From: a virus
Lineage: Duplodnaviria > Caudoviricetes
DNA length: 64,000 nucleotides
IMG/VR virus record: IMGVR_UViG_3300048502_000089
Span: 24,279-88,278 of that record
Direction: 5' to 3' (one strand)
Shown here piece after piece: positions 1 to 64,000 of the stretch (position 1 is the first letter of the stretch; each line of letters begins with the position of its first letter). The notes under the pieces were generated by a model, which ran no database searches, was not told where the DNA came from, and was given only the letters and a program-made list of their open reading frames with translations. A program made the translations under genes and the position numbers.

Positions 1-1
1 G

Positions 2-1813
2 GCGCTCGCCATCAAGACCATCTGAATGTGTAGATGCTACAGGGCTAACCAAACTCCCGCGTTGAGAAACCACAGGCTCAGCAATGTCAGCGCTTCCTCT
101 GCGCTTCTTCTGAGCACGCTTGAATCTGGTGGTCACGTTGGTATTCATATAGCGAGCTGCAGCCATGCTGTGTGAGCAGTCGTCGTGGACCTCATGGCCA
201 TTCTTCTGCCGCCAACCTTCAATGTCATCCGCGTGCCTCGAACACCGCTGGATGTCGACCCAGTAGTGACCGTCCTCGACAAGATCCTGTAGGCACGTCA
301 CTTGCGGGTCGAAGTCTCGGCCTTGAATCCACCAAACGGTCTTGAGCGGGGGCGTGTGCTCGCGCCAATCATCTCGTTGCTGGCGACCAGCCATATCCGC
401 AAAGCGGCCTGCAACGCGGAAGCCAGGAGCGATCCTGCGCCAATAGAGTTCTCGAGCGAGAACTTCATCAGCGAGTTTCGTAGCGCCAATCCCAGCCTTC
501 AGGAATTCATCGAAGGTGACATGTGATCCCTCGGGAATGATCGTGCTGCCGAATTGCACCGGCACGACGAGCGGGCCTTGCATCCACAGCACAGCACTCT
601 CAGCACCACCACCCCAGTCTGTGCCGGTCCAACACTTGCCGTACTCAGGGCGAGGTATCCATCCTTTGACGCTGAAGCGCTCGCGGAACCACGCCTCCAA
701 ATAGACACCGTCTGCCATCGGACGCCGGCACTCCATCTGTGCTTCCCAGACGAGCCGGTTGTTCTGCATGAACTTACCTTCGACATCCTCATGCGGCATC
801 CACCCACGCGAGCGAAAGAACTTACCCTTGCAGACAGAGGAAAGCGTGCGTGGATTGTCTTCACCCCATTCGCCTTTGACGATCCGATCACACTCGCACA
901 AACTATCTGGGTGTTTGCCCAATGCAGTAAGCCGTGCTCGACGATCTGGTTCAGGGACACACTGACAATTCGGTACTTCTTCCGCAGCCTCGAAAACACA
1001 ACTGCGGTAAATCTTCCACGCTGGTTTGAAGCCTGCTTCCTCCGCGTCCTCACATTCCTTGATGATCTTGGAGACAGGCCCATTGTTGGTCTTCAAAGTA
1101 GATGTACCAAAGTCTTGTGCTGCAATCCGCTCGCCAGCAATCACACTTGAGCTCGCCATGTTGCGACTCTCACTCCACACATCATCATCCATCAAATCAA
1201 CCTCATCTGCATGAACTTTATTCGGATGCGGTGAGTTGACGCCTGACTTGGAACCGACAAGAATCTCAATCTGAGAACCAGTCTTCCATTCAGTTTTCTT
1301 TCGCAGAGTGTCACCAATCTGCGGCTTCAATACTTTGCGCTGAGTACCATCGGCATCAACTGTAATCGTGTAGATAAAAGTCTTGACGTGTGTGTACGCG
1401 CGGTTCGCCTGATCCTCAATCGCGCCGAACGTACAACTCGTGCATCCGGGGCGAGTCTCAGCATTCACATAATGAACGATGCTTACCCCGAGTGTCTTTC
1501 CCATTTCACGCGAACCTACTTGAAATAGGGCACGTTCACGCTCGAAATAAGCATCAGCAATGAAGTCAAATGGAGCTTGATGGTCTGGGCAGACAGCTAT
1601 ACGCGGAATGTTATACCCGGTCTCAGCGAGGATCCAGGCATGTAGCTCATCATCCGTAGTAGGGCGTGGCCGAGATTTAGCTTTCGGCGCCGTACTTTGA
1701 TTACCTTGCAGCTTGTCAATTGCGGCAAGTACCTTGCGCCGGCCGGCATCATCGAGAGCTGGAAGCAATTGGCGAAGAGCATCAACATCAATCCCTAGCT
1801 CATTCGTCTTCAT
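2..1813 (-). CDS. terL: Terminase large subunit, partial (runs off window start)
   Basis: Absent from the ORF track, so translated by hand: open from ATG 1813 (MKTNELGIDV...) to base 2. Walker A GSREMGKT, Walker B VHADEVD, C-terminal nuclease-like DDCSHSMAAARY. Overlaps the TerS stop. Confidence 0.9.
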   Translation of the reverse strand, partial: MKTNELGIDVDALRQLLPALDDAGRRKVLAAIDKLQGNQSTAPKAKSRPRPTTDDELHAWILAETGYNIPRIAVCPDHQAPFDFIADAYFERERALFQVGSREMGKTLGVSIVHYVNAETRPGCTSCTFGAIEDQANRAYTHVKTFIYTITVDADGTQRKVLKPQIGDTLRKKTEWKTGSQIEILVGSKSGVNSPHPNKVHADEVDLMDDDVWSESRNMASSSVIAGERIAAQDFGTSTLKTNNGPVSKIIKECEDAEEAGFKPAWKIYRSCVFEAAEEVPNCQCVPEPDRRARLTALGKHPDSLCECDRIVKGEWGEDNPRTLSSVCKGKFFRSRGWMPHEDVEGKFMQNNRLVWEAQMECRRPMADGVYLEAWFRERFSVKGWIPRPEYGKCWTGTDWGGGAESAVLWMQGPLVVPVQFGSTIIPEGSHVTFDEFLKAGIGATKLADEVLARELYWRRIAPGFRVAGRFADMAGRQQRDDWREHTPPLKTVWWIQGRDFDPQVTCLQDLVEDGHYWVDIQRCSRHADDIEGWRQKNGHEVHDDCSHSMAAARYMNTNVTTRFKRAQKKRRGSADIAEPVVSQRGSLVSPVASTHSDGLDGER

Positions 1814-2342
1814 CTACGACCTCACCATCGACTTCTTCGCTATCAGGAGGTTCAACCACATCTGCGTCTGGAGGGTTCTCTTCAAGTTCAGAGACATCCA
1901 CACCAAGAACTTCAGCTAGTCGTGCCTTGAGCGCCTCGTCCAATTCCTTGCCACTCAATTTGGCTAGATCACGTTCACTCTCTCGATTGACTGAATCGAC
2001 GTAAGCGGTTGCGTCCATGAGAAGACGCATGGCATCGAGTTTGCTCTTGTCGTTGCTGGTCGAGCTCCTAATGATCTTCATCGCCTCGGCAGCAATTATT
2101 GGGGCATTTTCGCGCCCAGTCTCGGCCAAGACCTCTTGCACGCTCGCCTTTTGCCTGCGAATGCTCGCAGCCTTCGCCAACGCCCCTTGACGCCGTTGCT
2201 CTGTAGTAGAGAAGCGCCCCTCCTCCATGAGACGTAAGGCTAACTGGCGCTTTTCCTCTTTACGCTCAGGAGACCAGCCGGCTTTGCCGAACCCAGTCTC
2301 AGCTCCGTCTGGAAGGTCTGATCGGTCTATCTCTGTCGACAC
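1800..2342 (-). CDS. Probable terminase small subunit
   Basis: 180-aa helical protein with an acidic tail, directly upstream of and coupled to terL. Call is positional. Confidence 0.6.
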   Translation of the reverse strand: MSTEIDRSDLPDGAETGFGKAGWSPERKEEKRQLALRLMEEGRFSTTEQRRQGALAKAASIRRQKASVQEVLAETGRENAPIIAAEAMKIIRSSTSNDKSKLDAMRLLMDATAYVDSVNRESERDLAKLSGKELDEALKARLAEVLGVDVSELEENPPDADVVEPPDSEEVDGEVVDEDE

Positions 2343-2371
2343 TTAGCAGAGGATACCGGAATGGATAGCTA

Positions 2372-3769
2372 CTAGCCACCAGAGATGTCGGTGACGGCAA
2401 GTGCTCGCTCGAGCGCGAAATAGGCACAGAGCCACACACACGAGTTGCCAATCGCCTTCAATCTATCGGCACGCTTAGGGATCTCACGCGCTACTCGCGG
2501 CGCGACATGAAGCGGTTCGTCACCCCATCCAACCGGAGTACAGAAAGAAGTAGGCACTCGAGGGTCGGTCCACCAGAGAGGCATCCCCATCAACCACTCT
2601 ACCCATGTGGGATTGAGGCTGCCATCTGCCTGCGTTCGCAAATTGTCGCCACCAGTACGTTTATCCGAGCGCCCTGGGCCACCTGTTCCATCGGCTGTGG
2701 TCGACGCCGACCACAGCCTTTGCTCGACCTGTACGGAACCAGCGAGACCGCTGCGTGCGTGAATCCGATCGTAATTCACATTCGGCCCATCATCTTTCCA
2801 ATCTCGAGACATCGGTGACGGCCACAAGTGGCCGTCACCCGCCTGCTTGAAGTCATTGCGCGCAAGCACAGCCAATGAAGTAATCGTCTTCCGTGGCCCA
2901 CCAGCAAGACGAGACTTCATCGCCATATGTGCATCTGGAGATTTCCCATCGTCGTTAGCACAAGGGGTTGGCAGGAGCGCACCTCGCGCAGCTACAGCAT
3001 CATCAAGATCATTACTTCTTTGCTTGTCCAAAAACCTCTTCGCCTGTGGGCCTCCATGAATCCCATCTCTAGCTTGAGCGGTCGGCCAGGGCACTGGCCG
3101 ACCTTCGCCAAACAACAAAACTCCAGCCCAATAGCTCCACCCGTCTTTGCGTGTGGACTTGCACTTAGCTATCGGGACGAGTTCACTGAGTTCTTCTTCA
3201 GATGCTCTACCAGCTCGAGGGAATTTTACAGTCCATTCAAGGCCACCAGAAATCTCTCCGTACACTGGGTTCTGAGCGATACCAGCAGGACGAGCGATGA
3301 TCCAAATACGCTCACGAAGATGCGGAGCACCAACTGCAGCGGCTGGGATCACATCCCACTCGGCGTTGTAACCCATATTCAAGAGGTCACTGAGAACCAC
3401 ATCAAGACCGCGGCTACGAAGAATGGAGACATTCTCAATAAGTACGACACTAGGACTTAGCTCATCAATCACCCGTGCGAATTCACTCCACAAACCAGAA
3501 CGTGAACCTTCAATACCTGCACCCCGACCAGCTCCCGAAATGTCTTGGCAAGGGAATCCTCCTACAAGCACATCGATCTCACTGGGCACAGATTCCTCGG
3601 TCACGTCATGAACATCACTAAAGATCATCTCACCAGGAAAGCGTCTCGCAAGAACGCGCTGGCAAAATGGATCCATCTCAGCCATGAATACACCACGGCC
3701 CCCGAGCTGCTGACAGGCATACTCAAGCATCCCAACCCCTGAGAAGAGGCCACCATAGGTGAAGCTCAT
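2372..3769 (-). CDS. DNA (cytosine-5)-methyltransferase
   Basis: Motifs LFSGVG, GGFPCQ, IENV, RERIW and terminal RLKAIGNS. The variable region has repeated (W/L)PT/PS blocks and LNPTWVEWLMG. Confidence 0.95.
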   Translation of the reverse strand: MSFTYGGLFSGVGMLEYACQQLGGRGVFMAEMDPFCQRVLARRFPGEMIFSDVHDVTEESVPSEIDVLVGGFPCQDISGAGRGAGIEGSRSGLWSEFARVIDELSPSVVLIENVSILRSRGLDVVLSDLLNMGYNAEWDVIPAAAVGAPHLRERIWIIARPAGIAQNPVYGEISGGLEWTVKFPRAGRASEEELSELVPIAKCKSTRKDGWSYWAGVLLFGEGRPVPWPTAQARDGIHGGPQAKRFLDKQRSNDLDDAVAARGALLPTPCANDDGKSPDAHMAMKSRLAGGPRKTITSLAVLARNDFKQAGDGHLWPSPMSRDWKDDGPNVNYDRIHARSGLAGSVQVEQRLWSASTTADGTGGPGRSDKRTGGDNLRTQADGSLNPTWVEWLMGMPLWWTDPRVPTSFCTPVGWGDEPLHVAPRVAREIPKRADRLKAIGNSCVWLCAYFALERALAVTDISGG

Positions 3770-3778
3770 GCGGAGATT

Positions 3779-4252
3779 CTACTGCTCAGCAATCGAAGGG
3801 CCGGCAAGAGCTAATACCAAGGCGTCAGTTCGATCGCCACCACCTTTATCGATGCGACCAAACTGAATCTGTGGGTAACGCTTCTTCATCTCATCAAAAG
3901 CTTCTTGCTTGGAAAGAGCTCCATTGTCAAGTACAGCTTTGCGGGCAGATGTCACTCGAGCCTCCACCACGACGAGCCCTTTCAGCTTGCAAGCGATCAC
4001 ACTGGCGGCTTGGTAGTGGCTCACCACTCGTGTCGATTGAGCATTACGTTCGACACTGAGGAATTCGATACATGCCATATCGGGCTTGTTGATCGCTACC
4101 CACGATCGAAGCCATACGAAATACTCAGTCAATCGAGCGGGAGCTGATCCGTTCTTGGGACGATCCCAAGCATCAACTAGGAGTGGCTCCCCGTCAACAG
4201 CAAGAGCCACTCCACAGCACGACGAACTAGGGTCAATCCCAACTACTTTCAT
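3779..4252 (-). CDS. ruvC: RuvC-like Holliday junction resolvase
   Basis: VVGIDPS N-terminus, conserved IE, K-x-AV helix and C-terminal DRTDAL. Confidence 0.85.
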   Translation of the reverse strand: MKVVGIDPSSSCCGVALAVDGEPLLVDAWDRPKNGSAPARLTEYFVWLRSWVAINKPDMACIEFLSVERNAQSTRVVSHYQAASVIACKLKGLVVVEARVTSARKAVLDNGALSKQEAFDEMKKRYPQIQFGRIDKGGGDRTDALVLALAGPSIAEQ

Positions 4253-4274
4253 GCGTCAGATTCACCCGGTTGCG

Positions 4275-4556
4275 CTAGTCGCATACCTGCTCCCTGACCG
4301 CTCCGCAACGCTGGCAGCGCCTGAGCTTGCGCCCGACCGACATCACGCCACGGAGCACGTCGATCATCGGTGCCGTGTCGAAGTCGGGAACCCAAGCCTC
4401 ACCGGCCTTCCGCCACCAATGCAGGTGCAGGCGACACAGCAGCGGGCGAGGCTCACGGCGCGTCTTGAGCGTCTTGAGCGTCATCCCTTCGACCAGCTCG
4501 AAGCGCTGCCCGTACTCGCCGCCGACAACGACGATCTCACGTTCGCTTTGCCCCAT
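4275..4556 (-). CDS. Hypothetical protein with a C-terminal CxxC
   Basis: Start moved to ATG 4556, coupled to the upstream stop. Contains LCRLHLHWW and CQRCG. Confidence 0.55.
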   Translation of the reverse strand: MGQSEREIVVVGGEYGQRFELVEGMTLKTLKTRREPRPLLCRLHLHWWRKAGEAWVPDFDTAPMIDVLRGVMSVGRKLRRCQRCGAVREQVCD

Positions 4557-4813
4557 CAGGACGCTGCCTTCTGCGCGTAGATGGCGGGCATTGCCGCTTC
4601 GAGCGCGAGGTACATGCCGCCCCGCAACTCCTCGTCGTCGGGCAAGTGCTGCCACAGGAGATCCTTCAGCGCTTGGCACGCGGCGTCTACTGCTGCGGCG
4701 CAGGGCGCGGTCCCTGTGTCCTCAAGCGTCTTGTGCCACGCCGCCATTTCGGCGTGATCCGTAGCCGTGAAGCCGTACTCGTCTCGTCTGTCGTTTTGCC
4801 CCAAAGGTGTCAT
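4556..4813 (-). CDS. Hypothetical protein
   Basis: 85-aa ORF overlapping both neighbours in the operon. Confidence 0.55.
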   Translation of the reverse strand: MTPLGQNDRRDEYGFTATDHAEMAAWHKTLEDTGTAPCAAAVDAACQALKDLLWQHLPDDEELRGGMYLALEAAMPAIYAQKAAS

Positions 4814-5211
4814 TTGATCTGTCCAGTCATCTTGCGATGGCGAGCATGAATCTCTTCCCGCGTATCAAGGTGCGGGTGGTCTGGGTGATGAGGCCCGCAG
4901 TAACGATGTAGACCATCTGCCGTCTTGTACTTGCCGATCTTTGGGCACTTTGGCTCGACACAATTCACATGCCGCCACACATGGTAAGAGATTGTTACCA
5001 AACCAGCAACCAGCGTTATCTCGCCAAAATCGCTGATGATCCCTGACCACGAGTTGTAACCCTGGCAATCTCTAACTGCAACCTTTGAGCCAGCGCAATA
5101 CCCCAATGGATGGGCGAGATAGCTCGGCAGAAAACTTATCAGTAGGTAGACAAATATCCACCATAAAACCCAAACAGCAGAGAGCAACAGTAACTTAGTC
5201 CTCAGCCTCAT
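4810..5211 (-). CDS. Membrane protein with a Cys/His-rich C-terminus
   Basis: Two hydrophobic segments, then CVEPKC and YCGPHH. Start moved to ATG 5211. Confidence 0.6.
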   Translation of the reverse strand: MRLRTKLLLLSAVWVLWWIFVYLLISFLPSYLAHPLGYCAGSKVAVRDCQGYNSWSGIISDFGEITLVAGLVTISYHVWRHVNCVEPKCPKIGKYKTADGLHRYCGPHHPDHPHLDTREEIHARHRKMTGQIK

Positions 5212-5393
5212 CAGAACATCACCTTCCTCCACCGACGCAAATCATCGTCACTGTACCTCTGAAACATAAGCGCATGGGCATCGAACGTTGGCACACGCCA
5301 AGAGATCCCCCACCGCTTCCCTGGCTGGAGATAGATACTCAGCAGCGCTCTAGGCTTCTTGGATGAATCTTTATGTATATGAATGGCGATCAT
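5211..5393 (-). CDS. Hypothetical protein
   Basis: 60-aa ORF coupled to both neighbours. Confidence 0.45.
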   Translation of the reverse strand: MIAIHIHKDSSKKPRALLSIYLQPGKRWGISWRVPTFDAHALMFQRYSDDDLRRWRKVMF

Positions 5394-7072
5394 CCCTCGC
5401 CATCCTTCGTCATCCAGCGCGTCATCTGCCGAGACGCGCGCTCGACATCGCGGTGGTAGTTGCCCTGCAATACCTTCATCTTCCTGATTGTCTTCTTGAC
5501 ATTCTTCACAGCTTCCTCGTACTGCTGTACCTGCGGGTCACGAGCAACTCGTGCGGATCGCTGAGACTCTGTGAGTTTCTTGCCATCCTCATTGACTGGG
5601 ACAGCTTCTTCAGCCGTGAGCTCGGCGCCCTTGAGCAACTTCTCGAGATCATCGAGCATGTCTTCCTCATGGGTAATCACAAGGCCGATACGACTTTCGA
5701 CAGCATGAAAACGCGCATGAAGTGAGTAAATCTCTTCGCGCGTACACTTGCTCATATCAGCCGGCATCCGCGGAGGATCCTCGATGTCATCGGGAAGCGG
5801 GAACTTCTCCTTCTCAACAAGAGCATCGAAATGAGCCTTCGCATCACGGCTGGCTTCATCAGGCACATGAAGCGGAGCTGCTGGGGCAGGAGGTTGAGCA
5901 ACCACCGCTGCGACTTCCTCCGCGACCGCAACCTGCGCCTCTGGTGCAGCCGCTACAGGCGCAGGAGTAGATACGGCTGCGGCTGGTACATCAGCCGGTG
6001 GAGAGAACGCAGCATCCGCAGGCGCAGCTTCGACCGCCTGTGCAGCACTCGCTGCAGCTTCCTCAGCAATTGTCTGAGGCTGTGCTGGCGCGGGCGCTGG
6101 CACATTAGCCTCGTCTAGCGCTCGAGCAGCTAGCAGCTCTTCGCGCGTCACGCCCTGCCCGGTGGGATTGTCCACCATGAAGCGAAGTTCGTTGTCACCG
6201 ATCTTCATGACATCCTGCCGGCCACGACCATAGATTTTCAGCAGTGGCCCAGTGACTTTCCCTTCAAGCTCTTCACGTTCCGCTGAAAGTCCAACACTCG
6301 TCGGCGCAGCATTTGGCACCGGAGTAGGCGGTGGCACAATAGGAGCACTAGAAGCTGGAGGGACCACCATGCGCGTCGTCTCAATCGATTCCTGCACTGG
6401 AGTTGGCTCCTCTGTAGCTGATGCCTCTTGACGTGGTGCTGGTGTTGGATGCTCGATCACCCATCGTAGAGCCTCGGTCGACATTGATGCAATCTCAGAC
6501 GGATCGATCTGATGAGCACGCATAATCGGGAAGGTCAATTGATCCTCGAGCGCCTGACGCTCAGCAGGGTCTTCCTCGGCAGCTTCCACGGGAGCGGTCT
6601 CTGCAACAGCTTCCGCAACTGGTGCTGTAACGCCACCTAGAGAAGTCGCATCTTCTGCCATTAGTCCCCGGCTCTTGAGTTCGGCATACACGTTAGCAAG
6701 TTCTGTAGAGACATCTGAGCCAGATGCCGCAGTTGCTTCGAGTGAACCTGTGATCTTGAGTAGAACATCATCAGCAATGGCCGACATCGTCGACGCATTC
6801 TCTTCTGTTGTAGCCACAATACCTCCTTCATTGATCTGATTCATATCCACTTCAGCAATAGACAGGACTGCGATTACATCGACATCCCGATTGCCTGCTT
6901 TGAAAGCTTGGTCCGCCATACCCACAAGCATCTGTGCTGCCTCCAGACGAGCCTTTGGATCTGGCGGTAATTGGCCATCTACATCCAGCTCGAATAGACC
7001 ACGATTGACTGCCTCAGTGAGAATCGTGTCAGCCTGATACTCAGTGAGCGTTGGTACGAGGCGCTCAGGCAT
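5390..7072 (-). CDS. Multidomain protein with Ala/Pro-rich linkers, a duplicated ~42-aa module and a C-terminal UvsY-like domain
   Basis: C-terminal KLTESQRSARVARDPQVQQYEE...DVERASRQMTR resembles phage recombination-mediator-like coiled coils. Lies near recA. Confidence 0.5.
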   Translation of the reverse strand: MPERLVPTLTEYQADTILTEAVNRGLFELDVDGQLPPDPKARLEAAQMLVGMADQAFKAGNRDVDVIAVLSIAEVDMNQINEGGIVATTEENASTMSAIADDVLLKITGSLEATAASGSDVSTELANVYAELKSRGLMAEDATSLGGVTAPVAEAVAETAPVEAAEEDPAERQALEDQLTFPIMRAHQIDPSEIASMSTEALRWVIEHPTPAPRQEASATEEPTPVQESIETTRMVVPPASSAPIVPPPTPVPNAAPTSVGLSAEREELEGKVTGPLLKIYGRGRQDVMKIGDNELRFMVDNPTGQGVTREELLAARALDEANVPAPAPAQPQTIAEEAAASAAQAVEAAPADAAFSPPADVPAAAVSTPAPVAAAPEAQVAVAEEVAAVVAQPPAPAAPLHVPDEASRDAKAHFDALVEKEKFPLPDDIEDPPRMPADMSKCTREEIYSLHARFHAVESRIGLVITHEEDMLDDLEKLLKGAELTAEEAVPVNEDGKKLTESQRSARVARDPQVQQYEEAVKNVKKTIRKMKVLQGNYHRDVERASRQMTRWMTKDGEG

Positions 7073-7308
7073 CAGAAGTCAGACGCATCCCTTCTACTTG
7101 CCATGTCTTCAGCGTAAAACTTCTCTCGGTCCACACGCCTTACTAGGATTTCGACCTCTTCACCTTCCTCGAACGGATGGCCATCATCCTCGATGTACTC
7201 TGGATCAACTGCGATCTCAATGTAACCCCCATCAGGGGTGTCCCGATGAATGGTCTGATTGAAATACGTCGAGTCTCCGCGAGTCTTCCATACTCCTTTC
7301 CAACTCAT
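7072..7308 (-). CDS. Small acidic hypothetical protein
   Basis: ATG 7308 overlaps the upstream TGA (ATGA coupling). Confidence 0.55.
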   Translation of the reverse strand: MSWKGVWKTRGDSTYFNQTIHRDTPDGGYIEIAVDPEYIEDDGHPFEEGEEVEILVRRVDREKFYAEDMASRRDASDF

Positions 7309-8369
7309 TTCACACCCCATCTCCTCAAGACCGCAGCGCGTGTCTTGGCGTAGTCGTAATCTGGACGGATCTTCTTCGCCCCGGCGATCACGTTGGACTC
7401 CTCAAGCTTCTTGACCTTGCCGGTGTAATCAGCTTTACATCCAAGCGCTTTGAATTCACAGTATTGGCATGGAGTGACTGACCACTTTGCCTTCTCCTTC
7501 TCCCGCGGATGCTCAGGGATCTCGCCAGCAAGGAATGCCTCCCGATACTGAGTTAGCTTCTCACGGCCAGCAGCCATCATCTCTTCATCGAGACTGACGT
7601 AGTAGCTGACGGTCGTCAGAGGCTCCTCACGAGAGCTATAGATCAGAGTGCCATCGTCAGGAGCATCAAGTGTGATCTTGATTTGGTCACAAGCGAAGTT
7701 CTCATGAATTGGACACCACAGCATCGGACTATCAGGGAGAATCGGTCGCAAGATCGCCCAAGAACTTTCACACAGCGTCACTGTCGGACAGAACTGAGAC
7801 TCATTAGACAATGAGATGTAAGTCTTGATCTGTCGCAAATACTTCTCGTGGAGCTTGGGCGTCTCGTTGTGATCATTCTTCATCGCCATGACCTTCTCGT
7901 GGCTCGTCGTCTTCACCTCAACACAATGGCTCTTACGCCAAAACATCGGAAGAATGATCGCATCACTGGCACCAGTAAGCCAATGCTCACGGTCAACGAA
8001 CCCTGTCTGGAAATCATCGCCGGCTGTCTGGTCTGCACTCAACAGCACGCCTTCTGCTGCAAAGCGACGAATCCAGTCGAGCTCAAGATTCTTCCCGAGA
8101 TCGAACCATGCGCGCAGCCGCGGCTCAATCGGAGAAGTCTCTGGGAGGCCCATCAATCCATAAACGGCAGCTCGAGCACAGGCGTAAGGATCATCACCCG
8201 GAAATTTCGACGCATGAAAAGAAGTAAACCACGGAGATCCATGCGGAGAATCCCCTAGACCTTCCCGCCACGCACGTTCCTCTTCGCGCTGATAGGCCGT
8301 AATGAGAATCGGTTCTACAATCGAAACACCCGAAATCTCATTCCACAATGCAATTCTGCTAAGTCCCAT
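7305..8369 (-). CDS. Cas4/AddB-like PD-(D/E)xK exonuclease
   Basis: HASK...CAR, GASDAII, VEVKT, YLRQIKTY and C-terminal PCQYCEFKALGC (iron-staple-type cysteines). Adjacent to recA. Confidence 0.85.
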   Translation of the reverse strand: MGLSRIALWNEISGVSIVEPILITAYQREEERAWREGLGDSPHGSPWFTSFHASKFPGDDPYACARAAVYGLMGLPETSPIEPRLRAWFDLGKNLELDWIRRFAAEGVLLSADQTAGDDFQTGFVDREHWLTGASDAIILPMFWRKSHCVEVKTTSHEKVMAMKNDHNETPKLHEKYLRQIKTYISLSNESQFCPTVTLCESSWAILRPILPDSPMLWCPIHENFACDQIKITLDAPDDGTLIYSSREEPLTTVSYYVSLDEEMMAAGREKLTQYREAFLAGEIPEHPREKEKAKWSVTPCQYCEFKALGCKADYTGKVKKLEESNVIAGAKKIRPDYDYAKTRAAVLRRWGVK

Positions 8370-8416
8370 CGTGCCTCTGCTCCGATAGTCGCGTTTCTAT
8401 GATCATAGCTCTGAAA

Positions 8417-9520
8417 TCAATTTCCCGCAAGCATCGCATTGAGAATCACTGCAGCGAGCGCCGGCTCTGCATCAATGCGCTCGCGCAAACCACTCATCCC
8501 TTGCACCTTGTCCTTGTCATCACCGAGGATGCGATACCAGGAACTCTTCGCGCCGGTCTTCTCAGCGATCGGTGGTCGCCCAGTCCTAATCGCTACACCA
8601 CCATCCTCATCGAAGAACGTTGCGGCATCAAGCAGCTCGAATAGAGTGTCAAACTTGAAGGTATTCAAGTCAAGACGCATCCGAGCTACACGGAATGGGC
8701 GGCAAACACGGCTCTTATTCACACGCACCACCACTTCAATCCCATCTGCTTCCTTCTGTCCTGCTGGCCCGGTGCCAACTTCAACAGCGATCTTCTCATC
8801 GGTCTCGAGATAGCCGCCCTTGGGGTGGTAGTAGAGCCAAGATCCCTTGCGGAAGTGAAGGCTCATCGATGACCGGAACTCAAGCGACTTGCCACCGAGC
8901 GCGAATTCCTGCTTGGTTGTCTGGTCACGAGAAGAGTGATCGATAATGACCAGTGCATTCTCGTCCTTATCGAGAGAGTTGTGAATGCGTTTGATCGCTC
9001 GCTTCCACGCTCGGGCGTCCATCGCGCGAGTCCAGTCCTCAGCTTCGTTCGCCAACTCATCTACACAGACGGCTGCCGATGCACTATCGATCACATGGAC
9101 ATGGCATGATTTCAGGAGTGTCTCCATCTCGCGGGCGATGTCCTCGATGATCGTAACTTGCTCGAGCAGCATTCTCTTGGTATCCACGCCGAGATTCGCA
9201 GCGTGCTTCGCGTCCCAAATCTTCTCGACATTCCAGTAAGCCGCCTCAAGCCCATTCGGAAATGACTCTGACCGTAAAGCCTGTGCCGCTGCAATGATGA
9301 TATATGCAACATGCGTCTTCCCGGTGCTTGGGTCTCCCCAAAGACGAGTTATCCTGCCAAGTGGAATACCACCGGAAGTGATTCGCATGAGCGACGGTGA
9401 TGGCAAAGGGATTCGATCAACTGGTGCCTCCTCATCGCCGCGACCAATTGCGTCTATGCCACGGCGTTCACGGATTGCAGCTAGGTCATCATCCAAAGTG
9501 GAAACGTCTACGGGACTCAT
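8417..9520 (-). CDS. recA: RecA/UvsX-like recombinase
   Basis: GGIPLGRITRLWGDPSTGKT (Walker A), VIDSASA (Walker B), GGKSLEFRSSMSLHF. Confidence 0.92.
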   Translation of the reverse strand: MSPVDVSTLDDDLAAIRERRGIDAIGRGDEEAPVDRIPLPSPSLMRITSGGIPLGRITRLWGDPSTGKTHVAYIIIAAAQALRSESFPNGLEAAYWNVEKIWDAKHAANLGVDTKRMLLEQVTIIEDIAREMETLLKSCHVHVIDSASAAVCVDELANEAEDWTRAMDARAWKRAIKRIHNSLDKDENALVIIDHSSRDQTTKQEFALGGKSLEFRSSMSLHFRKGSWLYYHPKGGYLETDEKIAVEVGTGPAGQKEADGIEVVVRVNKSRVCRPFRVARMRLDLNTFKFDTLFELLDAATFFDEDGGVAIRTGRPPIAEKTGAKSSWYRILGDDKDKVQGMSGLRERIDAEPALAAVILNAMLAGN

Positions 9521-12500
9521 ACGGCCTCCTGCAGTTGGTTCGAGCGTTGCTGCTCTATGAATTCATCCATTGCCATCGCGTTGGTCGCTATGACACCACC
9601 TCGATCATCTTTGCGCCCACGCAGCAGGATCATCTTTTCGTCTATGTGTGACGATGTAATAAGTCCCTGCATCGAAGACCACGCATCTGGAAAGAGAGTG
9701 ATACGCCACGAATCAAGTTCGAGCGAGACAGTAAGGAAAGCCATCTCTTGCCCAGACTGTCGACCACGCTTCACTGTCGTCTTCTTGATCTCGGTGATGC
9801 TTCCTCCAATGATCACATCTGCGCCATCCTCGAGTTCTTCCACTTCCTGCTCGGTGTAGACGTTCTCCCAGATCAACGGTGCGTCAGCACCTAGCAATCC
9901 TCCCGGCTCGAGTGCCACACCTAGCAGCTCGAGCTCAGCCTTCGCACGCTCAATCGGCTCCCACATACCGCGCATCCCAAAGCAGTCTAGGACGCCGGCA
10001 TTGACTAGCTTCTCTCGAGCACCCTTGTTGACCTTGCTGTACTTGCGGGATGACCTAGTCTCGAAGTCCTCGTAAGAGAGGAATGGTCGGTCAGCGATGA
10101 TCTGCGCTCCTGCGGCTGGACCAACTCCCTTGACACTGGCAAGACCATATCGCAGAGCATTGATCTCATGTTCAACTGTGAACCCTGTCTTCGAGATATT
10201 GATGTCGGGCGGCAGCACTTTTACATCGAAGTGTCGTGACTCGCGCGTGGCTGCCAAAGCCAATTCGCTATCAGTCGTCAAGAGAGCTGAATAGAAATGT
10301 GTCGCGTAGTAGCACTTGAGCCACGCATCTTGGTACGCCTGAATAGCATACCCAGTCGCGTGCGCCCTATTGAAAGAATTATGTGACACGATGCCGTTCG
10401 CAATGAAGTTATGTTCATCACTGGCCATCGACACGTCGAATACCTCTTCTTCACCAACATACTCGATACTAACAATCGCATCAAGATCCGTTGGCAATCC
10501 GCGCGACCAACGGACATGCCTCTCACCCTTTGCGTAATCAAACGCCTTGTGGTGAGAGTTACAAAGGTGCAACAAATTGCTAGCCGTGTGATATCGAGCA
10601 TATTCACCACCCATCTGCTCAAGTGAAGCTACGTGTGCGAACTCAAGTGAATGCTTGCTCCCATCACTACATTGGCCACAATATTCACAGTAGCCACCCG
10701 ATCGTTCTGCAACCTCTTCCTTGGCCACACGCAGCAGTTCAGTACGCCCATCGAGCCATGCTGGATTCTCCCATCCACTTGGCACACCTAAACCGCCGTC
10801 TTGACCTGTATACCTTTTCCCGATCGCGCGCTCCGTAGTGACTCCAACCATCTCCTTGGGCGCCTCTTGACCAACCACAACAAGGCAATCCCCTACTCGG
10901 AGATCGCAAACAGTGTGGTATCCATCGTCAGTAAGGAGACGATGATTAGATGTAGCTCGGAGCAAACGGCCAGCAGTAGTCTTGATCTCATAAACAGCGC
11001 GTACCCCATTGCTCCATACACGAATAGCACGAGATGGACGGACGCGGCCATCAGCATCCATCGCAAGCAATGTGACCCCGCGCGAGCGCAGCTTCTTGCC
11101 GACCGAAGTCTTCGAGACCCACGCCGCTGCCAAATCACGCAAAGTAGTCTCTTGTTCGCAGTGTGGGCCGGATGCACCACGAATAACCACCGTATCCCCT
11201 GACAAACAGTACCCAGTAAATGGGACGATGTCTGCCCATAGACGCTCAGCTACTTCCGCACCAAACTTCTCCGTGGCCGCTGCAACGAATTCACCCTCAC
11301 GTAGAGCAAGCCGGCGTCGGCCTTCCTGACTATGCGCACGATTGAGTTTGTCGATCTCTTTGCGCACATCGTCTGCTTGCCCTGCGCTGTATCCCAAAAT
11401 GACTTGGAAAATCCCCATCACACTCTCTTGAAACGGCATCACTCCATAGGTTTCGCCAAGAAGATCCTCAAGTTCCTTTGGCACAGACCATTCCTCTTCC
11501 CCATTCTTACGCTTGGCGTATGACCACGGAGCGCCACCACCGATCGGTCCTGGGCGGTAGAGAGCATTAGCTGCAGCGAGGTCGATGAGATTCTCAGGGC
11601 GAAGCTGGCGCAGGAATGAAGTGATGTTCGAGCTGCCGAACTGATTGACTCCAAGAGTGTGTCCATCTTGGAATACACGCATCACTTTCGGATCCACGTC
11701 GTATGGATCGGACAGAGCTGAAAGTGAATCAAGATCAATCTCTTCTCCAGTAACTTCACGGATAGAGTCAATCGCCATCGCTTGCCGAGCAATCCCTGCC
11801 AACCCAAGCACATCGATCTTGAGGAATCCATAGTCGTCACAGATGGAGATCAATGGAGTCTCTGACCATGCTGTGCGATACCCAGGCTCGTCCTCACTCG
11901 GTCGCACCACCGGAAGATAGTCAGTTAGCTTACCAGGGACAATGACGACACCGCCAGCGTGCTTTGACATCCTCGAAACGAAAGAGTCACCTTTGTTTTC
12001 AAGTCGTACTGCGTGCTTCCATACTTCTGGGTAATCATTCGCCCATGCGTCGAGAGTCGGCATCCGCAGACGCATTTCCTCAAGATCACGATCTTGTACG
12101 GGATCGATGAGAGCAACCACATCCTTGGTCCGCTTATAGTCAACACCACCAATAATTCGAGAGACATCATTGATAGCTGCTCGAGGCTGGTAGGTGGAGT
12201 AAGACACCACATCTGTCACTGACTCGCGGCCATGCTTACGGACCAGATATTCCTTGCACTCAAGTCGCCGGTTGTAGCCTTCGATCTTCACTGACTCGAA
12301 ATCGAGATCGATGTCTGGGATACCCTTGCGCCCTGGATTCATGAACCGCTCGAACTTGAGCTTGTGCGCGATCGGGTCGACACCTGTAATACCCGAGAGA
12401 TAACAGACAAGCGATCCTGCTGCAGACCCTCGCCCCGCGCCTAGACGGATAGGCTTCTTCCGTGGAAGGTCATGTTCATCTTTAGATGGCGGCAACGGAG

Positions 12501-13602
12501 CATCTGACTTCGCCCACCGAACCAGATCACCTACGATCCACATATAGGAGAAGTTGTTCCGAGAGCGGATGATGGATAGCTCATACTCGAGCTGCTTCTC
12601 GTAGCGCTCATCACCTTCCTTGCCAATCCGCTTCATCCCTTCTCGGCACCAAGCGATCAACTCCTGCTCTGGATCAATGCCGGCTGGGAGTTGAGGCATC
12701 TTCAGCGCGCGGTCAGTGATATACGGTTTGACCATCCTTGCCACATCTAGCGTCGTCGCAATCGCTCGATCAACCACTTGCTCGCCAAGGTTCGGGTGAT
12801 ATTGCAGGAAGCGCTCTCGCACTTCATCACCGGCCATCAGATGAAGTCCTTCGTGGCCGAGCTCGTAAATCTCTTCACCATTGGCTAGGCGCTCTTTGTT
12901 CTTTGCCGCGGCCTCTGCAATCGTGGTGTTGGTCCCGATCAATGCAACGATCTTTTGCGTACTCGCCCAATCGGGAAGAACGTAATGCGAGTCGACTGTC
13001 GCGTAGTAACCAAATCCTCTGCGATTAGCCAACGAGACGAGCTCGAGATTTAGATCACGCTGACGATCCCAATCATGCGGCATGATCTCTACGAAGAATC
13101 GCTCACCGAATATCTTCAGTGCTTGATCAATGAAATCGTCCACGGCTGCATCTGTACCGTTCTCGAGCAAGAAGGCCACCGGCCCGAGCGCACAGGAGGC
13201 TGTACAGATCAAACCCTCATGGTTTTGCTCGAGCAGTTCCCAGTCCACACATGGAGATTGGTACATACCGGAATGGAACGCCTCACTGGTGATCTTGATG
13301 AGGTTGTGCCATCCCTTGAGGTTGATCGCCAAGAGAATCAGATGCCAGCGCCGGAAGCGCCAGTCTGCTTCACGCACCAATCGATTAGGGCGCCAGTATG
13401 ACTCAACTCCTTGGATCGGAATGATGCCATATTGTTCACACGCCTTCAGATGCTTCAGGGCTCCATTGATATTACCGTGATCAGTTTGAGCTAAATAGGG
13501 TTGACCTAAATCTGCTGCCCTTGCAGCAAACTGAAATGCTGTTCCAGCCCCATCCAAAGCACTGTGGTCAGAATGGCGATGTAGGTGAACGAAATCAATC
13601 AT
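9517..13602 (-). CDS. dnaE: DNA polymerase III alpha subunit (DnaE type) containing an intein
   Basis: PHP domain HLHRHSDHSALDG and TDHG, GRGSAAGSLV, PDIDLDF, SKHAGGVV, KIDVLGL, SFNRAHATGYA, C-terminal OB fold. Confidence 0.97.
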   Translation of the reverse strand: MIDFVHLHRHSDHSALDGAGTAFQFAARAADLGQPYLAQTDHGNINGALKHLKACEQYGIIPIQGVESYWRPNRLVREADWRFRRWHLILLAINLKGWHNLIKITSEAFHSGMYQSPCVDWELLEQNHEGLICTASCALGPVAFLLENGTDAAVDDFIDQALKIFGERFFVEIMPHDWDRQRDLNLELVSLANRRGFGYYATVDSHYVLPDWASTQKIVALIGTNTTIAEAAAKNKERLANGEEIYELGHEGLHLMAGDEVRERFLQYHPNLGEQVVDRAIATTLDVARMVKPYITDRALKMPQLPAGIDPEQELIAWCREGMKRIGKEGDERYEKQLEYELSIIRSRNNFSYMWIVGDLVRWAKSDAPLPPSKDEHDLPRKKPIRLGAGRGSAAGSLVCYLSGITGVDPIAHKLKFERFMNPGRKGIPDIDLDFESVKIEGYNRRLECKEYLVRKHGRESVTDVVSYSTYQPRAAINDVSRIIGGVDYKRTKDVVALIDPVQDRDLEEMRLRMPTLDAWANDYPEVWKHAVRLENKGDSFVSRMSKHAGGVVIVPGKLTDYLPVVRPSEDEPGYRTAWSETPLISICDDYGFLKIDVLGLAGIARQAMAIDSIREVTGEEIDLDSLSALSDPYDVDPKVMRVFQDGHTLGVNQFGSSNITSFLRQLRPENLIDLAAANALYRPGPIGGGAPWSYAKRKNGEEEWSVPKELEDLLGETYGVMPFQESVMGIFQVILGYSAGQADDVRKEIDKLNRAHSQEGRRRLALREGEFVAAATEKFGAEVAERLWADIVPFTGYCLSGDTVVIRGASGPHCEQETTLRDLAAAWVSKTSVGKKLRSRGVTLLAMDADGRVRPSRAIRVWSNGVRAVYEIKTTAGRLLRATSNHRLLTDDGYHTVCDLRVGDCLVVVGQEAPKEMVGVTTERAIGKRYTGQDGGLGVPSGWENPAWLDGRTELLRVAKEEVAERSGGYCEYCGQCSDGSKHSLEFAHVASLEQMGGEYARYHTASNLLHLCNSHHKAFDYAKGERHVRWSRGLPTDLDAIVSIEYVGEEEVFDVSMASDEHNFIANGIVSHNSFNRAHATGYAIQAYQDAWLKCYYATHFYSALLTTDSELALAATRESRHFDVKVLPPDINISKTGFTVEHEINALRYGLASVKGVGPAAGAQIIADRPFLSYEDFETRSSRKYSKVNKGAREKLVNAGVLDCFGMRGMWEPIERAKAELELLGVALEPGGLLGADAPLIWENVYTEQEVEELEDGADVIIGGSITEIKKTTVKRGRQSGQEMAFLTVSLELDSWRITLFPDAWSSMQGLITSSHIDEKMILLRGRKDDRGGVIATNAMAMDEFIEQQRSNQLQEAV
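10378..11208 (-). mobile_element. Intein (277 aa) with an HNH-type endonuclease, inside dnaE
   Basis: Begins FTGY|CLSGDT, has block B TSNHRLLT, ends HNFIANGIVSHN|S. Central CEYCG...EFAHV...NLLHLCNSHHKAFD is an HNH signature. Confidence 0.92.
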
Positions 13603-13618
13603 GTGACACGTTCACCCA

Positions 13619-14452
13619 TCAGCGGTGATCCTCGAGCATCTTGCCGTAATCCTCTTGGTGAGGGATCTCATATCGATGTTGGAACCACCCGCGGAAATTC
13701 CCTATCATCATCATAAACCCCTCATTACCAAATACCGGCCGGGCAGCATGTTCAAATGGACTGAAATGCCCGCTCTCGAGCAATCTGTCATAACGCTCAA
13801 GTGACTTCTCAAGCGGCTCCTCGTCATGTTGCTTGTCATATGAAACACGAGCGCACCTCGAGACACAAAGTTTCTTAGCTACCTCCCAATCTGTCGTACG
13901 GCCACCAATCTTTACCAACGGCAAATGCCATTGACCATGCCGGAGTTCCCGCGGAGTGTGAACATCCATTGCCTCACGCATCGCTCGAGCGAGCTGCTGG
14001 AACTCTCCCTGTGCGGCTGGGTGATCACGCAGCGCAAAGAAGTTACTCCACTCCGTTGCTGTAATGATCACAGTGATCCAACTGAACGGCTCGAGCAATC
14101 GGTTGATCCGTGACTTATCTGTGCCAAGTTTGTTCAACACCTTCGCATAATCCACAGCACTGTCTCGAGCTAACAACCATGTTCTCCGTGCAGCATCTTG
14201 ACTCAAATCATCAAGTTCACCTTCACCCATCCCTGCCACTCGAGACCCAAAAACAGGAACAAAAGGATCATCGATTATTCGCTGTATCTGTTTCTCTGGT
14301 GGAATAGCTCGACTCGATGCTGCGTTCCTGCTGAATACCCGATGAGTCATCAGCTCTGAGTGAATAAAACGAGGATACTCACAAAGCAACGTCGTCAGCC
14401 GAACTCCAGCCGGCGAGATCGAGTCTGCAAGTATCTCTGCCTTGATCGCCAT
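13619..14452 (-). CDS. thyX: FAD-dependent thymidylate synthase
   Basis: ELMTHRVFSRNAASSRAIP motif, RCARVSY, HFSPFEH. Confidence 0.95.
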   Translation of the reverse strand: MAIKAEILADSISPAGVRLTTLLCEYPRFIHSELMTHRVFSRNAASSRAIPPEKQIQRIIDDPFVPVFGSRVAGMGEGELDDLSQDAARRTWLLARDSAVDYAKVLNKLGTDKSRINRLLEPFSWITVIITATEWSNFFALRDHPAAQGEFQQLARAMREAMDVHTPRELRHGQWHLPLVKIGGRTTDWEVAKKLCVSRCARVSYDKQHDEEPLEKSLERYDRLLESGHFSPFEHAARPVFGNEGFMMMIGNFRGWFQHRYEIPHQEDYGKMLEDHR

Positions 14453-14826
14453 TAGAGGCCGCGCCTTTTGAATTCAGCTTCATCCATTGACAATGAGTTA
14501 GGCCCCAACGTAGGAACTTCACATTCCTGCTTCTCACGGATCAATCCAAGCAGAAGGAAGCAGTAGAGGATCACATCATGGATGCGGCCCTCAATCGGTT
14601 CTGACTTGACATCACCCTCCTTGATGAATGTCATCACGGCTGCCCAGTGCTTCCCTGCGAAGACGCCCCAAACTTGCTCGGGCGTCAGACCAAGCGCTGC
14701 TGCCTGCACCTTGAAGTTCGCTAGCGCATCGTCATCGCCGGCATAGTCTCTCCCCTTGGTCCGATTGATTTCAGTAATGACAGCATATTCCCGATCCATC
14801 ATTTCTACATAATCGGATCTCTTCAT
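14452..14826 (-). CDS. All-alpha nucleotide pyrophosphatase-like protein (DUF1599/MazG-like)
   Basis: TKGRDYAG...ANF and EGRIHDVILYCFLL pattern. Adjacent to thyX. Confidence 0.65.
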   Translation of the reverse strand: MKRSDYVEMMDREYAVITEINRTKGRDYAGDDDALANFKVQAAALGLTPEQVWGVFAGKHWAAVMTFIKEGDVKSEPIEGRIHDVILYCFLLLGLIREKQECEVPTLGPNSLSMDEAEFKRRGL

Positions 14827-15319
14827 CGCAATGCTCGCTCCTCGTTAGTGTGAGTCATCATTCTCAAGCGAAACTTGCTCGCCACCCGAGCAGCTTCCTC
14901 CTCGTCGATAAACCTACCTAGATGATGCTGTTTCTTGTTCACCATCACTTGGGCGACCCATCTTTGTGCTCGCTTATCCCATGTCACTCCACGATGGCAA
15001 GAAAGTGAACCCTTATAGCTAGATACGTTTTGAACATTCTGTGCGTGCGTAACTATTCTCAAATTGGATCGACGACAATCTAGCTTATTACCGTCAATAT
15101 GATCACCCTCTCGAGGATCTCCGTGTTCTAAACCTAACACAGCACGGTGTAGCCTCTGTTCGCGTTGAGACCTTTCCCCCGACAATCGTGGCAAGCTACG
15201 CTTGACATATCCTCTCCGTAAATACCACAGAAACTCCGCCAAATAAGCATCCATATCATCAATCAATGCTTTGCGACTATCAATCCATCGCGTCTACGGA
15301 GAGGAATCTCGACCACCAT
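14823..15319 (-). CDS. HNH-AP2 homing endonuclease with the N-terminus in a different frame
   Basis: GDHIDGNKLDCRRSNLR (HNH) and RGVTWDKRAQRWVAQV...HLGRF (AP2). A typical N-terminus MVVEIPLRRRDG starts at ATG 15319 but needs a -1 shift near 15270. Confidence 0.8.
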
Positions 15320-15323
15320 TGAT

Positions 15324-16115
15324 CTATGCGCGAGTGAATGCAGATGAGCGCAGCGGCTCGCCGCCCTGGAATACAGTGTCAGCACTCGTCAAAGCACTGC
15401 GATCCATCGTCGGCTGTGGACCTTCATTCGGCTGCTGGCCTTGACCCTGCATAGCCAAAAGGAAATTCTCATAGCTCAATGGAGTAGTGATCTCGACAAG
15501 ATTCAATTTGCCGGTCTCTGCTAGTGCCATATCTGCAATCGACATCGGCTGTGGGCCACCATCAACATCTGCAGGATCAATCGCATACTTAGTGTCCTGC
15601 ATCCCTGACCCTGTGCGCCGGATCTCGAAATCACGAGAACTAAGCCCCTTGTACTTGTCGTCCTTCGCTACGAGCTCAGCAAAAACTTCACTCGAACACT
15701 TCCAAAGGAATACACCATCAGCGCGGCCAGTGATAACCACCTTGCCATCCACCTTCTTGGGCGAGCCATACTCGTTACGCTCGTACACTGGTCCGTCGCG
15801 CCAAATCAGATTGACAAAACCCTTTGTCACACGCCTGCGAACCTTATCGTTTGCGCTCTGGCAACCAGGACAATGCGTGCCATCATCGCTGTTGTCGAGA
15901 CAAATGAAATCTGATGGATACTGGCGTCCCTCTATTGGGATGCGATGGACATCAGCAAAGGTGAGTTGTGGCCCTTGCTCGAGGAATCGCACCACAGCGA
16001 ATGTCCCACCAGCAATTGCGAAATAATCCGCTTTGATCGATGCTGCGCCCTGTGCTACACGCTGCTGTTCTTTCGTCTCCTGCCTACGCTTGAACTGATC
16101 TGCACCTGAAGGCAC
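15324..16115 (-). CDS. Single-stranded DNA-binding protein (gp32-like)
   Basis: VVRFL, CL...CPGC zinc site, RDFEIRRTGSGMQDTKY. Sits in the replication operon. Confidence 0.75.
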   Translation of the reverse strand: MPSGADQFKRRQETKEQQRVAQGAASIKADYFAIAGGTFAVVRFLEQGPQLTFADVHRIPIEGRQYPSDFICLDNSDDGTHCPGCQSANDKVRRRVTKGFVNLIWRDGPVYERNEYGSPKKVDGKVVITGRADGVFLWKCSSEVFAELVAKDDKYKGLSSRDFEIRRTGSGMQDTKYAIDPADVDGGPQPMSIADMALAETGKLNLVEITTPLSYENFLLAMQGQGQQPNEGPQPTMDRSALTSADTVFQGGEPLRSSAFTRA

Positions 16116-16168
16116 TTGTCTATCTCCTTATTTAGCGTCGCCCTCCACGGGCATCAATTGAACTTGGG

Positions 16169-16197
16169 ATCATACATTACTGCCGCAGCATCTTCAA
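16169..16197 (-). promoter_or_regulatory. Sigma-70-type promoter upstream of the SSB gene
   Basis: TTGAAG-N17-TATGAT followed by CCCA. Confidence 0.65.
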
Positions 16198-17211
16198 GGT
16201 CGAAACAGCTCCAGCAATCACATCAAGAGCTGCCGCGCCAAGAGCTGCCGCGTCGTCTGGTGGATCGAGAACCACTGAGACCGGCATATACGAGGCTAGA
16301 GCTTCAACTACTTTCTTCGTCCCGGCACGCCCTGCATCACCTTCGTCAAAGTAGACGACAGCGGAAGAGAAGCTGCCAATAATCTGTGCAGCCTGAATCC
16401 CTGAAAACTCTGCGCCGGCTACAGCGACAGCCCCATACTCACAATTCTCATGCAGAGCTATCGCGTTTAGTTCACCTTCACAGATAACTGCCCGTGAACT
16501 CTGCACTCGATCAAGGGCAAAGACGATCTCTGACTTGGCATAGGTACTAAACCCATACCGAGTCTGGCGTCCTGGCGCATCACCGATGATCAAGTATTTC
16601 GGGTGGTGATCTGGTTTCCATGCGCGACCTTTGAACCCAACCAATTGCCCAAATTTATTACGCACAGGGATTGTGATGCGATCAGAGATTTCATCCCATC
16701 CAATATCCCAATCACTCAAAGTCGACCGTTCAAATCCTCGATTGAGCATATATGCGAATGGAGAATCGTCCCATGCCTGCGCCAGATGAGGGTCTAGCCA
16801 TTCAATTCGGAAACGATCAAGCCATTCTTCTGCTGGTGGGATACGCTCAACTTCGTCAACCATCATGCCAGCTTGCCGGCGTTCAATCTCTCTGCGCAGA
16901 CCACCAGCTTCGACAGACAGCTCAGGGCCACCATAGCGTTCATCAATCACTCGCTGCGCTTCAATCTCAGAGAGGTCTCGGAGCCGCATGAGGAAATCAA
17001 CCGCATCTCCACGAAGGCCGCACGAACCACCATGACATATCCAGAGAGTCGTCTTAGTATTCATACGAGCACTCGGACTCTGATCACCATTCAGATGATT
17101 CGGGAATGGGCAACTAAAATCAACCTCTTGCCCGGACTTACTGACGTTCTTTACCTCAAGCGCTCGGAGAAAATCCTCCACATCCACATACGAGAGATCA
17201 CGCTTGCGCAT
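16177..17211 (-). CDS. dnaG: DNA primase (zinc finger plus TOPRIM)
   Basis: CPFPNH...SPS...WICHGGSC, RITIPVRN...GFKGR, ICEGELNAI, YFDEGDAG. Start moved to ATG 17211. Confidence 0.92.
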   Translation of the reverse strand: MRKRDLSYVDVEDFLRALEVKNVSKSGQEVDFSCPFPNHLNGDQSPSARMNTKTTLWICHGGSCGLRGDAVDFLMRLRDLSEIEAQRVIDERYGGPELSVEAGGLRREIERRQAGMMVDEVERIPPAEEWLDRFRIEWLDPHLAQAWDDSPFAYMLNRGFERSTLSDWDIGWDEISDRITIPVRNKFGQLVGFKGRAWKPDHHPKYLIIGDAPGRQTRYGFSTYAKSEIVFALDRVQSSRAVICEGELNAIALHENCEYGAVAVAGAEFSGIQAAQIIGSFSSAVVYFDEGDAGRAGTKKVVEALASYMPVSVVLDPPDDAAALGAAALDVIAGAVSTLKMLRQ

Positions 17212-18484
17212 GATTCTCCACTGGATCAGTCCGAGGTGTCTCACGCACGAATGTCTCCGCTGTAGCTGGAGCGGCACCAAAGCGCATATGAGATGGATCC
17301 CACAAGAGATCAACCGTCTTGTCTCGAGGCCCATTGCGCACTTTCAAAAGCTTTACCGACATCCGATTCTGCGCACGCATATCCTCAGTCTGGTGCATCC
17401 CTAGATAGATGTCAGCAACTTGTCCCACAGAAATTGAACCGCCCATTGTATCAAGTGTCGAACCACCCTTCGCAGCTTCACGGTTGTCTTGGCTGACAAG
17501 CATGATGACACTCTCAGTGGCCAAAGCAATCGCCTTACATTCATTGGTGATCTCGACGAGCCCTTCCCAAGATTGCATTGAGGCTCGAGACCGGCGCATG
17601 AGCTGAACATAATCAACGACTGTGAAATGGGGCTTGTGACGGCTGATCTCTGCATACAGCCGATCAACAGTAAAATTGCCCAACCCATCAAGGACTACAA
17701 GGTCGTGCTCGAGCGCACTGAATTGCTTAGCCAACCTTTGCCATAGCTGCTCATCCTCGTCCGAAAGTTCACGAAGACGCAAGAGTTTATGTGAGAAATG
17801 CACCACCATCGTATCAATACGTTCGAGAACCTCTCGCCGGCTCATCTCAAGTGGGATGAAAAGGGCTGAATGATCTTGCTCCACCACATTCATCGTTACC
17901 CAAGATGCGAGGGTACTTTTCCCCAACCCCATATACCCGGAAAGGACAATCACATTCCCTGGGCGCACACCGCCAATCATGTCATCGAACTCAGGGATAC
18001 CGATCTGGAACCCTGGCGGCGTCCCCTTAGCCTTCTCGATCTGATATTCCGTGACGCGATGCTCCATCTCTGAAAGCCTCGAAACACGAGAGGAAGAGAT
18101 CAGAGCAGCGAAGTCACGGCTCGCGTCGATCAGGATCTCATCTAGCCGACCCCATTGTGAAGGATCATCACCAGCGTCAGCAAGCACGAGTAGCTTCGAT
18201 GCGAAATACCGACGCTTGACATTGTTGACAAAAGCATCTATGAGCGCCTCAAGCGCATCAGAGGATGGCTCTCCATGCCAGCTCGGCCACCGCTCTTTGA
18301 CAAGCGCAGGCGACGGCGACATATTGTGCCGGCGCGTGTGGAGAACAGCCCATTCAAAAACCTCCGCACACTCCTGACCATCCGCAGTCTGCGCAAAGTG
18401 ATGGCTCTCTACACCTCGAGCGAGCAGAGTGGAGACTCCTCCGGTCTGCAACGCACGGGCCAACATCGCCCTTTCGATATTCAC
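17198..18484 (-). CDS. dnaB: Replicative DNA helicase
   Basis: LSGYMGLGKS (Walker A), FIPLEM, VVDYVQLM, LLKVRNGP. Confidence 0.93.
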   Translation of the reverse strand: MNIERAMLARALQTGGVSTLLARGVESHHFAQTADGQECAEVFEWAVLHTRRHNMSPSPALVKERWPSWHGEPSSDALEALIDAFVNNVKRRYFASKLLVLADAGDDPSQWGRLDEILIDASRDFAALISSSRVSRLSEMEHRVTEYQIEKAKGTPPGFQIGIPEFDDMIGGVRPGNVIVLSGYMGLGKSTLASWVTMNVVEQDHSALFIPLEMSRREVLERIDTMVVHFSHKLLRLRELSDEDEQLWQRLAKQFSALEHDLVVLDGLGNFTVDRLYAEISRHKPHFTVVDYVQLMRRSRASMQSWEGLVEITNECKAIALATESVIMLVSQDNREAAKGGSTLDTMGGSISVGQVADIYLGMHQTEDMRAQNRMSVKLLKVRNGPRDKTVDLLWDPSHMRFGAAPATAETFVRETPRTDPVENHAQA

Positions 18485-18487
18485 AGG

Positions 18488-18829
18488 CTATGCTGAAGCG
18501 CGGCCAGCGAGAGATGCGCGCATGAGAGCTTGAACACTCTGGCGCTCACCAGCAACCGCCTGTTCACAAACAGACTGGACTCGGTTGATCTTCTCAAGCA
18601 GATCAGCATCATCATCAAGGTCAACGACAAATCGAGTCACATTTACTGGCCCGACTGTGACATTCCCATATTGGACAGTCGGAATAAGTTCAGATGCAGC
18701 GCATGTGATCTTGATGCAAGGGACGCCGCGGATGTCCCGCGGCCAATCGAAGTCGTCACCCTTCATAGAAACGCCACCACGTTCCCCGTCCTTCAAAGCT
18801 GCTCGTTGCTGTGGGCCTTCTTCCGCCAT
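18488..18829 (-). CDS. Hypothetical protein
   Basis: 113-aa ORF tightly packed in the operon. Confidence 0.6.
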   Translation of the reverse strand: MAEEGPQQRAALKDGERGGVSMKGDDFDWPRDIRGVPCIKITCAASELIPTVQYGNVTVGPVNVTRFVVDLDDDADLLEKINRVQSVCEQAVAGERQSVQALMRASLAGRASA

Positions 18830-18831
18830 TT

Positions 18832-19137
18832 CTATCTCTCTCTCGGTAGATCATCAAGTGTAGCCAAAGGCTTGCCCGTGCAAGTATCGTATCTCACACA
18901 AGCCTCATCTTCATAAAGATCAAGTGCGCGTTCAGCTAAAGCCAGCAACGCAAACCCGATGTCGAGGTCTTCAGCCGTATCAAAGAGTTCAACTTCAGCT
19001 TCCTCGCCGGCCGAAACAATCTCTCCATTCATGCGATGAAGATGGGCTTTGATGCGGCGCTCAATTCCGATTGGCAGCTCGAGCGTGATAGGCCGCGCTG
19101 TGAAAAGAGCTTCCAAGCGCTCGTGAGGAGTGGGCAT
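18832..19137 (-). CDS. Hypothetical protein
   Basis: 101-aa ORF tightly packed in the operon. Confidence 0.55.
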   Translation of the reverse strand: MPTPHERLEALFTARPITLELPIGIERRIKAHLHRMNGEIVSAGEEAEVELFDTAEDLDIGFALLALAERALDLYEDEACVRYDTCTGKPLATLDDLPRER

Positions 19138-19277
19138 TACAGATTCCCTCGTCGACGCTTCACCAGATCATCAACCATCCGCGATGCGTCTCGATTGATC
19201 TTGTAACCTCGGTGCAGATCCCATACAGTCGCCCCAAGTAGAAATACCCCAACCACTATGCCCAATGCGAGGATCAT
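19137..19277 (-). CDS. Small membrane protein
   Basis: MILALGIVVGVFLLGATVW hydrophobic segment. ATG overlaps the upstream TGA. Confidence 0.55.
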   Translation of the reverse strand: MILALGIVVGVFLLGATVWDLHRGYKINRDASRMVDDLVKRRRGNL

Positions 19278-19516
19278 CAAACGCCTGCTGTGAATCGCTG
19301 AAGACCAGACGGCGGGATCTGAGCTACCCACTCCTTGATCTCTTCGACCTGCTCAGGAGTCCAGTAGCGCCATGCAGCACCTTCGTCGCTGCGATGCGAA
19401 CACAGCTTCTTAGGAAGCCGGCGAGTTCTCTCCCAGCCCCGGATGGTGTTCGGCTTGCGGTTGATGATCTCCGCGAGCTCACCGATGTAGATGCGTCCTT
19501 CGTCTCTCTCTGGCAT
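19277..19516 (-). CDS. MerR-family HTH DNA-binding protein
   Basis: IYIGELAEIINRKPNTIRGWER...WRYWTPEQVEEI. ATG 19516 lies 7 nt after a -10 box, so it is probably leaderless. Confidence 0.8.
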   Translation of the reverse strand: MPERDEGRIYIGELAEIINRKPNTIRGWERTRRLPKKLCSHRSDEGAAWRYWTPEQVEEIKEWVAQIPPSGLQRFTAGV

Positions 19517-19523
19517 AGCTGGG

Positions 19524-19553
19524 ATCATAGCTTCTCATCGGTGCCCACGTCAA
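19524..19553 (-). promoter_or_regulatory. Sigma-70-type promoter heading the replication operon (leaderless transcript)
   Basis: TTGACG-N18-TATGAT-CCCAGCT-ATG. Confidence 0.75.
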
Positions 19554-19689
19554 GAGCCTTGATCTGCTGGCGCCGGAAACACAGAGACCCCGGAAGCTGG
19601 GCAAAACCTCCGAGGTCTCGTGGAGCCCAATGTGGTAGGCTCTCGCGTTATGGAGACGCTACGGGCAGTATACACATGAGCCAGCGCGT

Positions 19690-20013
19690 GTGGGGCGAGA
19701 CCACCACATGACTGCACTGGGGCAAAACGAACGTGCAGGCGCAGGCGGCTATGTTGGCCCTGGCCGCTACCGGCACTACAAGGGCGGTGAGTACGAAGTT
19801 CTGGGGTTTGCTCTCCATGAGAGTGAGCTATACCGGCTCGTCATTTACCGCCCACTGACGCCACGAGCCACGCTTCAAGCGTATGCGGTCATGGCGCTTA
19901 TTGGTCTCCTGGGCGTTCGGTCCCGCAGCGCCATGACGCGCGGAATCCACATCTTCATTCTAGGCAGCTCGAGCGTGGAGCTCGAATCAGCCCCATCCCC
20001 AAAATACCTCTAA
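19690..20013 (+). CDS. DUF1653-like protein with a divergent C-terminus
   Basis: GRYRHYKGGEYEVLGFALHESE...VIYRPL. The only convincing plus-strand gene in the window. Confidence 0.6.
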   Translation: MGRDHHMTALGQNERAGAGGYVGPGRYRHYKGGEYEVLGFALHESELYRLVIYRPLTPRATLQAYAVMALIGLLGVRSRSAMTRGIHIFILGSSSVELESAPSPKYL

Positions 20014-20332
20014 GCATCTACCGCGAATTCAGCTAAATACATCGCCGCTTGTGAGGCTCATCGGATCGCCGCGAGACACATTGCGATCCCAACGAGAGCC
20101 GCGGCCCAATTGATCATATCTGGCTAGTCGTCCTCGTCAGCACCCAGGATCGTCTCCTCTCGTTACCAACCGAGGCTGAGCGCTACAGGCACACCCTGTA
20201 GGCAGGCGGGCACCTATAGATGGTGATACGACAGAAGCAAGCGGAGTTTCCGGCTAGTTCAGAGAATTACTTTTTCTGATTCCATCGCACGCGCGTAATG
20301 GGAACCTTTTGTCCAAAACGCAAGTGATTGGG

Positions 20333-20356
20333 TTAGCAGAAATGATTCGATGCTAA
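20333..20356. promoter_or_regulatory. Dyad motif TTAGCA-N12-TGCTAA (copy A)
   Basis: TTAGCAGAAATGATTCGATGCTAA, intergenic. Closely matches the copy at 63749. Confidence 0.65.
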
Positions 20357-20485
20357 ACACAGTCTCTACCTAGAAGAAATTTCCTCTAGAGAGATTCTGA
20401 GTCGAGTCTCAAAGAACGGATGTCCCTGAGATCGGAGCAGAGAGAGTAGTGGCCCCGCAGCGCCGCAGGCGTGATCTCTAGCCCC

Positions 20486-20535
20486 AGAAACACGAAAGCC
20501 CCCGGTGATCTGGCTAATGCACCGAGGGCTTCGTG
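20486..20535 (-). terminator. Rho-independent terminator after the endolysin
   Basis: Stem CACGAAGCCCTCGGTG / CACCGGGGGCTTTCGTG followed by TTTCT on the minus strand. Confidence 0.8.
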
Positions 20536-20585
20536 GAGGCCAGCAACGCGAGAGAGAACGTGCTGAGCTGCGAGACTGCTTGATC

Positions 20586-20609
20586 TTAGCAGAGATTGAT
20601 CTCTGTTAT
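20586..20609. promoter_or_regulatory. Dyad motif (copy B) at the endolysin stop
   Basis: TTAGCAGAGATTGATCTCTGTTAT. Its 17-bp core is identical to the copy at 55722. Confidence 0.6.
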
Positions 20610-21463
20610 CAAGTCCCTTCTGTGAGGTGCAGAAGGATCTCATAGCGCTGGACTCGATCAGCGACATTCCATCCTGCAGGGTCGAACTCTGTAGACCCTG
20701 ATTGGGCAGCCGTCCAGATTTCCTTGCGCATCGTCACGAGCTCTTCCTTGAGCTTTACTGCGGTGTGCTTTGCGAGCTCGTGGCTGTGCGGATGCTCCTT
20801 GATCACCTTCAGCTCGGCCACATACTGTTCAGCAGCTTTGCGCTCATCAGGCGTCAAGACCGCGTAGGTGTCGGGCGCGGGAGGTGCCTTGTAGACGCCG
20901 GCCCGCCATTGGCCAAAGTCCTCAGCCACCGCTCGATCGAGATCGTAGACCTCGCCATCCTGGTACTGCTGGAGCTGTGCTCGAGCGTCCCAGCGGCCAT
21001 TCGACCACGCATACGTCTGCCAACCCCAAGTGATCTTCTTGGCATTGAACAGATTGCTAATCGTCGAGTAGCCACCATAGGCTCCTGTGCGCGCGAGCCC
21101 AATCACCGAGGCGACGCCCTCGAAGTAGGGGAAGGTCGCGGTGGGTTCAGGAGTCGTATCTTCGTCGACGGCGAAGTAGATCGGCCTTGACCCCTTCATC
21201 CCGCACGCGATGGCCTGTTCAAGCGCGAATTGCGCATTCTGCTCGCCAGCATTGAATCCGCCAGAGATCGCCGTCGCAGAATCCTCGAAGACCACAACGA
21301 GATCAATGCCACCCTTGGACAACAGAAGCGCCTCCGCGGGCACGAGCGCTTTCCCTTCTTGATGTGAGAGGTAACGCGCCGTGAATGACCAGTCGTGTTG
21401 TTTCAGCGTCTCTGGCGAATACTGCACATCTGAGTAGTAATCTACGCCAAACCGCATGGTCAT
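20609..21463 (-). CDS. Endolysin, DUF1906 (Rv2525c-like) glycoside hydrolase domain
   Basis: GVDY, FTARYLS, LVVVFE, PIYFAVDED, TGAYGG, WQTYAWS...AQLQQY. Confidence 0.88.
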   Translation of the reverse strand: MTMRFGVDYYSDVQYSPETLKQHDWSFTARYLSHQEGKALVPAEALLLSKGGIDLVVVFEDSATAISGGFNAGEQNAQFALEQAIACGMKGSRPIYFAVDEDTTPEPTATFPYFEGVASVIGLARTGAYGGYSTISNLFNAKKITWGWQTYAWSNGRWDARAQLQQYQDGEVYDLDRAVAEDFGQWRAGVYKAPPAPDTYAVLTPDERKAAEQYVAELKVIKEHPHSHELAKHTAVKLKEELVTMRKEIWTAAQSGSTEFDPAGWNVADRVQRYEILLHLTEGT

Positions 21464-21951
21464 GATGCTGTTGAAGACGGCGTAGTCTCGGTCACACCAA
21501 CAGCAGATGCAGCAGGCGTCGTCGTGTCAGTGCCAGCAGGTTGAGGCGGCGGTGGTTGCGTAGCGAACTCTGTCGTATCGCCAACAAGCTCAGCCGCCTG
21601 CTCTTCAACGGCAATGACAGATGGCTTCTCCGCGAGATCCTTTTCAACGTCGTAGATCACTTTGGGAGCGGCAGCCGTGCCAGCCGTAATTACCTTCTGA
21701 ACCGCTGCTGGCGGTGTGAAGGGGATCTCTGGGGCGCCAAGTCCCTTCGAGACGGCTGTGACCTTCAGCATCGTGCGTGAGGCCACATGAATTCCGGTCG
21801 TGATAGTAGCGAGAATGCCTGCTTCTTTGACAGACAAGTGCGTCTGCGGGATCGATGATGCAATCCCAAGAGCGATGTTCAACACCCACACAGCGATTCC
21901 CTCACTCGTGCGAATGGCCTTCGTTAGTGGTGCAGACAATTTGGGGACCAC
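21460..21951 (-). CDS. Holin-like membrane protein
   Basis: Two hydrophobic segments, directly upstream of the endolysin. GTG 21951 follows AAAGGA. Confidence 0.5.
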   Translation of the reverse strand: MVPKLSAPLTKAIRTSEGIAVWVLNIALGIASSIPQTHLSVKEAGILATITTGIHVASRTMLKVTAVSKGLGAPEIPFTPPAAVQKVITAGTAAAPKVIYDVEKDLAEKPSVIAVEEQAAELVGDTTEFATQPPPPQPAGTDTTTPAASAVGVTETTPSSTAS

Positions 21952-21992
21952 GTCAATTCCTTTCGGATGTTCTATGGATGGGAAACTGCATT

Positions 21993-23045
21993 CTACCGCT
22001 TGACAAGCCGGCGTTGGGCTTTCGCCGCAGCCAGCTCCCAAGCGTCGATAAAGCTTGTGATGGTGATGTCTGTTGTGTGCTGAGCAGCCATCACACGAAG
22101 GAACTCACTGTACTCCTTACTGTAATACTGGAAATCGTAGATACGTTTAGCCCAGTCATCAGGTGTCGCAGCTAATTCACATACACCAAACCCAGCTATG
22201 CGCTCATACTCAGGAAGCGGAGAAGCTGCAGAAGGAATACCGAGCGCTGCATACTCGAGCACCTTGATCGCTGAGCGCGCTCGAGAGAATGGAGTGTTTG
22301 AGAGCGGGGCAATCCCAATATCGAACTGAGCGATATTAGAGAAATGCTCTCCGGGTGGCGTCACCCAACCAAGCGTCTCTGGGACTTCTCGAAGTCCAAA
22401 TTGTCGAGCAACTTCCTTGACTCCATCTACAGGGGTAGCCGGCGTAAACGCGAGCCCAGTCTTATCCATTGCGCGTTGAAGACCATCACCGACAACCTCG
22501 AGGTCGCCAAGATGAGTCTGCCACGCCCCAGACCATCCAATTCCTTTCCCGCCGACATGCTCCATCTTGAGTACGTGCGGAGGAACCCCGTTGCGTACCA
22601 CAGCTCCGTGCCCAAACCCCCACGCTCGTTCAATAGCTGGTGTTGAACAAGTAACAATATCCGCCATCTTACATGCACGCCGCGTATGTTCACGATTCTC
22701 GAGAGGGCTTACACTAGGATCGCTGAAATGTTTGAACACAGCTCCATCAGGGAAGACATCGAGATTATCATCAAGATCAATCACTACAGCGATCCCTGCT
22801 TGACGCAAGAATTTGATCGAATCAACTAGGCGGTAATCGACAGGGCGATGGAAGACCACCACATCAGCGTCTAGCTCACCGAGACCAATTACTTTCTCTA
22901 ACCCATTTGCTTGTCGCTTCAATTTGTTCGGGAAGTAAAACGAATGACTAGCTTCAATGCCGGCGCGCTTCGCCGCTTCAATCGGCTCGAGAATCCGGTA
23001 GTAACTGCACCCACTAAGATCAGACGGGTAGGCGACAACCTTCAT
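21993..23045 (-). CDS. Glycosyltransferase (GT-B fold, GT4-like)
   Basis: GCSYYRI, VVIDLDD, ADIVTCST, IGWSG, FDIGIAPL...KVLEYAALGIPSAAS. Confidence 0.88.
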   Translation of the reverse strand: MKVVAYPSDLSGCSYYRILEPIEAAKRAGIEASHSFYFPNKLKRQANGLEKVIGLGELDADVVVFHRPVDYRLVDSIKFLRQAGIAVVIDLDDNLDVFPDGAVFKHFSDPSVSPLENREHTRRACKMADIVTCSTPAIERAWGFGHGAVVRNGVPPHVLKMEHVGGKGIGWSGAWQTHLGDLEVVGDGLQRAMDKTGLAFTPATPVDGVKEVARQFGLREVPETLGWVTPPGEHFSNIAQFDIGIAPLSNTPFSRARSAIKVLEYAALGIPSAASPLPEYERIAGFGVCELAATPDDWAKRIYDFQYYSKEYSEFLRVMAAQHTTDITITSFIDAWELAAAKAQRRLVKR

Positions 23046-23431
23046 TGCCCACGGACCTTACTGACGACTTGGACCCCTCGCTGAACAGCCTTGGTTATGC
23101 AATCCTGCGTCCCCGTTGAGCCGGCTCGAGACATGAATGAGAAAACCGCATCAACATCAGGATTTTCATCTAGCATCTGCGTGTTTCGGATTGGCCCTGC
23201 GTTCCCTCCATACTGCTTCCAATCGGCTGGATAAGGGGCCACCTTGAACCCCATATCATTCGCATATTTGCCAGCGATCATATCTGCCCCAGGAGCGTCG
23301 CCGTGGATGATCGTCACTTCTGACTTCTCTTTCGCACCACCGAGCTGAGCTAGAGTCCAGACAGTATTGAGAGCCTCGATGATTTCCATATCTCCAGTCC
23401 AGTCTCGGGATCCACAGAAAATGACTTTCAT
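23042..23431 (-). CDS. SLOG-superfamily protein (DUF2493/YspA-like)
   Basis: KVIFCGSRDW, IIHGDAPGAD, PADWKQYG..AGPIRNTQM, GTQD. Confidence 0.88.
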   Translation of the reverse strand: MKVIFCGSRDWTGDMEIIEALNTVWTLAQLGGAKEKSEVTIIHGDAPGADMIAGKYANDMGFKVAPYPADWKQYGGNAGPIRNTQMLDENPDVDAVFSFMSRAGSTGTQDCITKAVQRGVQVVSKVRGQ

Positions 23432-23682
23432 GACTGCGGCTCGACGAATTTGTGCCCACAGATTGAGCAGACAGGGAGTGGTTCTTCACTATCTTTTGGG
23501 ATGACATACCCAGCTTCCAACATCGCGTGCTGATAAAGAGAAATACTCTCAAGCGATGGGCGCTTCCTACCTGTATCCGCAATGGCCGCGTAATAAAGTT
23601 CTGAAGGATCATGAAGATCAGTCTGAGCTCGCACAGCTCGTGCCATCTCAAGACACGTCTTAGTCATCACCGTTTGCCCCAA
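23428..23682 (-). CDS. Hypothetical protein with a terminal CxxC
   Basis: Coupled ORF ending CSICGH. Confidence 0.5.
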   Translation of the reverse strand: MGQTVMTKTCLEMARAVRAQTDLHDPSELYYAAIADTGRKRPSLESISLYQHAMLEAGYVIPKDSEEPLPVCSICGHKFVEPQS

Positions 23683-23794
23683 TGTCGTTTGCGATTACGC
23701 TTGCCCTCGCAAATCGGGCATGAGCATGGAAAGAGTCCAAACACATACCAATCAATACAATCCAAAAGCCGCCGGATCATCACTCTCTCAACTT

Positions 23795-24022
23795 TTACGG
23801 ATGTGGATAAGGGAAAGGTTCATCAAACTCGATCCTGAAGATAGCTACACCGTTCCCGTCTGGTGCGCGCTCGGAGATCACTGCTCGGCATCCTCTGATG
23901 ACGAACCATCCTCGGGCCTGATGCCTCTTCGCTTCCTCTATCGGGGTAGCTAAGCCGGCCACTCGACCGCCATTGGGATGAAGAGTCCACACAAGCTCTC
24001 CTGACAACAACCCGTATCGCAC
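23795..24022 (-). CDS. Hypothetical protein
   Basis: 75-aa ORF starting next to the upstream stop. Confidence 0.4.
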   Translation of the reverse strand: MRYGLLSGELVWTLHPNGGRVAGLATPIEEAKRHQARGWFVIRGCRAVISERAPDGNGVAIFRIEFDEPFPYPHP

Positions 24023-24574
24023 TCAAAGCCTGTGCCTCTCTTCAGGCGACATGCCGTGGACAGCGCACAGGGAATACACGCCTTGTGAATCACATCCACA
24101 CTTCATTGGCCTATCTCCATCCTGCGTATTCGTCGCAATTAGATCGATATGCCGAGCAGGGTTGCCTACCCAAGTCTGCCCAGATGGTACATGCTTTGTC
24201 ACAACTGCGCCAGCTCCTATCCGCGCATCATGGCCGACAGTGATATACGGCAACACACAGGCGTTGATCCCGATCTTCACACGCTGGCCAATCGTGGCGT
24301 AGCCTCCGATGGTCACTCCTGGCGCGAGTTGAGCTCCTTGGTTGATCGAAGCATCGTGGCCGATGTGGACATGCTTCATCAACCAGACCAAGGGGCCGAC
24401 ATACGTCTCCTGTTCACAACCAGCATCAACCGTGACGAATGCCTCTACCCGCGCAAGAAAGCTGATATATGGATCGAAGTAACCTTTCGGCAAATGCCCT
24501 GCCATCTCAGGAGGCTCACCAATTACAGCTCGAGGGTCAATACCCACTCTGCCCGATGGATGCAAGTTGCTCAA
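24023..24574 (-). CDS. Left-handed beta-helix acyltransferase (LpxA-like core)
   Basis: IDPRAVIG, FVTVDAG, MKHVHIGHDA, hexapeptide repeats, IGAGAVVTK.VP...VGNPAR. Confidence 0.85.
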   Translation of the reverse strand: MSNLHPSGRVGIDPRAVIGEPPEMAGHLPKGYFDPYISFLARVEAFVTVDAGCEQETYVGPLVWLMKHVHIGHDASINQGAQLAPGVTIGGYATIGQRVKIGINACVLPYITVGHDARIGAGAVVTKHVPSGQTWVGNPARHIDLIATNTQDGDRPMKCGCDSQGVYSLCAVHGMSPEERHRL

Positions 24575-25254
24575 GTCTCAGTCCCCTTATGGACAACGTC
24601 TCTCTGATGGTAGTAGTCGACTTGCCTCTGGCGCCTACCGCGCTGCCGCTCTTCTTGCTTATGCAAGATCCTCACCGGAGACATAGGAGCTTTGATGACA
24701 TTGGATTGAGTCTGTACAACGATGTCACCACCGCCATCATCAAAGTGGTATGTGTAGTGATTCGTCGTGAAGTGAATACCACATCGAGCACGGATGAATT
24801 GGCGGATGCCATACCAAGTGCCATCTTGTCCTATTTCTGAAATCTCCAGATCAGCAAAGTCTGGGTGTCCCGCTTCCTCGAGCCATCGCTTCATATCTAG
24901 CGACGGCAAAGAGAAGAGCCGGAAGTCAGAATCCCAAGGGAAGACATAATCATCTGGTGATTCACAGAGCGCGAGAGCTAGCTGCATCATCAAGTCGCGC
25001 TTCTCGGCCTCATTCCCTTCCCACGGTCGCGCGGGTGCATAGAGCGTAAGGTCGATTTCCTTCCACGCACAAGTAGCCGCAATGATGTCGCGCTGCCACT
25101 TTGGAGATTGTGCCTGCCCATGATGAGGGAACAGCGCATAAGGACCGTCTACTGCAACCAGATGTGTAACACCAAGGTCGGCAAGGTCAAATACGCACCG
25201 CTGCAGATTCTCAGCACTTTCGTCATACCACGCCAGCATCGCTACGAGCCTCAT
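24571..25254 (-). CDS. Glycosyltransferase-like protein (GT-A fold)
   Basis: LAWYDES, LVAVDG, NEAEKR, DxD-type WDSD, late ILH. Start moved to ATG 25254. Confidence 0.7.
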   Translation of the reverse strand: MRLVAMLAWYDESAENLQRCVFDLADLGVTHLVAVDGPYALFPHHGQAQSPKWQRDIIAATCAWKEIDLTLYAPARPWEGNEAEKRDLMMQLALALCESPDDYVFPWDSDFRLFSLPSLDMKRWLEEAGHPDFADLEISEIGQDGTWYGIRQFIRARCGIHFTTNHYTYHFDDGGGDIVVQTQSNVIKAPMSPVRILHKQEERQRGRRQRQVDYYHQRDVVHKGTET

Positions 25255-25568
25255 GGCACGCAGAACCCTACCATGATCTCCGCTGGCAGCAGCATCATGC
25301 ACGACCTCTCCGGTGCCTTCTGGTCAAGCGGCTCGTCTACCGCCGCCATCCAGTTCCCGTCGACGCTGACAAGCCCTCCCCACCAGCCAAGTTCGCTCGG
25401 TTCGACCGGCTTGCCCTGGCGCTCCGGTGGACGCGAAGACTCCTGAATTGCGACACGCTCAAGATCGTATTCCTGAATCAGTGCGCCACACCACTGACAG
25501 CGCTGGCGCGAGATCGTTCCAAACGTACAGATCGGCCCAGCGAAGTGGATGATCTCTGTGTCACTCAC
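25251..25568 (-). CDS. Hypothetical protein
   Basis: 105-aa coupled ORF containing RQRCQWCG. Confidence 0.55.
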   Translation of the reverse strand: MSDTEIIHFAGPICTFGTISRQRCQWCGALIQEYDLERVAIQESSRPPERQGKPVEPSELGWWGGLVSVDGNWMAAVDEPLDQKAPERSCMMLLPAEIMVGFCVP

Positions 25569-25807
25569 CAGAGCACCACACGTATACCATCCTGGTCTTT
25601 ACCGCCAGCTTGGTGCATGAAGGGACGATGAGGTTCGTAGCTCGGACGAATCCCTCGAAGATGCCGATGGAACTTAGGTTGGTCGCACCGAGATCCCAAG
25701 AACATCTCGTATCCCTCTGGTGGCTGTAAGCAGCGCTTCCGACAACGCGAGCGCCGGAACGCGCTCTTCAACCACACCCATTCGCTCACTCGAGCGACTA
25801 GGCGCAC
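25565..25807 (-). CDS. Hypothetical protein
   Basis: 80-aa coupled ORF. Confidence 0.45.
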   Translation of the reverse strand: MRLVARVSEWVWLKSAFRRSRCRKRCLQPPEGYEMFLGSRCDQPKFHRHLRGIRPSYEPHRPFMHQAGGKDQDGIRVVLW

Positions 25808-26364
25808 ACGAGAGTCCTACGGACGTGCCCACCGCGGGCATGGCCAGTCTGCTCATCGAGAAGTTCGGTCACAAGCGCATCCGCAACGACATTCTCCTCG
25901 CGCGGGATGTGCTTGATCTCAACCAGCTCGAAGCGGCCGGCGAGTTCTCGAGCTCGGTCGACATACGGCTGGAGGTGTGGCTGCTTGATCTGCCACGCAC
26001 CGAGAGACTGCTCGACGACGAGCTTGGAATCCATGTGGATACGGATCCGCTTGACGCCACGCTCGAGCGCCATCTTGAGCGCAAGGATCAGACCCTCGTA
26101 CTCGGCCTCGTTCACGGTGCCGTGGTCGCCCAGATAGACGGCCTCCTGATAACCAGTGCCGTCAACGTAGAGCACAGCAGCACACCCGTAATCACCGGGG
26201 TTGCCGCGGCTGCCGCCATCGGTATGAGCGATGGCTACGATGCTTGAATAGTCATTCATTGCTGCTAACGGTAGCAGATTTCTCTCGCGCCGAGAGAGAC
26301 TCTCACCAAGCAGCTTTCGAGCATTGTCGCCACGGTAGTAGTCAGGTGGATAGTCAATGATCAC
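25798..26364 (-). CDS. rnhA: Ribonuclease HI
   Basis: TDGGSRGNPG, VNEAEYEGL, MDSKLVVEQ, HIPREENVVADAL. GTG 26364 is coupled to the helicase stop. Confidence 0.93.
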   Translation of the reverse strand: MIIDYPPDYYRGDNARKLLGESLSRRERNLLPLAAMNDYSSIVAIAHTDGGSRGNPGDYGCAAVLYVDGTGYQEAVYLGDHGTVNEAEYEGLILALKMALERGVKRIRIHMDSKLVVEQSLGAWQIKQPHLQPYVDRARELAGRFELVEIKHIPREENVVADALVTELLDEQTGHARGGHVRRTLVCA

Positions 26365-27824
26365 GTTGGCACCCTTTCTAGTCTCTCGACCTTCCAACGT
26401 CGCTTCAAGTAGAGCTGCTGCATACGTTCGCGGTACTGGCTCTTGATGACGCCGATCTTCTCGTCGAAGATGTCGTAGACGATGGCATCTGTCTTCCCCG
26501 GCGCCGGCCGCATGATGCGCCCAATCTGCTGCTCAACGAGAGGGACACGCCGCGCGGGGAAAGCCATGATGAGTCGATCCAACCGCGGGATGTCGAGCGC
26601 TTCATCAGCCACCGTCGAGATGAGGATCGTGCCTCCTGTGGCATTGGCGATAGCTTCACGAACGCGCTCAGAATGCTTGCTCTCTTTGCCCGTCAACACC
26701 AATACATTGACCTGATCCTCTTCGCTCTTCCAAGGGTTTGAGACTCCACAGATGCTTCTCAGTTCCTCCTCGAGCTTCTTGACATGTTCGATACGGCGTG
26801 TGGTGACAAGCACATGATGACGCTTGACCGCTTCATCCATTGCTGTATTTGCTATGAGCAGATTGCGGTCGGCATCGTCGCAAAGCGCTGTAATCAGCTC
26901 GGTGTAGTTGTTCTGGACGCGGTAGCGTGCTCGCATCTGCGTCCGCACAAACTCGAACTCGAACTCGGTAGGCATCACACGTATCATCGGTTTGATCAGA
27001 ACCTCACCGATGCTGGCGGCATCTGTGCTGTGGACGACCGGCCCGATGACCGCCTCGATGAATGGGAAGAGCATCTTGTCCCAGACTGGTGTGGCTGAAT
27101 AGCCCAGCCGGTAGAACGCTGAGAAGCGCTGGAGAAGATCCATCAGCGTTTCAGCGCTCGCGTGGTGGACTTCATCGACCACCACCATGCCCCAATGCCG
27201 GTAGAAGGAATCAGGCGTCGTCTCACGCCGGCTCCAGAGCGACTGGCGCAAAGCAATCGTGATCGGCTGCTCATCCCAGGTGCCATCCCCGATCAGACCA
27301 GCTCGAGCGCCATAGGACTCTTCGATCACGGTGGCCCACTGCTTCGCTAGCGCGGTCTTGTCCACGATGATGAGCGTCGGCTGCCCAGCCCAGCGCGCGA
27401 CCTCGAGCGCGACCCTTGTCTTCCCGGCGCCAGTAGGCGCCTTCATGATTCCGTTCGTCCAGTCAAGCATCTGATCGCGGGCCTCGGCTTGGTATCCGCG
27501 GAGATCGACTGTGGGCCATTCTGCGAATTGGCGCTCCGATGGCGCGTAGAGCGTCATCCTGCGATCCCAATTGATTTGGACGCCCTGAGCGTTAGCGAGA
27601 CGGTCTAGAGCGTGGGCATAGCCGCGAGGTAGAACGAGATGAGTCGCGGTCTCGGCCCAGAGTTCGAGTTTCTCAGGCAGATCCTTTGCACCGGGGATCT
27701 TCTCGGAGATCGCTCGATCTCTATCAGGGTTCTTGACGCTGAGTGCTGAGCAGACGGCGAGCCGCAATCCCTCGGGGATCTCCGTGCGATCGATGGCGAT
27801 ATGGGTGTCGATGATTGCCCGCAA
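26361..27824 (-). CDS. Superfamily 2 (DExH) helicase
   Basis: APTGAGKT, VVDEVHH, SATP, EALDIP, QQIGRIMR. Confidence 0.93.
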   Translation of the reverse strand: MRAIIDTHIAIDRTEIPEGLRLAVCSALSVKNPDRDRAISEKIPGAKDLPEKLELWAETATHLVLPRGYAHALDRLANAQGVQINWDRRMTLYAPSERQFAEWPTVDLRGYQAEARDQMLDWTNGIMKAPTGAGKTRVALEVARWAGQPTLIIVDKTALAKQWATVIEESYGARAGLIGDGTWDEQPITIALRQSLWSRRETTPDSFYRHWGMVVVDEVHHASAETLMDLLQRFSAFYRLGYSATPVWDKMLFPFIEAVIGPVVHSTDAASIGEVLIKPMIRVMPTEFEFEFVRTQMRARYRVQNNYTELITALCDDADRNLLIANTAMDEAVKRHHVLVTTRRIEHVKKLEEELRSICGVSNPWKSEEDQVNVLVLTGKESKHSERVREAIANATGGTILISTVADEALDIPRLDRLIMAFPARRVPLVEQQIGRIMRPAPGKTDAIVYDIFDEKIGVIKSQYRERMQQLYLKRRWKVERLERVPT

Positions 27825-27832
27825 GAGTTGGG

Positions 27833-27861
27833 ATCATAGGTTCTGTTCGATGGCTTGTCAA
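27833..27861 (-). promoter_or_regulatory. Sigma-70-type promoter upstream of the helicase
   Basis: TTGACA-N17-TATGAT-CCCAACTC-TTG(start). Confidence 0.8.
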
Positions 27862-28425
27862 TCATGGGCACGCAATCACCTTCCCAGCGCTCACACACTC
27901 CACCAGCGGAGCACTCGCGCTCGAGTTAGTCGACACAACGAGAACAACTGCCGTACCGATCCCGATTATCAACGTCACGATCACGGCAGCAATACCAATC
28001 CATAGCCCAATACTGCCTGTCTGTCGAGTCGACGTTTCGGTTTGCTGTGTCTTCTGGCCCTGCTGCTCATACTGCGACCGCCGCAGATCGGCTATATCCT
28101 TCTGCACCGGCTCAAGCGCCGCCGTGAGCGCTGCCGTCGCAGACACCGCCGAGATCGCAACTTGCGCCGCAAGTGTCGTGGCCTGCGCCACCGCAACCTC
28201 ACCCGCACGATTCACCGCAGCCACATCAACGGCTCGGATAGCATCAATACGATCTGATTCCGCGGCTCGAAGCTGCTGCGCATAACGCTCCCGTAGCGTT
28301 GCGACCTCGCGCACATGCCGTGACTCAGCGGCCCGTAGATCGTCTTGCCGAGTGATGGCTGCCTGAACATACTCGAGAACATTCTTCGTTGGATCGATAA
28401 CTGGCGTATGACGAAACCAACTCAT
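27862..28425 (-). CDS. Coiled-coil protein with a C-terminal transmembrane helix
   Basis: DPTKNVLEYV...RQDDLR coiled coil and LWIGIAAVIVTLIIGIG. Confidence 0.7.
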   Translation of the reverse strand: MSWFRHTPVIDPTKNVLEYVQAAITRQDDLRAAESRHVREVATLRERYAQQLRAAESDRIDAIRAVDVAAVNRAGEVAVAQATTLAAQVAISAVSATAALTAALEPVQKDIADLRRSQYEQQGQKTQQTETSTRQTGSIGLWIGIAAVIVTLIIGIGTAVVLVVSTNSSASAPLVECVSAGKVIACP

Positions 28426-28441
28426 CTCAACTCCTTCTAAG

Positions 28442-28822
28442 TCAGTGCCCCAAAGTCTTCTCGAGCTGGGGGATCAACACCGTCTGATCGTATGACTCGA
28501 TCTGGCTCGTGACTGTCTTCGACACCATTGAGATCATCCGATCAAGCTGACTTAGTGAAACAGCGGTCTCGGCGTGATGTTGATCCTGTAGCGATAATTG
28601 CTTGGCAGTCTGAGCATGATCAAATGCTTGAAGCGCGAGCAGTGTGCGAACTTCTTTAGCTGTCTTCTTCGATGAGATCGCGGATGCTGTCTTACCACTG
28701 AGCAACAATTGCTCGATCCCATTGACCGCATTTGCTGATTGTTGGTAGCCCAAAGCAGCAATCGTCAATGTAGCTCCAAGAAAAATACACATGCCAGCGA
28801 GAACGGTTGCTATGGCTTTCAC
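28442..28822 (-). CDS. Membrane-anchored helical protein
   Basis: N-terminal hydrophobic helix followed by an amphipathic region. Confidence 0.65.
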   Translation of the reverse strand: MKAIATVLAGMCIFLGATLTIAALGYQQSANAVNGIEQLLLSGKTASAISSKKTAKEVRTLLALQAFDHAQTAKQLSLQDQHHAETAVSLSQLDRMISMVSKTVTSQIESYDQTVLIPQLEKTLGH

Positions 28823-29211
28823 GATGATACTCCCTTATCTTGCTTCTTTCTGACTGTTGACCAAAGTTCATTTGTCTCTCTACGGAAAGTGGAATGAGCT
28901 TCATCACATTGCCCAATATGTTGATCGAGTTTTTGCCCAAGTTCTTTGATCTGTATTTCAATACGAGCCAACGTAGCCGTGTCAACTGTACTCGCTTTCA
29001 CGGCTACAACATTACTTGTTGATTGTGACTTACTCAGATCATCAATTTTCTTTACAGCCGAATCAATTTTCTCGTCTCGCAGCACTTGTCGCTTCCACCA
29101 TTTGTAAAGAGCGACAAGACCACCACCGCCAACGGCAGCCATAATTGCTACCAACGCATCAATCAATGTTGTAATACTGCTTGAGTCGTTGACTGATTGT
29201 GTCAGTAGCAT
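28819..29211 (-). CDS. Membrane-anchored coiled-coil protein (holin-like)
   Basis: LIDALVAIMAAVGGGGLVALY, then a basic stretch and a coiled coil. Confidence 0.6.
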   Translation of the reverse strand: MLLTQSVNDSSSITTLIDALVAIMAAVGGGGLVALYKWWKRQVLRDEKIDSAVKKIDDLSKSQSTSNVVAVKASTVDTATLARIEIQIKELGQKLDQHIGQCDEAHSTFRRETNELWSTVRKKQDKGVSS

Positions 29212-29214
29212 CAG

Positions 29215-30174
29215 CTAGCTCGTTCCATTATTGGCATTTTGCCTGATATGTTCAGATACACTGAACATCACTGTTGAGCTAGAATCCCAATAGAATTCTA
29301 AGCCTGGAGTTAGGGGACACCAAAAAGGTGTTAGTAAACGTGAACCGCCAGATATATAAGGGCCAATATCCCAATCGAAAAGAACTGGCCCCACATTAGC
29401 GTCCCAGCCACCTTGAATAGGATTTACGGGGACTACCATAATCTCTGAATCATCAACCCACATCCCCACGAGCCCGAAAGTCCCTTCTCCCTCGTTGGCT
29501 TTTAGTTGCCCTTGGAAGACTACTCGAAGTTCACCATACCCACCATATTCAACTCGTTGCTGATAATGTGCTGTATTGACAGGTTGCTGTGACCCATTAT
29601 AAGTAAAAGTTGCTGTCTCCCCAAACGTCTGTTGGGTATAACGATAACCATTTGCCCACGGCCGGCGATCACGCGACCCATCAAACAAAATTGATCCACC
29701 AGAATTGACGTTCACAATATCCCACAGCCTAACTCTACCTGCAGTAGTCGGAGTGGTTGGCCCGTTGATGTTTGTGAAACCAGCTCCAGTGTTCGCTTGG
29801 TCAGTCCCAGTGACCAAATAGAGATTTCCTGCCGCGTCCATTTCTATCCCATACCCACGGTAATTCCCCACAGCGGGCAAGGATGGTGGTGTAAGAATAG
29901 CGTTAGTAACACCGCCAAAAGAAACAGGCACGAGCACTCCCTGCGTATTCACAACATATACTGCGGTCGCTGCAGGCGTCAACGAAAACTCGACCGCTCC
30001 AGTAGTTGCGTTTACACTTCCTACAGAAAGTTGACAATCAGTTCCCAACAGCACACCATTCTGTTGTGAAGTTCCAGCCCCCATACTGTTCAAAATTGTC
30101 TGGAGGTTATTTATCTGCTGTTGCAGACCTGAAAGAATTGGTTGCAAATCAGACAGAGAAGCAATGATCGTCAT
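29215..30174 (-). CDS. Minor tail / receptor-binding-like protein
   Basis: Follows the Tal fusion, is beta-rich, and lies in a lower-GC segment. Confidence 0.55.
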   Translation of the reverse strand: MTIIASLSDLQPILSGLQQQINNLQTILNSMGAGTSQQNGVLLGTDCQLSVGSVNATTGAVEFSLTPAATAVYVVNTQGVLVPVSFGGVTNAILTPPSLPAVGNYRGYGIEMDAAGNLYLVTGTDQANTGAGFTNINGPTTPTTAGRVRLWDIVNVNSGGSILFDGSRDRRPWANGYRYTQQTFGETATFTYNGSQQPVNTAHYQQRVEYGGYGELRVVFQGQLKANEGEGTFGLVGMWVDDSEIMVVPVNPIQGGWDANVGPVLFDWDIGPYISGGSRLLTPFWCPLTPGLEFYWDSSSTVMFSVSEHIRQNANNGTS

Positions 30175-33100
30175 TAGCTCGAAGTGCTGTAAGTAGTTTG
30201 CATATCTGTTACGCGCTCATTACCCTCGTCGTCAATGTTGACCTGCATCGAATAAAGACGCACTGGGTAATACTGATTTGGGTTCCCTGCAGCCCATGCT
30301 GGTGGTGGGACAACCATACGACCGTAATTAGACCCAATGTAGATGAAGTCACCAATATCGTAATCTTGGAACGGCTGCGGGACAGACATTCCATTCTCGG
30401 CAGCTTCGTGATACTGAACTGGAGCCATCGAGTAGATGACCTGTGGAGCATCAAGGAAGAGAACCTCCTCAGTTGCATACGCAGCGGTGATCACAGAACT
30501 CACCACGCTCGAGAGAGATGCGAGCGCTTCCCATAGCCCATACGTAGTAATAGCTGCCGAGCCAACACCCGGAGCTGGATATTGCGCTTGCCCGTATTGT
30601 CCGATCACCGTCATCTGAGTAGTGAGCTTCGATGGGTCGATCGTTCGTGTCAGCGTCGAAAGATTTTGACCATACTTGAAAATAGCATTTGGTTTATCAG
30701 TCCCACGACCATAAATCGTGAATTCACTCTTCACAAGGCCATAGTAGAAGTTCATGATCAGAGTCGCAGGATCTACACGGAAATCGAAACCACTCTCGAT
30801 GTTAGACAATTGCTGGATCATCTGCCCAATGTTCTGGAGCTGATTCACAGTCATCGTCCATTGAATACCATTTGGATTTAGAGGTTGCCCACCACCCGCA
30901 GCATTTGGGTCAATAGGAGGCCCACCAATATACCCAGGGTCGTATGTGCCGAATGGAGGAACCCAGATCCCTGTTGGGTACTCAAAGTTTGTCCGCAACA
31001 TCAAGTCGACAGCAATCTGGACAGGGTCGACAAGATAGTAATACTGAGCAATTGCTGTACTCGTCGACCCAGCCGGCGATCCACCATATGGTGATGTTGC
31101 TGGGCCAACCATTGGATTGACACCGTAAGTACCACATTTGAGAAGTCTGGACATGAGCTGCTGGAACCAACCGACAGCATTCACTTGAACATCTTCTTGA
31201 CCATCCCCAACTGTTTCACTGATTGTCCAGATCGGTCCACTCCACACAATCTCTCCATTGCGGTAGCAAACGAGACAATTCGTGATCGGATTTATGTACT
31301 GCGCGGCTGGATCAAGTGTGTTGATGCTAAACGACGCGCTCTCAATCCCATTCAGCGCTACGTTGATCTGCCGTTGTTTCGCAGCAAACAGTGGGGCTAG
31401 AAGATTGAACCCAGTAAAGATGCTTCCTGTATACGCATAAGTTGGTTCAGCGATATACCACTGCCAATTGACGCTCGGAGGCCCAGGTGCCACGGGTCGC
31501 GGAGAAAGTATGATCGAAGGTGGTGCCGGGATTACCGTAGTACCGAGCGCTCCAAATCCGATCGTCCCTGTATACCCTGTGCCCACAAGAGAAACATTGA
31601 CAACAGGATTTACTACTATCTGGTAGCGCCTACCACGACGCCCAAGAACAAATATCCGAGACCTCTCGGAATTCGTCTGCATCCTGCCAACTAGAGTGGG
31701 GACAGGAATCTGTGCCGGCACAGGCGGTGTGCGCTTGCCATGAGGATCGAGCGCAAAGAAACGTCTCTCATTCGCTGGCGATCGATTCGGCCACACCATC
31801 AAGGGAATCGGGACTTGAGCTGGCGTCGGCATCCATCTCTTGCCTCGAGGGTCAAGAGCAAATAGCCGGCGCTCAAGCGAAGAAACTCGAGTAGGCCAAA
31901 CCATGATCGGGGTAGGTATCTGAGGCTGTACTGGGAAGGAACGCTTCCCGCGTGGCTCAATCATGAAGAAGCGATTACGTGTCGTTGGGTCTCGCTGAGT
32001 CCATGTATTGACAGGATTATTGTGCGTTTCATGCGGCGTTGGCATCCACCGCTCTCCACGCGGTTGCAACGAGAAGAAGCGACCTCGCGTAGAAGAGATT
32101 CTAGTGGGCCATACTGGCGTTGGCACTGGAATTTGAGGTTGTACTGGAAATTCTTGATGCCCTCGAGGTTGCACCATATAGAGACGCACGCGCGTAGCTG
32201 GGTATCGAGTTGGCCAAACAGGAGAAGGAACAGCTATCTGGGGCGGTACGATCATCCATATATGCCCGCGTCGTACTGCAGGTAGCAACCGTACCCTCGT
32301 AGAAGGTGAACGAATAGGCAACACGATAGCTGGGTTAGTGAAATAAATCTGCCCAGGAGTAGTAGTTACTTGTCTACCCTTCCTAAGTGCTGCTACCTTA
32401 CTGCGCCCACTACTAAACCTATTAGGCCACACCATCGTAGGCACTGGGATCTGTGGCGGCACAACAAAAGTTCTATGCCCATGCGGCTGCAACATGAAGA
32501 ATTTATTACGTGTCGCTGGATCACGACATAACCAAGTGTTTACTGGATTCGTATGTGCCTCATGCGGAGTTGGGAACCAATCCTTACCGCGTGGTTGCAA
32601 TGCAAAAAGACGAACCCGTGTAGAAGGAAACCTAGCCGGCCAAACCATTACTGGTGGAAGAAGTTGTGTCGGAACTGGCAACCAACGCTTCCCTCGAGTC
32701 GAAGATTCAAAGCGCTGTATCTTCCAGTCTTGGGGTGTCGGCAAAATTGCTTGGTGGACAGGCGGTACGATGTCATATCGTTTACCTTTCCTCAACGCTG
32801 CTATTTTGCTTCTACCTGAGCTGATACGCAACGGCCAGACAGGAGATGGCCCAGAGACGGTATATGTGAGAACAACTTGGCCAGCCCACCCCGCGGCGCC
32901 TGCGTTGTCCGCATTGCTGGAAGATATGCTGCCACCGCCGCCGCCACCACCTGGGCCGCTAACAGGTGCCACACCAGCAGTATTGAACCCACCGTTTCCT
33001 CCTGGGCCTCCACCCGTTACCGCTGTGCCACCGGCGCCGCCCACGCTACCCGTTCCGGCAGCACCCGCGTTGCCTGTGCTGCCAGTACCCGCCGAACTAC

Positions 33101-33527
33101 CGCCGCCGCCGCCGCCACCGGGGGCGGCGATCGACCCTGCCGCACCTGCAGCGCCCGCGAAGTGTGTCGTATTCGTACTGCCTGTACCGCCCGCGCCGCC
33201 GCTTCCACCAAGAACACCTGGGCTGCCGCCGTTAGCTGTGACCGTAACGGAAGTGCCCGCAACGGTCGATTGTCCACCTGCCGTACCGTTTGCCTGGGCA
33301 GCGCCGCCCGTGCCTGCCGCGCCTACCACGACCGTCACTGTTCCCGCCGAAACAGCGAGCGTCAGCTCTTGCGCGAACTCACCGCCGCCAGCTCCGTTGC
33401 CAGCTTGGAAACTGGTGTGTTTAGAACCGTTGCCGCCACCTCCCGCGCCCCACGCCTGCGCTTCAATCGTCGCGGGCAACCCTGAAGGATTGAAGGTTCC
33501 AGCGGTTGTGAAAGTGAGGACGGTCAT
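30174..33527 (-). CDS. Tail protein fusion: Gly-rich domain, ~12 Arg/Pro repeats, Tal/hub-like domain
   Basis: N-terminal AWGAGGGG...GGGEFA, central repeats, and C-terminal LNGIESASFSI...LVCYRNGEIVWSGPIW...VNAVG...GFDFRVDP typical of siphovirus Gp37/Tal-like proteins. Confidence 0.75.
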   Translation of the reverse strand: MTVLTFTTAGTFNPSGLPATIEAQAWGAGGGGNGSKHTSFQAGNGAGGGEFAQELTLAVSAGTVTVVVGAAGTGGAAQANGTAGGQSTVAGTSVTVTANGGSPGVLGGSGGAGGTGSTNTTHFAGAAGAAGSIAAPGGGGGGGSSAGTGSTGNAGAAGTGSVGGAGGTAVTGGGPGGNGGFNTAGVAPVSGPGGGGGGGSISSSNADNAGAAGWAGQVVLTYTVSGPSPVWPLRISSGRSKIAALRKGKRYDIVPPVHQAILPTPQDWKIQRFESSTRGKRWLPVPTQLLPPVMVWPARFPSTRVRLFALQPRGKDWFPTPHEAHTNPVNTWLCRDPATRNKFFMLQPHGHRTFVVPPQIPVPTMVWPNRFSSGRSKVAALRKGRQVTTTPGQIYFTNPAIVLPIRSPSTRVRLLPAVRRGHIWMIVPPQIAVPSPVWPTRYPATRVRLYMVQPRGHQEFPVQPQIPVPTPVWPTRISSTRGRFFSLQPRGERWMPTPHETHNNPVNTWTQRDPTTRNRFFMIEPRGKRSFPVQPQIPTPIMVWPTRVSSLERRLFALDPRGKRWMPTPAQVPIPLMVWPNRSPANERRFFALDPHGKRTPPVPAQIPVPTLVGRMQTNSERSRIFVLGRRGRRYQIVVNPVVNVSLVGTGYTGTIGFGALGTTVIPAPPSIILSPRPVAPGPPSVNWQWYIAEPTYAYTGSIFTGFNLLAPLFAAKQRQINVALNGIESASFSINTLDPAAQYINPITNCLVCYRNGEIVWSGPIWTISETVGDGQEDVQVNAVGWFQQLMSRLLKCGTYGVNPMVGPATSPYGGSPAGSTSTAIAQYYYLVDPVQIAVDLMLRTNFEYPTGIWVPPFGTYDPGYIGGPPIDPNAAGGGQPLNPNGIQWTMTVNQLQNIGQMIQQLSNIESGFDFRVDPATLIMNFYYGLVKSEFTIYGRGTDKPNAIFKYGQNLSTLTRTIDPSKLTTQMTVIGQYGQAQYPAPGVGSAAITTYGLWEALASLSSVVSSVITAAYATEEVLFLDAPQVIYSMAPVQYHEAAENGMSVPQPFQDYDIGDFIYIGSNYGRMVVPPPAWAAGNPNQYYPVRLYSMQVNIDDEGNERVTDMQTTYSTSS
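31600..32850 (-). repeat. About 12 tandem ~35-aa protein repeats
   Basis: Approximate consensus P.VWP.R.(S/P)STR.R.F.LQPRGKRW.P.P.QIP. Confidence 0.85.
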
Positions 33528-33531
33528 GCTC

Positions 33532-33714
33532 TTACAGCTTCGTCACTTCTGTCCCTACGTGGTTTTCTAGGTAAGTTTCTCCTGGTCCATAGCCCGCGAA
33601 TAGCTGCGCGAGTCCTATCGATACATCGCGCTCAGTAGGGTGCTGTGACCCCGCGCGTATATGCAGCACTACTTCGTACCTTACGCGCTCAGTTGGTGTG
33701 ACTTTTTCGCTCAT
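33532..33714 (-). CDS. Hypothetical protein
   Basis: 60-aa ORF with an upstream AAGGAG. Confidence 0.45.
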   Translation of the reverse strand: MSEKVTPTERVRYEVVLHIRAGSQHPTERDVSIGLAQLFAGYGPGETYLENHVGTEVTKL

Positions 33715-33736
33715 TTAGTATCTCCTTTACGATCAA

Positions 33737-33771
33737 AGAGACGGAACCGCTCGTCGGCTGGTTCCGTCTCT
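33737..33771 (-). terminator. Terminator-like hairpin
   Basis: Perfect 12-bp stem AGAGACGGAACC / GGTTCCGTCTCT with a short T run. Confidence 0.65.
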
Positions 33772-33786
33772 CTATGATCATCTTCC

Positions 33787-34299
33787 TTACTCTTCCCACT
33801 CCGCAGACACCGTGAAGAGGTGCGAAGTAGGGAGAGCGTTCCCCAGGTTTACAAGCGCGAGTCCGTTCGCTGTCCCCAGGAGCACCTGCCATTGCTCGAG
33901 AAGCTCGGCAGGGACATCAAGACCGCTCTGAGTGTTGAATGACCACTCATGAAGCGGGTTAGAGCCAATCGTCGGGCCGGTAGTTCCCGCCGTGGTCGCT
34001 GTGGTGTAGTCAATCCCCGAGATCCCCGTAGCAGTCGTGTAGAGCTCGGTGTTGATACCAGTGCGCGTGGAGAAGCCAGTTCCCACAACTCGCACCGTCT
34101 GCCGATACAGGCCGATCGTCATCTGCTGCGATGTCGGCACAGAAGCGCCGGCACGCACACCAATGAAAAGACGACGAAGCACGAAGCCGTTCGCAGATCC
34201 CGCGACAACTGCCGCGAAATAACCGTTGAACGTCGTGCCTGATGGGACAGCAGCAGCCTGAGCTGTCTGCGATTCGATTGCGACTGCGAAACGTGCCAT
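33787..34299 (-). CDS. Probable virion structural protein
   Basis: Beta-rich, Gly/Thr-rich 170-aa ORF in the tail module. Confidence 0.55.
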   Translation of the reverse strand: MARFAVAIESQTAQAAAVPSGTTFNGYFAAVVAGSANGFVLRRLFIGVRAGASVPTSQQMTIGLYRQTVRVVGTGFSTRTGINTELYTTATGISGIDYTTATTAGTTGPTIGSNPLHEWSFNTQSGLDVPAELLEQWQVLLGTANGLALVNLGNALPTSHLFTVSAEWEE

Positions 34300-34309
34300 T
34301 ATCTACTCC

Positions 34310-34672
34310 TTACGCCGCAGCGCCAAGAGCAGCGCGAGCTGCATTCTTGGCCGCCTCGACGAGATTCTTGGGAGCCATGTCAGAAGACTGGCTCACGATG
34401 TCTCGGACAGTCCCGAGCTTTGCCTCAAACCGCTCGACCTCGTTGACGACACTTCCATCACCGAAAATCTTGTGGTAAAGAGCATCTGCCGCGTCAAGCA
34501 GCTTATGCACTTCGCCAACATCGTAGTTTGGTGCGAGTTCAGTGTGCATCTTCTCGAACTGATTCTCCGTTGCTGCAACCGGGGAAGCCGGCGCAACTGC
34601 AGGAGCCTGAGCCTCAATAGGCTCTTGAGCCTGCGATCCGTCTGCCATCTTGTTCTCCTTGTTGTTGTTCAT
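34310..34672 (-). CDS. Hypothetical protein
   Basis: 120-aa helical ORF coupled to the upstream gene. Confidence 0.6.
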   Translation of the reverse strand: MNNNKENKMADGSQAQEPIEAQAPAVAPASPVAATENQFEKMHTELAPNYDVGEVHKLLDAADALYHKIFGDGSVVNEVERFEAKLGTVRDIVSQSSDMAPKNLVEAAKNAARAALGAAA

Positions 34673-35283
34673 GGCGTCATCTGCAGTTGCAGATTGGTGA
34701 CGTTATATGCGGGAGCTGACCCTGATGAACAATCCAGAGCCGTATCGTTCACTCCCCAAGACCAGTAATTGCCCGCTGTAGAAGCATCTGATATAAGGAA
34801 TCCTACTCCGAGTCCCCAGTCAACTCCTGGGGTCGGGAAGGAAATTGTCACGGCATTGCTCGTCACGGCTGGCTGGGCATTCGTGGCATTGTTGAAATCC
34901 CCTGAGCTAGCTGCAATTGCTACTCGTGCGTACCCAGACCCCGTGACCTCAGCATTCGTGAATGTTCCCTGCTGAAACAAGTCTGAGACCTCAGTCCAAA
35001 TGACACCGTTGTCGTTCACCGTTCCGCCAACGGTCGTCGGCCAAGTTGGTTCTGCTCCCCCAGAAGTCCCGCCAGTCGTGCATTTGAATATGCAGCCTGT
35101 CTGACCAACGAGTGAGTTGAACCCAACTGGGATCACATACGAAGATCCCGCGGTGTAGACCGTTCCTGATGCCCAAGTCTTCGCCGTCAGGATGCCGACG
35201 TAGAACGTAGCCGGTGCTCCAAGAGCTGCTGCTTGGAAGACGGCGTTCAGAATCTTCTGCTGTGCTTGTGTAGTGAATCCCAT
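34669..35283 (-). CDS. Minor tail protein with a small inserted beta module
   Basis: YVGILTA...AEVTGSGYARVAI...NAVTISFP...WG...DASTAGN, interrupted by WASGTVY...FKCTTGGTSG..EPTWPT..GGTVNDNGVIW. Confidence 0.7.
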   Translation of the reverse strand: MGFTTQAQQKILNAVFQAAALGAPATFYVGILTAKTWASGTVYTAGSSYVIPVGFNSLVGQTGCIFKCTTGGTSGGAEPTWPTTVGGTVNDNGVIWTEVSDLFQQGTFTNAEVTGSGYARVAIAASSGDFNNATNAQPAVTSNAVTISFPTPGVDWGLGVGFLISDASTAGNYWSWGVNDTALDCSSGSAPAYNVTNLQLQMTP

Positions 35284-36209
35284 TAGCTTTGCACCAATAT
35301 CTGTGGGTATACCCTAACATGGCCAGGGTCAAGGAGGATTTGCCGGAAAGCTTGAAAGTGTTGCAAAACTCGGTTAGCAGATAGAGGCGCATAATACAGT
35401 GCCACATCTTGAGCCACCGATTGCGTTGTGTTAGTGCTATATGGTGCCGCAATCTGTACAGGCATCTGCACCGTCAAAGCGCTACTCCCATTTGAAGCAG
35501 GATAGTTGCTAATCGAGAAAGAGGTAGAGCTGTTGATGGCAGTAATCGTTGGGCTGCCTGTAATCCGAGCTCCAGTCACAGTAGCCCCCGTAACCATCCC
35601 ACTCGTTGAAGCAACACCAGTAATCGTATGAGAAGCTGTTGAGCACGTACCTGCCGTAAGAAGTTCACTAGCACTTACCGCAACACTATATCCAGCAGCC
35701 GCAGTAGCTACGAGCGCTCCATCCACATAGATATTGATAGTGCCGGCTGACTCATCCATTGTCCCAACGATATGTTGCCCAGGCCCATAGAGCACATTCG
35801 ATGCTGTCAATACAGTTGGCGCCGCCGCGCTGCCAGCTCCCCAGAAACTAAACGTAACGCTGCTCCCAGAGACCACAAGGCTTGCCCATCCAGGCGCACC
35901 AAAGATTGCAAAGCTGTTCCCATTCGGCTCTTGAGCACTCAGAGCCTCGACCGTCACTCCAAGTCTTGTGCTCGAGAATGGCAACCCAGGGTTCAAGAGC
36001 GAAAAGTAATTGCCAACACTCCCATAAACACATGCAGTGGTTATATCGTTCTTACCCAAAGGCGGCCCTTGAAAAGTAGGAGTTCCAACTTTAGGGATCG
36101 TAATCCCACCAATGTCATCAACAACGTGTGTTGCTGCGTCATTGCACTTCCATCTACAAAGAAGGAAGGGGAACTGCTCAGTCTGAAGATCGGAAAGAAG
36201 GTAGGTCAT
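35283..36209 (-). CDS. LamG/ConA-like lectin-fold tail protein
   Basis: HIVGTMDE...NIYVDGALV, DVALYYAPLSANRVLQHF. Confidence 0.75.
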   Translation of the reverse strand: MTYLLSDLQTEQFPFLLCRWKCNDAATHVVDDIGGITIPKVGTPTFQGPPLGKNDITTACVYGSVGNYFSLLNPGLPFSSTRLGVTVEALSAQEPNGNSFAIFGAPGWASLVVSGSSVTFSFWGAGSAAAPTVLTASNVLYGPGQHIVGTMDESAGTINIYVDGALVATAAAGYSVAVSASELLTAGTCSTASHTITGVASTSGMVTGATVTGARITGSPTITAINSSTSFSISNYPASNGSSALTVQMPVQIAAPYSTNTTQSVAQDVALYYAPLSANRVLQHFQAFRQILLDPGHVRVYPQILVQS

Positions 36210-36210
36210 T

Positions 36211-37677
36211 TTACTTCCAAGTGTTCGCCCATGTCACAACGATATAACAATACACTGCACCAGAGGTCGCAATGATCTGAAACTGGTTCAATCCTGGCTG
36301 TAACTGAATGAACTGCGATGTCGGATCGTAGTAGTCGAAAACATTGCTGCCGTTTTGGAAGAGTGTCTGTTGGGCTGAGGCGATAGTAACACCATTTACA
36401 ACCCCCGGAGTAATCGTTGTATCAAGAAGCGTGAAATCACCATTCGTCAAATTGGTGATCGTCGGGTCTTGACAGTTACCCCCAAATGTCGCAACTAGAA
36501 TAACTGGTTGTGCCAGCCAATTTCCTCGATTCACAACCTCGAGTGTCTGCGTAGGATTGTTGGCGTTACCAAGAAGACTCGAGGCAGATTGTGTCCAAGG
36601 AGAAGTCCATCGCGGGTTAGATGCTCGGACAGTGGTCTGGAACTCAGACTTAGCTCTGTTAGTGCTTGTCTGTAATACAGACTTGATCGCCGGAGCTGAG
36701 ATCGGTCGCACATTCTGCACAAAGTCAGATGGCCAGAGAGCATCCACTCGGAAATCCTCGACAATGATGTTCGCCATCTGTGAAGTGCCAACCGCTGCTA
36801 CACCCGCGTAGCCTTCTTGAAGATAACCATACTGCTGAGCTATAGAACCAGAAGCCGTCTGTACCAAAGAATTGGCTACTGGGCTCGCAGTGGTAAGGAA
36901 CGGATCCTGGTCATACACAAGCCCTTGAAAAGTATCTCCAATACAGATGAGCTGGATCCAATAGCTCACCCCCGGAGTCGGAGTAAAACTAATGTAAGTC
37001 GGAGTGTTTGGCCCTATCAGTAGCCCCGTCTGCCCTGTAGTCCCAATGTTGAAAGTAACATACTGGTTACTAGCTGTACATTTCGCTATAACACCAATCG
37101 ACTGGTTGGCCGTAATGATTGGGACAAAAACCTTAGCTGTCACCATATGATCGATGTATTGCCTCAGCGCGTAATAGGCAATTGCCCCGCTCGAGCCAAA
37201 ACGCATCGTCCCATCACCAGGGAAGACCACACTGCCAGAGAGTTCCTGCCAATACGCTGCGCTATTCGACGCCTCGCTGAACTCGTCGTGGACATCCCAC
37301 CAATTGAGCTTTAGCGGAGATTCCACGAGAGTCCCGAAAGCAGCCTCGAGATCGCGCTCCATTCGAGTCGCCTGCATCACATTGCCGGCTTGAATCTCGC
37401 CTTCAATCGTCAGAGTGTTGCCGCCCCAATAAGCGTCATATGGGATCTCGCCGTGTTGAGCTGCCCGCGGCTCGCGACTATCTCTGATGTCTGGCCCACC
37501 AAGACCATCGATTTCCGTGACGTAGTAACGATCAGGACGCCTCCGATCATTCATGACGAGACCGTTGTATTGGACGATCGAATGACGACTCTTAGCGATC
37601 GTGTCAAAGACTGGTGGCGTTACATACTGATATGTCGGAAGTTGCCCAAGAGTTATCTGTGATGGGAAAGTCGCCAT
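36211..37677 (-). CDS. Distal tail protein (Dit) with an inserted beta domain
   Basis: Directly after the tape measure. IDGLGGPDIR...HGE...GNTLTIEG; C-terminal VVNRGNWLAQP...QLQPGLNQF; ~200-aa central insertion. Confidence 0.8.
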   Translation of the reverse strand: MATFPSQITLGQLPTYQYVTPPVFDTIAKSRHSIVQYNGLVMNDRRRPDRYYVTEIDGLGGPDIRDSREPRAAQHGEIPYDAYWGGNTLTIEGEIQAGNVMQATRMERDLEAAFGTLVESPLKLNWWDVHDEFSEASNSAAYWQELSGSVVFPGDGTMRFGSSGAIAYYALRQYIDHMVTAKVFVPIITANQSIGVIAKCTASNQYVTFNIGTTGQTGLLIGPNTPTYISFTPTPGVSYWIQLICIGDTFQGLVYDQDPFLTTASPVANSLVQTASGSIAQQYGYLQEGYAGVAAVGTSQMANIIVEDFRVDALWPSDFVQNVRPISAPAIKSVLQTSTNRAKSEFQTTVRASNPRWTSPWTQSASSLLGNANNPTQTLEVVNRGNWLAQPVILVATFGGNCQDPTITNLTNGDFTLLDTTITPGVVNGVTIASAQQTLFQNGSNVFDYYDPTSQFIQLQPGLNQFQIIATSGAVYCYIVVTWANTWK

Positions 37678-37679
37678 GT

Positions 37680-40600
37680 CTACCTCGAGGGCTGCTTGAG
37701 CTGGAAAGCGATTTGTCGGCCTTGTGTGCCACCATCGACAGCCGGCAGAATTGGATTGGATTCAACATGAATATGTTGATCTCCTTGGACGACTGTACCA
37801 CCAGAATCGAATGAAGGAGTATTCGGGCCACCAGCAAGAATCGCCGGCCCTGTGCTTGCTATTTGGCCCGGCGCTCCAGTACCAGCAAGCCCTGGGTTAG
37901 ATGGATTGGCCACACCCAGCGAAGAAGCGATGGCTGGGACAAGACCGCCCATCCCCGTGAAGATTGCATCACGGAAGTCAGAGAAAGCTGTAGATGTAAA
38001 CGACTGTGGTTGAGTGAGCTGCCCATTCAATGTATTGATAGCAATCGTGTTGTTCTCTATGGCCTCATTATTCGATGTCAGCGAACCAATAAGGTTCTCG
38101 AACTCTGCGACCTGAGCTGGGTCCATCCCAGATTCCATCTGTGGGAGATTCACCCCGGATATGAAGTTAGCAAACTCTGTCGGGCTCATCCCTTGCACAT
38201 TCAGACCAAAGTCTGAATTCAGTGTAGAAGACAAACCAGCATTAGTCTGTTGAAGAGATTGGTTTTGCCCTTGGTAAGTCTGCAACATAGCTGGAATGTC
38301 GAGGTTGCCGGTCGCCGTACCAGCCGCTTGGATGATCTGCCCTAGGCCGCCGTAAATACCACTAGAGAATTGGCCTCGAGCCTGGAGGTAGCTCGCTGCG
38401 GCATTGTCTGTAGCAGCAGTATTGTCAGTAAGAGCTTGTGTGTTTGTTGCAAGATCAGTGTCGAGTCCATCAAGTGACTGAATGATCGTGGCGACAGCTC
38501 CCTGGTTGCCTGACTGGATCGCTTGCCCGAGGATCGAGCTCGCTGTGATCCCGTAATTGCCCATCGTGGCGGAAGTAAGAGTGCTACCACCAGGAGCCGT
38601 CTGAGCGGCTGTCAAACCTTGGATGTCTGCTCCTGCGTTCCCGGTGTACCCAATGATCTGAGATGTGTCACTGTTGATGGCATTGGTGTAGGACGAAGCG
38701 CTAAGTGCGCCGGCGAGTGAGAAATTCCCCTGGCTTGTAGCAACACTAGCGAGCCCAGAGAGCATCGTCGTCCTCGAGCTGTCCGTCTGCGCAGCTTGCT
38801 GAATCGCGGAGATAGCATCTTGGATCGCCTGCGCGGTGTATTGGGTGATCGATGAATTGAGCTGATCGATCTGCTGTTGGATTTGAGCCGCAGTCGTCGT
38901 GTCTCCCATCGCAGTAGCCCGCTGCAGTGCATCCTCCAAAGCAGACACTTGATTACGCGCTGAGTCTGCGAGAGCATTATCGACAGCCGGCAGCAAGTTG
39001 AATTGCCCAAGTGTCTGTTCACTGCTCTGCGTCGACTGTAGCCCGGCCTGCTGTGTCTGGTAGACATTCGAGATAGCAGTGATCTCATCCTGCACTGACT
39101 GCTGTTCAGCTTGATACGTCGACTGAAGATTTGTAGCCATCTGGTCGCCAAGATTGGACAGATCAGTCTGAGCTCGCGTATATTCTGAATTGAGCTGTGT
39201 AAGAGCAGCCTTCCTCTTCGCAGCATTTTTGATCAGCTTTGATTGACCAATCTTCCCAGTAATAGAAGAGATCGTCTTCTTGAGAAAGCTTTGCTGTTCT
39301 TGCATGTTGACCATCTGATCTTCGTATGACTTGACGATGGTCGCGTCACCAGCTCCAGATTGGTTGACGACAATGTTTGGACTCCCAGCGGGACCACCAA
39401 TACCTGAGCTGACCATCGTAAATCCAGCGGCCCCGGCTGTAGTGGCTGTGACAGTACCAGAGCTACTAACCTTGTAACCAGCACGCTCACCAGCATCCGT
39501 CAAATTCTGCTGAATCGTTTGGAAAGTGCTCGAGACGTATTGCTCATATGTCGACAGAGCATTTGAGATCCACGTCGTATATCCAGTGATTACGCCAGCC
39601 CTCTGCGCAGCAATACTCGCTTTAGTATTGAACTGCTGCAAACCGTTCTTGAGTGCACTGAAAATCTTCGCCATCACAGTGAGTCCAGTAGTCAGGTCAA
39701 TTCCTGAAAGACTTGCCACTGTGAGTGCAGCAGGCGTAGTAATTTTTTGCTGAGCTGATGCTAGAAACTCCTCTGATGTGAGAGGAGTGACGTGGCCCCC
39801 AGTAGCAAAATGCTGTTTGGGAGAACCTCTGTCGTACCCAAGATGAGAATCAAGTCCACTCGGAGTCGTGCCGGCGAGCCGTGCAACTTCTGCCCACTGA
39901 TTTGGATTAGCTACACGCTCGCCTTCATGCGCAATGATCGGGACAGGAGCACCACCCCACGGAGCTCGACCGCCTTCAGCAAAGCGCAAGACCTTCTTCC
40001 GCAGATGCCGCTGGATATGCCGGCGCAACTGCCGAGTAAGCATCCCACCTACGGCGAGGTGTGGACTATTCGCAACCTCGTCGTAGAGGACTCCAAGAGA
40101 TGACTCCCCACCGGACGCCCAACCGCTCGATTGGATAGCCGCGATCTGCGCAGCAGCATTAGCACCAACTGCCCCACGGATTGCTGGGTAATCTCCGTAG
40201 TACCCAGGTGACGGTGCCCACTGACCCTCGAGGAACTCTCCTGTATAAAAACCAGCCTGTGACGGGCTGCCAAACCACACTGGGTTGGTATTACCGAACT
40301 TCCGTGTCGCTGACTGGATCCCAATGTTCAAGAAGTTGTAGAGACCATCCGAGGCAGGGTTGGCATTCTCCTTACCCTGCTCGTTCAGAAGCCATCCAGT
40401 GATGACATCGATGTTCAGTCCCGTCACCTTCTGCATCGCTTTGGCGAAGTTCTGCTGATTGCTCGAGATCAGAGAACTGATCCCACGCACAGCCTTCGTA
40501 TTAGCAATCCTCACACCAAGAGGCATCGGCAGCACGCCGAAACCAGCGGTTGGCGCATTGGCACCGAGGTATTGAGAAGCAGCCAGATAAGTGTCATCAA

Positions 40601-43600
40601 CAGCGTCTTGCCCAACGCTACCAATTGCACCAAGCCCACTGAAGGGCAACCCACCAGATGCGTATGCTTTTCTGCGCACGGCAGGAGCTTTCTGGAGATA
40701 CGCCCCAAGAAGAGCGCTCTGTCGATCTACATGCCGCGGATCAGTCGAGAGCACTACCTCGTCATGCCCAGCTTCGCCGGCTCGATAGAGGCCACCTCCA
40801 TCGTGACTATCAACCCATCCTCCTGCTGCATAGCCAGGAGTCAATTGGAGCTCGGGCATTGTGAGACCCGTGGCGACCTTCAGATCAGCGAGCTGTGTAC
40901 TACCCTTGGGCGCTTTCACGCCAAGAACCTTCAGAGCGTGGTCGAGGATCTTCCCAATCGCCCCGATGCCATCGCTCGCGCCCTGTGCAGTCTTGGAGGT
41001 GTTGTGGAGGACTGTCTCGTACGCCTGTGAGATTGTCGCCACAAGAGCGATAGCGCCTTGCTTCGTCCCATTGCCGAGGTTACTGCTGATATTTTGAATG
41101 TTCTGGGCCAGCGTCGTCTTGACTTGGCCCATTACATTCCCAGTCGTCTGACTGATCCCATCGAATGTATTTGCCCATGTCGTAGCCGCTTCCTTCATCG
41201 GCTTCGTCAGATTGTCACGAGCCTGTATCCCAATCCCAGCAGTACCAGCAGCATGGTCACGCAACCTCTGATAAGCGGCAAGCGCTTCTCGATCCTGCGG
41301 TGTCATGGGATTCTCGCTCGAACCGAGCTTGAATTGCTTTTGCCACGCAGCTTCCTGTGTGTCTTCGCCCTTAGCGGCTAGACCACTTGGGTCAACAGCT
41401 CGTGGGTCGCGCCCAGCAAAATTCTGTTTGTCAAACCACTTGTTGTACTCCGCTGGCGTCTTGACCGACGCTGGAGGCCCAGGCCCATTAGAAAGCCCTG
41501 ACTGAATAATCTTGACAAGTCCATAGCCGGCTGCAAGTGCGGCTGCGGCAGGGACAAGAAGACCAGCGCCAATTCCAATGGTCGCCATCTCTGTGTCAAT
41601 CGCAGCGGTGTCAGCACCAACAATAGTGCTCTCTTCTGCCAGTGCGGCTTCAGTACCTTCTGCGCCAAGCGCTACCTTTGCTGGAACTTTCTCTGCGGCT
41701 AAACCAGGACCAGCCATCTCAGTATCGATGACAGCCGTTTTTGAAGCTACACCTGATTCTTCGCTCGAGAGAGCATTCTTCGTATCAGTTGCACTCTGCT
41801 GCACCTTTTGGGCTGCGCCATGAGCAGCGTTCCCAAGCCCATTCATATGATCTGCGAAAGTCTTGAATGCTGAAGTGATTGATCCAGTCTCTTTGAATAC
41901 CTTCATCGCATCCCAAAGCGCTTGAGCTCCGCGTGTAGCTCCCAAGAACGCATCAGAGACTTTATTCAGAACAAGCAGCCCTGCAAAACCAGCGACAAGA
42001 CCAATCAAAAGATCCTTGGCGTATGGAACTTGGTTCACAAAATCCATGAACCATCTCATCAGCGTCCCAATGGCCTTAGCTACACCAGTAATCGCTGGAA
42101 GTAGAACTTGTTGAGCGAATTGACCAAAAACTTGCAGTGAGCCAAGATTGAAAACACTAATCATCAACTTGCCAATAGTGACAAGCAGCCCACCAATCTC
42201 ACTCAAGACATCCATTGCATCCTTGAAGAACTTCCTTACTTCTGGCCCATGTGTCTTCACCCAATCAGTCGCACCATTGAGAGTCTGGGTGAGACCGCCA
42301 AACATCTGATTTCCAGCCGGTGCCGCATCAGCACCAATTGCTTTGAGTAGTCCATGGAAAGCATGAAGAGCATGGAGGATGGTCTCAAGCCGAGCTTCCC
42401 ATTTATCAAATTCATCTGTCAAACGCTTCTGTCCGCTGACTGAACCTTCTGTCTTCGCTAGCCCAGTTGCCCATCCATCGATAAACAAAAGCAATGTATG
42501 AAGTGCCGGCGCTGCAGCTCTCGCCACAGAATCGAACAGCGACTCGAAATCGACAATGATCTTGGTAATGATCGGAGCGTTCTTCGTCGCATCCTTCGTC
42601 ATGTCCTCGAAGAATGAGATATGGCGCTTGACGTTGAAAACTTGATCGAGTCCCTTACTGATTGCATCCGCGAGCTTCTCGAATGGCGCCATCAACTTGG
42701 GGTTGTCGAAAATCTGAGTGATTTGTGTGATGCCCTTAGCAATCGGTGAGATCAGAGCGTCACCAACCTTGGCGATTGGACTGCCCGGTTGACGGAGCTG
42801 GGTCTCAAGCTTGTCAAGCGATCCATAGAGAAGCTTCTCGGGAGAACTCATCTGACCAAGCAGATAATTGAGCTGACCCTGTGTAGAAGTCTCTCGACCA
42901 CTCGGGCTAGCTGCGGTCATCTGTGCGATCTTCAATTCATCCTTAGCCTCTTGCAAAGCTGCGGGGGCGCGCTGTACAGCAAGCTCGGCTTGGATACGTG
43001 ACAATTGGGCGCCCATAAGCCCTTCGTTGCCCGACACTCCATACCGTCGAGCAAGGGCAAGATCCTGCTTTGCACGCGGGACCGCGATGTCAGCCGTCTG
43101 CTTCTGTGTCCGCGCTTCTTGCACAGCCAACTGAGCCTGCTGAATTTGAAGCTGAGTACCACCAGTCGCTTCAATTTGCTGAAGCTGTTGCTCGGCTTGA
43201 GTCAGAGACAACTTCGCGCCGGTAGCTTCCTCAGCAGCCGTCTTCTCAGCCATCGTCAAGTCAGTGATGTTGCGGATCGCTGCAATCCGCGCCTCTGTCA
43301 GTTCTTCCTGCGACTCCTTGAGCTGAATCTGTGCGGTGTTGACATTGTTGTAAGCGTCAACGAGACCTTGCTGCGCAGAGATCAGTGACTCGGTCGTTTG
43401 GAGCTGAGTTGAGAGAGCCTGAGTCGGATCGAACTGTTGCTGCTGCTGAAGTTCCTGAGAAATCTTGACCGCATCAAGGATGTTCTTGAGGCGCTGGAGG
43501 CCAGCGAGAAGAACCGTAACCACAGGAGCCGCCTGTGATAGACCGGAGACGAGGGAACCTCCAAGAGCAGCGCCGGCTTCTGCAGCATCAGAAGCGATCG

Positions 43601-45065
43601 AGACAAGACTTCCCGCGAGGCCAACTATCGCGGTGTCGAGGACTTGGATCAGGCCGACAATCCCGACGACGCGAAAACCGCGCAAAGCCGCAGACAGACT
43701 GATGACCTTGATACCAATGTTGTCAGTGACTTGAGAGAACTTCGATGCCCATTTCTCAAGATCATTAGTTGACTGAGCCATCCTGATGTTCTTGAGTTTA
43801 TTTCCAGCATCATCCGCCATGCGCCCGAAATCACGCGCCGCAGCGGACCCATCCTCGAACGCTCGAGAGACCTTAGTGAAGTCACTGACGTATGACTGCA
43901 GAGTACGACGAGCTTCCTTCGTCGTCATGTCGCCATTCTTGATGGCCTCAAGAGAATCGCTGTATGACGACTTCAGATCAGAACCAACCGCCTGAGCCCT
44001 GAATTGGCGTGAGTCTGTCCCGACTACGCGAGAACGCGCAAGTAGATCCTCAGCAATCTGCCCACCAAGCGGAGCCTCTCGAACAAGGCTCACATAACGC
44101 TGTCTGATTATTCCCAGGCCATCAGCGAGCTTCTGGAGAGTTGACTGCCCTGAATTGAACCTCTGATAAAGAGCAGCCTGAGCAGTGTCTAAGTCTCGAG
44201 TCTTTGACTCGACATCCTTCAACCCACCGCTGAGTTCAACCAGTCTGCCCTTAGCGTTATCCGACATCCGGCCAAATTCACGCGCTGAATCTGATCCATT
44301 GTCGAACGCATGTGACACACGAGCAAGATCGCCGGCGAAGTTCTGATAACCACGCCGAGCTTCTGCGTCGGTGAGCCTTCCCTTCCTTGCAGCGTCATCA
44401 AACTCTTTGTAGGAAGAGGCGAGATCATTACCACTCGAGGTCGATCCAAGCCGACTAGATTCATTGCGAACAGCTCGCTGCCGCGCGAGCATGTCATCAG
44501 CTTGCCTACTACCCAGATCAGACTCGCGGGCGAGGCGACCATACGCCTTCGAGACCATGTCGAGGCCATCTGCGTACTTCTGTAGCTCAGCGTTGTTACC
44601 TTGGAACCTAGCGTGGAGAACCTCTTCCGCCTTTTCTACTGCGCGAAGACGCTCTGCGAAAGCTTCCGCCTCGTCGCCAGCGTCTTCCATCGCTGCACGC
44701 TGATCGTTGAAAGCCTCTTTACCGCGGCGAGCTTCATCCACCACATCTGCTTGTGCATCTGCGTGTCTACCAGCCGCTTCAGCTCCACGATCATGTGCCT
44801 TCGCGTGCTCGTCAATAGCTGCTCGAGTCTGCGGCGCTTGCCGCCGCATCCTCTCGGTCTCTTGGTTGTGACGTTCGATCTCATCGGCGGAATCTCCTGC
44901 CGAATCACCGAGGTCGTCAAAGCCACGCTCGAGATCAGACGTGGCGTTGCGCCCAGCAGCGGACGAGCGGAGCTCGTTTACTTGCCGCTGGAGATTGCGA
45001 ATCTTCTCACTCGCCTCATCCCTGGCGGTGAGAAGGATCTCAATTAGGTAATTACTATCCGACAT
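37680..45065 (-). CDS. Tape measure protein (2461 aa)
   Basis: Very long helical Ala/Gly-rich ORF after the chaperones. IEILLTARDEAS N-terminus and repeated (Y/F)A.GG motifs. Confidence 0.93.
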   Translation of the reverse strand: MSDSNYLIEILLTARDEASEKIRNLQRQVNELRSSAAGRNATSDLERGFDDLGDSAGDSADEIERHNQETERMRRQAPQTRAAIDEHAKAHDRGAEAAGRHADAQADVVDEARRGKEAFNDQRAAMEDAGDEAEAFAERLRAVEKAEEVLHARFQGNNAELQKYADGLDMVSKAYGRLARESDLGSRQADDMLARQRAVRNESSRLGSTSSGNDLASSYKEFDDAARKGRLTDAEARRGYQNFAGDLARVSHAFDNGSDSAREFGRMSDNAKGRLVELSGGLKDVESKTRDLDTAQAALYQRFNSGQSTLQKLADGLGIIRQRYVSLVREAPLGGQIAEDLLARSRVVGTDSRQFRAQAVGSDLKSSYSDSLEAIKNGDMTTKEARRTLQSYVSDFTKVSRAFEDGSAAARDFGRMADDAGNKLKNIRMAQSTNDLEKWASKFSQVTDNIGIKVISLSAALRGFRVVGIVGLIQVLDTAIVGLAGSLVSIASDAAEAGAALGGSLVSGLSQAAPVVTVLLAGLQRLKNILDAVKISQELQQQQQFDPTQALSTQLQTTESLISAQQGLVDAYNNVNTAQIQLKESQEELTEARIAAIRNITDLTMAEKTAAEEATGAKLSLTQAEQQLQQIEATGGTQLQIQQAQLAVQEARTQKQTADIAVPRAKQDLALARRYGVSGNEGLMGAQLSRIQAELAVQRAPAALQEAKDELKIAQMTAASPSGRETSTQGQLNYLLGQMSSPEKLLYGSLDKLETQLRQPGSPIAKVGDALISPIAKGITQITQIFDNPKLMAPFEKLADAISKGLDQVFNVKRHISFFEDMTKDATKNAPIITKIIVDFESLFDSVARAAAPALHTLLLFIDGWATGLAKTEGSVSGQKRLTDEFDKWEARLETILHALHAFHGLLKAIGADAAPAGNQMFGGLTQTLNGATDWVKTHGPEVRKFFKDAMDVLSEIGGLLVTIGKLMISVFNLGSLQVFGQFAQQVLLPAITGVAKAIGTLMRWFMDFVNQVPYAKDLLIGLVAGFAGLLVLNKVSDAFLGATRGAQALWDAMKVFKETGSITSAFKTFADHMNGLGNAAHGAAQKVQQSATDTKNALSSEESGVASKTAVIDTEMAGPGLAAEKVPAKVALGAEGTEAALAEESTIVGADTAAIDTEMATIGIGAGLLVPAAAALAAGYGLVKIIQSGLSNGPGPPASVKTPAEYNKWFDKQNFAGRDPRAVDPSGLAAKGEDTQEAAWQKQFKLGSSENPMTPQDREALAAYQRLRDHAAGTAGIGIQARDNLTKPMKEAATTWANTFDGISQTTGNVMGQVKTTLAQNIQNISSNLGNGTKQGAIALVATISQAYETVLHNTSKTAQGASDGIGAIGKILDHALKVLGVKAPKGSTQLADLKVATGLTMPELQLTPGYAAGGWVDSHDGGGLYRAGEAGHDEVVLSTDPRHVDRQSALLGAYLQKAPAVRRKAYASGGLPFSGLGAIGSVGQDAVDDTYLAASQYLGANAPTAGFGVLPMPLGVRIANTKAVRGISSLISSNQQNFAKAMQKVTGLNIDVITGWLLNEQGKENANPASDGLYNFLNIGIQSATRKFGNTNPVWFGSPSQAGFYTGEFLEGQWAPSPGYYGDYPAIRGAVGANAAAQIAAIQSSGWASGGESSLGVLYDEVANSPHLAVGGMLTRQLRRHIQRHLRKKVLRFAEGGRAPWGGAPVPIIAHEGERVANPNQWAEVARLAGTTPSGLDSHLGYDRGSPKQHFATGGHVTPLTSEEFLASAQQKITTPAALTVASLSGIDLTTGLTVMAKIFSALKNGLQQFNTKASIAAQRAGVITGYTTWISNALSTYEQYVSSTFQTIQQNLTDAGERAGYKVSSSGTVTATTAGAAGFTMVSSGIGGPAGSPNIVVNQSGAGDATIVKSYEDQMVNMQEQQSFLKKTISSITGKIGQSKLIKNAAKRKAALTQLNSEYTRAQTDLSNLGDQMATNLQSTYQAEQQSVQDEITAISNVYQTQQAGLQSTQSSEQTLGQFNLLPAVDNALADSARNQVSALEDALQRATAMGDTTTAAQIQQQIDQLNSSITQYTAQAIQDAISAIQQAAQTDSSRTTMLSGLASVATSQGNFSLAGALSASSYTNAINSDTSQIIGYTGNAGADIQGLTAAQTAPGGSTLTSATMGNYGITASSILGQAIQSGNQGAVATIIQSLDGLDTDLATNTQALTDNTAATDNAAASYLQARGQFSSGIYGGLGQIIQAAGTATGNLDIPAMLQTYQGQNQSLQQTNAGLSSTLNSDFGLNVQGMSPTEFANFISGVNLPQMESGMDPAQVAEFENLIGSLTSNNEAIENNTIAINTLNGQLTQPQSFTSTAFSDFRDAIFTGMGGLVPAIASSLGVANPSNPGLAGTGAPGQIASTGPAILAGGPNTPSFDSGGTVVQGDQHIHVESNPILPAVDGGTQGRQIAFQLKQPSR

Positions 45066-45066
45066 C

Positions 45067-45570
45067 TCACGCGGCTTGTCCGCTCATCACCTCCTCCCCT
45101 GGGAGCATCGGAACACCAGCATCCTGAGCGGCCATCGCCCGTCGACCAGCATTCATGAAATCACTATAGAACTCGCCTTCGCCTACAGCCTCTTCTTCTT
45201 GGCTGCTGGCGATCGTTCCATTCCAGGTGTGAGCAATCAACTCTTCGTAAGCATTCTCAACATCAGACACTATCTGCGCTCGAGGGCTTTCGGTCCCATC
45301 GAGATTAGTGTTCGCGTATAACGCACCAATATGAGCAACACGACGATCCCTCAGCTCATCGCAAACAAGCCGGCGCTGGAAAGCGTCAAATGCCTTGATG
45401 AATCTACGATACGGCCACTCCATCAATTGCTCTACCGTTTCTGGGTGATAGCTTGAGTAAACCTCGCACGCCTCTAATGCAGTTGGCCTGCGGCGGCGCG
45501 GACGCTCGTCATCTTCTTCCTGATGGCTGCCGACGCTCTTGCTACGCGCGGTAGCCGCTCGACGAAAAAA
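45067..45570 (-). CDS. Tail assembly chaperone, frameshifted T portion
   Basis: The -1 frame relative to the upstream chaperone, entered at T TTT TTC (45570-45564). Confidence 0.75.
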   Translation of the reverse strand, partial: FFRRAATARSKSVGSHQEEDDERPRRRRPTALEACEVYSSYHPETVEQLMEWPYRRFIKAFDAFQRRLVCDELRDRRVAHIGALYANTNLDGTESPRAQIVSDVENAYEELIAHTWNGTIASSQEEEAVGEGEFYSDFMNAGRRAMAAQDAGVPMLPGEEVMSGQAA

Positions 45571-46208
45571 TCCTCGAGCTCCGGGTAGTTCTGAGCAATG
45601 AAGAGCGTCAACATTTCTTCGCCCTCCTGCAATGAAAGACCGCCGTCCTCTGGTGATCGACTCCAAATCTCTTTCACAGCAAAACGCTCACCAAGAGGGA
45701 CACGAAGCCAGATGCACTGGCACTCTTCGACCATGTCAGGGACATATGTCGCCAGCTTTGAGAGACCACTGACGAACGAGTCAATCGCGTTGAAATCTCC
45801 CTTTGCAAATGCACCATCTGCATCAGCAGTAAAGAGAGACATCATCGAATCGGCATCGCCCAAGATCGAATTGAGCGTAACTCCCTGCGCCATGACTTTC
45901 GTAATGCGATCTCCCAGCAGCCCTGTGAACTGAAGCATCGCTGTATACGAAAGCGGCTTCTGCTGGTAAACGCGAGAGAACTCCAGAGACTCATCTTGCT
46001 TCGTCCGAGGGTTGAAGACAGTAATAGTCCCTTCGACCTTCCAGTCTCGAGTAGCGACCTGAATCTCAAGATCATCAAGCGCTTCATCGACTACACGAAG
46101 AGGCTCCTCTTCTTCACTCACTACTTCACCGGCCACAGGAGTTTCATCCTCTGTGTCAGAGATGATATTCCCAGCGATGTCTGTCTTAGGTGCTTCTACA
46201 GTGCTCAT
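45474..46208 (-). CDS. Tail assembly chaperone (gpG-like)
   Basis: Two ORFs upstream of the tape measure, with an in-frame slippery heptamer near its end. Confidence 0.75.
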   Translation of the reverse strand: MSTVEAPKTDIAGNIISDTEDETPVAGEVVSEEEEPLRVVDEALDDLEIQVATRDWKVEGTITVFNPRTKQDESLEFSRVYQQKPLSYTAMLQFTGLLGDRITKVMAQGVTLNSILGDADSMMSLFTADADGAFAKGDFNAIDSFVSGLSKLATYVPDMVEECQCIWLRVPLGERFAVKEIWSRSPEDGGLSLQEGEEMLTLFIAQNYPELEDFFVERLPRVARASAAIRKKMTSVRAAAGQLH

Positions 46209-46369
46209 AGGGGCTTTGCCTCCTGTAGTTCGTCATTCAATTCATTGGTAGTTTTCTTTGAATCACAAGTTTCACACAGCGGTTCTGTCCCATTCGTATC
46301 AGACAATGAATTACGCCATCTAATCATCATGGAACTTTCTTCTCCACATTTTAGGCAAATAATACTCAT
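46205..46369 (-). CDS. Small zinc-finger protein
   Basis: CLKC...LCETC, AT-richer than its neighbours, coupled on both sides. Confidence 0.55.
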   Translation of the reverse strand: MSIICLKCGEESSMMIRWRNSLSDTNGTEPLCETCDSKKTTNELNDELQEAKPL

Positions 46370-46935
46370 GCGAGTTCTTCTGCCAGCATTGCTGCGGCTT
46401 CTGCTGCGCACTCTACGAGTGCAAGTCTGATGTGCTGATCACTACGCATGATCTCTTCAGCGAAAGCTGCCGTAGCAGCCATGAAGTGTTGCCCATGCTG
46501 ACCTTTGACTACGTGTGTAAAGACAGTCCCTTCCCTGCCCTCGAAAACCATCATCCCTTTAGGGTCTCGAGCAAAGATCGGAGATCCAGTCGGTCCAAAG
46601 ACGCCTGTACCACGATCCACGAAGAGCGGATATTGATCAGTGTCTTGAGCGCCTGGGTGCATGTTCCGTGCAACTGCATTCGTATCAGGCGCGTTCTCAA
46701 TCGAAGTGATTCCGATCTTGGCCTCAATCTGGCCGGCAATGTCTTCAATCGCATCCGTATGCGATGTGTGCGCCTCGAGTTCACCTGTGCGCTTAGGCTC
46801 GATCGCACGCAAGAACTCTGTCGACTCCTCAACGTTCCGCTGCACCATTTGGACGAGCGCTTGATGAATCCGGTCGGCCGACAACGCATCGACATTCGAC
46901 CGAATATGGACTTCTATCTGCTCGTGTTCAGCCAT
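46366..46935 (-). CDS. HK97 gp10-like neck/tail-completion protein
   Basis: PKRTGELE, YPLFVDRGTG, VKGQHGQHFM. Confidence 0.7.
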   Translation of the reverse strand: MAEHEQIEVHIRSNVDALSADRIHQALVQMVQRNVEESTEFLRAIEPKRTGELEAHTSHTDAIEDIAGQIEAKIGITSIENAPDTNAVARNMHPGAQDTDQYPLFVDRGTGVFGPTGSPIFARDPKGMMVFEGREGTVFTHVVKGQHGQHFMAATAAFAEEIMRSDQHIRLALVECAAEAAAMLAEELA

Positions 46936-47059
46936 TGGCTATATAGAGGCAAAGCGTCGCGCATCGTTGGCCAATTTCTCGGCCTAGATACGCAGGAAGG
47001 GCATCGCCTGACAGCCTGCGGTTGAGGATCGCCCAAGAGTACCAAAGCCAAGCTAGAGA

Positions 47060-47098
47060 AGCAAAGAGGCGGCAACGCCCTTGAGCGCCACCGCCTCC
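47060..47098 (-). terminator. Rho-independent terminator after the major tail gene
   Basis: Stem AGGCGGTGGCGC / GCGTTGCCGCCT followed by CTTTGCTT. Confidence 0.7.
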
Positions 47099-47120
47099 AT
47101 TGCCCCAATCCGTCCTTGGA

Positions 47121-48083
47121 TTAGAAGGCGAGCTGGTCGACGATCTCCCCGAACCTCTGATTCGGATCGGTCACGTTGAGGTCCGCGAACATACGGAACG
47201 TGAGTGGGATCGTCTGCTGAGCTCCAGTCTTCTGGAAGTCGAAGGTGGAGTTCTGCGGCGATTTGGTCACGCTCCGCACAGAGATCATGCGGATACGTCC
47301 AGCGGACGTGCCGATGGTCTTCTGATGCAGGATGGCGAGCCGGCGATTGACGTACGCCAGCGGAGCACCCATCTGTAGGTGACGCTCGTTCGGAGTCACA
47401 GTCGAGTCCACGACAATCGCGTTAGGACATTCCCAAGCAATTGCGATGTTCTCGAGCGTCGTCTCCGCGAGCTGCGTCGTCACGGTGCCTTCCCACTCAT
47501 CTGGGATTGCCAGGATCGACGTAAGGATCTGATCGACATCGAGCTGTGTTTCGGTGTTGTTCCTCATCACCTGAATACCGCTCTTTGTCGAGCCAAGATC
47601 AGTCCACCCAGTAAGCGGGTCGTACTGACCGACACCAGAAGTGGTGTGAGCCACTGTTGCAGCCGGCGTCGTACCACCTGTCAAGAGCGTGGACTGAGCC
47701 AACATCAATGGCTGAATCCCCTGATTGACGAAGGTGACAACGATAGGAGTGGTAGGCAACGGACCACCAGTACACGTCACACCACCAACAGCAGCAATCC
47801 CCGGCACTGCATTGAGAATTGCCTGAATAGCTGACGAGGTCGTGTTGTACGGAATGGCACTCGTTTGTACGCTCTGATAAGAGAGCGTGAACGTGCCGCC
47901 AGTCGGCGTGCCTGTAATCGAAACCGTCTGCACGTCTGCCGCGTATGAAGTCGACGTTGCAGCGGTGTAGATGACCGACTCAATCTGGGTCGGGAAAGCC
48001 TGCGTGATCGGGGCGACGAGCAGACGCGCTGGGCCGCGGATGATCGCATCGCCAAGTGGATTTACTCTTTGAAAACCAGGCAT
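47121..48083 (-). CDS. Major tail (tube) protein with a ~100-aa inserted module
   Basis: IIRGPARLLVAP, WTDLGSTKSG, TVTTQLAE, IPLTFRMFAD. Followed by a terminator. Confidence 0.85.
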   Translation of the reverse strand: MPGFQRVNPLGDAIIRGPARLLVAPITQAFPTQIESVIYTAATSTSYAADVQTVSITGTPTGGTFTLSYQSVQTSAIPYNTTSSAIQAILNAVPGIAAVGGVTCTGGPLPTTPIVVTFVNQGIQPLMLAQSTLLTGGTTPAATVAHTTSGVGQYDPLTGWTDLGSTKSGIQVMRNNTETQLDVDQILTSILAIPDEWEGTVTTQLAETTLENIAIAWECPNAIVVDSTVTPNERHLQMGAPLAYVNRRLAILHQKTIGTSAGRIRMISVRSVTKSPQNSTFDFQKTGAQQTIPLTFRMFADLNVTDPNQRFGEIVDQLAF

Positions 48084-48100
48084 TTGCTAAGCCCTTCTGT

Positions 48101-48400
48101 TTATGCGCCCGAGGGCGTCGTTGGCGTTGGCGATGACGCGCCGGTCGACTGCGTCGGAGTCGCTGGAGGCGACGGTGAAGATGATGGCGTTGGGTCTGGG
48201 GTTGAAGTGTCGTCAGCTTCGTCATCAACGACTACAAGCTGGTAGCCATTGGCGACGATGCTCTGAAACTCCTCACCAGTGATCTCGATTGCCGGCCCAT
48301 CAAGGACCAGAACTCGAGCTTCTGTCCCTGTGGTAGCAAGCAGGATTTCCCCAGTGCCGTCACTGGGCGATGGATTTGCAACATACTGAACAAGCGGCAT
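48101..48400 (-). CDS. Small protein with a Pro/Thr/Ser-rich tail
   Basis: C-terminal TSTPDPTPSSSPSPPATPTQST. Confidence 0.6.
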   Translation of the reverse strand: MPLVQYVANPSPSDGTGEILLATTGTEARVLVLDGPAIEITGEEFQSIVANGYQLVVVDDEADDTSTPDPTPSSSPSPPATPTQSTGASSPTPTTPSGA

Positions 48401-48412
48401 TGAAGCCCTCCT

Positions 48413-49057
48413 CTATCCGTACGAGAGAGTAGTGATTGTGTAGGTGAGCTCCATCGCTTGCACGAGGAACTTTGGGCCTGTGTTGGAATCAGTTGCCTTA
48501 CGCACAAATGGGAGGCTCGCCACTGACCTTGGAGGCCGCGATGTCCCCATCTGTGTATTACCAAAGGATCGATCTTGGACGATACAACCGCGAACGGCGG
48601 CTGCCATCCTGTGAAGCTGCCGATCAATCTCTTCTGAATCAGCTTGATTAGCAACAGGATCCTTATACGGGCCTGTCGAGACCCACACCTCCACGATAAG
48701 TGTGAGGTCGTTCGAGTCGTACTGATCAAGTTGGTTGCGATCTTCTGTCGGCGCTGTGTTCAGACAGCGGACAGTGATTGCTGGGAGCGCGTCCTGGGGC
48801 GCATCCTGCAATGACAGGCGATGTCCGAGATACACATTGGACGGAAGCACGGGCTTGATCGTTGTGCTGATGGCTGGGCGCCCTGTAGCCGCAGCGAAGT
48901 CTTGATCGCGCGGCGCCCAGACTGTCTCTTGCAAAGTGATCTGCGCCGGCAGCTCGTTGATGATTTGTACAGCCACCGCGCGCTGAACAAGTTCGCTCGA
49001 GTCATCGAACCCAATTGCTGGGCGATCAAGATCACGCCATACCTGAGACATGCTCAT
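48413..49057 (-). CDS. Probable tail terminator
   Basis: LPAITV, LTLIVEVWV, position upstream of the tail tube. Start moved to ATG 49057. Confidence 0.6.
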   Translation of the reverse strand: MSMSQVWRDLDRPAIGFDDSSELVQRAVAVQIINELPAQITLQETVWAPRDQDFAAATGRPAISTTIKPVLPSNVYLGHRLSLQDAPQDALPAITVRCLNTAPTEDRNQLDQYDSNDLTLIVEVWVSTGPYKDPVANQADSEEIDRQLHRMAAAVRGCIVQDRSFGNTQMGTSRPPRSVASLPFVRKATDSNTGPKFLVQAMELTYTITTLSYG

Positions 49058-49962
49058 GGGAACAACAACCCATCCCAATGCGGGCCACCAAGACGGGGCT
49101 CCGGTGTGAGTGCAGGATTAGGCGTGCGTTGACGCACATGCTCGAGCGAAGACATTGGCACAGCCATCGCCTTAGCAACAGGAAGAGCGTCCCCCAAGTA
49201 GTACCGGAGCTGCCGTAGATCATCTGGAAGTTCATGGCAGAGTCGAGCATGGAGCTGGTCGAGCGCTGCGATCTGATCTGGATAGCTCGAGATTTCCACT
49301 GGGCTTTGCGTCGTACGTGTCTTCCATTGACGCATCCAGTAATCCTTAGCTGGCGTGCAGAGGTGCTTCGCAGCCAACTTGCCGAGATAATCGATGAGCT
49401 GTGGATCGTATGCGACCTCTTCATCAGCGGTGACGATTTGCCCCATCGTCTCTCGCTTAGCCCGATCAGCAAACTTCTGCATGTAACGATCACCAAAATC
49501 TGAGTCGTACCTCAGAGCATTGAAGGTAACTGGCATGTACTGGCCGATAGCGTCTACAACTGCGCCTGTCGGAGTTCCAATACCAGGGCCATGATCAGAG
49601 ATCACCAACGGGAATTCTGGTGTCTCTTGGTATCCAGTGCTTGCAAGATCGATACCCCACCATCCCATGAATGGGCCTTCGATCGCTCTATCGTCTACAC
49701 CCCAGTCATATGCGATGTTGAAACCAGCATCGCCAATCGGTGGGTTCACTACACGAGCTGCTGCTGAACTGATTACAGCCGTCCGAGAAAGCAATGGCCG
49801 CATCCAGAAAACCACTGTCGCGTCGTCATAAGTAGATGGCATAGCAGTACCGTCATCCTGTACGACCACGTCGTACAGAGACGGCTGCTGGTCCCCGACC
49901 GCAACTACGATCGGGGACCGCGCATCCGATGTTACATCCGGCTTTCTACCGAGGATCGCCAT
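49054..49962 (-). CDS. Head-tail adaptor-like protein with an N-terminal beta-sandwich
   Basis: Position after the capsid gene. N-terminal GDQQPSL...ATVVFWMRP...IAYDW and a helical C-terminal half. Confidence 0.55.
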   Translation of the reverse strand: MAILGRKPDVTSDARSPIVVAVGDQQPSLYDVVVQDDGTAMPSTYDDATVVFWMRPLLSRTAVISSAAARVVNPPIGDAGFNIAYDWGVDDRAIEGPFMGWWGIDLASTGYQETPEFPLVISDHGPGIGTPTGAVVDAIGQYMPVTFNALRYDSDFGDRYMQKFADRAKRETMGQIVTADEEVAYDPQLIDYLGKLAAKHLCTPAKDYWMRQWKTRTTQSPVEISSYPDQIAALDQLHARLCHELPDDLRQLRYYLGDALPVAKAMAVPMSSLEHVRQRTPNPALTPEPRLGGPHWDGLLFP

Positions 49963-50558
49963 TACGCAACAGCAGCGACGCTCTCCTGTAGCGCATCACT
50001 AGGAGTCTCGTACGACTCGCGTTCATACTGGATGATTGCAGGACGCTTCTGATGAGCGGCCTCATAGTGAATGGCAGCCTGCACGTCAACCTCACTGAGA
50101 ACTGCCAGCTTTGCCAGCACCTCTCTGATCCCCAGGCTGTCGTAGCCTGTAAACGGTTCACGCTCGACTGGAGCTGTGAAGTCCGTGATCGACGTGCGAT
50201 TCATGCCGGCGCGCTCGTAGTTCTTGACTCGATCGATCTCGTCCTTGTTCGAGGAAGCACGCATACGCGCGATGATCTCCTCTGGGTGCAGACCAACATA
50301 GTCAGGCCACGGCGGTTCGACTACCAAACCCCCTTGATTACGAGCACCTTCAGCAGCAGTCGCCTTCACGCGATGATGCGTTGCTTCCTCCTCGGTGAGC
50401 GGTTCAAAAGCCGCACGGTAATGTGCAGTCCCTTTACCGATCTGCTCTTTGATGAATTCGCTGAGCTCCCAGTCGGAGACAACGGACCCTACGTTGTGCG
50501 TGAAGCTGTCATCGTTCATGTTCTTCGCGGTGACAGTCTTGAGGATTAGGTATGGCAT
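49962..50558 (-). CDS. Head-associated protein with two tandem helical modules
   Basis: PWPDYVGLHPEEII...NYERAGMNR and PFTGYDSLGIREVL...HYEAAHQKR. Confidence 0.6.
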   Translation of the reverse strand: MPYLILKTVTAKNMNDDSFTHNVGSVVSDWELSEFIKEQIGKGTAHYRAAFEPLTEEEATHHRVKATAAEGARNQGGLVVEPPWPDYVGLHPEEIIARMRASSNKDEIDRVKNYERAGMNRTSITDFTAPVEREPFTGYDSLGIREVLAKLAVLSEVDVQAAIHYEAAHQKRPAIIQYERESYETPSDALQESVAAVA

Positions 50559-50585
50559 GATGGGCTATCAGCTCCTATCAGTGGA

Positions 50586-51818
50586 TTAGCCGGTGAATAC
50601 TGTTGCAGTGAGGAACGCCTCCGGGCGGCGCAGGCGCACGAAGCGCGCTGATGCCTGACGGAAGAAGTACGTGTGGTGGTCGAGGATGATCTCCGACTGC
50701 ATCCCCTGCAACCAATCGAGGCGCTGGAAGTCCTGTCGGACTGCCACCATCCCGTCGCAAGTATCAGCAATCGGCTCACCTTCAAACACGTACGGAGCGG
50801 TGACGAGAATCTGACCATCAGCCAGGTACTTCGTCATCGCCGTCTGGCCACGGTTGTAACCAGCCGTGACATCGCGGTAGCCGGCGTCCGTGACGATGAT
50901 CGTAGGCGACTCAGCGATCCGACCACCTTGCGAGTCCGAGGGCGTAGAACCGAGGAGAAGTCCCTCAATATCAGCCGCCTTGGGGAGCATGGTGTTGCGG
51001 TCGTTCGGTGAGAGGTAGCCACGAGCCTGATTCGACCTCTGCAGCGTCTTCCACGTATTCGTGTTCATGTGGAAGCGAGAACCGTAGAAGCCAAGATCGT
51101 TGGCGATGACCTCCTGCCAGGAAATCATGTCATCAATCGGCGTCGAGTTTGCACGGTCAGTCCACGGCACCGCGGCGGTCGGACTATGACCAGCGTAGTA
51201 GTTGTAGGTGATCGTGATCTGCTGCCCGCTGTGCGGGTACTGCACTACAACGTTCTGGCCTGTGAAAGCCAACCAACGCATCAGCTCCGTACGGTTCTCA
51301 TTACGAAGCTGGAGGATGGTCGCTGCAGTGATGAGATCAACGCCCGCGCGAGCGCGGATGTCAGGGTTGCGAGAAGTCAGACGAAGCTGCAGATCCTCAT
51401 CAATCCGCTGCATTTCGTCAATGAGCAAGAGCTCGACGACTTCCTGCGTGTAGCGGGCCTGTGGGGTGTAGATAGCAGGCGTGGCATCTGGCGCGCGGAA
51501 CTGAGCGACACCGAACGATGCGACTTCAGCGATCTCACGCTCGATCGTACGGTCATAAACCGAAACGTTCGGAGCGATCTGATCACCAATGGCTGGAATT
51601 GTCTCCCACATTGTCTGAAGGCGACGCCGCACGAGATCCGTGAAACCCGCCTGCTCAAAGATGTCGAAGACGTTGAGACCACCAGTGCCTCCACCGCCAC
51701 CTTCTGACCCCATGAAGGGTCGGTACTGCTCGACGAGCCACTCATGGAAGCTCGCGTCGTCGCGTGGCCTGCGGCTCACGAGTTCACTCATGGCTGTTGA
51801 CTCCTTGCTCATGGTCAT
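50586..51818 (-). CDS. Major capsid protein (lambda gpE-like family)
   Basis: QFRAPDATP, LRNENRTELMRWLAFTG, WTDRANSTPIDDM. The real start is probably ATG 51818 or 51791, not 52052. Confidence 0.85.
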   Translation of the reverse strand: MTMSKESTAMSELVSRRPRDDASFHEWLVEQYRPFMGSEGGGGGTGGLNVFDIFEQAGFTDLVRRRLQTMWETIPAIGDQIAPNVSVYDRTIEREIAEVASFGVAQFRAPDATPAIYTPQARYTQEVVELLLIDEMQRIDEDLQLRLTSRNPDIRARAGVDLITAATILQLRNENRTELMRWLAFTGQNVVVQYPHSGQQITITYNYYAGHSPTAAVPWTDRANSTPIDDMISWQEVIANDLGFYGSRFHMNTNTWKTLQRSNQARGYLSPNDRNTMLPKAADIEGLLLGSTPSDSQGGRIAESPTIIVTDAGYRDVTAGYNRGQTAMTKYLADGQILVTAPYVFEGEPIADTCDGMVAVRQDFQRLDWLQGMQSEIILDHHTYFFRQASARFVRLRRPEAFLTATVFTG

Positions 51819-51828
51819 CAGTCCCCTC

Positions 51829-52551
51829 TTATGCTCCGACGAACTGGCAGAGCGGGAGAGCCTGAATTGCGAGCTCACCATACTCACCCCAGTTCTGGAG
51901 GAGGGAGGTGTCGAAGACCGTGTAGCTGTTGTGGATGGCAATCGGCTCGTCATCCTGCTGGGCGGTATTGCCAAAGAAGTCCTTATCCGGGCCAGCGTAG
52001 ATCCCGTAAATGGCTTCTCCGGTCGAGCCGGGCGTGCTGCGGGTGACTGCAACTGCCGGCGTCGTGCCGCCAGTAAGCGATGAAGTCGCTGTCATCGCCA
52101 CCTGAGCCTCGTTGCCGAGCTCGTTGGTGAACGTAACGACAACAGCCGAACCTGGGAGGGCACCGCCAGTGGCAGTCATGTTCCCCTGGCCAATGCTAGT
52201 CAGCAGCTCGAGCGCAGCAAGCACCTGAGCAGCAGTAGCGTTGTACGCAATCGCTGCAGTGGTCTGACCACCAAAGGTCAGTGTGAACGTGCCACCAGTC
52301 GGGCCACCTGTGATGGTGACGGTCTGCTGCTCGTTGGTGTTGGTTCCAAGCCCAGCGTACGCCTTGACCTTCGTTGGATCAGTCGTCGACTTGGTCACGA
52401 TCGTACCGCTCGGCAGGATGTACAAACCAGAGCTGTTTGCTGACAGCGTACTGGCGTCAAACACAGCGTTGTACACCATCGCAATCCCCGTGAACCCGAG
52501 GATTGGGGTGCTGCGGGAGATAACCCGCTGGCGTGTGGCGATGAATGGCAT
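51829..52551 (-). CDS. Capsid decoration protein with a ~100-aa inserted module
   Basis: Between scaffold and major capsid. LPSGTIVTK...KVKAY and AIYGIY flank the insertion. Confidence 0.75.
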   Translation of the reverse strand: MPFIATRQRVISRSTPILGFTGIAMVYNAVFDASTLSANSSGLYILPSGTIVTKSTTDPTKVKAYAGLGTNTNEQQTVTITGGPTGGTFTLTFGGQTTAAIAYNATAAQVLAALELLTSIGQGNMTATGGALPGSAVVVTFTNELGNEAQVAMTATSSLTGGTTPAVAVTRSTPGSTGEAIYGIYAGPDKDFFGNTAQQDDEPIAIHNSYTVFDTSLLQNWGEYGELAIQALPLCQFVGA

Positions 52552-52562
52552 TTGGGTTTCTC

Positions 52563-53126
52563 CTACTTAGCGGGAGCGGTCGTGGGCTTCTTGCCGAAAT
52601 CAGCCTCGAGCTTCGTGGTCAAGGTCGGATCATCCTTGGCCCACTTTGAGAGAAGAGCGTCGCCGGCTGCTTCACCAACAAGTGGCTCCTCATTCTCAGC
52701 GTTCGGGGTGGTCTCTGGCGGACGAGCTGTAATCGGTGAGGTGAGAAGATTCCCCTGTCCAGCAAGAGAATTCTTGCCGGTCTCAGGATCATCCAGCAGC
52801 AACGCTTCAATCAGACGGTCAGCGAGCTGCGTAGCAGTCTGTTCAACTGGCTTTGGAACGCCACCGTTCTCTGAGAGATTCAGAACAGCAGCCGGTGAGC
52901 CATCATCAGCAAGTGCGATGGTCTCATAAGCGGCGCAGAACCCAGGAGTGAATCCCTTGGCCTGCAGATCCCTGACTCGGTTTGCAACCGACTCCTTGCG
53001 CTGTCCTGCGGTCGCCTCAGCAAGCTGAGTAGCAAGACGTGCATTGTCATCTGCGATTCGCTGAAAAACGGCCCTCTGGTCATCGGAGAGCTCGAGCCGC
53101 TCCAGCGATTCCTGTACGGTGGGCAT
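52563..53126 (-). CDS. Nested in-frame scaffold protein
   Basis: AAGGAGGGG-CTCAG-ATG internal start giving a 187-aa helical product. Confidence 0.65.
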   Translation of the reverse strand: MPTVQESLERLELSDDQRAVFQRIADDNARLATQLAEATAGQRKESVANRVRDLQAKGFTPGFCAAYETIALADDGSPAAVLNLSENGGVPKPVEQTATQLADRLIEALLLDDPETGKNSLAGQGNLLTSPITARPPETTPNAENEEPLVGEAAGDALLSKWAKDDPTLTTKLEADFGKKPTTAPAK

Positions 53127-54860
53127 CTGAGCCCCTCCTTGCTGGTTGTTCGTGCGCTCCGAAAAGAGCGCAGTTGGAATTGGAAGTCCTTGTGGACCTA
53201 GAATCGCGCCAAGTTCATCACGATCCTGAGCCGCATCTTCATCAGTCACCCATTCTTTCTGTACCGGCGTCCATTCAGCAAACACCGCTAGAGTGACTTT
53301 CCCGTCATCGCTGCAATTGAAAGGAACCACCCAAGCGTCATCGACGCCATCTGGGTCTCCGTATTCAATGTTCACAAGTGCTTTGTTCGAGGTGATGTCC
53401 ATCACGTAGTAATAAGGCGGTCCACCCGGCTCACCCATACTACGAAATTCAGAAAGCTGAGCTGCGATCTGATCACGGATGTCATTCAGAGAAGGCTCGC
53501 CCGCACCCCACTGAACATCAGCGAGAAGTTCACGCTTACGTTCTCCCTCACTCATCTTGGTCGAAACCGCAGCGAGCTTGACGAGATTGATCGGAGGCTG
53601 CTCCTTCAGCGGGCCACGATAGAGCGCGATGAGTTTCTTAGCCGCGGCACGCTTCTGCTCAGTTGTGACATCACCCAAAGCAGAAATACGGCCGGCAGCC
53701 GAATGAACAGCATTCCGGTTGAGAGTTCCATCCGGCTCACGGACTGGAAGTGAGCAACGCTCCTTAGCTGGCTTAGTGCCTCCACGATCAACAAGACACG
53801 AGCGCTCGTACTGTTGATCAGTGAAGTTTCCTGCTGAGCCATCCCACGATCCATCGCTCACACTGTCGGCCAAATTCGTAACTGGCCCTTCTGAAAGCGT
53901 CATCGGAACAACACAGCGCTCAGAGAAATCAAGTTCTGAAAGGTCGCCGTACGCTGCCATCCCGCGGACCCACGGTTTGTTGGTGAGGGCAACGTGCTCG
54001 ACCACCTGATCGAATTGCTGTCCGCTGACAGTATCGACATAGTCGTGGAGGATCCCACACGAGCGATTAGCGACTGTGCCTCGCTGCAGCTTTCCTTGGA
54101 CTTCAGGTTCGGTGATCTTATGCGCGCCCATCAGAACACGCTCACCTGGGCGAGTCGTCGAGTCGACGATCTTCATGTCAACAATGAACCCAGTGTTGTC
54201 GAGCACACCGTTGTCATGAGTCGTCGGAATCGTCACATGCTGCACGGCACCAGCCTTGAAATTGGTAAGAAGGTTCTCGAGCCCAATCTCCTTGTGCGTG
54301 TCAGACGATCTCCCAGGGACAATCACCAATGGCTCGCGTAGTTTCTCGCCATATGGACCGGGACGGGTGGCAAGCGTGCCCGAACGCAAGATCGGCGCCC
54401 AGATAATCCCATCCCCATCAGCGAGTTCAATCGGCTCACCAAGACCATCACGGACGAAAATCTCAAGAGTCAGATCATCATCCGCTCCGAGCTCGAGTGG
54501 ATCCTCAGATAGCGACGTGACATCAAGCGCGCCTGCTCGAGCTGCTGACCAAGCTGCTCCTGGGGCGCCACCCCACAGCATGTCCTGAGTTCCTGCGACC
54601 GAATTGTCCACGCTGCAGTCGTACTCATGCGCTGCGTGGTATTCAGCCATTGCAGTTACATGCCCATCATTGAGCTGTTGGCCGGCTGCGATCTTTCGAC
54701 CTGCAGCAACCGCCTCTGGCGGAACATCATGGCCGCTCTCTTTCATCTGCGCGATACCGCGCTTGGCCATTGCGACCATACCCTTGGTCGGTGTATGAGT
54801 CCCTGCCGCGAGTTCCAGCTTGTTGCGTTCAATCTCGCCGGTGATAGTGATTCCTGGCAT
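52563..54860 (-). CDS. Multidomain prohead protease/scaffold (Mu gpI-like protease core)
   Basis: IPTTHDN...NTGFI, NRSCGI...GQQFDQVVEHVALTNKPWVRGM, coiled-coil C-terminus. Confidence 0.8.
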   Translation of the reverse strand: MPGITITGEIERNKLELAAGTHTPTKGMVAMAKRGIAQMKESGHDVPPEAVAAGRKIAAGQQLNDGHVTAMAEYHAAHEYDCSVDNSVAGTQDMLWGGAPGAAWSAARAGALDVTSLSEDPLELGADDDLTLEIFVRDGLGEPIELADGDGIIWAPILRSGTLATRPGPYGEKLREPLVIVPGRSSDTHKEIGLENLLTNFKAGAVQHVTIPTTHDNGVLDNTGFIVDMKIVDSTTRPGERVLMGAHKITEPEVQGKLQRGTVANRSCGILHDYVDTVSGQQFDQVVEHVALTNKPWVRGMAAYGDLSELDFSERCVVPMTLSEGPVTNLADSVSDGSWDGSAGNFTDQQYERSCLVDRGGTKPAKERCSLPVREPDGTLNRNAVHSAAGRISALGDVTTEQKRAAAKKLIALYRGPLKEQPPINLVKLAAVSTKMSEGERKRELLADVQWGAGEPSLNDIRDQIAAQLSEFRSMGEPGGPPYYYVMDITSNKALVNIEYGDPDGVDDAWVVPFNCSDDGKVTLAVFAEWTPVQKEWVTDEDAAQDRDELGAILGPQGLPIPTALFSERTNNQQGGAQMPTVQESLERLELSDDQRAVFQRIADDNARLATQLAEATAGQRKESVANRVRDLQAKGFTPGFCAAYETIALADDGSPAAVLNLSENGGVPKPVEQTATQLADRLIEALLLDDPETGKNSLAGQGNLLTSPITARPPETTPNAENEEPLVGEAAGDALLSKWAKDDPTLTTKLEADFGKKPTTAPAK

Positions 54861-55420
54861 TACACGGCCTCCGCAATCGTGGGCGGCTCGTCTAGACCGA
54901 GCAGCACGCGGTAGACATCACAATGTTCGTCAAGTTTGGCGATGATCCCCCACGCAGCCAAAACTGGCTCAGTGTGATCAGTTACACCAAACTCAGCGTC
55001 GAGTTCGTCGAGAAGACTGATTGAGCGCTGCTCAGAGAGATGACGATGGCCACCCCATGCCGGCGCTGCGCCGCGGTCAGCTTCTCCGATCGCTACTCCG
55101 GGTGCTCCGGTGTCAGGCACCTTTGAGTGTCCACCATGCCCGTGACGCCAATAGGTGGTTTGACGGATCGTGTCTTTCAGGACGCCACAGAGAGCCTCTG
55201 TCTTCCCAGGCCCGAACCGCTTGAGATTGTCTTTGAAACAATCGCGCCAAGGCGTTGGACTCTTCGCGTAGTGCTTGAGTAGGAAGCGCAAGTAACCCAT
55301 CGACCGCGGGTTGGCGGTCACGGCTTGGTAGTTGGAGAGAAGCAGCTCGAGACGATTGTCGATCTCGGCTGCCAGCACGCGCTCGAGGCGCTCTTCGACT
55401 ACCTCTGGGCTAAGCGGCAT
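54860..55420 (-). CDS. Hypothetical protein upstream of the head genes
   Basis: TPWRDC...ALCGVLKD...TTYWR; coupled to the protease gene. Confidence 0.65.
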   Translation of the reverse strand: MPLSPEVVEERLERVLAAEIDNRLELLLSNYQAVTANPRSMGYLRFLLKHYAKSPTPWRDCFKDNLKRFGPGKTEALCGVLKDTIRQTTYWRHGHGGHSKVPDTGAPGVAIGEADRGAAPAWGGHRHLSEQRSISLLDELDAEFGVTDHTEPVLAAWGIIAKLDEHCDVYRVLLGLDEPPTIAEAV

Positions 55421-55667
55421 GATTCAAAAGCTCCTGTGTGGGTGGACCTGGCGAGAAGATGCACCGGCACCGCTCAGTCTTCCCGCTCAGCCGACGCACT
55501 GGCGCGCGACACTTGTAAATCACGTTGAGCTCCTGCTCATATGGCTCTGGGCGGTCGAAGGCAAAGTAAGCGAGGATGTCGTTCACAGTCCCACAACGCG
55601 GGCACATGAGCTTGCCGCTGGGGGTAAACAGCGACTCTTGCTCACGGCGCATCGCGTCCGTTGACAT
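55410..55667 (-). CDS. Zinc-ribbon protein
   Basis: CPRCG, YKCRA, RCRCIFSP. Confidence 0.6.
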   Translation of the reverse strand: MSTDAMRREQESLFTPSGKLMCPRCGTVNDILAYFAFDRPEPYEQELNVIYKCRAPVRRLSGKTERCRCIFSPGPPTQELLNHAA

Positions 55668-55721
55668 GACTAAGCAGCATGAAGCACGGATCGATCAACG
55701 AGCCAGTGGCCTCAAGGCCAG

Positions 55722-55745
55722 TTTGCAGAGATTGATCTCTGCTAA
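55722..55745. promoter_or_regulatory. Dyad motif (copy C) just upstream of the structural operon
   Basis: TTTGCAGAGATTGATCTCTGCTAA, overlapping the LuxR-type gene stop. Confidence 0.65.
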
Positions 55746-55990
55746 CGAATGAGGGTACTTGCGACCACAAAAGTCGCAGTATTTACATCAAATACTATGA
55801 GCTCGAGACTAACAGCAATAGCCACAGCTTGGGTGGTAGTACGCGCTCCCAAGCGCTCTCGAACTTTCTCCAGCGCAGCCTGAACAGTGCTCTGAGTAAC
55901 AAAGCATCGCTCTGCTATTTCAGGTCTTTGAAGCCCTTGAGCACTGTAGGCCAAGAACTCAAGTTGCCTTTTTGTCAATAGAGGGGTCAA
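55742..55990 (-). CDS. LuxR/GerE-type HTH transcriptional regulator
   Basis: LTKRQLEFLAYSAQGLQRPEIAERCFVTQSTV...RERLGARTTTQAV. Confidence 0.9.
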   Translation of the reverse strand: MTPLLTKRQLEFLAYSAQGLQRPEIAERCFVTQSTVQAALEKVRERLGARTTTQAVAIAVSLELIVFDVNTATFVVASTLIR

Positions 55991-56409
55991 AGCGCCTGTA
56001 CTGCTAGTGTCGGGCCTCTACCCTCACCAAAACCAGACTCAATGTAATCATCGGCTGCTTCTCTAAGTTCTTTCAGCCGGCTAGATCGCACAAGCATCTT
56101 CATCGACGACAGATCCGGCGCGATCCAGTAGTACATCCACATAGCTGCCGCTGAATGCCCGAGGTGAGACTCAGAAACATGAGCTGTCTCCCACGCTTGT
56201 TTGATCTTGTCGCAGCAATCGAAAAGAACTGACTGAGGATCATCAAACACGAAGACATCACACGGCTCGCCGGTCATCAAGTTTTTCGCGCCGTCACCAT
56301 TGAGTGTGATCACGACATCCGCCGCTAAGACCCCATCCATCGCAGGTTGCCCACCAAGAAATGCCCAGTCATTGATGCTCTGGGCACCAATCCCAATCAC
56401 GATCTTCAT
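55987..56409 (-). CDS. Hypothetical protein
   Basis: 140-aa coupled ORF. Confidence 0.55.
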   Translation of the reverse strand: MKIVIGIGAQSINDWAFLGGQPAMDGVLAADVVITLNGDGAKNLMTGEPCDVFVFDDPQSVLFDCCDKIKQAWETAHVSESHLGHSAAAMWMYYWIAPDLSSMKMLVRSSRLKELREAADDYIESGFGEGRGPTLAVQAL

Positions 56410-56669
56410 CGACCCCTCGTTTTCTTCCTAGCATTCTTTTCAGATCGCCGTCTGCTACGGCGCTGAGCTCGAGCCTTAGCTTCTTCTCTAAGTCGCTGTT
56501 CATTCTCCATCGACTCTTGAAGAAGATCAAGGCAGCGCGCACAGATCGGGCGCGGGACTCCATTGTCCTGCTTGACCCAGTAATCAGCTAACGCATTCTC
56601 ACACGTTGAACACGACCTAAGAACAAGTGGATCCTTCTCAAAGAAGTTATCGATGCTCGGCTGTGTCAT
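56406..56669 (-). CDS. Zinc-finger protein with a basic tail
   Basis: CSTC...CARC followed by an Arg/Lys-rich coil. Confidence 0.55.
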   Translation of the reverse strand: MTQPSIDNFFEKDPLVLRSCSTCENALADYWVKQDNGVPRPICARCLDLLQESMENEQRLREEAKARAQRRSRRRSEKNARKKTRGR

Positions 56670-56699
56670 CTGGCACTTTCACCCGATAGGGCCACACGG

Positions 56700-57269
56700 C
56701 TAGGCGGCACGCCGGGCCTCCTCGTCGCGCAGATTGAACGGGACCAGCGGCGCGTCGGCACGCACGTAGAGCGGGTGGCGCGGGTGGCCGTCCTTCGTCA
56801 GCCCGAGACAGAACACCTCGCGGTCGTACAGCGGTCCAACGCGGATCACGGCCTCACGGCTGCCGTAGCGGCCACGGTTCGGCTTCGCGCCCCACGCTGC
56901 CACGATCACCGCTGGCGGACCCGCCTCGTCGAGCAGGATGTCCCACAGGTGATCCTCGTTCTCCGGGCCGATTGGCTCGGCCACGCGATCAAGCTCGGCC
57001 GGATCGGTCGCCCGGTAGCCGTAGAGGTTCCACACGAGCAGGCCGTCGTGGCCCCACGCTCGCGCGAAGCCCATGCAGCGCCGGATCGTCGGATCGTCAA
57101 CGCTGGCGTCCGCCGTCGATGGGTTGAGCATCACGAAAAGCGCGAAGCTGTCGTGCGGTCCCCAGTACCGCTCCAGCGTGTAGCGGTAGCGCCCGTCCGG
57201 TGACAGGATCGCGCCCTTCTGCACGTCGGGAGCACTGGTCCTTTGCCCCAATAACGTGGATCGAGTCAT
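56700..57269 (-). CDS. DUF1643 family protein
   Basis: YRYTLER.W, FVMLNPSTAD..DDPTIRRC, WNLYGYRATDP, AAWG, GHPRHPLY. Confidence 0.92.
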   Translation of the reverse strand: MTRSTLLGQRTSAPDVQKGAILSPDGRYRYTLERYWGPHDSFALFVMLNPSTADASVDDPTIRRCMGFARAWGHDGLLVWNLYGYRATDPAELDRVAEPIGPENEDHLWDILLDEAGPPAVIVAAWGAKPNRGRYGSREAVIRVGPLYDREVFCLGLTKDGHPRHPLYVRADAPLVPFNLRDEEARRAA

Positions 57270-57517
57270 CGTCCCATCCCAGCCAAATCGGTGTACTCCT
57301 GCGCAGCAGTCTCCAATAGCCGTGCGCCTTCTTCAACCGACGCGCCAAACTGCTCGCGCCCTATGACAGCGTGACGAAGAAGTCGCCCAGCGTGCTCAAC
57401 ACACAAGGTTCGTCCCTCCCGCTCCATAATACGGTCTATATAGGCAAGAACGTCTCTAGGCCGGCCCACGCTCACTGCCGGTCCTTCCACAACCGACGCA
57501 GCGACTTGCCAGCTCAT
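57266..57517 (-). CDS. Hypothetical protein
   Basis: Start moved to ATG 57517 (ATGA coupling). Confidence 0.5.
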   Translation of the reverse strand: MSWQVAASVVEGPAVSVGRPRDVLAYIDRIMEREGRTLCVEHAGRLLRHAVIGREQFGASVEEGARLLETAAQEYTDLAGMGR

Positions 57518-57612
57518 AGCTTCCCTTCGATACCGAGTGTCACAAGAACGCCAACCGCGAAAAACGCAAGCCATATCGGCCATCGAAGCCGCCACCACCA
57601 CGAACGGCTCAC
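57514..57612 (-). CDS. 32-aa membrane peptide
   Basis: MSRSWWWRLRWPIWLAFFAVGVLVTLGIEGKL, coupled at both ends. Confidence 0.5.
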   Translation of the reverse strand: MSRSWWWRLRWPIWLAFFAVGVLVTLGIEGKL

Positions 57613-57701
57613 TGCCGATGCCACCTTCGCGCGCCCTCAAGGATGGCGCGTAGACACCAGCCTCCGAGCACGCCAGCGAGGATCAGAACCACGTCAGTCA
57701 T
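57609..57701 (-). CDS. 30-aa membrane peptide
   Basis: MTDVVLILAGVLGGWCLRAILEGARRWHRQ, preceded by AAGGAGG. Confidence 0.55.
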   Translation of the reverse strand: MTDVVLILAGVLGGWCLRAILEGARRWHRQ

Positions 57702-57788
57702 CGGAGTGCCTCCTTGAATTCGTATGTGTCTCGCTCATAGTTGAAGCCTGCCACACGTTCTCACCGCATGGCAGGCACTCCTCTCTGC

Positions 57789-58688
57789 TCAGCCGGTGAT
57801 GTTCCCGGTATTGTTGTCAGGTGTGTTCGAGTCGATCCATGATCCGTCTCCAAACGTGTGGTAGACGAAATCATAGTTGGTCACTCCTGAATACGTCGAC
57901 CCTGGGAAGAAAGCTGCTTGGAAGGCAGCATTGCCCTGATCATTACTTGATGTGGATCCCGTTGTATGAGGCGAGCATCCGCTACACGTCGCAAACGGAT
58001 TGAAGTCAGCCGAATCACCAGGAGAAGGTGCTGACACTGACCACGTCTCACTCCCATAGAAGACTCCATCTACTCCACCAGTTTGAGTCGTTCCTGGGCA
58101 GCTCGCCGGATTAGGCTGGGATGTCCCAGCGTCAGTGACGAATGTCCCCTTCACGATCTCTGCGATCGTGTAACTCCCATTGGCCTGTGGATCGATGGTG
58201 AATGTGCGGTCGTAAGTATCGACTGCCCAATCTGTACAGTTACCTGAATCGGGGCCATTGCTATCAGTGTAGGTGTAAACGTACGGGCTGTTGATTCCAC
58301 TCGGGCCTTGTGGCCCTTGATTGCCTTGCGGTCCTTGATTGCCTTGTACTCCCTGCACGCCGGCTGGTCCCTGTGAACCCGGTTGCCCCTGTGGGCCTGC
58401 TGGGCCAGTGGATCCTACTTGGCCTGCGAGACCGGCTGCACCGGGAATGCCAGGCGTTCCTTGCGTTCCGTTGATGCCCTGTGGACCGGCTGGCCCTTGC
58501 TCACCCTTGAGTGTGATGAGTTTCCAAGCGTGCTGCTCGATGTTCTGCACCACACTCGGCTTGATCTGGCTAGTCGATGTGATGATGTACTTGTTGGCTG
58601 CGTACGCGCCGGCACTGAGCGCGAGAAACAATGCAGCACACGCGATCACGATGGACGCGGATGGGCGTCGCCTCATCCTTTTGAGCAT
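57789..58688 (-). CDS. Exported or membrane-anchored collagen-like protein
   Basis: Signal-like [25 protein letters not shown], ~23 Gly-X-Y triplets, beta-rich C-terminus. AAGGAG precedes ATG 58688. Confidence 0.8.
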
Positions 58689-58745
58689 GATTGGTGCTCC
58701 TTTCTGTCGCTTTCCAAAACCTAGCATCATAAGTTTAGCAGCCTG

Positions 58746-59081
58746 TCAAGGTTCTGTGTTTTCTTCCGAGCAGAACCCACATAGCCGTGGGCGAGCTGGT
58801 TTTACTAAGTCTACGCCGCATCTCTTGCAAATCAGAATCCTCCTTTCAGCACGACGCTTAGCAGCTAATTTCTCTTTATTTGCCGATGCCCATCTGGCAT
58901 ATTCACGTCTCGCGCAAGCCTCACAATAACGCTGAAGATGAGGGAGTAACGGTGCGGGGCGCCACTTCGATACACCAAAGTAAAGTAAAGGTAGCCACCG
59001 CCTGCCCGCGTGATCTTTATGGCTACAGAATTTTCTCCCACACACAATAGCAGGAGTAGTTTGATCCCTCCAATGTGTCAT
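58746..59081 (-). CDS. Cys-rich (multi-CxxC) protein
   Basis: CGRKFC, YCEAC, CKRCG, LCGFC. Confidence 0.6.
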   Translation of the reverse strand: MTHWRDQTTPAIVCGRKFCSHKDHAGRRWLPLLYFGVSKWRPAPLLPHLQRYCEACARREYARWASANKEKLAAKRRAERRILICKRCGVDLVKPARPRLCGFCSEENTEP

Positions 59082-59181
59082 CTACAATAGCCCTCTCTCT
59101 CTTCTTCAGTTTGCCCCCTCTGAGCGAGCTTGCAGCGGGAGGAGAGGGTTGACCGCACGCCCGCCCAGAGGGGTAACGAGC

Positions 59182-59210
59182 ACCCTACCAAACTATGATC
59201 TACGGTACAA
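59182..59210 (-). promoter_or_regulatory. Promoter with a structured 5' leader
   Basis: TTGTAC-N17-TAGGGT, followed by a long stem-loop at 59115-59173. Confidence 0.55.
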
Positions 59211-59345
59211 GAGGAAGGCTCCGCGACACTCTTGACAGATGCCGCGAAGCCTTTATTCCTCTACGAGGTACAATTGCCGCGGATGTGAGTTGAAAGCGAA
59301 AACCTCACTTTGATGACCTCTCACGGCTTAGCCGCGAAAAGTGTA

Positions 59346-59600
59346 TCAAAGAATACGACTACTCGCTCTCGGCTTTACTGGGAGCGCCGGCCGACGTGGA
59401 GCTCGAGCTGCAGCTTGGAGTGCTCGAGTAGCTGTGGAGATCGCTCGAGCCTGCCGGCTAGACCGCGCAGAAGAAAAAGGATATACCTGTGATGCAAACT
59501 CCCAAGGATATACCTGTGATGCAAACTCCCATGCGCCAGGGTCAATCACCTTCGCCGCGGCCTCGATCGCCTCCTTGTCCATTCTCATACGCTCAGCCAT
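59346..59600 (-). CDS. Hypothetical protein with a duplicated WEFASQVYP
   Basis: 84-aa ORF carrying an exact 27-bp tandem duplication. Confidence 0.45.
   Translation of the reverse strand: MAERMRMDKEAIEAAAKVIDPGAWEFASQVYPWEFASQVYPFSSARSSRQARAISTATRALQAAARAPRRPALPVKPRASSRIL
59478..59531. repeat. 27-bp exact tandem duplication
   Basis: AGGATATACCTGTGATGCAAACTCCCA x2. Confidence 0.95.
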
Positions 59601-59824
59601 TACTTCCTGCCCAACCCACGACGATTACGTTCGTCATCGATAATCGTATATACGAACTCGACAACTTCGTCAGTTGAATCAGCAATAGCGTCAGCAAAAG
59701 TTTTCCGTGCTGCACCTTGAGCAAGCATGATGCGTACCTCTGATGATAGCCCGCCAAACATATCGGATTCACGAGCGACTTGTTGAGACTGATTAGCCAT
59801 GCCGCTCTTTGGTCGCCCACTCAC
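59600..59824 (-). CDS. Hypothetical protein
   Basis: 74-aa coupled ORF. Confidence 0.55.
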   Translation of the reverse strand: MSGRPKSGMANQSQQVARESDMFGGLSSEVRIMLAQGAARKTFADAIADSTDEVVEFVYTIIDDERNRRGLGRK

Positions 59825-60177
59825 AGCACTATCTCTTCGAGCTGATACTCCGCGCCCCGCATAATTCGTGAATCCGGCCCATCGAATGAGTCAGGGAGCT
59901 GACTCTCTGAAAGCTTCTTGTAGATAGCTGCGTTTGGTGAACCCACAATCTCATGCGGAAGGTTGTCGCAATTATCTGCATCCCAAAACGCTGCGGAATA
60001 CTCATTGCCAACGCCGGGGAGCGCACCTAGACGATCTGGCAAAGGCCATCCAAAAGTCTCACGAGGGATAACCACATTCCCGACGACTCTGCCGGCGAGC
60101 GTATCGACATTCGTCTGCTCAGCCATCGGGCCATCCCTGAAACGCATCAGATACCCATTGGGATCAGCCGACATCAA
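59821..60177 (-). CDS. Hypothetical protein
   Basis: 118-aa coupled ORF. Confidence 0.55.
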   Translation of the reverse strand: MMSADPNGYLMRFRDGPMAEQTNVDTLAGRVVGNVVIPRETFGWPLPDRLGALPGVGNEYSAAFWDADNCDNLPHEIVGSPNAAIYKKLSESQLPDSFDGPDSRIMRGAEYQLEEIVL

Positions 60178-60623
60178 AGGATCTCAACCTCGAGGCCACC
60201 ATCTTCCTCGATCAATGTCTCTGGCTCAAGCCCATCTTCATCGGCTACTACATCATCGTCGAGATCGAGTTCGTCTCCATCGAGCACCGGCAGTGAACTA
60301 TCGTCAGGCTCAGGCTCAACTTCACTTGATTCCTCCTGCGCTGCATTCTGCTGAGTCGCCCATAGCTCATCAAGCGCGTCGACGAATTCTTCGATGGGCA
60401 CGTAAATATCACACAGAAGCGCGACCTCGCTACACACAACGATGAAGCTGAGTTCGGATCCTTCACCCTCGAGTGTAGAAATGATGTTAGCGCGAGTCAT
60501 ATCAAGTGGAGATGACACAGCCCCGTAAGTCTGTTCGATCAACTCACTAACCTCCACAAGTTCATTCCGTGTTCCCGTCGCCTCGATGTCATCACTGTCT
60601 AGTTGTTTGAAAACCATCATCAA
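60174..60623 (-). CDS. Very acidic hypothetical protein
   Basis: 149 aa, Asp/Glu-rich throughout. Confidence 0.6.
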   Translation of the reverse strand: MMMVFKQLDSDDIEATGTRNELVEVSELIEQTYGAVSSPLDMTRANIISTLEGEGSELSFIVVCSEVALLCDIYVPIEEFVDALDELWATQQNAAQEESSEVEPEPDDSSLPVLDGDELDLDDDVVADEDGLEPETLIEEDGGLEVEIL

Positions 60624-61174
60624 ACCTTCTTTGCACTAATCGTAATTTGATCCCTGCCGCGATCATATCTTGCTGTAACTTTGGCTGGAGCGCCGATGAA
60701 CATCGTGACTGGTTCACCAGCACTAGCCACATGAACCTCATCTTCAAACCCAAGATGCTCCATCACCTCACTGGCCCAAGCTGAAGACGCTGACATAGGG
60801 GCGCTTGAGTATGCCAGGGCGCTTGAGTATGCCCAATCAGTCCCTCTTGCGATGGCACTCGGGACAAGATGAGCTCGGCGGATCGTCAGATGTTTGGGCT
60901 GCCCGCTCCCTCGCCCAAGTGCCCTGACACGAAGACACTGAGGAGAATTACTTACCGAGTTTGGTGGGGCCACAACCCAATCGCCTACCTTAGCGTTCTC
61001 GCATTCGTAAACGTAAATGCGACCACCATGAGTGAACTGGACTTGAATATACTTCAATTCCTCGACAGCTCGATTCTCCTTGGCCCGAGCTAGAAGTTCA
61101 GAAGCCGCCGCCTCATGCCAATTAGGTGGCGCCGCCGCCCGGATCTCACTCTCTGTAAACGTCAGTTCAGACAT
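60620..61174 (-). CDS. Hypothetical protein
   Basis: 184 aa with a strong SD (GAGGAG). Contains an 18-bp-period duplication at 60799-60833. Confidence 0.6.
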   Translation of the reverse strand: MSELTFTESEIRAAAPPNWHEAAASELLARAKENRAVEELKYIQVQFTHGGRIYVYECENAKVGDWVVAPPNSVSNSPQCLRVRALGRGSGQPKHLTIRRAHLVPSAIARGTDWAYSSALAYSSAPMSASSAWASEVMEHLGFEDEVHVASAGEPVTMFIGAPAKVTARYDRGRDQITISAKKV

Positions 61175-61292
61175 CTCGCTTTCTCCTCTCTTTCGGAAGA
61201 TTAGTGCGCGCCGCCGCCCGGTACATGGATGAACCTACACAGGACCGCGATCTCTCGATCACAGAAGCACCGGATTGACAGCGCGCCATGCG

Positions 61293-61321
61293 AAGCTAGC
61301 ATCTCGCATCCTAAGTTTCAA
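61293..61321 (-). promoter_or_regulatory. Early-type promoter
   Basis: TTGAAA-N17-TAGCTT; the spacer contains TAGGATGCGAG. Confidence 0.6.
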
Positions 61322-61438
61322 GCCCTCAAGAAAAACTTGCGCGGTGCTGGCTGCCACCAGCGACCTCCCAAACCACACAAGCGGGTGATCAATCCCGCTA
61401 GGTCTGAGCGCTCTTGTGCATCTGAGCTAACCGCGCAA

Positions 61439-61512
61439 TCGGGATGGCTGGATTTGAACCAGCGGCCTCCTGCTCCCAAAGCAGGCGCGCTACCAAGCTG
61501 CGCTACACCCCG
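61439..61512 (-). tRNA. trnP: tRNA-Pro (UGG), CCA not encoded
   Basis: CGGGGTG/CATCCCG acceptor stem, D arm GCGC-AGCTTGGTA-GCGC, anticodon loop TTTGGGA, T loop TTCAAAT. Confidence 0.95.
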
Positions 61513-61685
61513 TCTACTCTGTTCTTCTCACGCCAAGCTGTTACCCAATCTGGCACATGCTTGGGACAATATGCCCTCCCATCCTTCTGGAAGAACCAAC
61601 CATCAGATCCAGCTCGAACCATTCCCCAGCGATGAGCCGGCACAGTAGCATCACAGCCCTCGCATTTCTTGTTGGCGCGCGGCAT
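61503..61685 (-). CDS. Small Cys-containing protein
   Basis: CEGC...YCPKH; the stop overlaps the 5' end of the tRNA. Confidence 0.5.
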   Translation of the reverse strand: MPRANKKCEGCDATVPAHRWGMVRAGSDGWFFQKDGRAYCPKHVPDWVTAWREKNRVDGV

Positions 61686-61987
61686 TACTCTGTCAACTCG
61701 GCCAAGAACGCATCGAAACCGTCTGGCGGTGGATGGAGCTCGCCGTTCTTCAAACCCTCGAGCGTCTTCTCGCGCCCATTGCGCTCGATCTCGGCCATGA
61801 TGAAGTCTTCACGGATCTTACACTCCACGCACACGTCAACCTCATTGCCATCTTCGTCGGTCGACCAATTGCAATCCATGCGGTAGCACAGGCAGCAATA
61901 CGGCCTCGAGAATGCTGACGCACCGCCTCCGTTACCCATCAGAACCACCAAGCCAGCCATTGCCGAAATTACACGACTGCGCACCAT
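61685..61987 (-). CDS. Hypothetical zinc-binding protein (start uncertain)
   Basis: CCLC...CVEC. Confidence 0.5.
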   Translation of the reverse strand: MVRSRVISAMAGLVVLMGNGGGASAFSRPYCCLCYRMDCNWSTDEDGNEVDVCVECKIREDFIMAEIERNGREKTLEGLKNGELHPPPDGFDAFLAELTE

Positions 61988-62174
61988 TCATCTCGTGCGA
62001 ACAACCACAGGCTACCTGATGCGGAGAGAAGACATCATTAGGGTCAATGCGTCGACCCTCAGAATCCACAGCGTTGAAGCCATAAAGAGATCGATCCACT
62101 TTTCTCTGCACAACGATCTCAATCTGCCGCTGAACTCCGGTCTTTGGCCCTCGGCCGTCTCGAGTGCGGCTCAA
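61932..62174 (-). CDS. Hypothetical protein
   Basis: C-terminal part of track ORF 61932..62435; TTG start assumed. Confidence 0.35.
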   Translation of the reverse strand: MSRTRDGRGPKTGVQRQIEIVVQRKVDRSLYGFNAVDSEGRRIDPNDVFSPHQVACGCSHEMNGAQSCNFGNGWLGGSDG

Positions 62175-62262
62175 TTTGGACACAGGTCGGCTGGAATGCA
62201 AGATGGGTGAGGTGGCAGATACACCACCAGCCCGAGGTAAATCAGAACGGTCATCCGCCGAG

Positions 62263-62460
62263 TCACGACGCCTCCCACGCTTCGATGATCCCGATTGGCT
62301 CTGAGTAAAGGGCCGGGCCGGCGCCGATTGACCGATCACGAAGGAACGCCAGCTCATCAGCAACCGACATGCCATCGCGGAGACGATCAGCAACGGGGCT
62401 GTAGCCGCGGCCCTCGAGCTCATCTGCCAAATCATCGATGCTCTTGCGTTGTGTCGTCAT
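62263..62460 (-). CDS. Hypothetical protein
   Basis: ATG 62460 coupled to the upstream stop. Confidence 0.5.
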   Translation of the reverse strand: MTTQRKSIDDLADELEGRGYSPVADRLRDGMSVADELAFLRDRSIGAGPALYSEPIGIIEAWEAS

Positions 62461-62699
62461 ATCGCCACCGGCCGGAAGTTGCTCAGCAGGTAGTCGCAGT
62501 GGACCGCCATCGAGTTCCGCCAGTCCGGTTCGCCAACGGGATCGATGCACACATCGCCATCGCAATCGACCGTCCGAACCTCATAGACGCCAGCCGTGTG
62601 ATGCCGCCAGCGTGTGCCCACTTCAAGTGAGTTGCTTTTGCGTGTGTTCTGCTGTGTTGGCTGTTCCATCACTCCACCCCCCAAATCAATCATGGTCAT
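62457..62699 (-). CDS. Hypothetical protein
   Basis: LEVGTRWRHHTAGVYEV, an SH3-like beta pattern. Confidence 0.5.
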   Translation of the reverse strand: MTMIDLGGGVMEQPTQQNTRKSNSLEVGTRWRHHTAGVYEVRTVDCDGDVCIDPVGEPDWRNSMAVHCDYLLSNFRPVAI

Positions 62700-63177
62700 C
62701 AGCCCAGCCCATCACGTTGAGCAGCTTGCGGTCAGCACCACACTCCGTTCCGTCATCGAGCAGCACGACCCACCATCCCTCGAACGGCGGGAACTCGCTC
62801 ACGACCTCGCCAGTGCGTCCGGCGTTTGGATGATCGCCATGGATCAGCACCCGCAACCCGACCAAGTCCGCTCTTCCTTGGGCTGGTTGTTCCATTACGA
62901 CACCCCCAAAAACCGCTTGAAGAACGCGCTTCGCCCAGATCTCGTTGACGAGTAGCGGGTACTGCCGGTTGGTCTCGGCCAGCAGACGCTCAATCGCCTC
63001 ATCGCCGAGCAGCTCGTCCACGGCGATCATGGCCACCTTCGGGACTGGCTGGCCGCACTCGAAGCATGTTGAGCGACAACCATGCAGACCGTGTTGCGGG
63101 CACCAAGCAACCCCCACGACACCGTAATCGGGTCGAACTCGACTGCCGCTTTGCCCCATGTCCGTCACATCACTCAT
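62686..63177 (-). CDS. Hypothetical protein, possibly two fused genes
   Basis: First ORF after the control region. An internal GGGGGTG...ATG GAA CAA CCA mirrors the start region of the next gene. Confidence 0.55.
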   Translation of the reverse strand: MSDVTDMGQSGSRVRPDYGVVGVAWCPQHGLHGCRSTCFECGQPVPKVAMIAVDELLGDEAIERLLAETNRQYPLLVNEIWAKRVLQAVFGGVVMEQPAQGRADLVGLRVLIHGDHPNAGRTGEVVSEFPPFEGWWVVLLDDGTECGADRKLLNVMGWADDHD

Positions 63178-63212
63178 CTTGAGACTCTCCTCTCAGCTCT
63201 CGAGCAGTTTAG

Positions 63213-63323
63213 CGTTGGCGCCGGGAGGAATCGAACCCCAGTGAGTCCACGGAAGCGCGCCGTATCGAACCCACCATCCGCGCCGATGACCCTATCCGCC
63301 TCAACGGGCTACTCGACGCCAAC
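63213..63323 (-). ncRNA. Non-canonical tRNA-like RNA
   Basis: Terminal stem GTTGGCGTCG/CGGCGCCAAC, D-like arm, long central arm, T loop GGGG-TTCGATT-CCTC, promoter directly upstream. Confidence 0.6.
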
Positions 63324-63330
63324 GAACTCG

Positions 63331-63360
63331 AGCCTAGCAAAAGCTCGCATCCTAAGTCAA
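63331..63360 (-). promoter_or_regulatory. Promoter for the tRNA-like RNA and early genes
   Basis: TTGACT-N18-TAGGCT, 7 nt before the RNA 5' end. Confidence 0.7.
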
Positions 63361-63489
63361 GCATTCCCTCGAGCAGCTTTGACGCTCTGGGCCACCCCGC
63401 TCGAACACGCGCGGAGTACGGCCGGCCGAATACCTCGAGGATACGGCGCGACCGCAGGTTTCAGCGTTCTCGCATCCCAGAGCTACTCG

Positions 63490-63518
63490 AGCCTACCAAA
63501 TCCCAAATCCACGCGCAA
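63490..63518 (-). promoter_or_regulatory. Early-type promoter
   Basis: TTGCGC-N17-TAGGCT, followed by CGAG as in the neighbouring promoter. Confidence 0.55.
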
Positions 63519-63706
63519 GGGAGCCGGCGAACCACACATCATCGTTTTTTCTTTCTGAGCCATCTCCCTCGAGAGACCCCCAAGAGTGCTGACGATGCTG
63601 ACGAACTTCTCGAGCAAAATCCCAAAATCTCAAATCACGCCCAGAGAAATCTCTCCCGTAGGTTCCACCAGCCCCTACCCCTACCCCCTCCATCCATAGG
63701 TAGGTG

Positions 63707-63772
63707 TTAGCAGTCATTCCATTAGTGCTAATTCATAAGTGCTAATCGTTAGCAGCCATGAATCGTTGCTAA
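63707..63772. promoter_or_regulatory. Cluster of TTAGCA/TGCTAA dyad sites
   Basis: TTAGCA-N13-TGCTAA (63707), TTAGTG-N12-TGCTAA (63722), TTAGCA-N12-TGCTAA (63749). Confidence 0.65.
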
Positions 63773-64000
63773 CAGCTAGTCCTCGAGGCGGCAATTCGCT
63801 TGGGCGACGACATGTGCAGCCGAGCTGTATGTGGCGATTGTATGTGCTCGCTCTTGATGTACGAGCTCTGACGGCATGTGCTCGCTACCATCCGGCCCTT
63901 CCTGGGCCGCGGCGCCGGCAAAGGGGCAGACCCCTAGGGGTGCTTGCGGATTAGTTATCCGCAGTCGGTCCAACGAGTACTCTGCGTTGATACCACTGCT

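Follow-up and report, generated by a model that had tools for sequence, protein, structure and literature searches.

The genome of this uncultured soil phage carries an excess of the palindrome CTCGAG that is real and specific to the word, and that is found in all reading frames as well as in the spacers between genes. The initial annotation had arrived by hand at about 110 sites against about 19 expected from composition; within the window (the whole stretch of 64,000 nucleotides that was analysed) there are 114 exact copies, the first at 451 and the last at 63787, and base composition (order 0) predicts 17.9. The complete phage record of 88,278 bp holds 140, or one per 640 bp. Expectations for the window rise with the order of the model, to 30.3-30.5 at order 1 or after dinucleotide shuffling (0 of 100 shuffles reach 114), 32.2 at order 2, 55.6 at order 3, and 84.3 at order 4 (5-mer Markov). 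Under this last model CTCGAG ranks first among the 4096 hexamers (z 5.4), and it is the top over-represented hexamer under every null applied.

A pure coding artefact, arising from Leu-Glu abundance, codon usage, codon-pair bias, or TCGA richness, would be the simplest source of such an excess. CTC leads among the Leu codons and GAG among the Glu codons, the spelling CTC GAG accounts for 54% of the coding sites, TCGA is itself enriched 1.24 times, and the 5-mer Markov model cuts the excess to 1.35 times. However, Leu-Glu pairs are not enriched (145 versus 133; 46% of them are spelled CTCGAG), and when synonymous codons are shuffled within genes, the coding DNA of the whole genome yields 42±5.5 sites versus the 123 observed (z 15, top hexamer). 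Both spellings singled out in the initial annotation exceed this shuffle, Leu-Glu as CTC GAG standing at 66 versus 29 and xCT CGA Gxx (the GCT CGA G type) at 42 versus 10; the remaining frame, xxC TCG AGx, stands at 15 versus 3. Frames 1 and 2 are up 4-5-fold and the spacers 6-fold, with 14 sites versus 2.2 expected in non-coding DNA outside a left terminal block described below. Outside that block the density is 1.79 per kb in non-coding and 1.77 per kb in coding DNA, and core and accessory genes are equally enriched (6.4 and 6.6 times). The excess is 5.5-fold by composition, falling to 2.9-fold when the codon null is used. A frame-aware 5-mer Markov model raises the coding expectation to 95 (versus 123), but the remaining NTCGAG words are not enriched and CTCGA without the following G is only 1.26 times up. 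Codon usage or Leu-Glu content as a full explanation is refuted by the shuffle, by frames 1 and 2, and by the spacers; TCGA or 5-mer bias fails as well, and a coding artefact is very unlikely.

The initial annotation also stated that phages usually lose restriction-type palindromes. This genome has almost none of about 27 hexamer palindromes or of TTAA, and strongly avoids runs of G, runs of A, and CCWGG-type words, with CTCGAG running the opposite way; GCCGGC is likewise enriched instead of lost. Avoidance on this scale might funnel synonymous choice into CTCGAG as a side effect of some 50 forbidden words. Monte Carlo synonymous swaps that never add any of 50 avoided words nevertheless give 42±6 CTCGAG versus 123, and 38±4 GCCGGC versus the 95 observed, which refutes the side effect and leaves it next to no probability. 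The excess outlasts codon, TCGA/5-mer, and purge-aware corrections.

Many sites had been described as extending to GCTCGAGC. In the window 22 do so, but the 28 copies counted are the number predicted by independent flanks, and the octamer is no separate unit. G precedes 46% of sites at -1, and positions beyond ±1 are uninformative, which rules out a longer repeat, a mobile element, or an extended motif. Spacing is random outside one block (CV 1.03 versus 0.99 for Poisson), and the profile along genes is flat, with no preferred position inside genes or at their ends. Local clusters are listed in Table 1. The eight sites previously placed in about 600 bp at the right end were recovered by exact counting; two of them (63609 and 63782) sit in the terminal repeat and duplicate left-end genome sites. 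The placement of CTCGAG directly after two -10 boxes is also borne out, TAGGCTCGAG occurring twice behind TTG...-35-like words. As a promoter element CTCGAG was rejected: TTG...TAGGCTCGAG occurs nowhere beyond these two right-end copies, and not once in the complete relative G001.

Table 1. Features of the window, with coordinates in the window.
Feature	Position	Strand	Basis or detail
Dispersed CTCGAG sites, n=114	451..63787	.	exact-word count
C5 cytosine DNA methyltransferase, 465 aa, PF00145	2372..3769	-	motifs I-VI in residues 7-159
ThyX-like gene, densest coding cluster, 7 CTCGAG versus 1.4 from own codons	13619..14452	-	codon null
Three CTCGAG 21 bp apart in a short imperfect 21-bp tandem repeat	59402..59449	.	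sequence
tRNA-Pro(TGG), up to 90% identical to Thermoleophilia tRNA-Pro, weak host clue	61439..61512	-	
Right-end hot spot, 8 CTCGAG in 589 bp versus ~1 at genome density	63199..63787	.	count
Promoter-like TTGACT-N18-TAGGCT, -10 running into CTCGAG (TAGGCTCGAG)	63327..63341	-	sequence
Second TAGGCTCGAG copy, 94% repeat of the first, 159 bp apart	63486..63500	-	sequence
Direct terminal repeat, ~398 bp, right copy (= genome 26-423)	63578..63975	+	sequence repeat
Library adapter, reverse complement of AAGCAGTGGTATCAACGCAGAGTAC, not phage DNA	63976..64000	.	sequence

The excess is common to three related phages. G001 (complete, 95 kb, 59.6% GC) has 123 CTCGAG versus 30.6 by composition and, in coding DNA, 113 versus 56±6 by the codon null, which is about 2-fold and holds in all frames; L240 has 28 versus 6.9 expected, and L002 has 9 versus 4.1. 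A megablast search returned no close cultured relative. The capsid protein has no more than 32% identity to the capsids of Gordonia phages, across 40% of its length, and a search with it of 185,579 species genomes gave no prophage relatives. The choice of CTCGAG at 48 Leu-Glu pairs conserved between this phage and G001 is made independently in each (24/6/11/7, Fisher p 0.19), and the aligned genes hold about 32 sites in frames 1 and 2, of which only 2 are shared. The 46% of all aligned sites that the two phages share (one genome pair, hence low power) arises because each genome independently prefers CTCGAG, and positional conservation was rejected in favor of this parallel preference. As judged from these alignments, individual sites turn over between relatives and are not conserved.

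The left terminal block of 10.5 kb (~12% of the genome) has neither CTCGAG nor GAGCTC, and the rest is rich in both. Judged by the codons it uses, the block simply lacks enrichment (0 versus ~3), and its composition is wholly different, with use of the rare Leu codon CTA. This early block is syntenic and nearly free of CTCGAG in both complete phages, whose early genes are otherwise mostly unrelated. The sharp split in composition between this block and the rest implies that the responsible force is not uniform along one DNA molecule, which argues against a simple replication-linked mutation bias.

The phage C5 methyltransferase, whose own gene holds 4 CTCGAG sites, had been proposed, among other candidates, to maintain the word. 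Its long target-recognition region matches nothing characterised among homologs or in the PDB, and its IMG/VR matches have only the catalytic core in common. G001 has no ortholog (a different, 224-aa C5-methyltransferase-like ORF lies elsewhere) and keeps its codon-corrected excess, so the 465-aa enzyme would not be required and the proposal in that form is not supported. A wider version, that the 465-aa enzyme or a host orphan C5 methyltransferase targets CTCGAG as a methylation-linked, HIP1-like palindrome and that selection keeps methylatable sites for protection, epigenetic timing, or nucleoid structure, is improbable. It would fit a unit that is an exact hexameric palindrome, the C5-methyltransferase-like gene in both complete phages, and the normal purging of CTCGAG from phage contigs: across 67 viral contigs with C5-methyltransferase genes (66 unrelated, plus L002), the median observed/expected ratio is 0.24 and 28 contigs have no site at all. 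Because the word is usually purged, 140 tolerated sites suggest protection or a lack of restriction. However, the two phages' methyltransferase genes are non-orthologous and lie in different modules, the sites lack positional conservation, and the word whose level follows the 465-aa enzyme is GCCGGC, at 2.9 times the codon null in this phage (G000) and 1.45 times in G001 (a sample of one). A deamination/Vsr signature is absent too. Vsr-type repair was rejected because the single-transition neighbors of CTCGAG are at or above expectation (CTTGAG 34 versus 27, CTCAAG 47 versus 33, TTCGAG 40 versus 31, CTCGAA 24 versus 25.5).

Homologs of the phage histone-like protein P0121 (36-52% identical, E 5e-13 to 3e-30; two cover the C-terminal half only) are present in 8 of 8 Solirubrobacterales/Thermoleophilaceae/Thermoleophilia genomes, one of which (G016) is unpublished, and in 0 of 5 Gaiellales and 0 of 12 other Actinomycetota genomes; in other phyla, 4 of 25 genomes give weak partial matches only (E 4e-8 to 3e-3). 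In a CRISPR-spacer host search of 151 Thermoleophilia, tRNA-Pro alone scored. The small-genome Thermoleophilia with the best tRNA match were rejected as hosts, having no P0121 homolog and a poor palindrome-profile match. This one gene, together with weak clues, points to probable hosts among the Thermoleophilia (Solirubrobacterales/Thermoleophilaceae). Among the palindromes of the candidate-host genomes CTCGAG holds first or second place, with 1.6-2.0 copies per kb (4.75-6.1 times composition), a density like that of the phage, and the CTC GAG pair is 1.5-2.1 times over the codon null. XhoI-family nucleases occur in 5 of 151 sampled Thermoleophilia, and the 3 of these 5 with counts are CTCGAG-poor (0.35-0.62 per kb). 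Palindrome profiles of candidate hosts and phage correlate at rho 0.36-0.66, GC is 68-73% versus 55%, and the host-rich palindromes CGATCG and GAGCTC are not matched by the phage. The candidate-host excess, moreover, lies almost wholly in frame 0, in contrast to the phage; since the frame patterns differ, simple mimicry is insufficient. The initial annotation would have given up its proposal for an excess equal to host background together with no methylation or binding at the site; on the first of these points, the density does equal that of the candidate clade.

We favor, at about an even chance, the reading that CTCGAG is a favored DNA word of the phage lineage, host-clade-like, unrestricted, and raised at the DNA level, and that its sites are not individually functional. 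The hosts would write Leu-Glu by preference as CTC GAG and would seldom encode XhoI-type nucleases, so that CTCGAG could escape the purge of the ~27 other palindromes. The word would also be continuously raised, by a context-specific mutation or repair bias or by weak selection on density, and this upward push would not need the phage C5 methyltransferase. Two further points count against the favored-word reading: the exact 6-bp palindromic unit suggests recognition by a dimeric protein over generic mutation bias, and the left block has no sites, where a uniform bias should have acted too.

It is also conceivable, though we think it improbable, that CTCGAG is a word for a DNA-processing machine and that density rather than position is selected: a Chi-like signal that restrains a host helicase-nuclease on phage DNA in linear or concatemeric form, or a word at which the phage FtsK/SpoIIIE-like ATPase or histone-like protein would load or bind. 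The sites are enriched in density, at random positions and whatever the frame, and the word is abundant in candidate hosts, which would fit a host-read signal; the phage encodes RecA-like, RuvC-like, FtsK-like, and histone-like proteins, and the early block is nearly site-free in both phages, as if compartmented. Against this, the FtsK-like protein matches E. coli FtsK (1355 positions) only up to about position 1261 and stops short of the gamma domain that reads sequence, with no Ftsk_gamma found, and the known Chi, KOPS, and SRS words are asymmetric. A role in RNA, with CUCGAG as a self-complementary pairing or processing word, would suit a genome that is transcribed, spacers included, almost wholly in long one-directional operons. 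Because the palindrome is the same in either transcript, strand cannot separate a DNA-level from an RNA-level signal; however, the lack of positional preference, the equal genome-wide density in candidate hosts, and the fact that no structure or nuclease is implicated make an RNA role highly doubtful. More generally, CTCGAG (with GCCGGC here) may be a word selected for its density and recognised by a DNA-processing or methylating protein of host or phage in a compartmented genome, an idea we hold only tentatively and consider unlikely. If true, HIP1 or Chi would have a hexameric counterpart carried by a phage, with a syntenic early module kept word-free (and using CTA) and the rest word-rich in two phages.

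Phage genomics usually regards short palindromes as losses. Here one genome has both signs, ~27 palindromes having been erased and one or two actively accumulated at synonymous and non-coding positions. To our knowledge very few phages of Thermoleophilia have been described, and the CTCGAG pattern could mark host range, as a word abundant in this little-studied class. The 88-kb genome would also offer a small, recodable system in which to study how iterated palindromes are maintained, which is an open question for HIP1 as well. A literature search for a reported excess of CTCGAG or GCTCGAGC found nothing relevant.

Several known systems can be compared. Similarity of oligonucleotide usage between phage and host underlies k-mer host prediction, and CTCGAG fits this in being equally dense in, and the first- or second-ranked palindrome of, the candidate clade; the phage differs in having ~15% lower GC, in using frames and spacers that candidate hosts hardly use, and in not copying other host-rich palindromes. 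The first-step-transfer DNA of T5 lacks sites present elsewhere in the T5 genome, much as the terminal block here lacks CTCGAG and GAGCTC, but this block is only unenriched for its codons and differs wholly in composition. The polar Chi and KOPS words have strand skew, whereas a palindrome has no orientation. Dcm/Vsr very-short-patch repair, which raises CCWGG in enterobacteria, is an established example of how a methyltransferase target gains excess; its hallmark, depletion of T:G-derived neighbors, is missing for CTCGAG. Restriction-site avoidance in phage genomes (Rusinov et al. 2018, PMC6286503) is matched by the near loss of ~27 palindromes and TTAA, but CTCGAG and GCCGGC have the opposite sign. 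Finally, an octamer is the unit of the cyanobacterial highly iterated palindrome HIP1 (GCGATCGC), which exceeds expectation 15-300-fold, keeps its positions from one genome to the next, and recurs with periods of 10-90 kb (Xu, Lawrence & Durand 2018, PMC5861425). In both cases an exact short palindrome is raised in every frame and between genes. The resemblance seen in the initial annotation holds for this all-frame and non-coding enrichment, but not for the scale of the excess (15-300-fold, with at least roughly one site in each gene) or for conservation: CTCGAG is a hexamer raised 3-6-fold, its sites turn over and are Poisson-spaced in a genome too short, at 88 kb, for 10-90 kb periods, and its carrier is a phage. 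CTCGAG is best read as a mild analogue of HIP1, not a member.

The window contains 114 copies of the palindrome CTCGAG, close to the roughly 110 sites tallied by hand in the initial annotation, and the whole phage genome (G000) contains 140. Markov expectations for the window are 17.9, 30.3, 32.2, 55.6, and 84.3 sites at orders 0, 1, 2, 3, and 4, respectively, and all 100 dinucleotide shuffles stay below 114. Even under the 5-mer model, the most conservative null, which conditions on 5-mers that are inflated by CTCGAG itself, CTCGAG is the most over-represented of the 4096 hexamers (z 5.4). When synonymous codons are shuffled within genes (the codon null), 42±5.5 sites are expected in coding DNA; 123 are present (z 15), and CTCGAG is again the top hexamer. 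All three reading frames are raised (66 versus 29, 42 versus 10, and 15 versus 3), and this split is unchanged (45/22/10) when only the 51 genes with a frame confirmed by a homolog in a relative are counted. The reported excess thus survives both the Markov and the codon corrections. Leu-Glu pairs are not over-used (145 versus 133), and 46% of them are spelled CTCGAG; 42 of the 268 occurrences of the Arg codon CGA lie within CT-CGA-G. Outside an early block at the left of the genome, non-coding DNA contains 14 sites versus 2.2 expected, a density of 1.79 per kb compared with 1.77 per kb in coding DNA. The enrichment is real and specific to the word, and it lies at the level of the DNA (or of the transcript).

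The enriched unit is the hexamer. Further information is present only at position -1/+1 (G/C, 46%), the octamer GCTCGAGC is found in 28 copies, which is the number expected from independent flanks, and the remaining NTCGAG words are not enriched. None of the single-mismatch neighbours of CTCGAG is depleted, and the enrichment is not Vsr-like. The sites are randomly placed, with Poisson spacing (CV 1.03) and a flat profile along genes. At the right end, where about 8 sites in about 600 bp had been noticed, the local excess is real, with 8 sites within 589 bp, 2 of them terminal-repeat duplicates. As for the CTCGAG noticed directly after two -10 boxes, two sites of this cluster overlap TAGGCT -10-like hexamers. 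In the window, a 27-bp sequence is also duplicated perfectly in tandem (2.0 copies), adjoining a 21-bp repeat that holds three CTCGAG sites.

Of the 64 hexamer palindromes, about 27 hardly occur in the same genome, among them CAGCTG, AGATCT, TCGCGA, GCATGC, CACGTG, GACGTC, GGGCCC, CCCGGG, TCCGGA, ACGCGT, and TTCGAA. TTAA is found once in G000 coding DNA versus 104 expected (0-5 versus 27-32 in relatives), the non-palindromic CCGAAG/CTTCGG is nearly absent (1 versus 11-27), and G runs, A runs, and CCWGG-type words are also avoided. The loss of TTAA and of CCGAAG/CTTCGG may point to a host with an MseI-like system and a Type IIS/III or BREX-like target. GCCGGC is a second enriched palindrome (95 sites where the codon null gives 33, with every frame raised; 74 sites in the window and 103 in the genome); the other three CCGG-core hexamer palindromes (ACCGGT, CCCGGG, and TCCGGA) are absent. 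One explanation would be that this purge funnels codon choice into CTCGAG. However, when synonymous swaps are barred from adding any of 50 avoided words, only 42±6 CTCGAG and 38±4 GCCGGC sites result. The enrichment of CTCGAG is therefore positive and specific, rather than an artefact of the purge.

Three relatives were recovered through the capsid protein: G001 (IMGVR_UViG_3300048818_000230; 95 kb, complete by CheckV, 59.6% GC), the 13.8-kb fragment L002, and L240, which lies in the 97.7-kb contig OCZT010000045.1. G001 shares about 68% nucleotide identity with G000 across 31 kb and 63% amino-acid identity across 51 genes. CTCGAG exceeds expectation in all three (123 versus 30.6, 9 versus 4.1, and 28 versus 6.9, respectively), and all are nearly without TTAA; the enrichment is lineage-wide. 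By the codon null, G001 has 113 sites versus 56±6, again with every frame raised (82/45.5, 12/3.6, and 19/7.1). In nucleotide alignments, 24 of 52 aligned G000 sites are also CTCGAG in G001, compared with 13% identity for the average hexamer. Positional constraint was considered for this sharing and rejected: the G000 by G001 table of CTCGAG use at 48 conserved Leu-Glu pairs (24/6/11/7) gives a Fisher p of 0.19, and of the roughly 32 sites that lie in frame 1 or 2 of aligned genes, the two phages have only 2 in common. Several GCT-CGA-GC sites of G000 are aligned with GCG-CGC-GC in G001. Sharing reflects a parallel preference, and thus the excess is continuously replenished as sites turn over.

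A phage C5 methyltransferase had been proposed to maintain the site. The phage METHYLTRANSFERASE is a 465-aa enzyme whose C5 motifs are canonical and whose long recognition region contains repeated PTP-type motifs; its closest relatives are unnamed metagenomic proteins (≤52% identity), and its PDB matches are confined to the catalytic core. An ortholog is absent from G001, which carries a 224-aa C5-methyltransferase-like ORF in a different module, and an N4/N6 enzyme (PF01555) was found in neither phage. Because G001 has the excess without this ortholog, the excess does not depend on the 465-aa gene, and the proposal is not supported. The sole word that tracks the enzyme is GCCGGC, at 2.9x the codon null in G000 versus 1.45x in G001, a sample of one; on this basis, GCCGGC may be guessed as the enzyme's target. 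Among 67 IMG/VR contigs (≥8 kb) chosen for C5-methyltransferase genes (66 unrelated contigs plus L002), the median observed/expected ratio for CTCGAG is 0.24, with no sites in 28 and more than 2.8-fold excess in five. Phage contigs usually purge CTCGAG, and a minority accumulate it. A strong excess of some other palindrome, CGATCG above all, is common in this set.

The window corresponds to bases 24279-88278 of one virus record of 88,278 bp. The library oligonucleotide AAGCAGTGGTATCAACGCAGAGTAC (a SMART-type adapter) is present at both ends of the record, and a direct terminal repeat of about 398 bp, with one mismatch and one indel, lies just inside the adapters. This suggests that the record is a complete linear genome, and its termini look like true physical ends. 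Gene calling gave 116 genes (88% coding). The set is of siphovirus type (a 2461-aa tape measure, Dit, and a major head protein) and encodes a DnaE-type polymerase with an HNH insert, a DnaB-like helicase, a primase, and RecA-like and RuvC-like proteins, as well as a ThyX-like protein, the C5 methyltransferase, an FtsK/SpoIIIE-like ATPase, an Xer-like tyrosine recombinase, and one tRNA-Pro. No close cultured phage was found, megablast gave no match, and the top protein matches are actinophage proteins (29-32% identical). The ATPase has alpha and beta domains, with no gamma domain detected; together with the nearby recombinase it may form a dimer-resolution or plasmid-prophage module. A 627-aa ORF, which has no Pfam or PHROG match, is possibly the large terminase. 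This ORF and the portal-like ORF lie about 50 kb away from the capsid/tail genes.

Coordinates of features in the phage genome and the window
Feature	Genome	Window or locus	Strand	Remarks
Adapter, left	1-25
Adapter, right		window 63976-64000
Terminal repeat	26-423 = 87856-88253
Early left block	430-10900	L208, left of window	+	10.5 kb, 19 small genes
FtsK/SpoIIIE-like ATPase	11109-12149	L208	+	kept in G001
Xer-like tyrosine recombinase	13331-14389	L208	+	kept in G001
P0121, histone-like	20225-20644	L209:225-644	-	coiled coil, Lys/Ala-rich linker, KRGRPAGS, winged helix
Portal-like ORF	20723-24223		-	1166 aa
627-aa ORF	24208-26091	window 2-1813	-	upstream of portal-like ORF
C5 methyltransferase		window 2372-3769	-	465 aa
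27-bp tandem duplication		window 59477-59531

Apart from the terminal repeat, the early left block is free of CTCGAG, where the genome rate predicts about 15 sites and the codons of the block itself about 3. GAGCTC is missing as well; the block is rich in CTAG, CGCG, and GCGC, and it retains both the general purge and an excess of GCCGGC. The rare codon CTA accounts for 32% of Leu codons in the block versus 8% elsewhere, and Leu-Glu is written CTAGAG in 6 of 14 cases. In the syntenic block of G001 (48.8-55 kb, locus L005), which adjoins the FtsK-like gene, CTCGAG falls to 0.31 versus 1.44 per kb, and CTA makes up 19% versus 5% of Leu codons. The signature is common to both phages though only 2 of the 19 genes are homologous. 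Its conservation suggests translational or entry-order compartmentation. Outside the block, enrichment is 6.6x in accessory versus 6.4x in core genes, and density peaks, at 3 sites per kb, in the small genes of the opposite end.

The best host clue is the histone-like protein P0121, which points toward Thermoleophilia. Among 50 named genomes picked up by a pattern scan, homologs are present in 8 of 8 from Solirubrobacterales, Thermoleophilaceae, or Thermoleophilia (36-52% identical, E 5e-13 to 3e-30; six span nearly the whole protein and two only the C-terminal half), in 0 of 5 Gaiellales, and in 0 of 12 other Actinomycetota; in other phyla, 4 of 25 genomes have weak partial matches (E 4e-8 to 3e-3) and nothing stronger. 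(One of the eight, G016, is an unpublished genome; the claim holds without it.) Weaker support comes from the tRNA-Pro, whose identity with Thermoleophilia copies reaches 90%, an Rv2525c-like glycoside-hydrolase domain, and actinophage-like replication and capsid genes. Comparison with candidate hosts, as proposed initially, reveals a matching density: in four P0121-positive genomes (GC 68-73%), CTCGAG ranks first or second among over-represented palindromes, at 4.75-6.1x composition and 1.6-2.0 per kb, equal to the density of the phage. The frame pattern differs, however. In these four, CTCGAG is 1.5-1.9x the codon null, nearly all in frame 0; the CTC-GAG pair is 1.4-2.1x and GAGCTC about 1x. 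Their palindrome profiles correlate with that of the phage at rho 0.36-0.66. Across 121 sampled Thermoleophilia, density spans 0.09-2.8 per kb. XhoI-family nucleases (PF04555) are found in 5 of 151 sampled genomes, and the three such genomes with counts are low in CTCGAG (0.35-0.62 per kb).

A protein that reads CTCGAG would fit the exact palindromic unit, the frame-1, frame-2, and spacer excess that is not present in the candidate hosts, and the early block free of the word; we consider a methylation-linked reader unlikely, and a Chi-like one improbable to the same degree. We favour another reading, that CTCGAG is common in the host, escapes the purge, and is raised further, and give it about an even chance. 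The lineage would infect Thermoleophilia, where the word is common and rarely restricted and CTC-GAG is a preferred codon pair; having escaped the purge, CTCGAG would then be increased by context-specific bias or weak density selection.

A literature search found no published report of such CTCGAG enrichment. A 4.5-Mb Deinococcales MAG (G003, locus L128) contains 28,914 CTCGAG versus 9 GAGCTC sites. This is an extreme iteration of CTCGAG together with a near-total loss of its half-swapped partner, and it confirms that iteration far stronger than that in the phage exists elsewhere. In HIP1, the iterated palindrome of cyanobacteria, sites are conserved; the CTCGAG sites of the phage instead turn over.
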